Shown here piece by piece: positions 1-64,000 of a stretch of 64,000 nucleotides of DNA. The notes below the pieces were generated by a model, which was not told the DNA's origin, did no database searches, and was given only the letters and a program-made list of their open reading frames with translations. The position numbers were made by a program, and so were the translations under genes. Position 1 is the first letter of the stretch, and each line of letters opens with the position of its first letter. Origin of the DNA: Bilabrum cf. latius (taxonomy: Eukaryota); contig OZ237748.1 of the NCBI GenBank assembly GCA_965178125.1, positions 372,001-436,000 of the forward strand. The letters run 5' to 3'.

Positions 1-530
1 GGCCTGCAGGGACATCAACAACAACGTGAGTTTGTTCAACTGCATTGCAATAGCTCCTGAGTTTCACATACCAAGCATGCTATCCTAGGTATCAACGGAC
101 ACTCCCACGCACGAATCCATCCCCAAATCATTCCCCCCGCTACCTTGCCTCCTCACCTTTGTCCTTGTCTCCCCCTTCCTTGATCGAGCAGAATGGCAGG
201 ACTCCCGTGGAGATGGCAGCTTAGTGCCGCTGCCTCGAAACCGCTGCCGCCATTCGGTCATTCATTCCATCTCGAGTCCGAAGGGCCATGTGCTGGAGGC
301 GGGCAGTGGAGGCCAAGAGGGACGCATCAATGGTATTCAGGGCAGCGAGCACTGGCAGGCCCATGGAGCTTGAAAAGAGGCTGAGGCTGGGCAAGCTGGC
401 TGGTGGGTTGGCGATCAAGGGAATAGCGATACATGGCAGTAGGAGCTCTATGCTGGTGCTTCCACTGGAGGCAGCCAGGCTGGGAGGGCACGACGAGTGC
501 GTGAAGCTGCTGCAGGAGGCCTAGGCATGA
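1..530 (+). CDS. 3' end of ankyrin-repeat gene copy 0 (partial)
   Basis: End of exon D at 1-25 (GTGAG donor at 26). Terminal exon E 192-530: NGRTPVEMAA[TAG]CRCLETAAAIRSF...LPLEAARLGGHDECVKLLQEA[TAG]A-TGA. Homologous to the terminal exons of copies 2-6. Confidence 0.8.
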
Positions 531-1305
531 GGTCTAGGCTGGCGATAGTGTTGGCCAGCAAGCAAGTCTAGGCGTTCGACGCGATCGGATGGAAGAAGCC
601 CCCCTTGTTGCCAGTCCCAGAGGAAGGCATCTGAGCGCCCTGCCGGCTCGGGGGGCTGCGGGAGCGACGGCCTGGCACGGCCTGCCAGGGCCGCAGGGAC
701 CCGTTCGGCGCGAAACTCCACACTTCTTCGCCCGTTTGGGGGTGCCCCTGCAATTCGTGTGATAAATTTGCAATTGAACAACATGCTTCGGTCACGCGCA
801 TGCGGCTGCAGCCGCTGGGGCGGCCTGCAGACGGCCGCGAGCGCGTTTGGACGGGCTAGCTAGAGAGGCTCCTTGCGCCCGAACCAGCGCCATCCAGCGT
901 CTCACACGAGTACAATCGAAAGGACATAGCATAAAGAGCAATATATCAAAAATCTGCCATGGAGGCCATAGGAGAAAAAATGTGCCGGGCCCGCAGATTT
1001 CGGCTGCAGTGGGCGAGACAGCCGCGCCGCCGGCAAATTTTCTGCAGCCGATCAAATCCCGGTGCAGTCGACGCATACATTCACAAAGAATAAGGTAGGA
1101 GCATTTTATCTCGAAGATTTTCTCCCCGCCCGCTCACAGAGGCCCAGACGTGATCCGGGCGCCCCGCCGGCCGCGCGCGCGGCCAAATCAGGTTCCGCTC
1201 ACGCTAGACTGGCGCGCGGCGCTACCGATCCGGCAGCCCAGGGGTCTTTTCTGCATCTTCCAACCTGCTTGGAAGGAATTGATCTCATTGTGATATCAGT
1301 TTGAG

Positions 1306-4300
1306 ATGTAAGATGGTTTGTGATTATGTTTGATTACCGTTACAACTTGTTGAAGCTGATACCGCTTTGTAGCAGCTGTTGTTACAGTGTTGTATCCTGG
1401 CTACCAATGGTGCGTTGCGATGTCCTCATGGATTCGATCCATATGAGTCTGCTTGACGCTACACATAAAATTTCTACGTCCATCGTCATACTACACAGGG
1501 GAGATACACTTCGAACAGCAGCCAAGTATGGCAACGTGGACGCCCTGAGGGCTTGCCTGGATTCGGGAACGGACATCGAATCCAAAGATAGCGTGAGATT
1601 GAGCTCTACTGGTCGGGCTTTTGGATTCCTTTTTGGGTTGATATACGTGTGTAGACGAGAAGGTCCACGCACAGGCTGTTTCGGAGCTCGAGAGTGATGG
1701 GAAGAAGATCCACCATTGGAGACCTGTTGCACGCCATCGATTCATCAGCGAACTAGATTAGGGGGGGGCTTCTAGGAAACTGATTTCAAACAGTTGCACT
1801 ACTGCTTTCTGTACATGACCGTGGTATGCACCTCTAGTTTTGCGTGCTCTCCGCGCCTGGCCATCAGCGGATCCTCACCCCCAGCCACCAGGTTGCTCCC
1901 TTCCCTCGGGGTCTGCTTGCCATCCACGGCTACCTACCTACGGTTTAGTCTTTCTTTCATGCATTGCAGAGTGGTAGGACAGCAGCATGGTGGGCTGCAT
2001 ACCATGGCGAGGCGGCTGGCCTGTAGTTGCTCATCGAGAGGGGCGCCAACGTGAACGCTGCCATGCTTGTGAGAAAAGAGGTTGCCTACTCAACAGGGCG
2101 GGTTGTAGGCGATACCTGGGATTTTTGATTTGGCTTGGGAGTTCATTAAACTGTATGTATCCATTGAAAAGGCTAGTATATCATCTGTCTGGCTCCTCGT
2201 CGATCGAGTCGGGCCCCCGGGGCTAGTGCTTCCCTCTGACTGACTAGGTCTCAAGAGAAGGCGCGGTTTGTTCCTGCTGTCGCGTGGATGCGGTCGATTG
2301 TATCTAAGCATTATCTCACCATGCATGTCTTCTAGTATTGGTGCTTAGTGTGGCCATCGCTAAGCCCCGGCCGGCTGGCCCACATGGCTCCCGTGCTTGG
2401 TGCGGCAGGTGAGTGGCGGCTTGCGGGATATGGTTGCACTTGGATTGTGTCTGGGTTTTCAAATCGAATGCAAATTGCTTGGTCGCATTAGTGTATTAAC
2501 TGTATTGCAAATTGGCCGTTGATCGATGACAGCTCCCCGGGGGAGGAAGGGCCTGGCCTGTGTGACGGGCATTCAGATCGATCCTCATTGCCTGGCTTGC
2601 GCCTCCGATAGGCGGAGTTCAACGAGTTTGCACTGATCAGTACATACATAGTATGACATATATGTGATTCATTTGAGTCATTTGTCTTTCAGGACCTGTA
2701 CAGCCGGCGAGGCGGCCGCCGCCCGTCCCCCCAGAGGGCCCCTCGGCTATCTCATCCCACATGCGGATTCAGAGGCTGGGACCGGTCCCTGTCGTGATGG
2801 AATGGCTTGAAAGGAAGACATATGCATGTTTGGATTGGTTTGGCTTCCAGTGAGTTTGTCCCTCGAGCGGGAATCGATCCGGAGACTGCGCCCCTAGGGC
2901 CCAGAGCGACTCCCACCGGTCCGTGCCATAGCACCACCCACACCCCCAACACCCGCCCCCATGCCCACACACATCCACACCAACACACACCCCAAGCACA
3001 TCCCCTGCCCCCTCACCCCCTGTCTCCCATTCCCCTACCGCAGGGTGGCGACACACCCGTTCATAGGGCATCCGGGAGCGGGCACAAGGACTGTCTTCGA
3101 ATGCTTGTTAAGAATGGGGGGGACGTGAATGCGGTGAACAAAGTGAGATAGATAAACATATGTTGACGGAGAGGTTGGTATTGTGTGTCTGTGCTTGTGT
3201 GTTGGATGGGTGTCCGTGTCTGTCTGTCTTGGGATTACCCGCTCCCGGGTCCGAGACCCGCTGGCAGGGGTCCTTCGCGGTGCTCCCGCTGCGTTGATGG
3301 TTTGGGGCTTGACACTTGTGCGCGTATCTCGGGCTGTAGGTATGGTATGGTATCATGGTTTGGACCCATCGGCTCGATTTAGGCACCGTAACCCTGCGAT
3401 TGGATTCGACTCCAGATCCGAATGGTCGCATCGGATGAGGCGGGGGAGTCATATTCATCCGAGTTGATTCTCCTGCTGTGGTTGCTCGTCAGAACCGTGG
3501 CCGTCCATGAGCATGTGCTAGTCGATGAATTGATGCTGGATGCCTTATTTGGATTTGATGTATGGTTTTTCTGATAAATCGAACTTGTTTGGGCCGGGTC
3601 GATGCTGCAATTGATGCTTGACGGGCCTTGGACTGTGTGTCTGAACGGCTCTGTCCGGTTCGTTCTGGCGAAGCTTCGCAGCCCGTTTCGATCGGGATCT
3701 ATCACTGCGAGATTGTTTCGTCTTGGTCTACAGTCCTCGCTACGATGCTTGGCTCTCAGGGCGGTGGCGTATTGCCACCTTTGTAGACACGCGTGTGTCT
3801 AGTGACCGACCTGGCTCTATCTCCAGGTCATGTGCTAGTGGTCGGGCAGCCCTGGTATGGGCTGCCGAGTCACCATGCCTCACGGCTCTGCCAAGACTTG
3901 GATTGTCTTGGCGAAGCGGTTACAACCGCTAATAGCGCGGAGCAACAGCCCTGTATCGATTCACTGCCAGTCAGTGCTTGCCCAAGGGGGAAGGTGGGCG
4001 GGTAAAATGTGATGAGTTACGAATGAAAAGACTGGCGATGGGATGCGATAGTAGGCACTGCTGAAGTAGCGCGGCAGTGGTAGTAACTGCGGGGATGGTG
4101 GGTGGGTTCAAAACAACAAGCAGTGGGAATCACCTCCTCTGGAGTTGCCCCTGCCTGTCTTCCCAGTGTGTATTGCCACATAATGACAATTATTACTGAG
4201 AATATCGGGGCACAGCTGTAGAACACAGGTGCCACCGAAATTCCGAACAAGTGAGAGCCTCACATCTGCGCTCGGACTTGCGACCAATACTACACAATCT

Positions 4301-7300
4301 CTCCGATCTAAATCACTTCGTAACGTGCCTCCGTACCTACGGCACACAACTGACGGGATCTATCACTGCGAGATTGTTTCGTCTTGGTCTACAGTCCTCG
4401 CTACGATGCTTGGCTCTCAGGGCGGTGGCGTATTGCCACCTTTGTAGACACGCGTGTGTCTAGTGACCGACCTGGCTCTATCTCCAGGTCATGTGCTAGT
4501 GGTCGGGCAGCCCTGGTATGGGCTGCCGAGTCACCATGCCTCACGGCTCTGCCAAGACTTGGATTGTCTTGGCGAAGCGGTTACAACCGCTAATAGCGCG
4601 GAGCAACAGCCCTGTATCGATTCACTGCCAGTCAGTGCTTGCCCCGCCGTTACCCACATGCGGGGTATTGCACTGACGTGGTATTGCCCTTTGCCGTATG
4701 TAATGCCACGTCGAAAGCGTGTGTATGGCCAGGTATCAAAGTGAACTCCCAGTGCTGTGCACGGCCACTCAATGCATTGGTAGGTAAACCGATGCAAAGT
4801 TGTGTCACGAAATCCCAAGCTGTATTCCGAAATGCTACTTCTTCCCTCCATCCAAAACGATTGCATTCAAACTCCCAAAACGATTGCACTCAAACCTAGA
4901 AGAACTTCTCATTCAAACTCCCAATATGAATCTCCCACAATCGTCTAGGATGGCATAGACTATTGCAAAACCTGTATCACTACGAAATGTCCATTAAACT
5001 ATAGACACTAACCAACAAAACTCCCATAATAACAAAGACCAGATGGTCAACGCCAATTGCAGATCTTGGCCAATGCCACAATGCCAGGGCCAACAACACG
5101 ATGGTGGCCCCGCGTAAGTGGCGAAGCACACCACGGACGGCGCTGCCGCGATCAACTGCATATCCGAAGCCCTTACGTGGGCAGGATTCAGCTCGGGCAG
5201 ATGCGATCATGCCCAAGCTAATTGAACCATGGCGGCCAAGAGCAAGTGGATAAGCATACCACGAAAGGCGCTGCCACGAGCAACTGTATATCCGAAGCCC
5301 TTACGTGGGCAGGAATCAGCTTGGTCAAATGCGATCATGCCCAGGCCAATTGAGCGATGCCGGACAAGAGGAAGCGGTTAAGCACACCACGGACATCGCT
5401 GCCACAAACAACTACTTATCCGTAGCCCATATGCGGGCAGGGAGCAGCTCGAGCAAGTGCGAGCACGACCGGGCCAACTCACAGAGGGCGGCCCAGAGCA
5501 AGTGCCGAAGCACACCACGAACATCGCTGCCACGAGCAACTGTATTGCCGAAGCCCAAACGTGGGCAGGGAGCAGCTCGGGCAGATGCGACAATGTTCAG
5601 GCCAACTGAGCTATGGCAGCCCAGACCAAAAGCCGAAGCACACCACTGACGGCGCTGCTACGAGCAACTGCATATCCGAAGCCCTTACGTGGGCAGGATG
5701 CAGCTCGGGCAGATGCGATCATGCCCAAGCTAATTGAGCCATGACGGCCAAGAGCAAGTGGATAAGCACACCACGAAAGGCGCTGCCACGAGCAACTGTA
5801 TATCCGAAGCCCTTACGTGGGCCGGGAGCAGCTCGGGCTAATGCGACCATGTCCAGGCCAACTGAGCCATGGCGGCCAAGAGCAAGTGCCGAAGCACACC
5901 ACGAAAGGCGCTGCCACGAGTAAATGCATCTCTGAAGCCCTTACGTAGACAGGAATCAGCTTGGTCAAATGCGATCATGCCCAGGCCAATTGAGCGATGC
6001 CGGACAAGAGGAAGCGGTTAAGCACACCACGGACATCGCTGCCACAAGACACTGTATATCCGAAGCCCAGACGTGGGCAGGGAGCAGCTTGGGCAGATGC
6101 GACAATGTTCAGGCCAACTGAGCTATGGCAGCCCAGAGCAAGTGCCGAAGCACACCACGGACGGCGCTGCCGCGATCAACTGCAAATCCGAAGCCCTTAC
6201 GTGGGCAGGATTCAGCTCGGGCAGATGCGATCATGCCCAAGCTAATTGAGCCATGACGGCCAAGAGCAAGTGGATAAGCACACCACGAAAGGCGCTGCCA
6301 CGAGCAACTGTATTTTCGAAGCCCTTACGTGGGCCGGGAGCAGCTCGGGCTATTGCGACCATGTCCAGGCCAACTGAGTGATGGCGGCCAAGAGCAAGTG
6401 GATAAGCATACCACGAAAGGCGCTGCCACGAGCAACTGTATATCCGAAGCCCTTACGTGGGCAGGAATCAGCTTGGTCAAATGCGATCATGCCCAGGCCA
6501 ATTGAGCGATGTCGGACAAGAGGAAGCGGTTAAGCACACCACGGACATCGCTGCCACAAACAACTACTTATCCGTAGCCCATATGCGGGCAGGGAGCCGC
6601 TCGAGCAAGTGCGAGCACGACCGGGCCAACTCACAGAGGGCGGCCCAGAGCAAGTGCCGAAGCACACCACGAACGTCGCAGTCATAAGACACTGTATATC
6701 CGAAGCCCAGACGTGGGCAGCGAGCAGCTCGGGCAGATGCGACTATGTTCAAGCCAACTACGCAATGGTGGCCGCGAGCAAGTGCCGAAGCACACCAGGG
6801 ACGTCGCTGCTACGAGCAACTGCATATCCGAAGCCCATTATGGACAAGGAGCAGCTCGGGCAAGTGCGACCATGTCCAATCAGAATGACCGATGGCGGCA
6901 GCGAGCAGGAGGCGAAGCACACCAGGGACGTCGCTGCCACGAGCAACTGCATATTTAAAGCCCATTCATGGGCAAGGAGCAGCTCGGGCAAGTGCGACCA
7001 TGTCCAATCAGAATGACCGATGGCGGCCGCGAGCAGGAGGCGAAGCACACCAGGGACGTCGCTGCCACGAGCAACTGCATATTTAAAGCCCATTCATGGC
7101 CAAGGAGCAGCTCGGGCAAGTGCGACCATGTCCAATCAGAATGACCGATGGCGGCCGCGAGCAGGAGGCGAAGCACACCAGGGACGTCGCTGCCACGAGC
7201 AACTGCATATTTAAAGCCCATTCATGGGCAAGGAGCAGCTCGGGCAAGTGCGACCATGTCCAATCAGAATGACCGATGGCGGCCGCGAGCAGGAGGCGAA

Positions 7301-10300
7301 GCACACCAGGGACGTCGCTGCCACGAGCAACTGCATATTTAAAGCCCATTCATGGCCAAGGAGCAGCTCGGGCAAGTGCGACCATGTCCAATCAGAATGA
7401 CCGATGGCAGCCGCGAGCAGGAGGCGAAGCACACCAGGGACGTCGCTGCCACGAGCAACTGCATATTTAAAGCCCATTCATGGCCAAGGAGCAGCTCGGG
7501 CAAGTGCGACCATGTCCAATCAAAATGACCGATGGCGGCCGCGAGCAGGAGGCGAAGCACACCAGGGACGTCACTGCCACGAGCAACTGCATATTTAAAG
7601 CCCATTCATGGACAAGGAGCAGCTCGGGCAAGTGCGACCATGGCCAATCAGAATGACCGATGGCGGCCCGGAGCAAGAGGCCAGGCACACCAGGGACGTC
7701 GCTGCCACGAGCAACTGCATATTCGAAGCCCATTCATGGGCAAGGAGCAGCTCGGGCAAGTGCGACCATGTCCAGGCCGACGGCGCGATGGCGGCCCGGA
7801 GCAAGAGGCCAGGCACACCAGGGACGTCGCTGCCACGAGCAACTGCATATTTAAAGCCCATTCATGGGCAAGGAGCAGCTCGTGCAATTGCGACCATATC
7901 CAAGCCGAGTAACCGATGGCGGCCCAGAGCAAGAGGCCAGGCACACCAGGGACGTCGCTGCCACGAGCAACTGCATATCCGAAGCCCATTCATGGGCAAG
8001 GAGCAGCTCGGGCAATTGCGACCATGTCCAATCAGAATGACCGATGGCGGCCGCGAGCAGGAGGCGAAGCACACCAGGGACGTCGCTGCCACGAGCAACT
8101 GCATATTTAAAGCCCATTCATGGGCAAGGAGCAGCTCGGGCAATTGCGACCATGTCCAATCAGAATGACCGATGGCGGCCGCGAGCAGGAGGCGAAGCAC
8201 ACCAGGGACGTCGCTGCCACGAGCAACTGCATATTTAAAGCCCATTCATGGGCAAGGAGCAGCTCGGGCAAGTGCGACCATGTCCAGGCCGACGGCGCAA
8301 TGGCGGCCCAGAGCAAGTGCCGAAGCACACCAGGGACGTCGCTGCCACGAGCAACTGCATATTTAAAGCCCATTCATGGGCAAGGAGCAGTTCGGGCAAG
8401 TGCGACCATGTCCAGGCCGACGGCGCGATGGCGGCCCAGAGCAAGAGGCCAGGCACACCAGGGACGTCGCTGCCACGAGCAACTGCATATTTAAAGCCCA
8501 TTCATGGGCAAGGAGCAGCTCGGGCAAGTGCGACCATGTCCAGGCCGACGGCGCGATGGCGGCCCAGAGCAAGTGCCGAAGCACACCAGGGACGTCGCTG
8601 CCACGAGCAACTGCATATCCGAAGCCCATTCATGGGCAAGGAGCAGCTCGGGCAATTGCGACCATGTCCAGGCCGACGGCGCGATGGCGGCCCAGAGCAA
8701 GAGGCCAGGCACACCAGGGACGTCGCTGCCACGAGCAACTGCATATCCGAAGCCCATTCATGGGCAAGGAGCAGCTCGGGCAATTGCGACCATGTCCAAG
8801 CCGACTGAACGATGGCGGGCCCGAGTAAGAGGCCAGGCACAGCACGGACGTCGCTGCCACAAGTAACTGCATATCCGAAGTCCGTACGTGGGCAAGGAGC
8901 TGGTCGGGCAAATGCGACCATGGCAACCTGTAGCGAAGCCCGGACGAACTGGAGCAATTTGAATGCGAAGGCAGCTGCAAACACTAGATGGAGGCTACGG
9001 AAAAAGGTACACATTTATAGAACATGCCTGCTATTGTCGCAAGATGCGAACAGGTCAAGCCGCCGTGATATGGCGGACTGTGCGATGTACGGCGCTACCT
9101 GGCGGCGGCGGGAGCACATCGATGTAGATAGGGCACAGCTCCCTAAAGCGTGTTGTGAGGCCATTAGTAATAGACAAAATGTCTAGATGAACCTCCCCAG
9201 CAGCTCACGCTGTCGAATTGTGCAGGCTCTGATGAGGGCAGAACGCGCAAGAGGTGGGCAAATTCGAAGTGCCCCTGTTGTCGCCGAGATAGGAAGACGG
9301 CGGCAAGCACGGATTTATCAGTCTGGCCAATGAGAGCTAGTATAGCTGACTGTGGAAGTGAACCACATGTAGTATTGTGTACGCCTGAGGCGGAAGCGAT
9401 CCGCAGCTGCACACGAGGACCAGAATCGTCTCTCGGTGTCAGGGTTGAGGCCCTACAAGCCCTCAGGGAATCATGATAATAGCCAGAACCGTCGGTGGCT
9501 AGGAAAGGGAGTCTCGTGGAGTACGGCCAAGCAAACTAGAAGCCGCGAAAATAGACAGCAGCTGTGGGCTGAAAATTTTGGCCGGTTGAACGGTACATAA
9601 GACAGGCTGCTATGAGCTCATTCAGAGAAACGGAAAAAGCACCGTCAATAATAACAGGCAGTGCTGCCAAGACCATGATCCCTTGGAACCGGGTTCCCAA
9701 AGGAGCTGTGCCGATCAAACGGTGCAGTTTCCACCAACACACGGGCAGAGACTGGCTCGACGAGCGAGACCAGCTAATCATACCCATAGAAATGCAAAAT
9801 CACTCATGCACAGCGGACATCAGGACTGGCAGGGCTCCAAAATGGCATGCGACCACGTCCTGGCATCGAATCCATGATCGGCAGTAGGAGGCCACGGGGC
9901 CAACTACAAGATCACGTGCCATGGCGTCTGACGAAGCAGGCTCCAATGACAATCGAATGCAATATGTACCAAATCTATGCAATCTGTGCAGCTGGTCCGA
10001 ACGGGCTCCCTAAGCGGGCATGCGAACGGAAACCGGCTGTGCAAATCCGAGGTGTTCACCAATTCACGGGCAAAGGCTGGCTCGACGAGCGAGACCAGCT
10101 AATCATACCCATAGAAATGCAAAATCACTCATGCACAGCGGACATCAGGACTGGCAGGGCTCCAAAATGGCATGCGACCACGTCCTGGCATCGAATCCAT
10201 GATCGGCAGTAGGAGGCCACGGGGCCAACTACAAGATCACGTGCCATGGCGTCTGACGAAGCAGGCTCCAATGACAATCGAATGCAATATGTACCAAATC

Positions 10301-13300
10301 TATGCAATCTGTGCAGCTGGTCCGAACGGGCTCCCTAAGCGGGCATGCGAACGGAAACCGGCTGTGCAAATCCGAGAAATGCGGTGTTCACCAATTCACG
10401 GGCAAAGGCTGGCTCGACGAGCGAGACCAGCTAATCATACCCATAGAAATGCAAAATCACTCATGCACAGCGGACATCAGGACTGGCAGGGCTCCAAAAT
10501 GGCATGCGACCACGTCCTGGCATCGAATCCATGATCGGCAGTAGGAGGCCACGGGGCCAACTACAAGATCACGTGTCATGGCGTCTGACGAAGCAGGCGC
10601 CAATGACAATCGAATGCAATATGTACCAAATCTATGCAATCTGTGCAGCTGGTCCGAACGGGCTCCCTAAGCGGGCATGCGAACGGAAACCGGCTGTGCA
10701 AATCCGAGGTGTTCACCAATTCACGGGCAAAGGCTGGCTCGACGAGCGAGACCAGCTAATCATACCCATAGAAATGCAAAATCACTCATGCACAACGGAC
10801 ATCAGGACTGGCAGGGCTCCAAAATGGCATGCGACCACGTCCTGGCATCGAATCCATGATCGGCAGTAGGAGGCCACGGGGCCAACTACAAGATCACGTG
10901 TCATGGCGTCCAGACGAAGCAGGCTCCAATGACAATCGAATGCAATATGTACCAAATCTATGCAATCTGTGCAGCTGGTCCGAACGGGCTCCCTAAGCGG
11001 GCATGCGAACGGAAACCGGCTGTGCAAATCCGAGAAATGCGGTGTTCACCAATTCACGGGCAAAGGCTGGCTCGACGAGCGAGACCAGCTAATCATACCC
11101 ATAGAAATGCAAAATCACTCATGCACAACGGACATCAGGACTGGCAGGGCTCCAAAATGGCATGCGACCACGTCCTGGCATCGAATCCATGATCGGCAGT
11201 AGGAGGCCACGGGGCCAACTACAAGATCACGTGTCATGGCGTCTGACGAAGCAGGCGCCAATGACAATCGAATGCAATATGTACCAAATCTATGCAATCT
11301 GTGCAGCTGGTCCGAACGGGCTCCCTAAGCGGGCATGCGAACGGAAACCGGCTGTGCAAATCCGAGGTGTTCACCAATTCACGGGCAAAGGCTGGCTCGA
11401 CGAGCGAGACCAGCTAATCATACCCATAGAAATGCAAAATCACTCATGCACAACGGACATCAGGACTGGCAGGGCTCCAAAATTGGCATGCAACCACGTC
11501 CTGGCATCGAATTCGCGGTCGGCAGCGTGAGGCCACGAGGCCAACTACAAGATCACGTGTCATGGCGGCCTGACGAAGCAGGCTCCAATGACAATCGAAT
11601 GCAATATGTACCAAATCTATGCAATCTGTGCAGCTGGTCCGAACGGGCTCCCTAAGCGGGCATGCGAACGGGAACCGGCTGTGCAAATCAGCTCCTGTTC
11701 AAAACAACAAGCAGTGGGAATCACCTCCTCTGGAGTTGCCCCTGCCTGTCTTCCCAGTGTGTATTGCCACATAATGACAATTATTACTGAGAATATCGGG
11801 GCACAGCTGTAGAACACAGGTGCCACCGAAATTCCGAACAAGTGAGAGCCTCACATCTGCGCTCGGACTTGCGACCAATACTACACAATCTCTCCGATCT
11901 AAATCACTTCGTAACGTGCCTCCGTACCTACGGCACACAACTGACGGCATCGCCTGGTCTGGTGCTAAAATGCATTCAAAGCAGTGTATGTTTTTAAGGT
12001 ATTGTAGGAATGCGTTTGGCCTGGTTGGAATGCAGTAAGTGGTGGTTTCGCAGTGCACCTGGCGCTACCTCTCGGTCGTCGGCTCGCTGCCGGACCGCTG
12101 CCGCATAAGGCCGGTGGAAGATACGTTGCATGGATTCAAACTCTGACAGATCGATCGGCCGGGCAGTTACCGAAAATGTTCCATGTTGCATCATGAGCTT
12201 TCAGAACCCTCCGATCTATCCGCAGGATGGAGACACTCCCCTGCACTATGCAGCGTACATGGGTCTCACCGCCTGCGCCGCCATCCTCATGGAGGCAGGG
12301 GCCAGCAGAGGCATCAAGAACAACGTGAGCTTGCCAAACTGCATCGTAACAGCACTAAAATTTCAGATATCCATCAAGCTATCCAAGGGATCAAAGGACA
12401 CTCTTACGCCCGAATCCACCCCCCGTGTACCCTTGACACCCTGGCTCCTACTCTCTCCGTCGCCTCCTTTGATTGAGCAGAGTGGCAAGACTCCCTTAGA
12501 TGACGCATCCTCAAGGGGCCGGAGGGAGACAGCTGCCGCCATCCGATCGTTCACTCGTAGCTCCCCTCCGAGCGGTGGGGGTGCCTCTGGCGGGGCATCT
12601 GGGAGTGAGCTGGCTCGTGTGAAGCAGCAGCTGACGGATATTCAGGCCCAGGTGCAGGCCAAGGACCAGCAGCTGAGGGAGCGCGATGCCCAGGTGCAGG
12701 CCAAGGACCAGCAGCTGAGAGAGCACCAGCAGCAAATCCAGGCCAAGGACCAGCAGCTGAGGGAGCGCGATGCCCAGATGCAAGCCAAGGACCAGCAGCT
12801 GAGAGAGAACCAGCAACAAATCCAGGCCAAGGACCAGCAGCTGAGGGAGCGCGATGCCCAGGTGCAGGCCAAGGACCAGCAGCTGAGGGAGCGCGATGCC
12901 CAGGTGCAGGCCAAGGACCAGCAGCTGAGGGAGCGCGATGCCCAGGTGCAGGCCAAGGACCAGCAGCTGAGAGGGCGCGATGCCCAAATACAGGCCCTTA
13001 CCCATCGCACCCCACTCGGGGAGGCATGTCACGCGTTGGCCGCCGACGTGGATGCTGGGCTGCTGCCCAGTCCGGTGGAGGACGCGGGGGACGATCCTGC
13101 GGGCATCGGGGCGGCGCTGCGGGCCCGGCTGGGGCTGGGCGAGGGGGCGGCGGGCGAAGCCGTGTGGAGGCAGCTGGCTCTGAGCATGGGCAGGCACCGG
13201 GCTGCGCTGCAGGACCTGGAGCTGGGGGCCGTGGCGGGCGGGGACTGGTTCGGGCATCTGCACGGGCGGCTGCAGTACGCCACAGGACAGGGCGGCTGTC

Positions 13301-15195
13301 TGGATCTCGGGACAGTGCTGCCACCCGAGGAACTGGAGACTGGGCTCATCGGCGGGCGAGGTCGAGTGATAGAGGCAGGGCCGGCCAAGCGGCGCCCCGG
13401 CCGCGCGTCTGTCTTTGCTGCCGGCCAGCTGCCCGACTCTGCCTCGATGGCCGCGATCGAGGCCGGGCGCATCCCTCCGCTGAACCCGCCAGCGGGCAAG
13501 GAGGGGGCAAGTCAAGGAGTCAACGGCTTCGTGTTCGCGGTGGAGGTAGCACGGCGGGGGGCGAGGGGCGCTGGCGGGGCAGGGGCAGAGGGAGGGCCTG
13601 GGTCTGGTGGTCGATCGCCCGTGCGGCTGGCGCTGAAAGGGCTGCTTCCCTTCGCGCAGGGCAACTCGTACTACTCAGACCGCGTGATTGGGCAGCACCG
13701 TGAGGAGTGGAGGGTGCCTCAGGTGGTGGGCGGGCATAGGAACATCGTGCCCGTTAGACACGCGTTCTTCGGGTCCTCCATGCTGGTGCTGCCATGGGTG
13801 GGTCCCATGTTCATGGAGGCGGGGCAGATCGTGGGGCGCACCACCTGGCTGGCCATGCCCCTGTACCCCACTAGCCTGAAATCGGCTGCAGGGGATGTGC
13901 CGTGCACGGGGCCCAGGGAAGCGGCGCTGTGGCTGCTGCAAGCACTCGAGGCGATCCAACACATGCAGACGATGGGGGCCGTGCACCGCGACATCAAGGC
14001 GGACAATTTCTTCCTGGCTGGGGATGGACGGCTTGTGCTGGGCGATTTCGGGGCGGGCTTTCTGCTCTTCCATGGGGGCAGGGCAGCCGAGCTTGAGGTG
14101 GAGTTCCAGGAGAGGCAGCGGCAGCAGGCGCAGGAGCACGCGGCCGCCATGGGTGCAGGTGCAGGTGCAGGGGCGGCTGATCCCGAGATGGGGGCAGCAG
14201 GTGCAGCAGCAGGGGGCGATGAAGAAGAGGAGGAAGAGGAAGAGGAAGAGGAAGAGGAAGAGGAAGAAGCTGGCGAGCTGCAGATCGTGCCCGGGGAGGC
14301 ATTCGAGCAAGCTGGTGAAGGGTCCAAGCTTACTGGCTTTATTACTTCCTTGATCAATGAAGGCGGTGCGGGAGACAGCCGATCCCCTGAGCTAATGGCC
14401 ATGGGCAAGCTGAAGGTCACCAAGGACTCGAGAGGAAAGCCGCTCGAGACGCTGGCCCAGGCCTACGAGATGTCCGATGCGTGGGCCGCGGCCAAGACCG
14501 TGTGGGGGCTGCTGGCGCAAGGGGACGCGGCTGCGTCTGCCCTCCCCGGCAACGACAGGCTGTACAAGGACTCTGCCATCCCGAGGCTGCCCCAGGCCGG
14601 CAGGGAGCTGGAGGCGATCCTGAGGGGGCTGCTGCAGTCGCTGCCCAGCAAGCGGCTGCGGCCCGAGAGCGCCATTGCCGCCCTGCGAGCCCTGCTGTAC
14701 GGGCCCGGGAGCTGGGAGCAGGTGCAGCGGGCGGCTGGGGAGGGTGAGGCTGCGAGCGGTGGGATGATGGGCGGGTCCAGCGGTGGAGGCTCTGGGGCTG
14801 CTTCGGGGGCGGGAGCGGGGGATGCTGCATCGGCGACAGCAGCGGGTGCTGGAGCGGGTGGGTCTGGGCTGGTGGAGCTGGTCCAGGGGCAGCTGTGGGA
14901 GTGCGCGGCTGTGGATGCGGGGCGCAGGGGGGTGGAGGGCGTGCCTGCTGCTGGATTGTGCTGGGGCCTGGCGGGGCCTGCTCCCATGGTGCGGCTGCCG
15001 ATCGGGGAGGAGGCGTATGGGGCGTTCGGGTGGGGCGAGCGGCGGTGCGTCCCAGGAGAGGCGAGCCTGTGGGACCGGTTCCTGCGGCGGGAGGTGCTGC
15101 TGCGGGGGGGCGGGCCGGATGGGTCTGCGGCTTGCATGGCCAAGGACTGCAGGAAGCTGGTGGAGGCGATGAGGAGGTTCGGGCAAGGAGAGTGA
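1306..15195 (+). CDS. Ankyrin repeat - coiled coil - protein kinase (array copy 1), about 1035 aa
   Basis: Exons 1306-1307 (AT), 1499-1592, 1970-2068, 3044-3142, 12226-12324, 12481-15195, all GT-AG. Ankyrin motifs TPVH/TPLH. Kinase motifs SQGVNGFVF, LALK, HRDIKADN, DFG, SPE, SDAW. Ends in TGA. One in-frame TAG in exon 1970-2068. Confidence 0.82.
5090..8925. repeat. 128-bp tandem satellite, about 30 units
   Basis: ORF-track periodicity of 128 (6892, 7020, 7148, 7276...). Homogeneous from about 6840, more diverged before that. Confidence 0.92.
9720..11690. repeat. 325-333-bp tandem array, 6 units
   Basis: Periods 325, 332, 325, 333, 329. A 7-bp insertion alternates between units. Confidence 0.92.
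12649..12995 (+). repeat. 42-bp coding repeat (QVQAKDQQLRERDA x8), coiled coil
   Basis: Eight KDQQLR units of 14 aa (two heptads) in the kinase exon. Confidence 0.9.
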
Positions 15196-15285
15196 TGGGA
15201 GCTGGTGGAGGCGATGAGGAGGTTCGGGCAAGGAGAGTGATGGGAGCTGGTGGAGGCGATAAGGAGGTTCGGGCAAGGAGAGTGA
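15155..15285 (+). repeat. 45-bp triplication of the kinase gene's stop-containing end
   Basis: GGAGAGTGA ends at 15195, 15240 and 15285. Confidence 0.92.
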
Positions 15286-15763
15286 TGACCGCTTGTGGAG
15301 CTGATGGGGGGCTTTTCCTTCGTCGCCGAGCTGCAGAAATGGAGGCTACTGGAAAAGGGGGCCTGATGTGTTTGGTCATGAAATTTGAAATTGGGGCCGG
15401 AGCTTGTCTTGAAATGGCAGCTCGGGCCACTGCTTGCTTGCTGTAACTGACTGTATAAAGATAAATCCAAATGGATCAAGTTGACTGCATCATTGGTGCA
15501 TCGCCCAATGTTTGTTGTCAAAGCAAATATGTGCAAACAACACCCTTCGATTATGATGGCTACCATACTAATATAGTAATCAAACTTATTGATACAATAA
15601 AAACGACAGTTTCATCTACATGGACCGCGGCAAAAGCCCAGACGTGATCCGGGCGCCTGACCGGACGTGCGCGGCGCCAAAATAAGTTCCGCACACACAA
15701 ATATGGTCGGCTGCTGCAACCGCTTCCTGGAAGGCACTAGTCCGATTGTTATATCAGTTTGAG

Positions 15764-18700
15764 ATGTGAGAAAGTTTGTGTTTTTATTTTAGTACCGGTA
15801 CAACTTGTAGAGTCTGATACTGCTCCGTAGCAGCTGTTGTATCCTCGCTACCTATGGTGCGTTGAGATCTCCTCGTGGATTCGATCCATATGAGTCTGCT
15901 TGACGCGGTACATACAATTAGTTGGTAAATGGTCAAGTTTTGCAGGGGAGACGCACTTCAATCAGCAGCCGAGTATGGCAAGGTGGACGACCTGAGGGCT
16001 TGCCTGGATTCGGGGACGGACATCGAATCCAAAGATAGCGTGAGATTGAGCTATACTGGTCGAGCTGTTGGATTCCTTCTTGGGTTGATATAAGTGTTAA
16101 GACCGGAAGGTCCACGTACAGGCGGTTTTGTAGCTCACCAGTGATGGTATGAGGGCGGTCCACCATTGGATACCTGTTGCACGCCATCGATTCATCGGCG
16201 AGCTAAATCAGGGGGCGAGTCGGGGGAGCTAATTTGATTCAGGTGTAATGGTGTGCGTACATGACAGTGACATACACCTCTTCTTCTGCATGCTCTCCGC
16301 GCCTGGCCATCAGCGGATCTTCATCCCCCGCCACCATGTTGCTCCCTTCCCTCGGGGTCTGGTTGCCATCCACGGCTACCCACCAACGGTTTTATCTGTC
16401 TTGGTGCATCGCAGTATGGTAAGACAGCAGCATGGAAGGCTGCATACAATGGCAAGACGGACTGCCTGTAGCTGCTCATCGAGAGGGGCGCCAACGTGAA
16501 CGCTGCCGACATCGTGAGAGAGATAGGCTACCTGGCCAACAGGACTGGTTGTAGTCGATACTTGGGATATTTGATTTGGCTTGAGAGATTATTATACTGT
16601 TTGTATCCGTTCAAGTGGCTAGCATAGCATCTAGCTAGCTCCTCGTCGATCGGACCGGGCCTCCGAGCAGGTGCTCCCCGGTGGTGACTGACGAGGTCTC
16701 AAGGGGAGGCGCGATTTGTTGTTGATGTCTTGTGGATGTGGTCGATTCTATGTTGGTATGACTAAACCATGCATGTCTTCTAGTATTGGTGCTTAGTTTA
16801 GCCATCGTTAAGCTCCGCCCAGCTGTCCCACGTGGCTCTCGTGATGGGTGGGGCAGGCGGGTGGTGGCTTGCGGGATGCGGATTCACCCGAGTTGTGTCT
16901 GGGTTTAGAAGGCAAATGCCAATTACATGGTTGACTTTGTGTATTTCCTTTGTTCAAGGTTGGTTGTCGATCGATGGCAGCTCCCCGGGGGAAGACACGA
17001 TTGGCCTGTTTGACGAGTATCAGCTCGACCCTCATTGCCTGGCTTGCGCCACCGATGGGCAGAGTTCAACGAGTTTGCATTAATCAGTACATAAACACTA
17101 TGACATAAATGTGATTAATTTGAGTCATACGTCTTTCAGGACCTGCAAAGCGGTCGAGGCGGCTGCTGCCCGTCCCCCCAGAGGGCCCCTCGGCTATCTC
17201 AGCCCCCAGGCGGATTCAGAGGCCGGGACCGGTCCCTGTCGCGATGAAATGGCTTGATAGGAAGATTAGTATATGTTCGGATTCGTATTTCAGTGATTTT
17301 GTCCCTCAAGCGGGAATCGATCCGGGGACTGCGCCCCTAGGGCCCAGAGCGACTCCCACCGGTCCGTCCCAAAGCCCTCCCACTACACCCCCATCATTCG
17401 CCCCATGCCCACACACATCCACACCCACACCTTACCCAAACACCCCCCCTGCTTACCCCCACTCCCTGTCTCCCATCCCCCCACCACAGTTTGGCCGCAC
17501 ACCTGTTCATGAGGCATCCGCGAATGGGCACGATGAGTGCCTTCGATTGCTGCTTGAAAATGGGGGGGAAGCGAACGCGGTGCACGAGGTGAGAGAGAGA
17601 GAAATATGTTGAGGGAGAGGTTGGTCTTGTGTGTGCGTGCTTGTGTGTTGGATGGATGTGTGTGTGTCTGTCCGGCTTGGAATTGCCCGCTCCCGGGTCC
17701 AAGACCCGCTGGGAGGTCCCGGGCAGGGTCAGCTGTTCATTCGCGAACGTTCAGCTGATACTGGCGTGATCCTGTGATCGACCGGCGAGGTGTCATTCCG
17801 GTTCGAGTCTACACTGGGGCAAGAGAGAGATCAGCCTCTGCGCTAGACAGGATTAGCAAAGAAATGCAGAAGCAGCCTAAGCCAGTAGCTTTCTTCTCTG
17901 GCACGGCCTGCGACGCTAAGATTCGACGCAGCTCAGGGCACAACGAGTCCGCTCCTGCTGCGTCGACGGATTGAGCCTGGACACTTGTGCGCGTATCTCG
18001 GGCTGTAGGTATGGTATGGTATCATGGTTTGGACCCATCGGCGTGATTTTGGGAGCGCAATACTGCGATTATAATCGACTCCGGACTCGATTGGTCGCAT
18101 TGGATCGCCATTCCGAAGCGATTGGTTGCTTTCAAAAGGTTCAGAGAGCTTCGTTCTTGTCAAAATGTGGATGATTATCTTTATTAAGTCACCTTATGCC
18201 GGATTGACCGGTTCCGGAAGGAAGTAGCTGCACTCGCCTGGCCAAGCCATGGCTGGTGATCGATGGTCCATTCGATTCTCAAGCGGAGAACAGTTGGCTC
18301 TGCTAGCAGGTCCGATTGTTATCATCATTGTGTAGTTCGCTCTTTTGGCATGTTCTTTGAGGCGGGGGGATGTTTCAAATTGGGAGTCGGAGCGCTCGGA
18401 GAGTTCCGGTTTGATCGGACCGTGGAGATGTGGCGCTGGAATCGTGGCACCTTGTTGGGAGCACGCGCACCAACCAGCGCAGAAAGAGAGACGCCTGCAA
18501 CACAAGGTAACACGCACTGAGTGAAGAAGGCGTACAACGGAAGTTGATAAATAGCTGACTGTGCATATCCAGCCGAGTAGGTCCTCCTGCTTTGGATGCT
18601 TGCGAGAACAGTGGGCGTCGATGAGCGTTTAATTGGCGATGAAGCGATACATGATGCATGATTTAGGTTTATTGTATGGCGATTCTGATGCTTGGCGGGC

Positions 18701-20072
18701 CTTGGACTGTGTGTCTGAACGGCTCTGTCCGGTTCGTTCTGGCGAAGCTTCGCTAGCATCGGATCACCCAAGATCGGGATTTTGGGCTGCTTTGCCAGTG
18801 GAAATTAATTTGCTTGGTTTGTTTGTGTATGGATCCTGTATTGAAATACTTGGTTTGCGTAGAGCTTGCTGACAGCGCAACTGGATGCTGTGTGATCAGT
18901 TTTCTGCAGTCGTTTGAGCACAGCACCTGAACCGGGCAGGGTCAGCTGTTCATTCGCGAACGTTCAGCTGATACTGGCGTGATCCTGTGATCGACCGGCG
19001 AGGTGTCATTCCGGTTCGAGTCTACACTGGGGCAAGAGAGAGATCAGCCTCTGCGCTAGACAGGATTAGCAAAGAAATGCAGAAGCAGCCCAAGCCAGTA
19101 GCGTTCTTCTCTGGCACGGCCTGTGACGCTAAGATGCGACGCAGCTCATCTCCGAGCAAGCATTACAGGATCTATGTGAATGCAGCTCGACTTAATCGGC
19201 ACTGCCTGGTCTGGAGCCGCGATGGATTCAAAATTGTTTTCATTTTTCAGGTACCGGAAAAACTTGGTTTGCTTGATTGCCGTTAGTGGTGGTTTCGCAG
19301 TGCACCTGGTGCTACCTGTCGGTCGTCGGCTCGCTGCCGGACCGCTGCCGCACCAGGCCGAGTTTATCGGTGGTTGTGATGTTGCATATATTCAAGCTCT
19401 CAAAGATCGATCGGTCGGGCAATCGTTTGAGATAATCCGTGTTGGCCCATGACCTTACAGAACCGTCCGATTTTCCCGCAGTGGGTAGACACTCCCCTCC
19501 ACTGGGCAGCGTACTATGGCCACACCGCCTGTGCCACGATCCTCATGGAGGCAGGGGCCCGCAGGGACATCAAAAACATAGTGAGCTTCCACAGATGCAT
19601 CGCAATGGCACTTGATTCCCAAATGCTCATCAAGCTATCCAAGGGATCGAAGAACCCTCCCACCCACGAATCCACCCCCCGCACATCTTTGACCCCATGA
19701 CTCCTGTCTCCGTCGCTTTCTTTGATCGAGCAGAGAGGCGAGACTCCTACCAAGAAAGCAGACTCCAATGGCAAGTCCGAGGCAGCTACCACCATCCGGT
19801 TATTCATCCGCTCTAAGATTCGAAGAGCCATGTGCTGGAGGAGGGCAGTGGAGGCCAAGAGGGATGCATCGATGGTGTTCAGGGCAGCGAGCACTGGCAG
19901 GCCCATGGAGCTTGAAAAGAGGCTGAGGTTGGGCAAGCTGGCTGGTGGGTTGGAGATGAAGGGAATACCAATGTACGGCAGTGGGAGCTCTAGGCTGGTG
20001 TTTCCACTGGGGGCAGCCAGGCTTGGTGGGCACGACGATTGCGTGAAGCTGCTCCAGGAGGCCTAGGGATGA
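15764..20072 (+). CDS. Ankyrin-repeat protein, copy 2
   Basis: Exons 15764-15765, 15946-16039, 16415-16513, 17490-17588, 19482-19580, 19734-20072. GT-AG throughout. Ends EA[TAG]G-TGA. Confidence 0.8.
17720..17950. mobile_element. Short hairpin-led insertion, family 1
   Basis: Starts cgggcagggTCAGCTG...CAGCTGA. Absent from paralogous introns. Other copies start at 18933, 42685 and 48019. Confidence 0.75.
18371..18563. mobile_element. Short insertion, family 2
   Basis: Starts tgtttcaaaYtgggagtcggagcgc, shared with 41699-41814. Interrupts the intron consensus gggggg(t)catatcc. No TSD. Confidence 0.6.
18933..19170. mobile_element. Short hairpin-led insertion, family 1
   Basis: Near-identical to the 17720 copy for about 215 bp. 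Interrupts cacctgaac|tct. Right end approximate. Confidence 0.75.
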
Positions 20073-21720
20073 GATCTAGGCTGCTGCTTCCACTGGGGGC
20101 AGCCAGGCTGGGAGGGCACGACGATTGCGTGAAGCTGCTGCAGGAGGCCTAGGGATGAGGTCTTGGCTGGTGCTTCCACTGGAGGCAGCCAGGCTGGGAG
20201 GGCATGACGATTGCGTGAAGCTGCTGCTGGAGGCCTAGGGATGAGCTCTAGGCTGGTGCTTCCACTGGAGGCAGCCAGGCTGGGAGGGCATGATAATTGC
20301 GTGAAGCTGCTGCAGGAGGCCTAGGGACGAGCTCTAGGCTGGTGCTTCCACTGGGGGCAGCCAGGCTGGGAGGGCATGACGATTGCGTGAAGCTGCTGCA
20401 GGAGGCCTAGGGATGAGATCTAGGCTGGTGCTTCCACTGGAGGCAGCCAGGCTGGGAAGGCACGACGATTGCGTGAAGCTGCTGCAGGAGGCCTATGGAT
20501 GAGGGCAAGGCTGGTACTTCCACTGGAGGCAGCCAGGCTGGGAGGGCATGACGATTGCGTGAAGCTGCTGCAGGAGGCCTAGGGATGAGGTCTAGGCTGG
20601 TACTTCCACTGGAGGCTACCAGGCTGGGAGGGCATGACGATTGCGTGAAGCTGCTGCAGGAGGCCTAGGGATGAGATCTAGGCTGGTGCTTCCACTGGAG
20701 GCAGCCAGGCTGGGTGGGCACGACGATTGCGTAAAGCTGCTGCAGGAGGCCTAGGGATGAGATCTAGGCTGCTGCTTCCACTGGGGGCAGCCAGGCTGGG
20801 AGGGCACGACGATTGCGTGAAGCTGCTGCAGGAGGCCTAGGGATGAGGTCTTGGCTGGTGCTTCCACTGGAGGCAGCCAGGCTGGGAGGGCATGACGATT
20901 GCGTGAAGCTGCTGCTGGAGGCCTAGGGATGAGCTCTAGGCTGGTGCTTCCACTGGAGGCAGCCAGGCTGGGTGGGCACAACGATTGCGTGAAGCTGCTG
21001 CAGGAGGCCGAGGGATGAGGTCTAGGCTGGTGCGTCCACTGGAGGCAGCCAGGCTGGGAGGGCACGACGATTGCGTGAAGCTGCTGCAGGAGGCCTAGGG
21101 ATGAGGTCTAGGCTGGTGCTTCCACTGGAGGTAGCCAGGCTGCGTGGGCATGACGATTGCGTGAAGCTGCTGCAGGAGGCCTAGGGATGAGATCTAGGCT
21201 GGTGCGTCCACTGAAGGCAGCCAGGCTGGGAGGGCACGATGATTGCGTGAAGCTGCTGCAGGAGGCCTAGGGATGAGATCTAGGCTGGTGCTTCCACTGG
21301 AGGCAGCCAGGCTGGGTGGGTACGACGATTGCGTTAAGCTGCTGCAGGAAGCCTAGGGATGAGATCTAGGCTGGTGCTTCCACTGGGGGCAGCCAGGCTG
21401 GGAGGGCACGACGATTGCGTGAAGCTGCTGCAGGAGGCCTAGGGATGAGGTCTAGGCTGGTGCTTCCACTGGAGGCATCCAGTCTGGGAGGGCACGACGA
21501 TTGCGTGAAGCTGCTGCAGGAGGCCTAGGGATGAGATCTAGGCAGGTGCTTCCACTGGAGGCTACCAGGCTGGGTGGGTACGACGATTGCGTGAAGCTGC
21601 TGCAGGAGGCCTCGGGATGAGGTCTAGGCAGGTGCTTCCACTGGAGGCAGCCAGGCTGGGAGGGCACGACGATTGCGTGAAGCTGCTGCAGGAGGACTAG
21701 GGATGAGGTCTTGGCTGGTG
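19990..21720 (+). repeat. 86-bp tandem array (about 20 units) of the last coding segment plus stop of copy 2
   Basis: Unit ctaggctggtgcttccactggaggcagccaggctgg...gaggcctagggatgagRt. TAG at 20064, 20150 and onward. Confidence 0.95.
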
Positions 21721-22955
21721 AGGAGGAGGATCCTGCGGCGGGCGGGTCCGTGGACGTGGTGGAGGCGTGGGTGAGGGAGCAGCGGCTGCGGCTGTGCGAG
21801 GCCGAGCACCGGCGGGCCCCTCTGTCGCGGGCCGCGCTGGTGGGTCACCGGGCAGCCATCGAGGCGTAGGCAGGGGAAGCAGTCGCTATCGGATGCCGCC
21901 CCTGCGAGTGGCTCGAGCTCTGAATTAAACGGCGCCATCAAGGGGCAGACGAGGGGCAGAAGGGGGAGGGGTGGGGGCAAACGCGGAAAGGGCGGGGACG
22001 GAAGTGGAATGGGCGAGCGGCTAGCCGTGGCGGGCAAGGGCATGGGGTGGGTCCAGCGAGGACGAGTACGACCCAGCGGATGCCTCGAAGTGGCCCGACC
22101 CCCCTGCACTGGTCCTCTCGCAGATCGACCCGAATGGGGGTGCCCTCGCGATAGGCAGCGCAATACATAGAGGCATTTGCGGGAGCCATGGCGGAGGACT
22201 GGGGGTGGCTCCGCGACGGGAGGGCCGATGACGAGGGGGGCGCGGGGGTCTCAATGGCGGGCGACGAGGAGGGGAAGGGTGTGGCTGCTGCTATGGGGGA
22301 TGAACACAATGGCAGTGATGTCGCCCTCGATACGATGCGCGAGGAAATTCCCGATTTCGAGGCACTGATCGATGACGAGGGGGACGACGCGGAGGACGCG
22401 CCTCGGGCGGCCAGGGGGGTAGCGGCTGTGTTGGCCAGCAAGCAGCTCTAGGCGTCCGACGCGATCGTAGGGAAGAAGTCCCCCTTGCTGCTAGACGCGA
22501 AGAAGGCATCTGAGCGCCCTGCCAGCTCCGGGGTGGGGGGGGGGGGGCAACGGCCTGGCGTGGCCTGCCAGTGCCGTATTGGGGTGGCTGGACCCGTTCT
22601 AGGCAAACCCCCGCACTGCCTCGCCAGGTCGGGGGTGCTCCATGCAGTCCATGCGATCGAAATGCAATGCAACAACAGGCTGCATCCTCGGACATGCGGC
22701 TGGAGCCGAATTCGGACATCTTGCAACAATCGATGTATACCGCTTGTCGATACAAATGTTATAATTAAGTACAGTGACACAATGAAATAGACAGTTTCAT
22801 CTACATGGACTGCGCCAGAGGCCCATACGTGATCTGGGCGCCTCTCCGGCAGTGCGCGGCGCCAAAACAGGTTCCGCTCACTTGAATGTGCCCAGCCGCC
22901 GCTAACGAGACTATCCTCTTGAAAGGCGCTGGTCCCATTGAGGCAGCAGTTTGAG

Positions 22956-25900
22956 ATGTAAGATAGTGTGTGATAATATTTTGCCACCGGTACAACTTGT
23001 TGAGGCTGATGCCGCTTCGTAGCAGCTTTTGTATCCTAGCTATGGTGCGTTGAGATCTGCTCGTGGATTTGATCCACATGAGTCTGCTTGACGCAATATA
23101 TACAATATTTTGGTAAATCTCCAAGTTTCGCAGGGTAGCCGCACTTCTCATAGCAGCTAAAAATGGCAAGGTGGACGACCTGAGGGCCTGCCTGGATTCG
23201 GGAACGGACATCGAATCCAAAGATAGCGTGAGATAGAGCTCTACTGGTCGAGCTGTTAGATTCTTTTTTTGAGTCTTTATTAATGTGAAGACCTGAAGGT
23301 CCACGTACAGGCTGTTTCGGAGCTCACCAGTGATGGTATGATGGCGATCGACCATTGAAGACCTGACGCACGCCATCGTTTCATCGGCGAGCTACATTAG
23401 GGGGCGATACGGGGAAGTTTATTTGATTCAGGTGTAATGGTGTGCGTACATGACAGTGACATGCACCTCTTCTTCTGCACGCTCTCCGCGCCTGGCCATC
23501 AGCGGATCCTCACCCCCCGCCACCGCGTTGCTCCCTTCCCTCGGGGTCTGCTTGCCATCCACGGCTTTCTACCAACGGTTAAAACTTTCTTTGGTGCATC
23601 GCAGTTTGGTCGGACAGCTGCATACTGTGCTGCACGCTATAGCAAGACGGACTGCCTGTAGCTGCTGCTCATCGAGAGGGGCGCCAACGTGAACGCTGCC
23701 ACCAACGTGAGAGAGAGAGGCTGCCTGCCCACCAGGGGGGGTTGCAGGTGGTACCTGGGTTATTCGAGTTGGCGTTAGAGCTTATTATACTATTTGTACC
23801 CGTTCAAGTGGCTGACACGACATCTAGCTAGCTCCTCGTCGATCGAGCCGGGCCGGACCCCCGAGGCTAGTGCTCCCCTGGTGACTAATGAGGTCTCAAG
23901 AGGAGGCGCGATTTGTTCTTGTTGTATTGTGGATGCGGTCGATTTCATGTTGGTATGATTAAATCATGCATGTCTTGAAGTAGTGGTACGAGGCACATTG
24001 GCCATGGCTCAGCTCCGCCCGGCTGGACCACCTGGCTCCCGTGCTGGGTGGGGCAGGTAAGTGGTGGCTTGCGGGATGTGGATACACAAGGATCGTGTTT
24101 AGTTTTTCGAGGCGAATGCCAATTAAATGGTTGACTTTGTATACTTTCTTTAGTTTAAGGTTGGTTGTCGTTCGATGGCAGCTCCCCGGGGGAGAACAGG
24201 ATTGGCCTGTGTGACGAGCATTCATCTCGATCCTCATTGCCTGGTTTGCGCCTCCGATGGACGGAGTTCAATGGATCTGCACTGATCAGTACATACATAG
24301 TACAACCTAGGTGTGATTAGTTTGAGTCATTTGTCTTCCAGGACCTGCACAGCCGGCGAGGCGGCCGCTGCCCGTCCCCCCAGAGGGCCCCTCGGCTATC
24401 TCAGCCCCCAGGCGGACTCAGAGGCCGGGCTCGGTCCCTGTCGTGATGGAATGGCTTGATAGGATGATTGGTGTATGTTTGGATTGGTTTTGATTTTAAT
24501 GATTTTGTCCCTCGAGCGGGAATCGATCCGGGGACTGCGCCCCTAGGGCCCAGAGCGTCTCCCACGGGTTCATCCCGACGGCCCCCTCACACCCCCATCA
24601 CCTGCCCCATACCCACACACATCCACACCCACACCCACCCCCCCTGCTTCCCCCCACCCCTTGTCTCCCATCCCCCCACCGTAGTATGGCAATACACCCG
24701 TTCATGTGGCATCAGTGAGTGGGCACGATGACTGCCTTCGGGTGCTGGTTGAAAATGGGGGGGACGCGAATGCGGTGGATAATGTGAGAGAGAATATAAT
24801 ATGTCTGAGTCAAAGCACACATTACCCAACTACAACGACCACCCCAAGAGGCAGAGAGATAAATATGTTGAGGGACAGGTTGATTTTGTGTGTGTGTGCT
24901 TGTTTGTTGGATGGGTGTGTGTGTCTGCCCGGCTTTGGATTGCCCGCTCCCGGGTCCGAGACCCGCTGGCAGGCCCCTTCGTGGTGCTCCCGCTGCGTTG
25001 ACGGATTGGGGCCGGACACTTGTGCGCGTATCTCGGGCTGAAGGCATGGCATGGTATCATGGTTTGGATTCATCGGCTCGATTTTGGAAGCGCAATTCCG
25101 GGATCTGATTCGACGCCGGATCCGAATGGTCGCATCGGATCGCCGATCGGGAGCGATTGGTTGCTTTCAAAAGGTTGTTTTCATTGTTGTGTAATTCGTC
25201 CTTTTGGCATGTTATTTGAGGCGGGGGGACATTTCCAGCCGAGTAGGTCCTCCTGCTTTGGTTGCCTGCGAGAACAGAGGTCGTCCATGAGTGTTTGTTC
25301 GGCAATAAAGCGATGCCTGATGTGGTTTATTGTATGGTATTTATAATAAATCGAACTTGTTTGGGCCAGATCGATGGTGGCTTTGATGCTTGGCGGGCCT
25401 TGGACTGGTGTCTGCATGATGCAACTGGATGCTCTGTGTATGGTATCCTGCCTTCCTACCAGCATGGCACCTGAACTCTGTTGAATCAGCCGTCTCGAAC
25501 GGCACTGGCTAGTCTTAAGAAGCAATGGATTCGTTGCAATGTAAGTGTATCTGGTATTGCACTTATGCCTGTGGATTGCTTGGATTGTGACCAATGAGCT
25601 GCACATCCGGCGAGGCGGCCGCTGCCCGTCCCCCCAGAGGGCCCCTCGGCTATCTCAGCCCCCAGGCGGATTCAGAGGACGGGACCGGTCCCTATCGTGA
25701 TGAAATGGCTTGACAGGAAGATTGATGTATGTTTGGACTGGTTTTGATTTTAATGATTATGTCCCTCGAGCGGGAATCGATCCGGGGACTGCGCCCCTAG
25801 GGCCCAGAGCGTCTCCCACCGGTCCGTCCCAGCGCGCCCCCCACACCCCCAGCACCCACCCCATGCACATACATCCACACCCACAGCCTCCCCAAGCACA

Positions 25901-27860
25901 CCCCCTGCCTCCCCCGAACCCCCTGTCTCTCATCCCCCCACCGCAGGATGGCCGCACACCCGTTCATTTGGCATCCGAGAATGGGTACAATGATTGCCTT
26001 CGATTGCTGCTTGAAAATGGGGGGGACGCAAATGCGGTGGATACGGTGAGTGAGATAAAATTTTGCTGAGGGAGAGCTTGGGCTTGTGCGTGTGTGCTTG
26101 TGGGTGTGTGTGTCTGTCCGGCTTGGGGTTGCCCGCTCCCGGGTCCGAGACCCGCTGGCAGGCCCCTTCGTGGTGCTCCCGCTGCGTTGACGGATTGGGG
26201 CCGGACACTTGTGCGCGTATCTCGGGCTGAAGGCATGGTATGGTATCATGGTTTGGACCCATTGGCTCGATTTTGGGAGCGCAATTCTGGGATCTGATTC
26301 GACGCCGGATCCGAATGGTCGCATCGGATCGCCGTTTGGAAGTTATTGGTCGTTTCGAAATGGTTCGAAGAGCTTCCTTCTCATCAAAATGTGGATGATT
26401 TTCAATGTTAGGTCGCGCATCGACGGATTGGCCGGATCCGGAAGATGCAACTGCACTCGCCTGGCCAAGCCTTAACTGGTGATCGATGGTCCATTCGATT
26501 CTCAAGCAGATAGCGGTTGGATCTGCTAGCGGGTCTGATTGTTTTCATTGTTGTGTAATTCGCCCTTTTGGCATGTTGTTGGAGGCGGGGGGTCATATCC
26601 AGCCGAGATGATCCGCCTGCTGTGGGTCCTTGCGAGAACAATGGTCGTCCATGAGTGTTTGTTCGGCGATGAAGCGATACCTGATGCATGATTTGGATTT
26701 ATTGTTTGGCAATTATGTTGAATCGAACTTGTTTGGGCCAGATCGATGGCGGCTTTGATGCTTGGCGAGCCTTGCACTGTGTGTCTGATGAACGGCTCTG
26801 TCCGGTTCGTTCTGGCGAAGCTTCGTTGGCATCGATGCAGTCGGATTACCCAGGATCGGGATGTTTGGCTGCTTGGCAAGTCAGATCAATTTGTTTAGTT
26901 GGTTTGTATGTGGATCGTGTATAAATACTTAGTTTGCGTTGGGCTTGCTGACAGAGCAACTGGATGCTGTGGATGCAGCCCGTCTCGATCGGCACTGGCT
27001 GGTCTGGAGCCGCAATGGATTCAAAGCAATGCATGTGGTTTAGGTATTGTACGGATGCATTTTTGCTTGCTTGATTGCCGTTAGTGGTGGTTTCGCAGTG
27101 CACCTGGCGCTGCCTCTTGTTCTCGGATCGCTTCCGGACCGCTGCCGCACCAGACCGAGCACATCGGTGGAATATGTGTTGCATGGATTCAAGCTCTGAA
27201 ATATCGATCGGCCGGGCAATTGCCTGAGATATTCCATGTTGGCTCAAGACCTTTCAGAACCCTTCGATTCACCCGCAGGATGGATACACTCCCCTTCACG
27301 GTGCAGCAGTCTTCGGCAACACCGCCTGCGCTACGATCCTCATGGAGGCAGGGGCCCGCAGGGACATCAAGAGCAAAGTGCGCTTCCACAGATGCATCAC
27401 AATAGCACTTGATTCCCAAATGTCCATCATGCTGCCAGATGAATCAAATGGCACTCCCACCCACGAATCCACCCCCTGTGCATCCCCGACACCCTGACCC
27501 CTCCCCTCTCCATCACTTACTTTGATTAAGCAGAATGGCAAGACTCCCGCTGAGTTGGCAGACTCCTACACAGCTGCCGCCATCCGGTCATTCATTCCAT
27601 CTCGAGTCCGTATAGCCCTGTGCTGGAGGCGGGCAGTGGAAGCCAAGAGGGATGCATCGATGGTGTTCCAGGCAGCGTGTGAGGGCAGGCCCATGGAATT
27701 GGCTAGAAGACTGAGGCTCGGCAAGCTGGCTGGTGGGTTGGAGATCAAGGGGAAAATGATGATTGATGATAGGACTTTTAGACTGGTGCTTCCAATGGAG
27801 GCAACCAGGCTGGGTGGGCATGACGATTGCGTGAAACTGCTGCAAGAGGCCTAGGGATGA
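22956..27860 (+). CDS. Ankyrin-repeat protein, copy 3 (two C-type exons)
   Basis: Exons 22956-22957, 23134-23227, 23605-23706 (102 nt), 24685-24783, 25947-26045, 27279-27377, 27534-27860. Confidence 0.8.
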
Positions 27861-29117
27861 GGTCTAGGCTGGTGTGGAGGAGGATCCCGCGTGCGGCGGG
27901 TCCGTGGACGTGGTGGAGGCGTGGGTGCGGGAGCAGCGGCTGCGGCTGTGCGAGGCCGAGCACCGGCGGGCCGCTCTGTCGTAGGCCGCGCTGGTGGGTC
28001 ACCGGGCTGCCCTCGAGGCGGAGGCTCGGGAAGCAGTCGCAATCGGATGCTGCCCATGCGAGTGGCTCGAACTCTGCCTCCGGTGGTGCCATCAATGGGC
28101 AGACGAGGGATAGATGGAGGAGGGGTGTGTGCAAACGGGGAAAGGGCGAGGGCGGAAGTTGAATGGCTGAGCGACTAGCCGTGGCGGGCAAGAGCATGGG
28201 GTGGGTCCAGCGAGGACGAGTACGACCCAGCGGACGCCTCGAAGTGGCCCGACCCCCTGCGCTGGTCCTCTCGAAGATCGACCCGAATGAGGGTGCTCTC
28301 GCGATAGGCAGCGGAATACATAGAGGCATTTGCGGGAGCCATGGCGGAGGACTGGGGAGTGGCTCCGCGACGGGAGGGCCGATGACGAGGGGGGGGCGCT
28401 GGGGGCCTCAATGGCGGGCGAGGAGAACGGAAAGGGTGTGGCTGCTGATATGGGGGATGAACACAATGGCAGTGATCTCGCTCTTGATACGATGCGCGAG
28501 GAAATTTCCGGTTCTGAGGCGCCGATCGATGGCGAGGGGGAAGACGCGGAGGACGCGCCTCGGGCGGCCAGGGGGGCGGCGGCTGTGTTGGCCAGCAAGC
28601 AGCTCTAGGCGTTCGACACGATCGGAGGGAAGAAGCCCCCCTAGCTGCCTAACCCAGAGGAAGGCATCTGAGCGCCCTGCCGGCTCTGGGTTGGGGGGGG
28701 GGGAGCAATGGCCTGGTGTGGCCTGCCAGTTCCGTACTGGGGCGGCTGGACCCGTTCCAGGCAAACCCCCGCACTGCCTCGCCAGGTTGGGGGTGCTCCA
28801 TGCAGTCCATGCGATAGAAATGCAATGCAACAACAGGCTGCATCCTTGGACATGCGGCTGCAGCCGAATTCGACCATCTTGCAACAGTTGATGTCAATCT
28901 AGCGCTTGTCGATACAAGTGTTGTAATTGAGTTTAGTGACACAATGAATTAGACAGTTTTATTTACACGGACTGCGCCAGAGGCCCATTCGTGATCTGGG
29001 CGCCTTCCCGGCAGTGCGCGGCGCTAAAACAGGTTCCGCTCACTCGAATGTGCCCAGCCGCCGCCAACGAGACTATTCTCCTAAAAGGCGCTGGTCCCAT
29101 TGTGGCAACAGTTTGAG

Positions 29118-32100
29118 ATGTAAGGTAGTATCTTATTATGTTTGGCTACTTGTGCAACTTGTAGAGGCTGATACCGCTCTGTAGCAGCTGTTGGTACAGT
29201 GTTATATCCTGGCTACCTATGGTGCGTTGAAATCTCCTCGTGGTTTCAATCCAAATGAGTCTGCTTCACGCGATCCGTACAATACTTCCGTCGATCTTCA
29301 AGCTTCACAGGGGAGATGCGCTTCGATTAGCAGCCGAAAATGGTGAGGTGGACGACCTGATGGCCTGCCTGGATTCGGGAACGGACATCGAATCCAAAGA
29401 TAGCGTGAGCTTGTGAACGTCTGACCGGGCTTTTGGATTCCTCCTTGATTGGATATGAATACTAAGACCCGAAGGTCCCCGCACAGGCTGTCACGGAGCT
29501 CACCAGTGATCGGATGACGGCGATCCACCATTGGGGACCTGTTGCACGCCATTGATTCATCGGCGAGCCAGGGCGGGGGGCAACTTGGGGAAGCTGGTTC
29601 CCTTTTGTGTTGCTGCTGCTATATGTACATGGCAGTGGCATGCACCTCTTGTTCTGCTGGCACTCCGCGCCTGGCCATCAGTGGATCCTCATCTCTCGCC
29701 ACCAGGTTGCTCACTTCCTTCGGGGTCTTAATGCCATCCACGGCTTCCTACCAACGGTTTAAGCTTTCTTCAGTGCATCACAGGATGGTTGGACAGCAGC
29801 TTTGTTGGCTGCGTGGAAAGGCAATACGGACTGCCTGTCGCTGCTCATCGAGAGGGGCGCCAACGTGAACGCCGCCGATATGGTGAGAGAGATAGGGAGG
29901 CTGCCTGCCCAACAGGGAGGTTTATAGTCGGTACCTGGGATATTCTAGTTGGCTTAAGAATTTATCATACTGTTTGTACCCGTTCAAGTGGCTAGTATAG
30001 CATCTAGCTAGCTCCTCGTCGATCGACCCGAGCCTCCGAGCATGTGCTCCCCGGTGGTGACTGACGAGGTCTCAAGGGGAGGCGCGATTTGTTCTTGCTG
30101 TCTTGTGGACGGGGTCGATTGCATGTTAGTATAGTTTGACCATGTATGTCTTCAAGTATTCGTGCAAGGTAGTTTTGCCATCGCTCAGCCCCGCCCACCT
30201 GGCCCACCTGGCTCCCGTGCTGGGTGCGGCAGGTGAGTGGTGGCTTGCAGGAAGCGGATTTACCAGAGTTATGTCTGAGTGTTCGAGGCGACTGCCTATT
30301 GCTTGGTTGACTTTGTATACTTCCTCTGTTGAAGGATGGTTGTCGATCGATGGCAGCTCCCCGGGGAAGGACAGGACTGGCCTGTGTGACGAGCATTCAG
30401 CTGGATCCTCATTGCCTGGCTTGCGCCTCCGATGGGCAGAGTTCAAGGAGTTTGCACTGATCCGTACATACACAGTATGACATAGATGTGATTGATTTGA
30501 GTCATTTGTCTTTCAGGACCTGCACAGCCGGCAAGGCGGCCGCTGCCCATTCCCCCAAGAGGGCCCCTCGGCTATCTCAGCCCACAGACAGATTCAGAGG
30601 CCGGGACCGGTCCCTGTCGTGATGGCATGGCTCGATAGAAAGACTGGTGAATGTTTGGATTGGTTTTGATTTTAGTGAGTTTGTCCCTCGAGCGGGAATT
30701 GACCCGGGGACTGCGCCCCAAGGGCCCAGAGCGACTCCCACCGGTCCATCTAAACCCCCCAACACCCCCATCATTCGCCCCATGCCTGCAAACACCCACA
30801 CCCGCACCCGCCCAAAGCACACCTCCAGCTCCCCCCCACGCCCTGTCTCCCATTTCCCCACCGCAGAATGGCCGCATACCCGTTCATGCGGCATCCTACC
30901 ATGGGCACGATGATTGCATCCGAATGCTGCTTGCAAATGGGGGAAACGTGCATGCGGTGGATGAGGTAAGAAAAAGAGAAGTATGTTGAGGGAGAGGTTA
31001 GTCTTGTGAGTGTGCGCGCTCGTTTGTACGATGGGTGTGTGTGTGTGTCTGTCCGGCTTGGGATTGACCACTCCCGGGTCCAAGACCCGCTGGCAGGTCC
31101 CTTCACGGTGCTCCCGCTGCGTTGACGAATTGGACCTGGACACTAGTGCGCGTATATTGGGCTGTAGGTATGGTATGGTATCATAGTTTGGATTCATCGG
31201 CGTGATTTTGGGAGCGCAATCCTGCGATTAGATTCGACTTCGGAACCGAATGGTCGCATCGGATCGCCATTTGGGAGGGATTGGTTGCTCTGAAACAACC
31301 AAACGAGGTTTGTTCGAATGAACTTGTGCATAGATCTAGTTTGTCTGGTCAGTTCGTGCATTGACGGGTTGACCGGTTCTGGAAGGAAGTAACTGCGCTC
31401 GCCTGGCCAAGCCTTGGCTAATAGTCGATGGTCCATTCGATTCTCCAGCGGAGAGTGTTTGGCTCAGTTGTCGGGGCTGATTATTTTGATTACAGTGTGT
31501 TTTGGCCTTTTGGCATGTTGCTGGAGGCGGTGGGTCATATCCAATCGCATAGAGCGTCCTGCCGAGGTTGCTCGCGAGAACAGTGGGCGTCCATGAGCGT
31601 TTGCTCGGCGATGAAGCGATGCCTGATGCATTATTTGGATTTGTTGTTTGGCATCAATGATGAATCGTGCGATTGATGCTTGACGGGCCTTAGGCTGTGT
31701 GTCTGAACGGCTCTGTCCAGTTCGTTCTGGCGAAGCTTCGCTGGCATCGGATCACCCAAGATCGTGATTTTGGGCTGCTTCACCAGTGGAAATCAATCTG
31801 CTTGGTTTGTTTGTTTGTGGTTCATGTATTGAATTACTTGGTGCTCGTTGAGCTTGCTGACAGCGCAACTGGATGCTGTATGATCAGTTTTCTGCAGTCG
31901 TTTGAGCACAGCACCTGAACTCTGTGGATGCAGCTCGTCTTAATCGGCACTGCCTGGTCTAAAGTCGCAATGGATTTAAAGCAATGAATGTGTTCTAGGT
32001 ATTATACGGATGCAATTGGTTTGCTTGGATTGCCGTTAGATATGGTTTCGCAGTGCACCTGGCGCTACCTCTTAGTCGTCGGCTCGCTGCTGCCGGACCG

Positions 32101-32831
32101 CTGCCGCACCAGGCCGACCACATCGGTGGAATATGTCTTGCATGGATTTAATCTCTGAAAGATCGGTCAGCCGGGCCGTTGCCTGAGATAATCAATGTTA
32201 TCTAATGACCTTTCAGAACCCTCCGATTCACCCGCAGGATGGAGACACTCCCCTCCATGATGCAGCGTACTGGGGCTACACCGCCTGCGCCACCATCCTC
32301 ATGGAGGCAGGAGCCCGCAGGGACATCAAGAACAACGTGAGTTTGTACAGATGCATCGCATTAGCTCTGGATTCCCCAATGTCCATCACTCTGCCAGATG
32401 AATCGAAGGACACTCCCACCCAAGAATCCCCCCCCCGTGCATCTTTGACCCCATGAACCCTCCTCTCTCCGTCGCTTTCTTTGATCCAGCAGAGAGGCGA
32501 GACTCCCACTGAAGTGGCAGACTCAAGGGGCAAGTCTAAAACCGCTGCCACGATTCGCTCGTTCATCCCCCATCAAGTCCGAATAATGATTCGTTGGAGG
32601 CGGGCAGTGGAGGCCAATAGGGATGCTGGGATGGTGTTCCAGGCAGCGAATGAAGGCAGGCCAATGGAGCTGGCCAGGAGGCTGAGGTTGGGCAAGCTAG
32701 CAGGGGGGTTGGAGATGAAGGGAACTGTGACATTTGATAGTGGCACTTCTGGGCTGGTGCTTCCACTGGAGGCAGCCAGGCTGGGTGGGCACGACGATTG
32801 CGTGAAGCTGCTGCAGGAGGCCTAGGGATGA
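29118..32831 (+). CDS. Ankyrin-repeat protein, copy 4
   Basis: Exons 29118-29119, 29311-29404, 29784-29882, 30867-30965, 32238-32336, 32493-32831. Confidence 0.82.
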
Positions 32832-34117
32832 GGTCTAGGCTGGTGCTTCCACTGGAGGCAGCCAAGCTGGGTGGGCACGACGATTGCGTGAATCTGCTGC
32901 AGGAGGCCTAGGGATGAGGTCTAGGCTGGTGCTTCCACTGGAGGCAGCCAGGCTGGGAGGGCACGATGATTGCGTGAAGCTGCTGCAGGAGGCCTAGGGA
33001 TGAGGTCTAGACTGGTGCTTCCACTGGAGGCAGCCAGGCTGGGAGGGCACGACGATTGCGTGAAGCTGCTGCAGGAGGCCTAGGGATGAGGTCTAGGCTG
33101 GTGCTTCCACTGGAGGCAGCCAGGCTGGGAGGGCATGACGATTGCGTTAAGCTGCTGCAGGAGGCCTAGGGATGAGGTCTAGGCTGGTGCTTCCACTGGA
33201 GGCAGCCAGGCTGGGACGGCACGACGATTGCGTGAAGCTGCTGCTGGAGGCCTAGGGATGAGGTCTAGGCTGGTGCTTCCACTGGAGGCAGCCAGGCTGG
33301 GTGGGCACGACGATTGCGTGAAGCTGCTGCAGGAGGCCTAGGGATGAGGTCTAGGCTGGTGCTTCCACTGGAGGCAGCCAGGCTGGGAGGGCATGACGAT
33401 TGCGTGAAGCTGCTGCAGGAGGCCTAGGGATGAGGTCTAGGCTGGTGCTTCCACTGGAGGCAGCCAGGCTGGGTGGGTACGACGATTGCGTGAAGCTGCT
33501 GCAGGAGGCCTAGGGATGAGGTCTAGGCTGGTGCTTCCACTGGAGGCAGCCAGGCTGGGAGGGCATGACGATTGCGTGAAGCTGCTGCAGGAGGCCTAGG
33601 GATGAGGTCTAGGCTGGTGCTTCCACTGGAGGCAGCCAGGCTGGGAGGGCATGGCGATTGCGTGAAGCTGCTGCAGGAGGCCTAGAGCGGTACGACCAAA
33701 TGTTAACAGGAGAAATCGTTAACGGTTGCAACCTCTTCGACGTTGCAGTTCGATGCACCAAATCTTTGAATCCATTGTGCACAGCAAGATGCAGCCTGCA
33801 GGTGGTGGTGCACGCTTATTGGATAGCTTACCCAAGTCATTACCTGGATTAGAGGCATATGTACCCAAGTGGGCACAATAGAACTCAGAGGTGTTGGACG
33901 TGGTAGTCCTGTTGCTCAATCTGTCGATGTCGTAAACCGACGGTGGTTTACGGCTTGCTGTTGCTCTCCTGTGCAAGATATCAGAATCTGACCTCACAAG
34001 ATTGGGGCCCTCAGAAATTATGTAAATTGACATTAAGTAAATTAAGTAAATTAAGGGCCGAAACACATATATATGTACAAATTATGGTCTTAATATGAAT
34101 ATCTATGGATATTTTGA

Positions 34118-36721
34118 TCACGTAGCACCCGCAACAGGCAAATCCGCGGACTCCTGAGCTCCAGTGGCCGCACCATCTGTGTCGATCTCGACGTCGCCAA
34201 GGCCAAGTTGGCACCATTCGTCCTGCTCACGTATACCTCCACCATCTAGAACCTTACGCAGGTCTTCTCGCATCTCCGGTGCTTTTGCACGAAGTCCGCT
34301 GCGCGACATCCATCTCGATGCCCAGTCTTCGATGAATGTCGTCGGGTTTGCCCGAAGTAGCATGACATCCTGGACTGTACTGATGCGTCGGCTTCCCTGC
34401 CGCTGATTGCTGCACACAGCAGCGAGCATGGAAAACTTTCTTTCCATGTTCGAGCTGTTGAGGCGTAGGTTGGCAACATCGCGCATGGCCTCGGCGTAGT
34501 GAAGCAACTGCTCCTGGTCGGACCCTGTAAGCTTGTCCTTCACATCCTGCACATATTTCCTCCACGCTTTACCGACCTCACAGGAACGATCAAATAGCAC
34601 TATCTTGTTCTCATGCAGGATGCGCGCGGTTTCCACAGCAGTTTCAAGCATGTCTGCGTTGAGCTTCCGCCACTTCGCAATCTCACGAAGTGCAACCAGA
34701 GCTGCATCACGCTCGTTCCTATCAGCCTCAGAGTGAACTGGCTGCACCGGGCTGCCATGCTACAAGCAACCGTAAATTGTTTTCATGGCCTGGAAGTATC
34801 GTGCCTTTCTCTCAGTGGTTCTGCTCCACGACTTGTGGGTCTGATCGCAAGCTTCCTTGACCCCTCGCACCAGCTCGTCAGCCTTCTCCCGCGACACACC
34901 GTCCTTCGTTAGGTCCTATTTAGCGCTCTCCAGTTCTGCAGCACTTGCTTCGGCTGATTTTCCCACCCTCTCCAAGAGCTTTGTAACTTTATGGACGGAG
35001 GACAGCAAGTAGTCGTCCCCTTCCACAAGCCGGGACACCTCGTTGGTGTACTGAAGCTTGGAGTGGAGGTAGTCGAACTAGGCAATTGCCTGCCGCATGC
35101 CAGCTCTGACGTCATCGTCGGAAGCCTTCAGCAATTCACTGTCCTCTGTCAAAGCAGTCGGGTTCTTGACACCAAGCATCACCAAGAAGCCTGGGAGCTT
35201 TCCACTCGTCTTGTCCTTCCGCTTGGCTTGAATGACCATGCACACCCGCCGCAGCTTGATCAAAGCAGCGTACTTATTCTATTTTAGATAGTCGATGAGT
35301 CGTGCTAACAGGCCCCACCGAGTATCTGGAAAGAAGAGCATTGGCTTCCGGAGCTTCGCGCGAGTCAGCTCAGCCATCCGATCCTTCATCCCGGAAACGC
35401 GGAAGATGTTCTGCAGTCTAGCATAGAACTCCTTGAGAAATGGAACCTTCGACCGCAGATTTGACGCAAACCTGGCAATGCCATGATTTGCGCAGACCAC
35501 GATATCGTCAACTGAGAGGCCAAATGCCTCTGTTGCAGTCCGGTTGTCATCAGCGCCGTCTGCCGCGATGCTCACCACTTGATCCTTCGATACTCCAACG
35601 TGCTCTAAGGCCTTTTCAAGGAGCACTTTAGCATCAGCACCTCTAGAACCCTCAACTAACTGCAGACTTACCAGGAAGTCCCTACCAGTTGAAAGGCTGC
35701 GGATCGACACTCCGAACACTTTGGTGGTGGATGACTACCCACCCTTGATGTTGCCCCCGTCGAACTCCATCTGAAGATACTCGCCTTGCAAGCTTTCTCG
35801 CAGAATGGTAAGCATGCCATCTTTGTCATCAGAGACAGCTTCTACTCGCCGATTCCTCATTGTAGACTGCGACACTGCTCCTGCAGCCTGAGCTTTTCGG
35901 ATGATGTCCGGCCACGCTCTGATCTGCAGGAGCCTAGACGCGCCCGCGTCCGAGTTTGACTTCATCCCGACCTCAAGGATTATTCGATAGAGCACACCAG
36001 CTGCAATACCCTGGCTCTGCTTGGACATGCTAGATAGCACGGTCGTCTACCCTCCTCCGCGGAAGTGACGCGCTATGCCGCGCGGCGGCACGTGCAGCTC
36101 TAGCTACTTCCCTTCCGGCATTTTCTGGTTCTTTTTGAACACAGAATCGAAAGCAAATATCCTGCCCTCTGCGTAGACCAGCCCATCATTAACTGGTTTC
36201 ATACCATGTTTCTCTGCCAGAGCGTTCGGCACAATGAACACAGCACCAGAGCTACGCTCCAGAATGCTGAACATGTCATCATATCTACTGCGAATAGGCG
36301 GCCTTCGCTTAGGATTGGCCCAGATATTTCCAGCCAGCATCGCCTCAGATTTTTCGACCACGTGATACCTGGCATGCACGGCGGCGAGAGCTTGCTGTCG
36401 CAGCAGCAGCGCTGTCTAGGATTTTTCATCACCATGACCACCCACGACCTCCTTGCAAGGCAAAACAGGCTTTCCGTCAGAGTCATACTTGACATTCAAC
36501 CATTTCTCCTTCGCTAATTTGCGGTCATCGTCCATCATCGCTTCAAGTTCGGCTTTGAGGGCTGCTGCGGTTAGCGGGATGCACTTCTCTGCTAACTTCT
36601 CATAGTGAGATATGAGGTCCCTATAACTAGGCCCCGCAGCCTTCTATGAACCATTGGAGACACTAGTGCGCGATTTAACTCTTCTGGAAGTGGTTTTAGG
36701 TGCCCGCCGGGACCGTTTCAT
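34118..36721 (-). CDS. hAT-family DDE transposase, 867 aa if TAG is sense
   Basis: One frame from ATG 36721 to TGA 34118 joins five ORF-track fragments, with 9 internal TAG and no TAA/TGA. Motifs MEFDG, IAADGA, CANH (CxxH), DTRW, SSNMERKFS. Confidence 0.88.
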
Positions 36722-36865
36722 GCCTGCCACGTAGCCTGCGCGAAGTGCAACTGACCAATACGCACAAAAAAAATCATCCAATTAAAAAACAAAGGGCACC
36801 AATGAGTTTATCTACTTAATTACAAACTAACGTTGCATAAATTTATACTCGTAATATCCTCCTTA

Positions 36866-38256
36866 ATGGTTTTTCGGAGCCTCGATTTACTAAATGGCTT
36901 CGGCGAAAATTAACTAAATCTGATTTTCTGTTTTGTAAGGTCTGTATCAGATTCGTTCGCACCTGAACTTGGGACACATGCCATCAAATTAACTGATGAG
37001 TAATGTCGCGTAGCGTATTCGATCAGCCTTGAACGTGGGAAGTAGCTTGCAGGATGGGTGCTGTCCAGGCTCGGTGTTGACAAGCTGAAAATGTCACGCC
37101 GAGCCATGGCCAATGTGCTTCAGATGTTGCGATTGACTTATTATCACCAACCATACTGAAGTAAGCCCGGCTTGAGGTCCCTCCAGGCCTGGTGGGTCGA
37201 AAATCGACGTTGCCGCCTTGTGTTGTGGACAAACTGTTCGATTCGGTAGGAAATTTTGCCGAAGCAGGACATCCGCTCACCATCAAGTAGATCAAAAGTA
37301 TGGTAAATGCGTTGGTATGTCGTGCGGCTGAGCTCAACGCGCAGGTGCAGAAGAAGCGAGGCAGGCGGAAGCAGGCGGCAGTGGATGTGATGGTAGTAAA
37401 GCTGTCAGATGACTGGGTTCGCAAGCAGATTGCCTAGCGTGATTAATCTTTACAACGAGCAGGAACGATCGAGCACGGTGGGGACGTTGTATCTTAGGCG
37501 GTTGTGTCCAGATGCTTCGAGAAGCTGGCAGCGGTCGCTGAGGAGTTCAACATTGTTGGCAAGCACCAGGTGCCGGATGATACCACTGCAGCTGCAGCGA
37601 ATGCAGAGCACAGTAGTGAGAGAGCCCTTGCACTGCCAGGACCAGCGACTGAGGCAGCCGTGACATGGGTCGTATCCGGTCGCAAGCGGAAGAGGCGGAG
37701 GGGCTAGCGAGGCAAGTCGAAGATGGTGCCTCTTGCCGAGCAACGAAAGAAGGTTGGCGGGTCCTTTACAGCCATCACTTTTGACCAAGCGCAAACACTG
37801 TCGATGAAGTAGGTGCAGATCGACATGATCGACCGAATCGAAGAGAGCGGACTGCTCGAGAGTGCCAGTGGGCGGGGGGCTGCCCGAGGCGGGCAGACTC
37901 GAGCTTTGAGGCACAGCACTGCCGCGATGCAAGACCCGGGCGGTTCCATAGCATCTATGGACTATCCAAAGGCAAAACAACTCGGGCGGGCTGAGGCACG
38001 AGTAAAATAGCTGGAGGAGCAGCTCGAGCAAGCGACCACGAAGCGCCGTGTCAAGGCGAAGCTCACCGTACAGCACGTCAACACTGTATCGCGGGCGCAA
38101 AACAGCTTGAGCGAACTGCAATAGTCGATTACAACAGAGGGTGGGGCCGGTGATCGCAAATTTCAGCAGAAACTGGCTGCATTGTAGGAGCTCCTTGACA
38201 AGGCTTGCTCGGCTTGGCAAGACCATTTGGAGGTCCTGCGCGAGGTCTCGGGATGA
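36866..38256 (+). CDS. Second gene of the transposon: basic/coiled-coil protein, possibly Myb/SANT-like, with one frame discontinuity
   Basis: ATG 36866 frame is open (TAR read as sense) to about 37159. An overlapping frame is open 37081-38256 (TGA) with GHPLTIK[TAG]IKSMVNAL, GRKRKRRRG and RVK[TAG]LEEQLEQ. Joining them needs an indel or small intron at about 37085-37155. Confidence 0.55.
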
Positions 38257-40319
38257 CTGAAAGTCCCCACCGAAACATTTGCTTTATTTGGTTATTATCT
38301 AGATATTCTGATGATTGCAAGCTCGAAGCATGGCAGCATCCCGATTACTTGGGTAGTTCAATAGTTGCACTTGGGTGCGCCGAGGTCACTCTTTTGGCTT
38401 GATCTGAGCTCCAAGCCTGAAAATCAGCAGGGTATGATGTTGTTAGCTCACACAGTATCATGATTACAAATATACTTTTTGTGTTGAGAGCGTGAACAGC
38501 TGAGGAAAGCTGCAATGCATCGAACCAGAGCTACTGTATAGCATTTTTCCAAAGGCGTGCTGCCCGAATCGGAGGCAAACAAGGCTGTAAAGCATTCAAG
38601 ATATCTTGGCTTCTACATTTCCCCAAAAGAATGTAAAGATACCAATATTTAGAGCTCACGATGCAAAATCTTGTGAGACTGACCGTGATCGGATTAGAGC
38701 TTTGCGTGGAAAGTTCTTGAGATTCGAAGAAAGGTACAGGATCTGTTCAGAATATGTCCGTTCGCTCTAGGGATGAGGTCTAGACTGGTGCTTTCACTGG
38801 AGGCAGCCAGGCTGGGAGGGCACGATGATTGCGTGAAGCTGCTGCAGGAGGCCTAGGGATGATATCTAGGCTGGTGAGGAGGAGGATCCCGCGGGGGGCG
38901 GGTCCGTGGACGTGGTGGAGGCGTGGGTGCGGGAGCAGCGGCTGCGGCTGTGCGAGGCCGAGCACCGGCGGGCCCCTGTGTCGCGGGCCGTGCTGGTGGG
39001 TCACCGGGCTGCCCTCGAGGCGGAGGCAGGGGAAGCAGTCGCAATCGGATGCCGCCCCTGCGAATGGCTCGAAGTCTGCCCCTGAAGGCGCCTGCAAGGG
39101 GCAGACGAGGGGCAGAAGGGGGAAGGGGTGGGTGCAAACGGGGAAAAGGTGGGGGCGGAAGTGGAATGGGTGAGCGGCTAGCCGTGGCGGGCAAGGTAGG
39201 GGGTGAGTCCAGCGATGACGATTACGACCCAGTCGACGCATCGAATCGGCCCGACCCCCTGCGCTGGTCCTCTCGAAGATCGACCCGAATGAGGGTGCTC
39301 TCGCGACAGGCAGCGGAATACATAGAGACGTTTGCGAGAGCCATTGCGGAGGACTGGGGGATGGCTCCGCGACGGGAGGGCAGATGACGAGGGGGGCGCG
39401 GGGGCCTCAATGGCGGGCGAGGAGAACGGAAAGGGTGTGGCTGCTGCTATGGGGGATGAACACAATGGCAGTGATGTCGCCCTCGATACGATGCGCGAGT
39501 AAATTCCCAATTTCGAGGCGCTGATCGATGACGAGGGGGAAGACGCGGAGGACGCGCCTCTGGCGGCGAAGGGGGCGGTGGCTGTGTTGGCCAGCAAGCA
39601 GCTCTAGGCGTTCGACGCGATCGGAGGGAAGACGCCCCCCTTGCTGCCAGACCCAGAGGAAGGCATCTGAGCGCCCTGCCAGCTCTGGGGTGGGGGGGGG
39701 AGCAACGGCCTAGCGTGGCCTGCCAGGGCAGCAGTGGGGTGGCTGGACCCGTTCGGGGTGATAGTCCGCACTGCCTCGCCCGGTACGCGGTGCCCATGCG
39801 GTACGTGTGCTGGATATGCAATTGAACAACAGGCTCCGCTCACGCGCATGCGGATGCAGCCGCGAGCGCGTCTGGACGGGCCAGCTAGAGAGGCTCCTTT
39901 CGCCCGAACCAGCGCCATCCAGCATCTCATACGGCCACAATCGAATGAACACACCATAAAGAGCAACATATCAAACATCTGCCATAGAAGCTGTAGGAGG
40001 AAACATTTGCCGGGCCCGCACGTTTCGGCTGCAGTGGGCGAGACAGTCGCGCCGCGCCGCCGGCAAATTTTCTGCCGCCGATCAAATTCCGGCGCAATCG
40101 ACGCATACGGTCACAAAGAATAGGATAGGAGCTTTTTTTCGCATAATTTCTCCCCGCCCGCTCAAAGACGCCCAGACGTGATCCGGGCGCCCCGCCGGTC
40201 ACGCGCGCGGCCAAATTAGGTTCCGCTCACGCTATTGCGCGGCGCTACCGAATCCGGCCTATTGTCCATCATTCAGCCTGCTTGTAGGGCACTGGTTCTT
40301 ATTGTGATATCAGTTTGAG

Positions 40320-43300
40320 ATGTAAGATAGTGTGTGATCATATTTGACTGCCGGTACCACTTGTTGAGTCTAATACTGCTCCATAGCAGCTGTTGCATCC
40401 TAGCTACCTATGGTGCGTTGGATTCTATCCGCATGAGTCTGATTGACGCGATATATAAAGTGCGTAGGTTAATCTTCAAGCTTCACAGGGCAGACGCACT
40501 TAGATTAGCGGCCAAAAATGGCAAGGTGGACGACCTGAGGGCTTGCCTGGATTCGGGAACGGACATCGACTCCAGAAGTAGCGTGAGATTGAGCTCTACT
40601 GGTCGAGCTGTTGGATTCCCTTTTTGAGCTCATATAATGTGAAGACCAGAAGGTCCACGTACAGACTGTTTCGGAGCTCACCATTGATGGGATGACGGCG
40701 ATCCACTATTGGAGACCTGTTGCACGCCATCGATTCATCGGCGAGCTAAATTAGGGGGCGAGTTGTGAAAGCTAATATGACTAAGTAGTACTGCTGTTAT
40801 TTGTACATGACAGTGGCATGCACCTCTTGTTCTGCTTGCTCTCCGCGCCTGGCCATCAGCGGATCCTCACCCCCCGCCACCAGGTTGCTCCCTTCCCTAG
40901 GGGTCTCAATGCCATCCACGGCTACCCACCAACGGTTAAATCTTTCATTAGGACATTGCAGGATGGTTGGACAGCTGCAACTTTCGCTGCACTTTATGGC
41001 AAGGCGGCTTGCCTGTAGCTGCTCATCGAGAGGGGCGCCAACGTGAACGCTGCCAACAACGTGAGAGAGATAGGCTACCTGGCCAACAGGGTGGGTTGTA
41101 GGCGATACGTGGGATATTCTAGTTGGCTTTAGAGTTAATTATACTGTTTGTACCCGTTCAAGTGGCTGACACGGTATCTAGCTAGCTCCTCGTCGATCGA
41201 GTCGGACCGGATCCCCGACCAGGTGCTCCCCGGTGGTGACTGACAAGGTCTCAAGGGGGGGCGCGATGTATCCTTGCTTTCTCGTGGATGCGGTCGATTG
41301 TATTTTAGTAAAGTTTGACCATGTAGGTCTTCAAGTTTTCGTGCGAGGCTGTTTTGCCATCGCTCAGCCCCGCCCGGCTGGCCCACCTGGCTCCCGTGCT
41401 GGGTGGGGCAGGTGAGTGGTGGCTTGCGGGATGTGGATTCACCAGGATCGTGTCTGATTCTTCGAGGCAAACGCATATTGCTTGGTCGACTTTGTGTACT
41501 TCTTTTGTTCAAGGTTGGTTGTCGATCGATGGCAGCTCCCCGGGGGAGGACAGGACTGGCCTGTGTGACGAGCATTCAACTCGATCCTGATTGCCTAGCT
41601 TGCGCCTCCGATGGGCGGACTTCGATGAGTTTGCACTGATCAGTACATACACAGTATGATTTAGATGCGGCTACTTTGAGTCATTTGCCTTTCAGGACTG
41701 TTTCAAACTGGGAGTCGGAGCGCGCGGAGACTTCCGGCCGTCTTTCTCAGCAACCGTACCCGGCAGGGTAGATAACCATGAAGTATGCCACAGATCTATC
41801 AACTCTGTACGGTGCTGCACAGCCAACGATACGGCCGCCGACCTTCTCCCCAAAGGGCCCCTCGGCTATCTCAGCCCACATGCAGATGCAGAGGCTAGGC
41901 CCGATCCCTGTCGTGATGAAATGGTTTGATAGGATGATTAGTGTATGTTTGGATGGGTTTTGATTTAACTGATTTTGTCCCTTGAACGAGAATCGACCCG
42001 GGGACTGCGCCCCTAGGGCCCAGAGCGACTCCCACCGGTTCGTGCCAAAGCTCCCCCCAACAACCCCACACCCGCCCAATGCCCATACACCCACGCCCAC
42101 ACCCCAAGGACACCCTCAGCTCCCCCCCCACCCCCTGTCTCCCATCCCCCCACCGCAGTATGGCTTCACACCCGTTCATGTGGCAACCTTGAATGGGCAC
42201 AAAGACTGCCTTCGATTGCTGCTTGAGAATGGGGGGGACGTGAATGCGGTGAACATGGTGAGAGAGAGAGAAATTTGATGAGGGAGAGGTTGGTCTTGTG
42301 TGTGTGCTTGTGTTTTGGATGGGTGTGTGTGTCTGTCCGGCTTGGGATTCCCCGCTCCCGGGTCCGAGACCCGCTGGCAGGGGTCCTTCGCGGTGCTCCT
42401 GCTGCGTTGACGGATTGGGGCTAGACAGTTGTGCGCGTTTCTGGGGCTGTAGGTATAGTATGGTATCATGGTTTCGGCCCATCAGCATGATTTTGGGAGC
42501 GAAAACCTGCGATTGGATTGGACTCCGGATCCGAATGGTCGCATTGGATCGCCGATCGGGAGCGATTGGTCGCTCTGAAACGACCAATCGAGGTTTGTTC
42601 GAATGATGGATATTGCGCATAGTTAATCTTGTCAGTTCGCGCATTGACGGATCGGCCGGTTCCGGATGGATGCAACTGCGCTCGCGGGCAGGGTCAGCTG
42701 TTCGTTCGTGAACGTTCAGCTGATACTGGCGTGATCCTGTGATCGACCGGCGAGGTGTCATTCCGGTTCGAGTCTACACTGGGGAAAGAGAGAGATCAGC
42801 CTCTGCGCTATACAGGATAAGCAGAGAAATACAGAAACAGCCTAAGCCAGTAGCTTAAGCCATGGCTAATGGTCGATGGTCCGTGCGATTCTCCAGCGGG
42901 GAGCAGTTGGCTCAGTTCGCGGGTCTGATTGTTTTGATTCTACTGTGTTTCGGGCGGGGGAGTCATATTCAATCGAAATGATAGTCCTGCTGTGGTTGCT
43001 CGCAGAACTGTGGCCGTTCATGAGCGTGTGTTGGGCTATGGAGCGATGCCTGATGCATGATTTGGATTTGTTGTTTGGCATTTCTGATGAATTGATATTG
43101 TCCGGGTCAGATCGATGGTGCGTTTGATGGTTGGCGGGTTTTGGTATGTGTGTGTGTGAATAGCTCTTGGTTTGTTTGTTTTGAAATCCTGTATCAAAAT
43201 GCTTGGGGTGCGTATAGTTTGCCGCTTGTGTTGATTCGCTCGGATAGTCCGCGATGGCAGAGCTCACTTGGCATGCATGGGTCGCTGGCATGTAGACATG

Positions 43301-45981
43301 TGACATGAGTTTCTGCTTGGACCTTGTATAGAAGCATATGATCAAGTGTTTTTGTGGTATTATCCCTGATGTACTGCGCAACTGGATGTTGTGTGTGTGA
43401 TATCCAGCCTTCCTACCAGCATGGCACCTGCGGTAAGACTTGGGATCAGGCCCGACTGATTCCGAGTCGTTCGGGTCCTGGCGTGTGCTCCCAAGGCACT
43501 TCCCTTGGGGCAAGTGCTCGAGTGAAGGCTGAGAAGGAACACGCAGCGCCACAGATATAAAGATCTGGCCTTCGTATTATAACAAATCGGGACCAACTCA
43601 GTGGCAGCAGCCCGTCTCGATCCGTACTGGCTAGTCTTGAGCAGCAATATTTTTATTGCAATGTCTGTATATCTGGTATTGTACCAATGCATGTGGATTG
43701 CTTGCATTGTGATTAATGAGCTGCACAGCCAACGATACGGCCGCTGCCCGGCCCCCCAGAGGGCCCCTCGGCTATCTCAGCCCACATGCAGATGCAGAGG
43801 CTGGGCCCGATCCCTGTCGTGATGAAATTGTTTGATAGGATGATTAGTATATGTTTGGATGGGTTTTGACTTTACTGATTTTGTCCCTTGAACGAGAATC
43901 GACCCGGGGACTGCGCCCCTAGGGCCCAGAGCGACTCCCACCGGTTCGTCCCAAAGCCCCCACCACACCCCCAGCACCCGCCCAATGCCCACACACATCC
44001 ACATCCGCACCCACCCCAACCACACCGCCTGTCACCCCCGTCCCCTGTCTCCCATCCCCCCACTGCAGTATGGCTTCACACCCGTTCATGTGGCATCCGC
44101 GAATGGACACGATGACTGTCTTCGACTGCTGGTTGAAAATGGGGGGGACGTGCATGCGGTGACTGATGTGAGAGAGAATATAATATGTCTGAGTCAAAGC
44201 ACACACTACCCAACTACAACGACCACCCCAAGAGGCAATCGCACTGGGCAGGTCGATGTGAGAGAGAGAGAGATGTTGAGGAAGAGGTTAGTCTCGTGTG
44301 TGTGTGCTTGTGTGTTGGATGGGTGTGTGTGAATGTCCGGCTTGGGATTGCGCGCTCCTTATCGCCGTCCACCTGCGCGAAGTGGACTGTCAAGGCAGGA
44401 CTACGAAGAAGAGGACATGTTTCAAGTAGAGATACGGTAAGATCAAGACCACATTTTGTTGGAAAAGCACGGGAGATACTCCCGGGTCCGAGACCCGCTG
44501 ACAGATCCCTTCGCGGGGCTCTCGCTGCGATGAGGGATTGGGGCTGGACACTTGTGCGCGTATCTCGGGCTGTAGGTATGGTATGGTATCATGGTTCTGA
44601 CCGATCGGCGTGATTTAGAGTCTGGAATCCTGCGATTGGATTCGACTCCGGATCCGACTTGTTGCATCGGATCTAGATTTTTATTAGAAAAGATCGCAGA
44701 TCGGGAGCTAGTGGTCGGTTTGAAAAGGCCAAGAGAGGTTTTGTTCAAATGATACTATGGATAGTTCGAGTCGGCAGTTTGAGCATTGACTGATGGACAG
44801 GTTCCTGAAGGAGGGAACTGCGCTCGCCTTGGCTGGTGGTCGATGCTCCATTCGATTCTCAAGCGGAGATCGGGTGGCTCGGTTAGCGGGTCTGATTGTT
44901 TTCATTTTTGTCAAGTTCGCCCTTTTAGCATGTTGTTGGAGGCGGGGGGTCATATCCATCCGAGTAGATTTGCTGCTGTGGCTGCTCGCGAGACCAGTGG
45001 CCGTCCATGAGCGTGCGTGTATCAGATCTTGTAATGCGGCTTCCTGTACTCGTACCAGCGCGACATCTGAACTCTGTGGTAGCAGCCCATCTCGATTGGC
45101 ACGGGCTTATCTTGAGCAGCAATGGTTTCATAGCAATATACCTGTGTCTAGCATTGAACAGATGTCTTTGGATTGCTTGTTGCCATTGGACATGGTTTGG
45201 CAATGCACCTGGCGCTACATCACACTGTCTTTGACTCGATGCCGGACCCACGCACAAGACCGAGAACACCGGTGGCAGATGTGCTGCATGGATTCAGGCA
45301 CTTAAACGTGTCGACGGAATACTTGTGAGAGAGAATCGTGTTGGCTCATGACCTTTCAGAACCCTTCGATTCAACCGCAGGATGGAGACACTCCCCTCCA
45401 TGGGGCAGCGTACTAGGGTCACACCGCCTGCGCCACCATCCTCATGGAGGCAGGGGCCCGCAGGAACATCAAGAACAGCGTGAGCTACCCGAACTGCCTC
45501 GCAACAGCACTAATTATGCTTGTATCCATTGTGCTGCCTGATGAATCGATGGATGCTGTTAACGCTTATTCACCCGCTGTGCATCCCCCCACACCACACG
45601 ACCTGTCCTGTGCCCCTCTCCCTCGCTTTTTGGATGGAGCAGGATGGCAAGATTCCAGTCGAGTTGGCAGACTCTAACGGCAAGACCAAGACAACTGCTG
45701 CCATCCGGTCATGTATTACCTCTCGAGTCCTTAGAGCCCTTTGCTGGAGGAGGGCAGTGGAAGCAAAGAGAGATGCTGGGATGGTGTTTCAGGCAGCGAG
45801 TGAGGGGCGGCCTATGGAGCTGGCCAGGAGGCTGAGGCTAGGCAAGCTGGCTGGTGGGTTGGAGACGAAGGGAATAGCGATACATGGCAGTGGGAGCTCT
45901 AGGCTGGTGCTTCCACTGGAGGCAGCGAGGCTGGGTGGACACGACGATTGCATGAAGCTGCTGCAGGAGGCCTAGGGATGA
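40320..45981 (+). CDS. Ankyrin-repeat protein, copy 5 (two C-type exons)
   Basis: Exons 40320-40321, 40489-40582, 40962-41060, 42159-42257, 44069-44167, 45381-45479, 45643-45981. Confidence 0.8.
41699..41814. mobile_element. Short insertion, family 2
   Basis: Precisely interrupts tttcaggac|ctgcacag, no TSD. First 40 bp or so shared with the 18371 copy. Confidence 0.6.
42685..42855. mobile_element. Short hairpin-led insertion, family 1 (shortest)
   Basis: Same left end as the other copies. About 7 bp of host sequence (cctggcc) is missing at the site. Confidence 0.75.
43431..43594. mobile_element. Singleton structured insertion
   Basis: Interrupts ggcacctg|aactc with no TSD. Nested inverted repeats ttggga/tcccaa, cccga/tcggg, gcactt/aagtgc. 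Confidence 0.5.
44359..44478. mobile_element. Singleton insertion with subterminal hairpin
   Basis: Interrupts gctcccgggtccgag. gtccac...gtggac hairpin near the left end. ctcc on both sides. Confidence 0.45.
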
Positions 45982-47234
45982 GGTCTAGGCTGGTGAGGAG
46001 GAGGATCCCGCGGGGCGCGGGTCCGTGGACGTGGTGGAGACGTGGGTGCGGGAGCAGCGGCTGCGGCTGTGCGAGGCCGAGCACCGGCGGGCCCCTCTGT
46101 CGCGGGCCGCGCTGGTGAGTCACCGGACTGCCCTCGAGGCGGAGGCTCGGGAAGCAGTCGCAATCGGATGCTGCCCATGCGAGTGGCTCGAACTCTGCCT
46201 CCGGTGGTGCCATCAATGGGCAGACGAGGGATAGATGGAGGAGGGGTGTGTGCAAACGGGGAAAGGGCGAGGGCGGAAGTTGAATGGCTGAGCGACTAGC
46301 CGTGGCGGGCAAGAGCATGGGGTGGGTCCAGCGAGGACGAGTACGACCCAGCGGACGCCTCGAAGTGGCCCGACCCCCTGCGCTGGTCCTCTCGAAGATC
46401 GAGCCGAATGAGCGTGCTCTCGCGATAGGCAGTGGAATACAAAGAGGCATTTGCGAGAGCCATGGCGGAGGACTTGGGGGTGGCTCCGCGACGGGAGGGC
46501 CGATGACGAGGGGGGCGCGGGGGTCTCAATGGCGGGCGACGAGAACGGAAAGGGTGTGGCTGCTGCTATGGGGGATGAACACAATGGCAGTAATGTCGCC
46601 CTCGATACGATGCGCGAGTAAATTCCCAATTTCTAGTCGCAGATCGATGACGAGTGGGAAGACGCGGAGGACGCGCCTCGGGCGGCCAGGGGGGCGGCGG
46701 CTGTGTTGGCCAGCAAGCAGCTCTAGGCGTTTGACGCGATCGGAGGGAAGAAGCCCCCCCTAGCTGCCAGACCCAGAGGAAGGTCACTGAGCGCCCTGCC
46801 ATCTCTGAGGTGGGGGGGGGGGGGGGGCAACGACCTGGCGTGGCCTGCCAGTGCCGTATTGGGGTGGCTGGACCCGTTCTAGGCAAACCCCCGCACTGCC
46901 TCGCCAGGTTGGGGGTGTTCCATGCAGTCCATGCGATAGAAACGCAATGCAACAACAGGCTGCATCCCGGCTGCAGCCGAATTCGATCATCTTGCAACAA
47001 TCGATGTCTAGCGCTTGTCGATACAAATGATGTACTTAAGTTCAGTGACACAATGAAATAGACAATTTCATCTACATGGACTGCGCCAGAGGCCCATCCC
47101 GGATACGTGATCTGGGCGCCTCTCCGGCAGTGCGCGGCGCCAAAACAGGTTCCGCTCACTTGAATGTGCCCAGCCGCCGCTAACGAGACTATTTGCTTGA
47201 AAGGCGCTGGTCCCATTTGAGGCAGCAGTTTGAG

Positions 47235-50200
47235 ATGTAAGAGAGTGTGTGATAATACTTTGCCCCCGGTACAACTTGTTGAGGCTGATGCCGCTTCGTA
47301 GCAGCTTTTGTATCCTAGCTATGGTGCGTTGAGATCCCCTCGTGGATTCGATCCATATGAGTCTGCTTCACGCGATACATATAATATATTAGTAAATTTC
47401 TAAGTTTCGCAGGGCAGCCGCACTTCTCCCAGCAGCTAAAAATGGCAAGGTGGACGACCTGAGGGCCTGCCTGGATTCGGGAACGGACATCGAATCCAAA
47501 GATAGCGTGAGATAGAGCTCTACTGGTCGAGCTGTTAGATTCTTTTTTTAAGTCTATATTAATGTGAAGACCTGAAGGTCCACGTACAGGCTGTTTCGGA
47601 GCTCACCAGTGATGGTATGACTGCGATCCACCATTGGAAACCTGATGCACGCCATCGATTTATCGGCGAGCAAAATTAGGGGGCAAGTCGGGGAAGCTTA
47701 TTTGATTCAGGTGCAATGGTGTGCGTACATAACAGTTGCATGCACCTCTTCTTCTGCTGGCTCTCCGTGCCTGGCCATCAGGGGATCCTCGCCCCCCGGC
47801 ACCAGGTTGCTCCCTTCCCTCGGGGTCTGCTTGCCATACACGGCTACCCACCAACGGTTTTAAATGTCTTGGTGCATCGCAGTATGGTCGGACAGCAGCA
47901 TGGAGGGCTGCACGCTATGGCAAGTTGGACTGCCTTTAGCTGCTCATCGAGAGGGGCGCCAACGTGAAAGCTGCTGACACCGTGAGAGAGATAGGCTGCC
48001 TGGCCAGCAGGACGGGTTCGGGCAGGGTCAGCTGTTCGTTCGCGAACGTTCAGCTGATACTGGCGTGATCTTGTGATCGACCGGCGAGGTGTCATTCCGG
48101 TTCGAGTCTACACTGGGGAAAGAGAGAGATCAGCCTCTGCGCTAAACAGGACTAGCAAAGAAACAAAGAAGCAGCCTTAGCCAGTAGCTTTTTTCTCTCC
48201 CACCCACCCACGACTTGGCCAAAGGGGGGAGGCAGCCACGAGGGCTGCCTGGGGATGTAGTGATTTGTGTGAATTGATTGACCCATTGGCAGGGAGTCGT
48301 TTCCCTGAGACGACGGGGCGCACCGGCCGTGCCGGCAGGGGTCGCGGGAGGCGACCCAGTGGACCAGATGACTCCGAGGCGGGAGCCCACCCCAGGTCCT
48401 GTGCCCCGTCGCTCTCTTTCTCAGCGTAGGCGATACTTGGGATATTCTAGTTGGTTTGAGGGCTTAGTATACTGTTTGTACCCGTTCAAGTGGCTGACAC
48501 AGCATCTAGCTAGCTCCTCGTCGATCGAGCCGGGCCGGGCCCCCGAGCAGGTGCTCCCCGGTAATTGATGAGGTCTCAAAACGAGGCACGATTGTTTTTG
48601 CTGTCTTGCGGATGCGGTCGATGGTATGTTGGTATGATTTGACTATGTACGTCATATCGTATTGGTGCGCGGTAGTTTGGCCATCGTTCAGCCCCGCCCG
48701 GCTGGCCCACCTGGCTCCCGTGCTGGTTGGGGCAGGTGAGTGGTGGCTTGCGGGATGCGGATTCACCCGAGTTGTGTCTGGGTCAAGAAGGCGAATGCCA
48801 ATTAATTGGTTGACTTTGTGTATTTCCTTTGTTCAAGGTTGGTTGTCGTTCGATGGCAGCTCCCCGGGGGAGGACAGGATTGGCCTGTGTGACGAGCATT
48901 CATCTCGATGCTCATTGCCTGGCTTGCGCCACCGATGGGCGGAGTTCAATAAGTCTGCACTGATCAGTACATACATAGTATGACATAGATGTTATTAATT
49001 TGAGTCGTTTGTCTTTCAGGACCTGCACAGCTGGCGAGGCGGCCGCTGCCCGTCCCCCCAGAGGGCCCCTCGGCTATCTCAGCCCCCAGGCGGATTCAAA
49101 GGCCGGCACCGGTCCCTGTTGCGATGCAATGGCTTGATAGGAAGATTGGTGTATGTTTGGATTGGATTCGATTTTAATGATTTTGGCCCTCGAGCGGGAT
49201 TCCACCCGGAGACTGCGCCCGTAGGGCCCTGAGCGACTCCCACCGGTCCGTCCTAACGCCCCCCCCACACCCCCATCACCCGCCCCATGCCCACACACAT
49301 CCACACCCACACCCACCCCAAGCACACACCCTGCTCCCCCCCACCCCCTGTCTCCCATCGCCCCACCGCAGTATGGCGAAACACCCGTTCATGCGGCATC
49401 CGCGTGGGGGCACGATGACTGCCTTCGACTGCTGCTTGAAAATGGGGGGGATGTGAATACGGAGAACGAGGTGAGGGAGAGAGTCATATGTTGAGGAAGA
49501 GGTTGGTCTTGTGTGTGTCTGTGCTTGTGTGTTGGATGAGTGTGTGTGTCTGTCCGGCTTGGGATTGACCGCTCCCGGGTCCGAGACCCGCTGGCAGGTC
49601 TCTTCGCGGTGCTCCCGCTGCGTTGACGGATTGGGCCTGGACGCTAGTGCGTGTATCTCGGGCTGTAGGGATGATATGGTATTATGGTTTGGACCCATTG
49701 GCGTGATTTGGGGAGCGCAATCCTGTGATCGGATTCGACTACGGATCCGATTGGTCGCATCGGATCGCCGATCGGGAGCTATTTGTCGCAATGACAAGGT
49801 TCAAAGAGCTTATTCTTGTCAGAATGTGCATGGATCTATATGTTAGGTCGGGCATCGACGGATTGGCCAGTTCCGGAAGGATCTATCACTGCGAGATTGT
49901 TTCGTCATGGTCTACAGTCCTCGCTACGATGCTTGGCTCTCAGGGCGGTGGCGTATTGCCACCTTTGTAGACACGCGTGTGTCTAGTGACCGACCTGGCT
50001 CTATCTCCAGGTCATGTGCTAGTGGTCGGGCAGCCCTGGTATGGGCTGCCGAGTCACCATGCCTCACGGCTCTGCCAAGACTTGGATTGTCTTGGCGAAG
50101 CGGTTACAACCGCTAACAGCGCGGAGCAACAGCCCTGTATCGATTCACTGCCAGTCAGTGCTTGCCCAAGGGGGAAGGTGGGCGGGAAAAATGTGATGAG

Positions 50201-53200
50201 TTACAAATGAAAAGACTGGCGATGGGATGCGATAGTAGGCACTGCTGCAGTGGCGCGGCAGTGGTAGTAACTGCGGGGATGGTGGGTGGGTTCAAAACAA
50301 CAAGCAGCGGGAATCACCTCCTCTGGAGTTGCCCCTGCCTGTCTTCCCAGTGTGTATTGCCACATAGTGACAATTATTACTGAGAATATCGGGGCACAGC
50401 TGTAGAACACAGGTGCCACCGAAATTCCGAACAAGTGAGAGCCTCACATCTGCGCTCGGACTTGCGACCAATACTACACAATCTCTCCGATCTAAATCAC
50501 TTCGTAACGTGCCTCCGTACCTACGGCACACAACTGACGGGATCTATCACTGCGAGATTGTTTCGTCATGGTCTACAGTCCTCGCTACGATGCTTGGCTC
50601 TCAGGGCGGTGGCGTATTGCCACCTTTGTAGACACGCGTGTGTCTAGTGACCGACCTGGCTCTATCTCCAGGTCATGTGCTAGTGGTCGGGCAGCCCTGG
50701 TATGGGCTGCCGAGTCACCATGCCTCACGGCTCTGCCAAGACTTGGATTGTCTTGGCGAAGCGGTTACAACCGCTAACAGCGCGGAGCAACAGCCCTGTA
50801 TCGATTCACTGCCAGTCAGTGCTTGCCCCGCCGTTACCCACATGCGGGGTATTGCACTGACGTGGTATTGCCCTTTGCCGTATGTAATGCCACGTCGAAA
50901 GCGCGTGTATGGTCAGGTATCAAAGTGAACTCCCAGTGCTGTGCACGGCCACTCAATGCATTGGTAGGTAAACCGATGCAAAGGTGTGTCACGAAATCCC
51001 AAGCTGTATTCCCAAATGCTACTTCTTCCCTCCATCCAAAACGATTGCACTCAAACCCAGACGAACTCCTCAGTCAAACTCCCAAAATGAAACTCCCACA
51101 ATCGTCTAGGATGGCAACGACTATTGCAAAACCTGAATTACTACGAAATGCCCATTAAACTATAGACATTAACCAACCAAACTCCCAGAATAACAAGGAC
51201 CAGATGGTCAACGCCTATTGCAGATCTGGACCAATGCCACAATGCCAGGGCCAACAACACGATGGCGGCCCCGCGTAAGTGGCAAATAGTACCACGGACG
51301 TCGCTGCCACGAGCAACTACTAATCAGAAGCCCATTCGTGGGCGTGGAGCAGCTCGGGCTAATGCGACTATGTCCAGGCCCATTGAGCGATGGCGGACCA
51401 GGGCACGTGGCGAAGCACACCACGAACGGCGCTACCACGAGCAACTGCATATCCGAAGCCCAGATGCGGGCGAGGAGCAGCTAGAGCAAGTGCGCGCACG
51501 ACCGGGCCAACGGAGCGATGGCGGACCAGAGCAAGTGCCGAAGCACAACACGGACATCGCTGCCACGAGCAAATGTACATCCGAAGCCACTTCGTGGGCA
51601 GGGATCAGCTCGGGCAGATGCGATCATGCCCAGGCCAACTGAGCGATGGCGGCCCAAAGCAAGAGCCGAAGCACACCACGGAGGCATTGCTGCCACGAGC
51701 AAATGTATATCCGAAACACATTCGTTGGCAGGGAGCAGCTCGGGCTAATACGACTTTGTTCAGACCAACTGAGCGATGGCGGACCAGGGCACGTGGCGAG
51801 GCACACCACGACGTCGCTGCCACGAGCAACTACTGCGAAGCTAGTATGCGGGCGTGGAGCAGTTTGAGCAAGTGCGAGCACGACCGGGCCAACAAACGGA
51901 GGGCGGCCCAAATCAAGTGCCGAAGCACAACACGGAGACATTGCCGCCACGAGCAACTGTATATCCGAAGCCGATACGTGGGCAGGAATTAGCTCGGGCA
52001 GATGCGACCACGGTAGAGCCAACTCACAGAGGGCGACCCAGAGCAAGAGCCGAAGCACACCACGGACGGCGCTGCCGTGAGCAACTGCTGCGAAGCTATT
52101 ATGCGGGCGTGGAGCAGCTCGGGCAGATGCGAGCACGACCGGGCCAACTCACAGAGGGCGGCCCAGAGCAAGTGCCGAAGCACACTACGAACGTCGCTGC
52201 CACGAGCAAATGTATATACGGAGCCCATATGCGCGCAGGGACTAGCTCGGGCAGATGCGAGCACGGTAGAGCCAACTCACAGAGGGCGGCCCAGAGCAAG
52301 AGCCGAAGCACACCACGGACGGCGCTGCCGTGAGCAACTGCTGCGAAGCCCATATGCGGGCGAGGAGCAGCTAGAGCAAGTGCGAGCACGACCGGGCCAA
52401 CTCACAGAGGGCGGCCCAGAGCAAGTGCCGAAGCACACCGAAGACATCGCTGCCAGGAGCAACTGCAAATTCGAAGCCCCTACGTGGGCAGGGACTAGCT
52501 CGGGCGAATGCGACCATGTCCAGGCCAAGTCAGCGATGGCGGCCCAGAGCAAGAGCCGAAGCACACCACGGACGGCGCTGCCGTGAGCAACTACTGCGAA
52601 GCCCATATGCGGGCGAGGAGCAGCTAGAGCAAGTGCGAGCACGACCGGGCCAACTCACAGAGGGTGGCGCAGAGCAAGTGCCGAAGCGCACCAAAGACAT
52701 CGCTGCCACGAGCAAATGTATATCCGAAGCCCAGACGTGGGCAGGGACTAGCTCGGGCGAATGCGACCATGTCCAGGCCAAGTCAGCGATGGCGGCCCAG
52801 AGCAAGAGCCGAAGCACACCACGGACGGCGCTGCCGTGAGCAACTACTGCGAAGCCCATATGCGGGCGAGGAGCAGCTAGAGCAAGTGCGAGCACGACCG
52901 GGCCAACTCACAGAGGGTGGCGCAGAGCAAGTGCCGAAGCGCACCAAAGACATCGCTGCCACGAGCAAATGTATATCCGAAGCCCAGACGTGGGCAGGGA
53001 CTAGCTCGGGCGAATGCGACCATGTCCAGGCCAAGTCAGCGATGGCGGCCCAGAGCAAGAGCCGAAGCACACCACGGACGGCGCTGCCGTGAGCAACTAC
53101 TGCGAAGCCCATATGCGGGCGAGGAGCAGCTAGAGCAAGTGCGAGCACGACCGGGCCAACTCACAGAGGGTGGCGCAGAGCAAGTGCCGAAGCGCACCAA

Positions 53201-56200
53201 AGACATCGCTGCCACGAGCAAATGTATATCCGAAGCCCAGACGTGGGCAGGGACTAGCTCGGGCGAATGCGACCATGTCCAGGCCAAGTCAGCGATGGCG
53301 GCCCAGAGCAAGAGCCGAAGCACACCACGGACGGCGCTGCCGTGAGCAACTACTGCGAAGCCCATATGCGGGCGAGGAGCAGCTAGAGCAAGTGCGAGCA
53401 CGACCGGGCCAACTCACAGAGGGCGGCCCAGAGCAAGTGCCGGAGCGAACCGAAGACATAGCTGCCACGAGCAACTGTATATCCGAAGCCCATATGCGGG
53501 CAGGGACTAGCTCGGGCAGATGCGAGCACGGTAGCGCCAACTCACAGAGGGCGGCCCAGAGCAAGAGCCGAAGCACACCGAAGACATCGCTGCCACGAGC
53601 AACTGCAAATTCGAAGCCCCTACGTGGGCAGGGACTAGCTCGGGCGAATGCGACCATGTCCAGGCCAAGTCAGCGATGGCGGCCCAGAGCAAGAGCCGAA
53701 GCACACCACGGACGGCGCTGCCGTGAGCAACTACTGCGAAGCCCATATGCGGGCGAGGAGCAGCTAGAGCAAGTGCGAGCACGACCGGGCCAACTCACAG
53801 AGGGTGGCGCAGAGCAAGTGCCGAAGCGCACCGAAGACATCGCTGCCACGAGCAAATGTATATCCGAAGCCCAGACGTGGGCAGGGATCAACTCGGGCAA
53901 ATGCGAGAACGGTAGAGCCAACTCACAGAGGGCGGCCCAGAACAAGAGCCGAAGCACGCTCAGAGCAAGAGCCGAAGCACACCACGGACGGCGCTGCCAC
54001 GAGCAACTGCTGTAAAGCCCATATGCGGGCGAGGAGCAGCTAGAGCAAGTGCGAGCACGACCGGGCCAACTCACAGAGGGCGGCCCAGAGCAAGTGCCGA
54101 AGCACACCACGAACGGCGCTACCGTGGGCAACTGCTGCGAAGCCCAAATGCGGGCGTGGAGCAGCTAGAGCAAGTGCGAGCACGACCGGGCCAACTCACA
54201 GAGGGTGGCGCAGAGCAAGTGCCGAAGCGCACCGAAGACATCGCTGCCACGAGCAAATGTATATCCGAAGCCCAGACGTGGGCAGGGATCAGCTCGGGCA
54301 GATGCGAGAACGGTAGAGCTAACTCACAGAGGGCGGCCCAGAGCAAGAGCCGAAGCACACCACGGACGGCGCTGCCTTGAGCAACTACTGCGAAGCCCAT
54401 ATGCGGGCGTGGAGCAGCTAGAGCAAGTGCGAGCACGACCGGGCCAACTCACAGAGGGCGGCCCAGAGCAAGTGCCGAAGCACACACCGGACGGCGCTGC
54501 CGTGAGCAACTACTGCGAAGCCCATATGCGGGCGTGGAGCAGCTCGAGCAAGTGCGAGCACGACCGGGCCAACTTACAGAGGGCGGCCCAGAGCAAGTGC
54601 CGAAGCACACCACGAACGGCGCTGCCGTGAGCAACTGCAAATTCGAAGCCCCTACGTGGGCAGGAATTAGCTCGGGCGAATGCGACCATGTCCAGGCCAA
54701 GTCAGCGATGGCGGCCCAGAGCAAGAGCCGAAGCACACCACGGACGGCGCTGCCGTGAGCAACTACTGCGAAGCCCATATGCGGGCGAGGAGCAGCTCTA
54801 GCAAGTGCGAGCACGACCGGGCCAACTCACAGAGGGCGGCCCAGAGCAAGTGCCGAAGCACACCACGGACGGCGCTGCCGTGAGCAACTGCAAATTCGAA
54901 GCCCCTACGTGGGCAGGGAGCAGCTCGGGCGAATGCGACCATGTCCAGGCCAAGTCAGCGATGGCGGCCCAGAGCAAGAGCCGAAGCACACCACGGACGG
55001 CGCTGCCGTGAGCAACTACTGCGAAGCCCATATGCGGGCGAGGAGCAGCTCTAGCAAGTGCGAGCACGACCGGGCCAACTCACAGAGGGTGGCGCAGAGC
55101 AAGAGCCGAAGCACACCACGGACGGCGCTGCCGTGAGCAACTACTGCGAAGCCCATATGCGGGCGTGGAGCAGCTCTAGCAAGTGCGAGCACGACCGGGC
55201 CAACTCACAGAGGGCGGCCCAAATCAAGTGCCGAAGCACACCGAAGACATCGCTGCCACGAGCAAATGTATATCCGAAGCCCAGACGTGGGCAGGGATCA
55301 GCTCGGGCAAATGCGACCATGCCCAGGCCAAGTCAGCGATGGCGGCCCAGAGCAAGAGCCGAAGCACACCACGGACGGCGCTGCCGTGAGCAACTACTGC
55401 GAAGCCCATATGCGGGCGAGGAGCAGCTCTAGCAAGTGCGAGCACGACAGGGCCAACTCACAGAGGGTGGCGCAGAGCAAGAGCCGAAGCATACCATTGA
55501 CGGCGCTGCCGTGAGCAACTACTGCGAAGCCCATATGCGGGCGTGGAGCAGCTCTAGCAAGTGCGAGCACGACCGGGCCAACTCACAGAGGGCGGCCCAG
55601 AGCAAGAGCCGAAGCACACCACGGACGGGGCTGCCGTGAGCAACTACTGCAGAGCCCATATGCGGGCGTGGAGCAGCTCGAGCAAGTGCGAGCACGACCG
55701 GGCCAACTCACAGAGGGCGGCCCAGAGCAAGTGCCGAAGCACACCACGAACGGCGCTACCGTGGGCAACTGCTGCGAAGCCCATATGCGGGCGTGGAGCA
55801 GCTCTAGCAAGTGCGAGCACGACCGGGCCAACTCACAGAGGGCGGCCCAGAGCAAGTGCCGAAGCACACCGAAGACATCGCTGCCACGAGCAAATGTATA
55901 TTTGAAGCCCAGACGTGGGCAGGGATCAGCTCGGGCAAATGCGACCATGCCCAGGCCAAGTCAGCGATGGCGGCACAGAGCAAGAGCCGAAGCACACCAC
56001 GGACGGCGCTGCCGTGAGCAACTACTGCGAAGCCCATATGCGGGCGAAGAGCAGCTAGAGCAAGTGCGAGCACGACCGGGCCAACTCACAGAGGGCGGCC
56101 CAGAGCAAGTGCCGAAGCACACCACGAACGGCGCTACCGTGGGCAACTGCTGCGAAGCCCATATGCGGGCGTGGAGCAGCTCTAGCAAGTGCGAGCACGA

Positions 56201-59200
56201 CCGGGCCAACTCACAGAGGGTGGCGCAGAGCAAGTGCCGAAGCACACCGAAGACATCGCTGCCACGAGCAAATGTATATTTGAAGCCCAGACGTGGGCAG
56301 GGATCAGCTCGGGCAAATGCGACCATGCCCAGGCCAAGTCAGCGATGGCGGCACAGAGCAAGAGCCGAAGCACACCACGGACGGCGCTGCCGTGAGTAAC
56401 TACTGCGAAGCCCATATGCGGGCGAAGAGCAGCTAGAGCAAGTGCGAGCACGACCGGGCCAACTCACAGAGGGCGGCCCAGAGCAAGTGCCGAAGCACAC
56501 CACGAACGGCGCTACCGTGGGCAACTGCTGCGAAGCCCATATGCGGGCGTGGAGCAGCTCTAGCAAGTGCGAGCACGACCGGGCCAAATCACAGAGGGTG
56601 GCGCAGAGCAAGTGCCGAAGCACACCGAAGACATCGCTGCCACGAGCAAATTATCTGAAGCCCCTACGTGGGCAGGGATCAGCTCGGGCAATTGCGAATA
56701 TTTTCGGGCCAAGTCAGCGATGGCGGACAAGAGGAAGCGGTTAAGCAAACCCCGGACGGCGCTGCCACGAGCAACTGCATCTCCGAAGCCCCTTCGTGGG
56801 CAGGGATCAGATCGGGCAAATGCGACCATGGCCAGGCCAACTGAGCGACGGCAGCCTAGAGCAAGTGGTTTAGTACACCACGGACGGCGCTTCCACGAGC
56901 AACTGCAACTTCGAAGCCCCTACGTGGGCAGGAATTAGCTCGGGCAATTGCGAATATTTTCGGGCCAAGTCAGCGATGGCGCACAAGAGGAAGCGGTTAA
57001 GCACACCACGGACGGCGCTGCCATGAGCAACTACATCTCCGTAGCCCAGACGTGGGCAGGGATCAGCTCGGGCAAATGCGATCATGGCCAGGCCAACTGA
57101 GCCATAGCGGACAAGAGCAAGTGCCGAAGCACACCGAAGACGGCGCTGCCACGAGGATCTTTTGAGCGATGCTTCTTCATCCGCTTCACCAGAGATGATG
57201 ATAATTTAGCGGCAGTATCGGGGAATGAGCATAGGCAAAACTCAACAGCCCCAACGAATTCGGGATCAACCATGTCGACCTGAGTCAGTGACGTCGCGAC
57301 CGTGACGTCGCGACCACAGATATGCTCTGATTTAGCTTGTAGTGAGTACTTTTAACATTGTGACGAAAGTACGATGACAAGGTGCTGGCAGCGACGACGA
57401 TAGCCGCCCTAAAGTCCACCCAGCAAACACTATCCAGCATGGAATTATTTATATCACGTCATGCAAATTGTGCATCAAGACAGCGAAGGCACCGCAGAGG
57501 TGGCAACGCCAGTCTTGGCTGGAAATCTCCCCAGCGCCACAAGCGAAGATGCTTGGACACATGGAGAGAGCAGAACACATCAAGAGTACCTGCAACTCCA
57601 AGCAAATGTAAAACAATCATGCAATCCGTGCAACAGGTGTGAACAGCCCGACCTAGAGTCGAGGTGATCAACCTCCTGCCGCGTGCCGCTTGAGACAGCC
57701 AAGAACAACAGTCCCGGCAGCGACTACAATAGCCGCACAGTCCACCAAGCAAACACTATCCAGCATGGAATTATTTATATCACGTCATGCAAATCGTGCA
57801 TCAAGACAGCGAAGGCACCGCAGAGGTGGCAACGCCAGTCTTGGCTGGAAATCTCCCCAGCGCCACAAGCGAAGATGCTTGAGCACATGGAGAGAGCAGA
57901 ACACATCAAGTGTACCTGCAACTCCAAGCAAATGCAAAACAATCATGCAATCCGTGCAACAGGTGTGAACAGCCCGACCTAGAGTCGAGGTGATCAACCT
58001 CCTGCCGCGTGCCGCTTGAGACAGCCAAGAACAACAGTCCCGGCAGCGACTACAATAGCCGCACAGTCCACCTTGCAAACACTATCCAGCATGGAATTAT
58101 TTATATCACGTCATGCAAAATGTGCATCAAGACAGCGAAGGCACCGGAGTGGGTGCAACGCTAGACTTGGCTTGAAATCTCCCCAGAGCTCAAGCGAAGG
58201 TGCCTGAACACATGGAGAGAGCAGAACACATCAAGTGCACCGGCAACTCCAAGCAAATGCAAAACAATCATGCAATCCGTGCAACAGGTGTGAACAGCCC
58301 GACCTGGAGTCGAGGTGATCGCGCTCCTGCTGCATGCTGCTACTTGCATGGCAAAACCCGAAACGAAATGTCCGGTGGGCAGGGCGCTAAGTTTGTCGAG
58401 ACGACAACAAGCACAACTGCCCGGCCAAAGTAGCAAGCACTATCCAGCATGGAATTATTTATATCACGTCATGCAAATCGTGCATCAAGACAGCGAAGGC
58501 ACCGCAGAGGTGGCAACGCCAGTCTTGGCTGGAAATCTCCCCAGCGCCACAAGCGAAGATGCTTGAGCACATGGAGAGAGCAGAACACATCAAGTGTACC
58601 TGCAACTCCAAGCAAATGCAAAACAATCAAGCAATCCGTGCAACAGGTGTGAACAGCCCGACCTGGAGTCGAGGTGATCGCGCTCCTGCTGCATGCTGCT
58701 ACTTGCATGGCAAAACCCGAAACGAAATGTCCGGTGGGCAGGGCGCTAAGTTTGTCGAGACGACAACAAGCACGACTGCCCGTCCAAAGTAGCAAGCACT
58801 ATCCAGCATGGAATATTCCGTGCAACATGTGTGAACAGCCCGACCTAGAGTCGAGGTGAGCAACCTCCCGCCGCGTGCCGCTTGAGACAGCCAAGAACAA
58901 CAGTCCCGGCAGCGACTACAATAGCCGCACAGTCCACCAAGCAAACACTATCCAGCATGGAATTATTTATATCACGTCATGCAAATTGTGCATCAAGACA
59001 GCGAAGGCACCGCAGAGGTGGCAACGCCAGTCTTGGCTGGAAATCTCCCCAGCGCCACAAGCGAAGATGCTTGAGCACATGGAGAGAGCAGAACACATCA
59101 AGTGTACCTGCAACTCCAAGCAAATGCAAAACAATCAAGCAATCCGTGCAACAGGTGTGAACAGCCCGACCTAGAGTCGAGGTGAGCAACCTCCTGCCGC

Positions 59201-62200
59201 GTGCCGCTTGAGACAGCCAAGAACAACAGTCCCGGCAGCGACTACAATAGCCGCACAGTCCACCAAGCAAACACTATCCAGCATGGAATTATTTATATCA
59301 CGTCATGCAAAATGTGCATCAAGACAGCGAAGGCACCGCAGAGGTGGCAACGCCAGTCTTGGCTGGAAATCTCCCCAGCGCCACAAGCGAAGATGCTTGG
59401 ACACATGGAGAGAGCAGAACACATCAAGTGTACCTGCAACTCCAAGCAAATGCAAAACAAACATGCAATCCGTGCAACAGGTGTGAACAGCCCGACCTAG
59501 AGTCGAGGTGAGCAACCTCCTGCCGCGTGCCGCTTGAGACAGCCAAGAACAACAGTCCCGGCAGCGACTACAATAGCCGCACAGTCCACCAAGCAAACAC
59601 TATCCAGCATGGAATTATTTATATCACGTCATGCAAAATGTGCATCAAGACAGCGAAGGCACCGCAGAGGTGGCAACGCCAGTCTTGGCTGGAAATCTCC
59701 CCGGCGTCACAAGCGAAGATGCTTGAGCACATGGAGAGAGCAGAACACATCAAGTGTACCTGCAACTCCAAGCAAATGCAAAACAATCATGCAATCCGTG
59801 CAACAGGTGTGAACAGCCCGACCTAGAGTCGAGGTGATCAACCTCCTGCCGCGTGCCGCTTGAGACAGCCAAGAACAACAGTCCCGGCAGCGACTACAAT
59901 AGCCGCACAGTCCACCAAGCAAACACTATCCAGCATGGAATTATTTATATCACGTCATGCAAATTGTGCATCAAGACAGCGAAGGCACCGCAGAGGTGGC
60001 AACGCCAGTCTTGGCTGGAAATCTCCCCAGCGCCACAAGCGAAGATGCTTGAGCACATGGAGAGAGCAGAACACATCAAGTGTACCTGCAACTCCAAGCA
60101 AATGCAAAACAATCATGCAATCCGTGCAACAGGTGTGAACAGCCCGACCTAGAGTCGAGGTGATCAACCTCCTGCCGCGTGCCGCTTGAGACAGCCAAGA
60201 ACAACAGTCCCGGCAGCGACTACAATAGCCGCACAGTCCACCAAGCAAACACTATCCAGCATGGAATTATTTATATCACGTCATGCAAATTGTGCATCAA
60301 GACAGCGAAGGCACCGCAGAGGTGGCAACGCCAGTCTTGGCTGGAAATCTCCCCAGCGCCACAAGCGAAGATGCTTGAGCACATGGAGAGAGCAGAACAC
60401 ATCAAGTGTACCTGCAACTCCAAGCAAATGCAAAACAATCATGCAATCCGTGCAACGGGTGTGAACAGCCCGACCTAGAGTCGAGGTGATCATCCTCCCG
60501 CTGGACCAGTTCAAAACAACAAGCAGCGGGAATCACCTCCTCTGGAGTTGCCCCTGCCTGTCTTCCCAGTGTGTATTGCCACATAGTGACAATTATTACT
60601 GAGAATATCGGGGCACAACTGTAGAACACAGGTGCCACCGAAATTCCGAACAAGTGAGAGCCTCACATCTGCGCTCGGACTTGCGACCAATACTACACAA
60701 TCTCTCCGATCTAAATCACTTCGTAACGTGCCTCCGTACCTACGGCACACAACTGACGGATGCAACTGCACTCGCCTGGCCAAGCCTTGACTGGTGCTCG
60801 ATGGTCCTTTCCGTTCTCAAGCGGAGAGCGTTTGGCTCAATTCGCGGGTTTGATTGTTTTCATTGTTGTTTAATTCATCCTTTTTGCATGTTGTTGGAGG
60901 CGGGGGGTCATATCCAGCCGAGTAGATCCTCCTGCTGTGATTCCTTGCGAGAACAGTGGCCGTCCATGAGCGTTTGCTCGGCGACGAAGCGATGCCTGAT
61001 GCATGATTTGGATTTATTATTTGGCGAGTATGTTGAATCGAACCTGCTTGGGCCAGATCGATGGTGCAATTGATCTATGGCGGGCCTTGGAATGTATGTC
61101 TGAACGGCTCTGTCTGGTTCGTTCTGGCGAAGCATCGCTGGCATCGGATCAAACGAGATCGGGATTTTGGACTGCTTTGCCAGTGGAAATTAATCAGTTT
61201 GGCTTGTTTTTGTATTTATCTGTATCAAAATGCTTGGAGTGCGTATAGCTTGCCGCTTGTGTTGATTCTCTAGGATTGTCCGCGATGGCAGGGCTCGCTT
61301 GGCATGCATGAGTCGCTGGCATATAGAGATGTGACATGAGTATCTGCTTGGACGTGATACAGAAGCATATGATCAATTGTGTGTGTGGCTGTATCCCTGA
61401 TGCAACTGGATGCTCTGTGTATAGTATCCTGCCTTCAGCGTGGCACCTGAACTGTCTGTGGCAGCAGCCCATCTCGATCGGTATTGGCTGGTCTTGAGCA
61501 GCAATGGTTTCATTGTAATGTAAGTGTATATGGCATTGCACTTATGCATGTGGATTGCTTGGATTGTAATCAATGAGCTGCACAGCTGGCTAGGCGGCCG
61601 CTGCCCGTCCCCCCAGAGGGCCCCTCGGCTATCTCGGCCGCCAGGCGGATTCAGAGGCCGGGACCGGTCCCTGTCGCGATGCAATGGCTTGATAGGATGA
61701 TTAGTATATGTTTGGATTGGTTTTGATTTTAATGATTTTGGCCCTCGAGCGGGAATCGACCCGAGGAGTGCGCCCCTGGGGCCCAGAGCGACCCTCACCG
61801 GTCCGTCCCAACGCCCCCCGCACACCCCCATCACCCGCCCCATGCCCACACACATCCACACCCACACCCACCCCACGCACACCCCCTGCTGCCCCCCCAC
61901 CCCCTGTTTCCCATCCCCCCACCGCAGAATGGCTCCACACCCGTTCATTGGGCATCCTGGAATGGGTACGATGACTGTCTTCGATTGCTGCTTGAAAATG
62001 GGGGGGATGTGCATGCGGTGAACAAGGTGAGAGAGAGAAACAAATGTTGAGGAAGAGGTTGGTCTTGTGTGTGTCTGTGCTTGTGTGTTGGATGGGTGTG
62101 TGTGTCTGTCCGGCTTGGGATTGACCACTCCCGGGTCCGAGACCCGCTGGCAGGTTACTTCGCGGTGCTCCCGCTACGTTGACGGATTGGGCCTGGACGC

Positions 62201-63258
62201 TAGTGCGTGTATCTCGGGCTGTAGGCATACTGTGCTATCATGGTTTGGTTCCATGGGCGTGATTCGGGAGGTGTAATCCTTTGCTTGGATTTGACTCCGG
62301 ATCTGAATGGTCGCATCGTGTTCGTGGAGCTTGCTTATAGCGCAACTGGATGCTGTGTAAAAAGTCTGCATTCGTTCGAGCACAGCACCTAAGCTCTGTG
62401 GGTTTGGTACAATGTACATTCTTTGAATATGGTACCGGCGCATGTGGCTTGGTTGGCTTGTCGTTAGTGGTGATTTCGCAGTGCACCTTGCGCTACATCT
62501 CGGTCGTCGGATCGCTTCCGGACCGCTGCCACACCAGGCCAAGCAAATCGGGGGAATATGTATTTCATGGATTCAAGCTCTGAAATATCTATCGATTTGC
62601 CGGGCAATTGTTACAGATTTTCCATGTTGACTCATGACCTTTTAGAACCCTCCGATTCACCCGCAGGATGGAAAAACTCCCCTCCATGATGCAGCGTACT
62701 GGGGCTACACCGCCTGCGCCACCATCCTCATGGAGGCAGGAGCCCGCAGGGACATCAAGAACATAGTGAGCTTGTCGAACTGCATCGTAATAGCTCTGGA
62801 TTTCCGAATATCCAACAAGCTATCCTAAGGATCAAAGGACTCTCCCACCCACGAATCCCCCCCGTGCATCGCCGACACCCTGACCCCTCCAACCCCTTTT
62901 GACTTCCTTGATCGAGCAGGCTGGCAGGACTCCTGTTCAGCAGGCACACGCCTTTGGTAGGACGGAAACCGCTACAGCCATCCAATCGTTCATCCCTGCT
63001 CGACTCCGTGCACCCCTATGCTGGAGGAGGGCAGTGGACGCCAAGAGGGATGCATCGATGGTGTTCAGGGCAGCGAGTGAGGGCAGGCCACTGGAGCTGG
63101 CCAGGAGGCTGAGGCTAGGCAAGCTGGCCGGTGGGTTGGATATCAAGGGAATAGCGATACATGGCAGTGGGAGCTCTAGGCTGGTGCTTCCACTGAAGGC
63201 AGCTAGGTTGGGTGGGCACGACGATTGCGTGAAGCTGCTGCAGTAGGCCTAGGGATGA
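47235..63258 (+). CDS. Ankyrin-repeat protein, copy 6 (two C-type exons separated by an 11-kb insertion)
   Basis: Exons 47235-47236, 47413-47506, 47883-47981, 49372-49470, 61928-62026, 62667-62765, 62920-63258. Ends LLQ[TAG]A[TAG]G-TGA. Confidence 0.78.
48019..48425. mobile_element. Short hairpin-led insertion, family 1 (longest, unique distal part)
   Basis: Precisely interrupts gggtt|gtaggcgatac. No TSD. Confidence 0.75.
51250..57155. repeat. 125/128-bp satellite with 253- and 378-bp higher-order repeats
   Basis: Homologous to the 5090-8925 satellite. ORF periods 253 (52277, 52530, 52783, 53036) and 378 (55583, 55961, 56339). Confidence 0.92.
57390..60495. repeat. 326-bp tandem array (about 9-10 units, with 359-bp variants at about 58100-58800)
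   Basis: ORF periods 326 (58875, 59201, 59527, 59853, 60179) and 359 (58200, 58559). Confidence 0.92.
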
Positions 63259-63489
63259 GCTCTAGGCTGGTGCTTCCACTGGAGGCAGCCAGGCTGGGAG
63301 GGCACGACGATTGCGTGAAGCTGCTGCAGGAGGCCTATGGAGGAGCTCTAGGCTGGTGTGGAGGTGGATCCCGCAGGGAGCGGGTCCGTGGACGTGGTGG
63401 AGGCGTGGGTGCGGGAGCAGCGGCTGCGGCTGTGCGAGGCCGAGCACCGGCGGGCCCCTCTGTCGCGGGCCGTGCTGGTGGGTCATACT

Positions 63490-64000
63490 CCACACTTCTT
63501 CGCCCGTTTGGGGGAGCCCTTTCGGATCGTAAGATAGCTATGTGATCGAACAGCAGGCTTTGCCCACGCGCATGCGGACGCAGCGGCTGGGGCGGGCTGC
63601 AGACGGCCGGGAGCGCGTTTGGATGGGCCAGCTAAAGAGGCTTCTCCACCCGAACCAGCACCAGCCAGCCTCTCACACGAGTACAATCGAATGAACATAC
63701 CATAAAGAGCAATATATCCAAATTCTGCCATGGAGGCCGTAGGAGGAACAAATTGCCGGGCCCGCACGTTTCGGCCGCAGTGGGCGAGACAGTCGCGCAG
63801 CGCCGCCGGCAAATTTTCTGCCGCCGATCAAATTCCGGCACAATCGACGCATACGGTCACAAAGAATAGGGTGGGAGCATTTTTCTTGTAGGGTCACTCC
63901 CCGCCCGCTCACAGGCGCCCATACATGATCCGTGCGCCTCGCCGGCTGTGCGCGGCGCCAAAACAAGTTCCGCTAATATGAATCCACGGATGTGGTCGGC
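63490..64000 (+). promoter_or_regulatory. Upstream region of the next array copy
   Basis: Homologous to about 715-1200 and about 39820-40230, which precede copies 1 and 5. Includes the block (c/a)Rtgatc...gcgcggc(gc)caaa..aRgttccgc shared by all copies. Confidence 0.5.

Follow-up and report, generated by a model that had tools for sequence, protein, structure and literature searches.

The window (the whole stretch of DNA that was analysed, 64,000 nt) carries all its ankyrin-repeat (ANK) units on the plus strand: six complete units, U1–U6, and a partial one, U0, stand head-to-tail, and the intergenic stretch following U6 begins after 63339. Identity between units is 72–88% with introns and spacers included; whole units, introns and all, have been duplicated in tandem. 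The features are as follows (^ marks an exon border).

183..524, plus strand: partial unit U0, last exon only (D' repeat, linker and E cap); in-frame TAG at 222-224 (repeat position 11); the 3' end, up to 524, reads TAG-GCA-TGA
1297..3142, plus strand: 5' part of U1; exon 1 end 1307 (..GAGAT^GT), A 1499-1592, B 1970-2068 with TAG at 2024-2026, C 3044-3142
5099..11689, no strand assigned: satellites in the C-D intron of U1, a 128-bp unit x30 (5099-8922) and a 325-bp unit x6 (9732-11689)
12226..15195, plus strand: 3' part of U1; D 12226-12324, D' from about 12481, TGA stop 15193-15195
15755..21720, plus strand: U2; exon 1 end 15765, A 15946-16039, B 16415-16513 with TAG at 16469-16471, C 17490-17588, D 19482-19580, last exon 19734-20066
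19985-21720, plus strand: minisatellite of U2, 86-bp x20, made from the end of the last exon
22947..28769, plus strand: U3; exon 1 end 22957, A 23134-23227, B 23605-23706 (102 nt) with TAG at 23659-23661, C 24685-24783, C' 25947-26045, D 27279-27377, last exon 27534-27854; a conserved stretch behind the last exon, to about 28769, is a putative 3'UTR
29109..33685, plus strand: U4; exon 1 end 29119, A 29311-29404, B 29784-29882 with TCG (Ser) at 29838-29840 replacing the TAG of other units, C 30867-30965, D 32238-32336, last exon 32493-32825
32748-33685, plus strand: minisatellite of U4, 86-bp x11
34118..36781, minus strand: hAT-like transposase frame, 887 codons without TAA or TGA, nine in-frame TAG (counted over 867 codons), TGA at the end
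38797-39862: orphan copy of E and 3'UTR, following the hAT-like transposon
40311..45975, plus strand: U5; exon 1 end 40321, A 40489-40582, B 40962-41060 with TAG at 41016-41018, C 42159-42257, C' 44069-44167, D 45381-45479 with TAG at 45414-45416 (repeat position 12), last exon 45643-45975
47226..63358, plus strand: U6; exon 1 end 47236, A 47413-47506, B 47883-47981 with TAG at 47937-47939, C 49372-49470, C' 61928-62026, D 62667-62765, last exon 62920-63252 with TAG at 63244-63246 (GAG>TAG)
51291-57150 and 57387-60498, no strand assigned: satellites in the C-C' intron of U6, the same two as in the C-D intron of U1
63170-63358, plus strand: two 86-bp copies in U6

The B, C and D exons (6 + 9 + 6) are phase 0 and bordered by AG and GT in 21 of 21 cases. 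Twenty of them are 99 nt long; the other, exon B of U3, carries a 3-nt insertion and so measures 102 nt. As the internal exons are symmetric, the frame survives gain, loss or skipping of an exon. Exon A (94 nt) starts with the G of the ATG, while the A and T close an upstream non-coding exon, i.e. the start codon is interrupted by an intron; the donor motif CAGTTTGAGAT^GTRAG occurs six times as compared to 0 expected. The last exon of about 110 codons contains D', linker and E together. Joined up, the predicted exons of each of the six complete units keep the frame (length divisible by three), without frameshift and without TAA or TGA. The ANK-only gene models terminate after the C-cap and predict proteins of about 241–274 aa with 7–8 repeats, that of U4 having 241 aa. 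Exon C is doubled (C and C') in U3, U5 and U6. C and C' of one unit differ at the binding positions, but by at least one flank they are each other's nearest relatives (0.09–0.12): by the upstream flank within U5 and within U6, by the downstream flank within U3 and within U6.

A sequence-only reading had claimed at least seven tandem paralogs, which agrees with the six complete units and U0, and one repeat per 99-nt phase-0 exon, which is true of B, C and D apart from the single 102-nt exon. All nine C-exon and six B-exon peptides quoted there are present in the window, and so are the scaffolds LLIERGANVNAA, CLRLLLENGG and ILMEAGARRDIK. The separate exon E of that reading had to be given up, E being the end of the last exon.

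All three single exons tested (B4, C6 and D4) pass Pfam Ank PF00023 with 31.6–35.9 bits against a cut-off of 21.1 (E 1.7e-7 to 7e-9), and D1 within the long U1 ORF scores 27.7 bits. Signal peptide, membrane segment, NB-ARC, NACHT and ROC-COR were all absent from the ANK-only predicted proteins, and the U4 protein model has no hydrophobic segment. The Pfam search gives Ank plus, in U1, Pkinase only, and thus no ROC-COR GTPase or NB-ARC signalling core.

Exon joins with GT..AG ends at exactly the predicted borders were found for B3>C3 (23706>24685) and C3>C'3 (24783>25947) in public contigs of three runs (X1–X3), where each side of a join spans only some 30 nt and many of the contigs represent paralogs from outside the window. 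The D4>D'4 join (32336>32493) is present in X1, and the same junction appears as loose ends on contigs of X2 and X3; contigs cover 32493-32781 of U4 unbroken. A paralog located outside the window supplies a junction of exon 1 with A, which reads GAGAT^G. X4, the best DNA holder, contains none of the predicted joins. X1 is classed as 'probably DNA', and the joins of all three runs may derive from processed copies rather than RNA. One further join in X1, 23706>25947 (GT..AG), bypasses exon C3, which reflects either variable exon choice or differing paralogs.

Variation was analysed by counting and pairwise dN/dS methods at six DARPin-like positions per 33-codon exon chosen a priori; the list of randomised DARPin positions reportedly goes back to Binz et al. 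2003. At these positions dN is 0.63 in B, 0.76 in C and 0.42 in D, while dS of the remaining codons is 0.19–0.25 and divergence of the flanking introns 0.18–0.33, pairwise values that take no account of tree or recombination; the units are mosaics. In the N-cap exon A there is no such excess, at 0.24 vs 0.21. Six of the 33 positions account for 49 of the 105 minimum amino-acid changes (permutation P=0.00065), and these 49 in B, C and D together compare with 26.2 expected from introns (P=4.5e-5). Beta-turn and first-helix codons change at about 2–4 times the rate of silent and intron sites, and framework codons are constrained (omega 0.3–0.8). In the conservative counting test most of the signal is supplied by class C; B shows a modest excess (ratio 1.66, P=0.043) and D none (1.04). 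The earlier proposal of a fixed scaffold with a variable DARPin-type face holds up, and by counting methods dN at that face is above synonymous and intron divergence in B, C and D.

DARPins and consensus ANK proteins (PDB 6mol, 5le2, 1n0r) share with the array the 33-residue repeat, the same register, a fixed framework and N- and C-caps. In this register natural variation falls on exon positions 1, 3, 11, 12 and 33, which differ between DARPin repeats. Position 8, in contrast, is a framework Leu in DARPins and highly variable here. DARPins are moreover a designed library, whereas the array would be a natural, putative binder set.

In U1 no stop closes the D' repeat, and the frame stays open through a coiled coil (42-bp repeat, 12646-12986) and then a protein kinase domain with a poly-Glu insert, up to the TGA stop. 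The motifs HRDIKADN (HRD..N) and DFG are readable. Pkinase scores 33.9 bits against a cut-off of 31.7, the match covering profile positions 92–144 only. The best solved relatives are PINK1 structures (E 8e-14 over about 120 residues), with a second weak C-lobe stretch; a near-length word search gave no homolog of the kinase. Known ankyrin-kinase fusions are ILK and RIPK4/ANKK1. U1 resembles such proteins in having an ANK domain and a kinase on one chain, and differs from them by the coiled coil between the two and by the long acidic insert after DFG; no mitochondrial targeting or membrane part, as in PINK1, is seen in U1. The fusion is the most concrete hint, read from the predicted protein, of how recognition could become signal.

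We propose, with a probability of about 0.65, that the units encode a family of small, soluble ankyrin-repeat proteins that evolves by birth and death and whose design lets the binding groove change rapidly. In each gene a non-coding exon 1 and a split ATG are followed by the N-cap repeat A and by B, C and D as internal repeats, with C' as a fourth in some units, and the last exon supplies three degenerate repeats with the C-cap at the end. The family has grown by tandem duplication of units and by further duplication of exon C within three of them. The proteins would act as diversified cytosolic protein binders, their probable partners being fast-changing proteins of pathogens, viruses or transposons, and in U1 the same binding module would be in direct connection with the coiled coil and the PINK1-like kinase.

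Zambounis et al. 2012 (PMC3341825) and Teng et al. 2024 (PMC11378527) describe LRR-ROCO and NB-ARC-TPR candidate receptors of Ectocarpus and other brown algae, diversifying genes in which every repeat has an exon to itself; exon shuffling is essentially confined to LRR and TPR loci according to the former. Neighbouring symmetric exons of equal length, clustering, birth and death, exon duplication, variable exon combinations and diversifying selection on the ligand face (here by counting methods) are shared with our array. The exons differ in length, 72 nt for LRR and 126 nt for TPR as against 99 nt for ankyrin, and the brown-algal receptors carry ROC-COR or NB-ARC, whereas the genes here are short and ANK-only, one kinase fusion excepted. 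Judging by its sequence, the array is a natural exon-per-repeat diversifying family with ankyrin repeats, new relative to the LRR and TPR cases. A role in non-self recognition or immunity is a candidate reading only.

It is possible, though on balance unlikely, that the binder family is real and its arms race is other than immunity: the proteins may be adaptors or regulators of a PINK1-like kinase or of ubiquitin ligases, serve self/non-self recognition in mating or fusion, or take part in transposon conflict. An enzymatic domain is present in one of the six units only, and it is PINK1-like. The last exon, the sole part folded, has a predicted structure with pLDDT 77.7 whose final 63 residues superpose on FEM1C with an rmsd of 1.5 Å at a Foldseek E of just 0.03; the best structural matches, weak ones at E 0.03–0.2, are the substrate-receptor ANK proteins FEM1B/C and ASB9. 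The C-terminal module is also found on four unnamed proteins whose front parts are unrelated, and a transposon is located within the array. All this is consistent with a non-immune function. Tandem clustering, birth and death and surface-directed diversification are, however, traits of candidate receptors according to PMC3341825.

Regarding translation of the array, exon B has an in-frame TAG at codon 19 in five of the six complete units, U4 being the exception. The sequence-only reading gave the B peptides correctly, but quoted their halves separately and overlooked the TAG between them. Under the standard code these five units end at codon 51, and U4 alone is without an internal stop. All eight premature stops of the array are TAG (U5 and U6 each have a second one and U0 has one); adding the nine of the transposase, there are 17 in-frame TAG vs 0 TAA or TGA. 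ANK, kinase and transposase ORFs all close at TGA, and the 3' ends of units read TAG-GGA/GCA-TGA. In the four TAG-bearing units with an E-type last exon (U1 is excluded for its kinase end) omega of the last exon is 0.37 (bootstrap 0.26–0.52). Past the TAG, the 12 framework codons of the five B exons concerned have a single amino-acid change where 9.4 are expected (P=0.0008), with third positions near the neutral rate (2 vs 4.1); the binding positions of these exons have 12 changes vs 4.7 expected (P=0.0035). Exons past the TAG are still under purifying selection, and the TAG in exon B must be bypassed somehow: by read-through, by exon skipping, or by having spread only recently.

Tentatively, this organism may use UAG as something other than a dedicated stop, either because read-through is efficient or because the codon is partially reassigned, and the TAG-bearing genes, the transposase with its nine TAGs among them, would then be translated in full, with the TGA codons that follow as true terminators. 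No tRNA genes lie in the window. At the five TAG sites of the transposase that homologs cover, these have E/Q, L/A, N/R, G and D/N, i.e. no one consistent amino acid, and TAG is not in use throughout ordinary genes, the kinase ORF being free of it. If UAG is read in this way, the whole array would be a live repertoire, including the ANK-coiled-coil-kinase gene, and would be the first visible symptom of non-standard UAG reading in an intron-rich, GC-rich eukaryote.

Alternatively, TAG is an ordinary stop and the array is mostly dead, with five of six units being pseudogenes after one TCG>TAG event and U4 alone coding; selection-like patterns would then be relics or gene-conversion imports from live paralogs elsewhere. 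We consider this improbable, but several observations fit it. The TAG occupies the same codon in the five B exons, more TAGs have appeared in U0, U5 and U6, and a single origin agrees with the A-B intron, where U4 is an outlier at 0.20–0.23 from all others, which are 0.10–0.19 apart. The units are mosaics, so gene conversion does occur, and pS immediately past the exon B TAG is 0.084 vs 0.20 ahead of it, as expected of a recent conversion tract. The kinase ORF has no TAG in about 906 codons; as it avoids TAG, the codon acts as a stop there. Mostly dead genes, on the other hand, would hardly be expected to keep six units free of frameshifts, TAA and TGA and the splice dinucleotides of every B, C and D exon intact, nor do they agree with the last-exon omega, the constrained framework past the TAG with its freer third positions, or the excess of changes at the binding positions of B.

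It is similarly doubtful that the family is functional with exon B as a poison exon or an optional one, either skipped or spliced at the TAG itself, which would then be an alternative acceptor (CCTGTAG^CTG, leaving 42 nt in frame), with TAG isoforms being regulatory or degraded. Skipping of the symmetric internal exons (B is mostly 99 nt) keeps the frame, the join in X1 omits C3, and alternative use of repeat exons is reported for brown-algal ROCO LRR exons in PMC11378527; but B>C joins in three runs mean that exon B is included in processed molecules, its framework codons look constrained at the protein level past the TAG too, neither an A>C join nor one at the TAG site is among the 15 of 68 joins listed, and the TAG-only interruptions of the transposase are left unexplained.

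The transposon is inserted 3' of the U4 E minisatellite. Pfam search of its transposase frame at E<=0.1 gives chance-level matches only and no hAT profile; unnamed homologs are 25–36% identical, and the frame has DTRW and S..ERxFS, which we take to be hAT motifs. The transposon, the minisatellites derived from E and the kinase fusion of U1 are additions to what had been noticed from the sequence before.

The window is eukaryotic with a G+C content of ~0.55, and a head-to-tail array on the + strand occupies nearly all of it. It contains six complete ankyrin (ANK) units (U1–U6), flanked on the left by the tail of a further unit (U0) and on the right by the first part of the next spacer, which bears out the tandem ankyrin array claimed in the sequence-only reading. 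When U4 is used as blastn query against the window, whole units align at 72–88% identity, introns and spacers included. The peptides quoted in that reading were all located (9 of 9 for exon C, 6 of 6 for exon B), and so were its three scaffolds. Its proposal of a separate 99-nt exon for each repeat holds for exons B, C and D and not for E, which is part of a last exon of ~110 codons. More specifically, all 21 B, C and D exons have AG before and GT behind them and 20 of the 21 are 99 nt long, exon B of U3 having 102 nt. All three single exons tested exceed the Pfam Ank cut-off. A protein search with exon B (40 aa) returned ten generic ANK proteins of 41–63% identity and no member of the array family. 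There is no tRNA in the 64-kb window.

A complete gene can be predicted for each unit. The motif CAGTTTGAGAT/GTRAG is located ~190 nt upstream of every A exon (the N-cap), with six occurrences found and none expected. The first base of the A exon is a G directly behind the CAG acceptor, so the intron divides the ATG into AT and G. The predicted junction of exon 1 and exon A appears as GAGAT-G-GGAGAC in a contig of sequencing run X3 that stems from a paralog outside the window. At the other end of the gene, the D' repeat, linker and E cap form a single open frame of ~110 codons in all units, and contigs cover 32493 (the D' acceptor) to 32781 without a break. The structure model of the last exon (pLDDT 77.7) has two ANK-like repeats at its end; its structural matches are all ANK proteins, but they are weak (E 0.03). 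Joining the exons by coordinates keeps the frame in every unit, and the predicted product of U4 is 241 aa long without a hydrophobic segment. In U3, U5 and U6 exon C is present twice (C and C'). The flanks of C and C' are nearest relatives within one unit (0.09–0.12; upstream in U5 and U6, downstream in U3 and U6), which means that the C exon was duplicated or homogenised within units.

Two further observations concern the gene model. In the intron before each B exon, the segment between ~150 and 25 nt from the exon (e.g. 29634-29759) is conserved like exon framework, with 0.2–0.4 minimum changes per column as compared to ~1.0 at greater distance. This segment may serve regulation or splicing, or it may represent a conversion tract. 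The C-terminal module of the last exon (WRRAVEAKRD...GRPMEL...GGHDDCVKLL, e.g. 32595-32822) is also found at the end of four unnamed public proteins, at 50–65% identity, whose front parts are unrelated and contain no ankyrin.

Contigs of three public sequencing runs (X1–X3; none is on record as RNA and the library type is guessed) were placed on 21721-32830. Their joins with GT..AG ends coincide exactly with predicted exon borders, join sides being only ~30 nt:

23706>24685, exon B to C of U3, three runs
24783>25947, exon C to C' of U3, three runs
23706>25947, exon C of U3 skipped, X1
32336>32493, exon D to D' of U4, X1; loose contig ends of X2 and X3 match the end of this D exon

None of these joins was found on 21721-32830 in the best genomic run, X4. 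The exons are spliced as predicted, whether X1–X3 are RNA or carry processed copies. Since many contigs differ from the window in their residues at variable positions, much of the join signal stems from paralogs elsewhere, and the family extends beyond the array. Depth is given per contig and summed over paralogs and was not used to rank exons or genes; the A exons have low cover.

Regarding the binding surface, alignment puts a C exon in the same register as DARPin repeats of the PDB, which differ from each other at exon positions 3, 11 and 12. Six positions (1, 3, 11, 12, 31 and 33) were fixed a priori from the DARPin design. We compared dN at these positions with dS of the other codons (0.19–0.25) and with the divergence of flanking introns (0.18–0.33). 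As a conservative count, the minimum number of amino-acid changes at the same positions was related to the intron expectation. These figures come from counting methods, applied to units that are recombinant mosaics.

Changes at the six a-priori positions, by exon
A (N-cap): dN 0.24, dS 0.21, no excess
B: dN 0.63; minimum-change ratio 1.66, P=0.043
C: dN 0.76; minimum-change ratio 3.18, P=1.4e-6
D: dN 0.42; minimum-change ratio 1.04, not significant
B, C and D pooled: 49 changes vs 26.2 expected, P=4.5e-5

The claim that variation falls on binding-groove positions is upheld, since 49 of 105 changes are located at the six a-priori positions (permutation P=0.00065). Variability is highest at positions 8, 33, 11, 3, 12, 1 and 32; framework omega is 0.3–0.8.

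The likeness of U1 to the other units stops directly behind the D' repeat. Its frame continues for more than 900 codons through a coiled coil and then a kinase domain, ending with TGA. The tail scores 33.9 bits for Pkinase and contains HRDIKADN and DFG motifs; among solved structures, those of PINK1 are the closest (E 8e-14), and a near-length word search with the kinase ORF gave no match. In contrast to the ANK exons, the tail is intron-less with 69% G+C. Two features stand out in it:

12646-12986, 42-bp tandem repeat in the U1 tail, encoding a Gln/Lys/Asp-rich coiled coil
14100-14300, run of ~17 Glu in the U1 kinase, inserted behind DFG

Codon 19 of exon B, which corresponds to a framework Glu of consensus ANK designs, is TAG in five of the six B exons and TCG in U4. 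Two further TAG codons fall on variable codons, one in D of U5 and one in D' of U0, and another lies at a Glu codon close to the U6 terminus. All eight premature stops of the ANK units are TAG, frameshifts are absent, and every unit ends in TAG-GGA/GCA-TGA. In-frame TAG codons are also found in a transposon:

34118-36781, minus strand, transposase-like frame behind U4

This frame is 887 codons long and has nine TAG in 867 codons, no TAA, TGA or frameshift inside, and TGA as terminator. ANK units and transposase together contain 17 in-frame TAG and no TAA or TGA; in the window at large TAG makes up only ~1/3 of stop triplets. Transposase segments between TAG codons match separate public ORF fragments, and a 32%-identical homolog is open at four of the TAG sites. 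Comparison of these sites with homologs of 25–36% identity revealed no consistent residue, and a literature search of limited coverage gave nothing relevant on in-frame UAG in algal transposases.

Selection was also measured behind the TAG. Omega of the last exon is 0.37 (bootstrap 0.26–0.52) in the four TAG-bearing units whose last exon is of E type. For the five TAG-bearing B exons, with expected changes derived from the A–B intron, amino-acid changes number 1 vs 9.4 expected in the 12 framework codons that follow the TAG (P=0.0008) and 12 vs 4.7 expected at the binding positions (P=0.0035); the third positions of these framework codons are near the neutral rate (2 vs 4.1). U4 is the outgroup in the A–B intron, consistent with the TAG having arisen once. 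The TAG may be explained by read-through, exon skipping or recent conversion-driven spread; pS directly behind it is low (0.084), leaving room for a recent conversion tract. General reassignment is countered by the absence of TAG from the kinase ORF. A simple dead array does not fit. RIP-like hypermutation was rejected as source of the TAG (TpA/ApT 0.46–0.62 and (CpA+TpG)/(ApC+GpT) 1.4–1.5 in transposon and units). The TAG pattern together with downstream selection is a cheap lead that can be tested directly, either to read-through or reassignment or to an unusual spread of null alleles through a gene array.

The many long frames obtained outside the transposase with table 15 (TAG = sense) were also rejected as genes, being low-complexity antisense frames of GC-rich sequence. 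Long antisense frames lie across 3'UTR and spacer:

27296-28948, minus strand
45789-47534, minus strand
21938-23323, minus strand

They are free of TAA and TGA and contain 2–7 TAG, and their low-complexity translations are rich in Pro, Ser, Ala and Arg. We attribute them to base composition and do not count them as genes.

Among described systems, the exon-per-repeat LRR-ROCO and NB-ARC-TPR genes of brown algae come closest (PMC3341825, PMC11378527). According to PMC3341825, exon shuffling is essentially restricted to LRR and TPR loci; the few other loci with repeated phase-0 exons (its supplementary table 2) might include ankyrin. No ankyrin exon-per-repeat array was among the literature matches listed in searches of limited coverage (Ectocarpus/brown alga, exon shuffling, diversifying selection). 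The novelty lies in an ANK form that is rich in introns, has one exon per repeat and includes a kinase-fused member. An immune role of the array would be plausible. Diversifying exon-per-repeat genes are the main argument for large receptor repertoires built from LRR and TPR in some algae, and an ankyrin version would extend the same genomic trick to a third repeat fold. The array combines within-gene exon duplication, splicing evidence and one kinase-linked copy, and small soluble ANK proteins would be easy to express and test for binding.

Several repeats and one displaced fragment accompany the units:

19985-21720, 86-bp minisatellite, 20 copies, behind U2
32748-33685, 86-bp minisatellite, 11 copies, behind U4
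63170-63358, 86-bp minisatellite, 2 copies, behind U6
5099-8922 (U1 intron) and 51291-57150 (U6 intron), 128-bp satellite
9732-11689 (U1 intron) and 57387-60498 (U6 intron), ~325-bp satellite
38797-39862, orphan E end and conserved 3'UTR, after the transposon

The 86-bp unit consists of the final 60 coding nt, the stop codon and the initial bases of the 3'UTR; as 86 is not divisible by 3, its copies add no protein length. Both satellites occur in one intron of U1 and of U6 and are absent from the introns of U2–U5, which points to a larger duplication linking the two outer units. No terminal inverted repeats of the transposon were found. The orphan E/3'UTR copy probably once formed the 3' end of U4 and was moved away from it by the transposon insertion.

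Follow-up and report, generated by a model that had tools for sequence, protein, structure and literature searches.

In-frame TAG codons in mobile elements of a GC-rich eukaryote suggest that UAG alone is read as sense, probably as glutamine

Introduction

Does the organism that carries this DNA read TAG as an amino acid, or are the TAG codons found in a long transposase-like frame plain stops in a dead gene? Changes of the nuclear genetic code are rare in eukaryotes. A first-pass annotation of the window, by which we mean the whole 64-kb stretch of DNA analysed here, had proposed that TAG and probably TAA stand for Gln and that TGA is the sole stop. The window has about 57% GC and contains GT..AG introns of 1-3 kb, large satellites and DNA transposons. 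We looked at the three stop codons in its main frames, at the RNA-like sequences that cover them and at their homologues.

A transposase-like frame with TAG as its only in-frame stop codon

34118..36721, minus strand: transposase-like CDS, 867 sense codons and a TGA stop, with nine TAG, no TAA and no TGA in frame
36644-46, 36416-18, 36104-06, 36047-49, 35735-37, 35279-81, 35078-80, 34916-18 and 34760-62: in-frame TAGs of this CDS (window positions)
34090..36823, minus strand: unspliced transposase transcript from the RNA-like runs X5 and X7, with a poly(A) site at about 34090, 28 nt past the TGA

The transposase-like frame opens with an ATG at 36721 and closes with a TGA at 34118-34120. Our recount agreed with the nine TAGs, the 867 codons and the lack of TAA and TGA reported in the first-pass annotation, which had also described the frame correctly as free of frameshifts. 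In the two off-frames of the same DNA, TAG, TAA and TGA occur 10/5/15 and 11/10/34 times, respectively. Since TAG is about as frequent in frame as off frame and the two other stops are missing, TAG does not appear to be selected against, while TAA and TGA do. With 20 and 44 TAA plus TGA per 867 codons in the off-frames, a frame of this length lacking both would be very unlikely to arise by chance. When a single-step nonsense model was applied to the ORF's own codons, the probability that nine out of nine stops are TAG was 0.003-0.01, a range that includes the case where all TAGs are assumed to derive from CAG. The frame retains 11 CGA and 11 TGG codons, yet not one TGA. If it is extended upstream to 36838, it gains two TAG and one TAA, all of them at the position where the RNA contigs begin (their 5' end, 36823) or upstream of it.

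The sequencing runs that contain the window are not recorded as RNA; X5-X7 carry the guess 'RNA?', X5 being labelled 'RNA? (probably DNA)'. X5 and X7 show GT..AG joints, and their contigs have a T-run loose end just before 34090, indicating that both contain RNA. Three contigs of these runs cover the transposase (34090-34478, 34449-36406 and 36377-36823), and each differs from the window at one or two positions. The transposase was found unspliced and deeply covered in both runs, which also hold spliced forms and the poly(A) end. In X5, its depth was 630-767, against 21 and 4.9 in two bins of the neighbouring ORF2 (see below), and the ratio of transposase to ORF2-region depth was about 30-fold in X5 versus 2-fold in the DNA run X1. 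The contig 34449-36406 spans seven TAGs with only two differences, so that at least five of the seven TAGs are unchanged in it; on this basis, editing of UAG to CAG in the RNA was rejected. The transposase TAGs also recur in near-identical copies from four runs that bear different labels.

The neighbouring frame and the inserted element

37192..38256, plus strand: ORF2, 354 codons and a TGA stop, with eight TAG and one TAA, head-to-head with the transposase
33686..38764, no strand assigned: 5.08-kb insertion into an 86-bp satellite, with both ORFs inside; the satellite register is lost at about 33686 and is back at about 38765

ORF2 contains TAG, TAA and TGA 8/1/0 times in frame, against 3/3/6 and 1/0/11 in its off-frames. 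The nine TAG and four TAA that had been ascribed to this second gene were not recovered, as the contiguous frame 37192-38256 holds eight and one, and the segment KLTDE*CR, also placed in it, sits at 36986 in another frame, from which it could be joined only through a putative splice. An alternative, longer TGA-free frame (37081-38253) has eight TAG and two TAA. No family match to ORF2 was found in Pfam. By eye, its product is Lys/Arg-rich and helix-like.

The insertion has the four base pairs CTAG on both flanks, and its ends agree at only 8 of 11 nt. A search for inverted repeats gave nothing convincing, and the insertion does not show the 8-bp target-site duplication and short terminal inverted repeats expected of hAT elements.

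Homologues of the transposase and the residues that TAG faces

The motifs DGG, ADG, C..H, TRWG and ER.FS of the transposase may resemble hAT blocks, and the nearest neighbours of one homologue, P0007, by language-model features were BED/hAT clusters (0.92-0.94). Pfam returned nothing for the window transposase, whose catalytic motifs the first-pass annotation had called intact, or for P0005-P0008, a PDB profile search only chance matches to TAL effectors (E at least 2.5e-4, 0 stretches), and the AlphaFold model was unusable (mean pLDDT 38.8). A word-index protein search brought up nothing homologous at a comparable length; its shorter matches were all fragments of the window itself. The full HMMER search produced nine matches, namely four window fragments and five distant metagenomic proteins (P0005-P0009). 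Scans of genome contigs and of viral contigs found no relatives, and a metagenome scan built from three sequences found one locus, L001. These homologues are only 20-32% identical to the window protein, and the sequence blocks that they have in common with it are conserved.

L001 lies on a metagenome contig, not necessarily of the same lineage, and is identical to the window protein at 222 of 689 aligned residues (about 30%). Its frame of 935 codons, like that of the transposase, has no frameshift; it contains five TAG, no TAA and no TGA and ends in TAA, with three further TAA inside about 70 codons past this terminator. The off-frames hold 27/8/17 and 10/7/44 TAG/TAA/TGA, so that TAG is partly depressed in frame. 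Under the same nonsense model with L001's own codons, the probability that five out of five stops are TAG was 0.006-0.009.

Between copies and homologues, TAG trades places with Gln codons at some positions. P0010, which comes from another assembly and is 99% identical, has Q at window TAG codon 481, the only TAG position that it bridges (1/1), and stops at the position of window TAG 548. Two of the five L001 TAGs face CAG or CAA of the window transposase, in which Gln makes up 3.6% of residues, and a third faces Q in P0005. Conversely, none of the six window TAGs that can be aligned to L001 faces Gln; window TAG 206 corresponds to Q in P0007 and P0008, within a weakly aligned stretch.

TAG in host exons

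12520..15192, plus strand: host exon encoding a coiled coil and a protein kinase, 68.7% GC, with 59 CAG, 11 CAA, no TAG or TAA, and a TGA end
40962..41060, plus strand: ankyrin exon B of 99 nt between AG and GT, with TAG at 41016-41018, spliced in RNA to the exon 42159-42257
47883..47981, plus strand: exon B copy, TAG at 47937-47939, acceptor confirmed by the RNA joint 47506>47883 (GT..AG)
16415..16513, plus strand: exon B copy, TAG at 16469-16471
1970..2068, plus strand: exon B copy, TAG at 2024-2026
23605..23706, plus strand: exon B copy, 102 nt through an in-frame 3-nt insertion, TAG at 23659-23661
29784..29882, plus strand: exon B copy with TCG (Ser) where the others have TAG
45381..45479, plus strand: ankyrin exon A copy, TAG at 45414-45416

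Pfam, run on 25 standard-code ORFs of the window, detected Ank and Pkinase only. As had been remarked before, the kinase exon uses neither TAG nor TAA, and by our count TAG is absent among its 70 Gln codons. This absence carries little weight because TAG is rare in the off-frames as well (two and four per 890 codons at 68.7% GC). An Atlas search with the kinase gave generic kinase clusters only. The kinase search gave a single weak match, P0016; this ORF of 573 aa is related to the host kinase tail and has no TAG. The repeat units of the host exons also contain kinase-tail fragments with indels of 1 nt and with TAGs that arose from GAG and CGG, and one TAG of a degenerate fragment faces GAG.

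Exon B encodes one whole Pfam Ank repeat, with TAG at repeat position 19 in five of the six copies, in the context CTG TAG CTG, which agrees with the L[TAG]LL noted earlier; the sixth copy is the one with TCG. All eight ankyrin exons tested match PF00023 at 22.0-38.5 bits (cut-off 21.1), in alignments that cross the TAG position, and the RNA joint 41060>42159 (GT..AG) confirmed the donor of the copy at 40962. The pN/pS ratios were 0.96 for exon B, 0.90 for exon C and 0.60 for exon A, and in a neutral simulation the probability that no new TGA or TAA arises was only 0.053. With ratios of 0.6-1.0 and such a neutral probability, the host ankyrin exons could be expressed pseudogenes. The TAG of exon A faces W, W, Y, F or M in other copies. 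Of the claim that host genes agree with the recoding, the TAG of exon B in spliced exons was borne out, but near-neutral evolution and host TAGs facing W, Y, F, M or GAG make the argument weaker than it was put.

UAG as a sense codon and the alternative explanations

Two independent long ORFs with TAG as their only internal stop codon, a polyadenylated RNA that keeps the TAGs, Gln at the TAG position bridged by P0010 and Gln facing two of five L001 TAGs together lead us to the reading that the organism decodes UAG as sense, most probably as Gln, with UGA and probably UAA still terminating. We give this UAG-only code, as distinct from table 6, a probability of roughly 0.6. It would involve a tRNA-Gln with the anticodon CUA and an eRF1 whose recognition of UAG has been lost or weakened. 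ARAGORN detected no tRNA gene in the 64-kb window, and there was no Rfam match. If read as Gln, in-frame TAG makes up about 18-28% of the Gln codons in the mobile elements, and composition may explain the difference, GC-rich host genes hardly using TAG and the less GC-rich mobile elements using more.

An unlikely explanation, although the best placed of the alternatives, is that UAG is leaky or ambiguous: a suppressor tRNA would let the mobile-element and ankyrin ORFs through, and UAG would still stop some genes by context, for example near a poly(A) tail. Such a mechanism would fit the complete avoidance of TAG in GC-rich host ORFs such as the kinase exon and P0016, and the short distance between the transposase stop and its poly(A) site recalls organisms with context-dependent stops, as described in PMC12005148. 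Moreover, a satellite-derived ORF ends in ...CAG GAG GCC TAG GGA TGA, where either stop suffices. However, nine suppressions in one 867-codon ORF would require very efficient read-through, the equal frequency of TAG in and out of frame implies that the codon has no cost, and none of the examined ORFs of the window (transposase, ORF2 and kinase) ends in TAG.

Slightly less probable again is that the code is standard and that the TAGs are plain nonsense mutations, mostly from CAG, in dead transposons and an array of expressed pseudogenes. The differences between TAG and CAG copies are indeed single C/T transitions, and the near-neutral ankyrin exons, the indel-bearing kinase-tail fragments and the lack of TAG in the intact kinase gene are all compatible with decay. 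It is harder to reconcile with the low probabilities obtained for the independent 867- and 935-codon ORFs, with their intact frames and with the zero TGA of a transposase that retains CGA and TGG codons; besides, copies from four runs with different labels have these TAGs in common, and the transcript is plentiful and carries a poly(A) tail. Mutational bias gave no support either: from consensus to variant, the window satellites showed 50 C>T plus G>A changes against 45 T>C plus A>G, hence no excess of C>T, and the C>T rate was lowest at CWG (0.005 versus 0.032 at CG). This spectrum reveals no drive from CAG to TAG, and CWG-methylation-driven decay was therefore rejected as the main cause.

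The proposal of the first-pass annotation, a table 6 code in which TAG and TAA are both Gln and TGA is the sole stop, seems very improbable in its full form. It is true, as claimed there, that every gene ends in TGA, at least for the three window ORFs examined (transposase, ORF2 and kinase), among which no TAA terminator was seen. TGA occurs 0 times in the 2,156 in-frame codons of the transposase, ORF2 and L001 combined. TAA, however, occurs only once in these codons, the single case being in ORF2, despite five CAA codons in the transposase and 15 in L001. From the number of CAA and the ratio of TAG to CAG, one would predict TAA to occur about 2.0 times in the transposase, 7.3 times in ORF2 and 9.4 times in L001, where 0, 1 and 0 were observed, which does not support TAA being read as Gln. 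That TGA is the sole stop is likewise not supported, given the TAA terminator of L001 and the TAAs that follow it. The exon upstream of exon B has an in-frame TAA in three of six copies if the sole upstream ATG is the start, which would favour table 6, but these TAAs precede a conserved CAG that is possibly the true acceptor. The part of the earlier recoding that finds support is TAG as sense, likely Gln, and not the reassignment of TAA nor the restriction of termination to TGA.

Comparison with known codes

Table 6 (UAR=Gln) is known from ciliates, Dasycladales and Hexamita; the window resembles it in TAG being probably read as Gln and in TGA as a stop, and differs from it in the near absence of in-frame TAA and in the TAA end of the homologous element L001. 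Ciliate macronuclear DNA is probably unlike the window with its long introns, satellites and transposons. The code suggested here most resembles the known UAG-only codes, and the uncoupling of UAG from UAA is documented in few lineages only (PMC5304391, PMC11687900). The fornicate Iotanema spirale reads UAG as Gln and keeps UAA and UGA as stops (PMC5304391). The likeness lies in UAG alone being in frame, Gln as the probable meaning, UAA as a stop (here at the end of L001) and UGA as a stop. In contrast, nothing ties the window, with its GC content, introns, satellites and DNA transposons, to fornicates, and the case for it is built on mobile elements and a single family of repeat genes instead of conserved genes. 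Two phyllopharyngean ciliates, Hartmannula sinica and Trochilia petrani, have UAG reassigned to Gln and prefer UAA as the stop (PMC11687900). They share with the window the apparent reassignment of UAG alone to Gln, another stop codon being kept, but the window ORFs all end in TGA (3/3). In Amoebophrya sp. ex Karlodinium veneficum, in-frame stops of all three codons are described in about half of the genes, UAA and UAG being thought to be read as Gln (PMC12005148). This too is a marine eukaryote in which in-frame stop codons persist in transcripts; unlike in this all-stop code and that of Condylostoma, the long ORFs examined here contain no TGA and a single TAA.

Our literature search turned up no description of a code of the UAG-only kind in any marine alga of high GC or comparable organism, which is not proof of absence. 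A tentative view, to which we give somewhat less than even odds, is that of an independent origin: a nuclear code with UAG alone reassigned (to Gln) in a eukaryote rich in GC and introns, which is neither ciliate nor fornicate and for which the searched protein collections contain no annotated relative, the codon being heavily used in mobile elements and almost absent from GC-rich host genes. Such a pattern of usage may show a reassignment at an early stage, or one masked by base composition, that standard annotation would miss. If confirmed, this would add a UAG-only lineage outside ciliates and fornicates, and would mean that a reassigned stop can hide where GC-rich genes barely use it. Gene models built with the standard code would then be wrong for this organism, as would the annotation of transposons and the calling of pseudogenes. 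The window sequence was found in runs of nine studies under eight organism-name labels, one of them a marine metagenome, and because the same organism's sequence sits in all of these, the effect on annotation could be wide.

In-frame TAG in the transposase and its homologues

On the sequence data analyzed here, the best explanation is that UAG is a putative sense codon, probably read as Gln (probability about 0.6), and the first-pass annotation, which had proposed TAG and probably TAA as Gln, was largely confirmed in its observation. As it had described, the transposase frame, opened from ATG 36721 on the minus strand, runs over 867 codons with nine TAG and no TAA or TGA, and ends in TGA at 34118-34120. 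For the second gene (ORF2, 37192-38256, plus strand), we counted eight TAG and one TAA before a TGA end instead of the nine TAG and four TAA claimed, since the earlier count requires an upstream piece at 36986 in a different frame, for which no support was found. Comparison of in-frame and off-frame counts indicates that TAG is not counter-selected in the transposase while TAA and TGA are strictly excluded.

Stop triplets (TAG/TAA/TGA) by reading frame
Transposase, 867 codons: in frame 9/0/0; off-frame 1, 10/5/15; off-frame 2, 11/10/34
ORF2, 354 codons: in frame 8/1/0; off-frame 1, 3/3/6; off-frame 2, 1/0/11
L001 ORF, 935 codons: in frame 5/0/0; off-frame 1, 27/8/17; off-frame 2, 10/7/44
Kinase exon, 890 codons: in frame 0/0/0; off-frame 1, 2/1/21; off-frame 2, 4/0/9

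A full HMMER search retrieved only five true homologues of the transposase, all metagenomic, and no annotated relatives of the host proteins or the transposase were found in the protein collections searched. A second transposase, some 30% identical to that of the window (222 identities over 689 aligned residues), is encoded on L001, a metagenome contig of 3,225 nt (49% GC). The L001 ORF, open to the contig 5' end, stops at a TAA followed by three further TAA within about 70 codons, and a gene caller had annotated just its last 294 codons (P0006). Two of the five L001 TAGs lie opposite CAG/CAA of the window, Gln making up 3.6% of aligned window columns, and a third aligns to Q in the distant homologue P0005; of six aligned window TAGs, none lies opposite Gln in L001. 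P0010, a 99% identical copy from a different assembly, reads ...YLKQNKY... with Q at window TAG codon 481, and ends exactly at the position of window TAG 548.

Transcription of the transposase

The window sequence occurs in sequencing runs of nine studies (labeled as eight organisms and as 'marine metagenome'), and contigs from four runs (X1, X5, X7 and X8) were placed on positions 34000-50000. GT..AG joints were present in X5 and X7 and absent from the DNA runs X1 and X8:

41061-42158, intron, joint in X5
42257 or 42258 (the joint fits both) to 44067, intron, joint in X5/X7
47507-47882, intron, joint in X5

Moreover, a loose end of 24 T in X5 adjoins 34090 and corresponds to the poly(A) tail of a minus-strand RNA. 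The joints and this T-run indicate that X5 and X7 contain RNA, although X5 is labeled 'probably DNA'. The poly(A) site lies 28 nt past the transposase TGA, so that the 3'UTR (34090-34120, minus strand) is just 28 nt or so in length. A start codon at ATG 36721 is consistent with the RNA 5' end, which lies near 36823. X5 depth was 630-767 over the transposase versus 21 and 4.9 in two ORF2 bins, while the transposase/ORF2 ratio was just about 2 in X1. Unspliced transposase contigs were found in both X5 and X7 (34090-34478, 34449-36406 and 36377-36823), with one or two differences each. That of 34449-36406 covers seven of the nine TAGs with at most two differences, so at least five TAGs are unchanged and RNA editing of the TAGs is ruled out. 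X5 and X7, and neither X1 nor X8, also carry a joined form omitting 1,900 nt within the transposase (34477-36376). This skip has CA..TG ends with 2-nt microhomology, shifts the frame and is non-canonical as an intron; either a derivative copy with an internal deletion or a branch in the assembly graph may account for it.

TAG in the host exons

The only recognisable host genes in the window are an ankyrin/coiled-coil/protein-kinase gene and a family of tandem ankyrin-repeat units. The exons of the family (n=19, all on the plus strand, 1970-62765) are 99 nt long, phase 0, AG/GT-flanked and hold one repeat each, with one further plus-strand exon of 102 nt. They form repeated units of the order B-C-(C)-A, spaced by roughly 6-7 kb, and a Pfam Ank full-repeat match above cut-off was obtained for all eight exons tested. 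Position 19 of the repeat in exon B is indeed TAG (CTG TAG CTG) in five of six copies, with TCG in the remaining one and Arg in the sister exons. RNA joints confirm the donor of copy 40962 and the acceptor of copy 47883. The statement that host genes agree with the recoding held for the reality of the exon B TAGs, but as evidence they are weaker than claimed: pN/pS is near neutral (B 0.96, C 0.90, A 0.60), and the exon A TAG at 45414 lies opposite W, W, Y, F and M in paralogues. In a neutral simulation of the ankyrin exons, the probability of no new TGA or TAA was 0.053. Between copies, exon B itself diverges more (p=0.19) than the intron sequence preceding it (p=0.13). Each unit is followed by a kinase-tail fragment:

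21700-22900, kinase-tail fragment
27850-29050, kinase-tail fragment
38850-40050, kinase-tail fragment
45950-47150, kinase-tail fragment

These fragments closely resemble part of the metagenomic protein P0016 (41% identical to the window kinase tail) without the kinase domain, and their TAGs derive from GAG, CGG and CAG. The four copies look degenerate, as they differ by 1-nt indels. Together with the pN/pS values, the simulation and the non-Gln exon A TAG, these indels suggest that the ankyrin array may be partly degenerate.

The caveat that the Gln-rich kinase exon (12520-15192, plus strand) uses no TAR was borne out (59 CAG, 11 CAA, no TAG or TAA). This exon is 68.7% GC and TAG is also rare off-frame (2 and 4 per 890 codons); with about three in-frame TAG expected without selection, the caveat is mostly compositional.

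Alternative readings of UAG

That UAG is leaky or ambiguous is unlikely. In Amoebophrya sp. Kv the code is ambiguous (PMC12005148); the window case differs from it by the exclusion of TGA and TAA.

Plain decay, in which the TAGs are nonsense mutations, is somewhat less credible still. It was modeled from the single-step nonsense spectrum of each ORF's own codons, at transition/transversion ratios of 1-20, taking every TAG as a former CAG, an assumption favouring decay. The probability of nine TAG out of nine was 0.003-0.01 for the transposase, and that of five out of five was 0.006-0.009 for L001. Moreover, neither ORF contains a frameshift, in line with the first-pass annotation for the transposase. 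A CWG-methylation route yielding CAG>TAG alone would be the one coherent rescue of decay. However, changes from consensus in the window satellites comprised 50 C>T+G>A versus 45 T>C+A>G, the satellite C>T rate was 0.032 at CG, 0.0125 at CHH and 0.005 at CWG, and the transposase ORF retains 11 CGA and 11 TGG codons without any TGA. This spectrum and the persisting CGA and TGG argue against such a route.

The table 6 code (UAR=Gln) is very improbable, TAA being hardly used in frame and L001 ending in TAA. If TAA were used as Gln proportionally to CAA, about 2.0, 7.3 and 9.4 would be expected in the transposase, ORF2 and L001, against 0, 1 and 0 observed. In-frame TAAs in three of six copies of the exon that precedes exon B come before a conserved CAG, which may be the real acceptor. 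This deficit, the L001 TAA stop and the TAAs before a possible acceptor agree better with a change of UAG alone than with table 6. As for TGA as sole stop, its basis is the TGA at three ORF ends; L001 terminates in TAA. Among known codes, the closest matches are the UAG-only ones of Iotanema spirale (UAG=Gln, UAA and UGA stops; PMC5304391) and of two phyllopharyngean ciliates (PMC11687900); unlike table 6, the window case does not use TAA.

The 5.08-kb element and the surrounding satellites

The transposase and ORF2 are held by a 5.08-kb insertion (33686-38764) that interrupts an 86-nt satellite. CTAG is found on both flanks, resembling a 4-nt target duplication, and the element has only poor terminal inverted repeats, its ends matching at just 8/11 nt. 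'hAT-like' is only a lead for the transposase: the Pfam search gave no match for it or for homologues P0005-P0008, the intact homologue P0007 was nearest BED/hAT clusters by language-model features (0.92-0.94), and the AlphaFold model (pLDDT 38.8) was too low for use. hAT transposons follow an 8-nt target duplication rule, with which the 4-nt duplication is at odds. X1 depth was 72 over 34000-36944 and 35 over 36945-38508, with a contig break at 36944/36945, indicating that the two halves of the element differ in copy number.

At about 57% GC, the eukaryotic DNA of the window contains abundant satellites, whose periods are 86, 125-128, 253 and 325-326 nt; no tRNA genes or Rfam families were found within its 64 kb. 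The large tandem arrays together make up about one fifth of it:

5099-8922, tandem array, period 128 nt
9732-11689, tandem array, period 325 nt
51291-57150, tandem array, periods 125/253/378 nt
57387-60498, tandem array, period 326 nt

Finally, the 86-nt satellite (19985-21720, 32748-33685 and 63170-63358) is a derivative of the second half of the ankyrin repeat (...LEAARLGGHDDCVKLLQEA TAG GGA TGA), and since 86 is not divisible by 3, its frame rotates between successive units.
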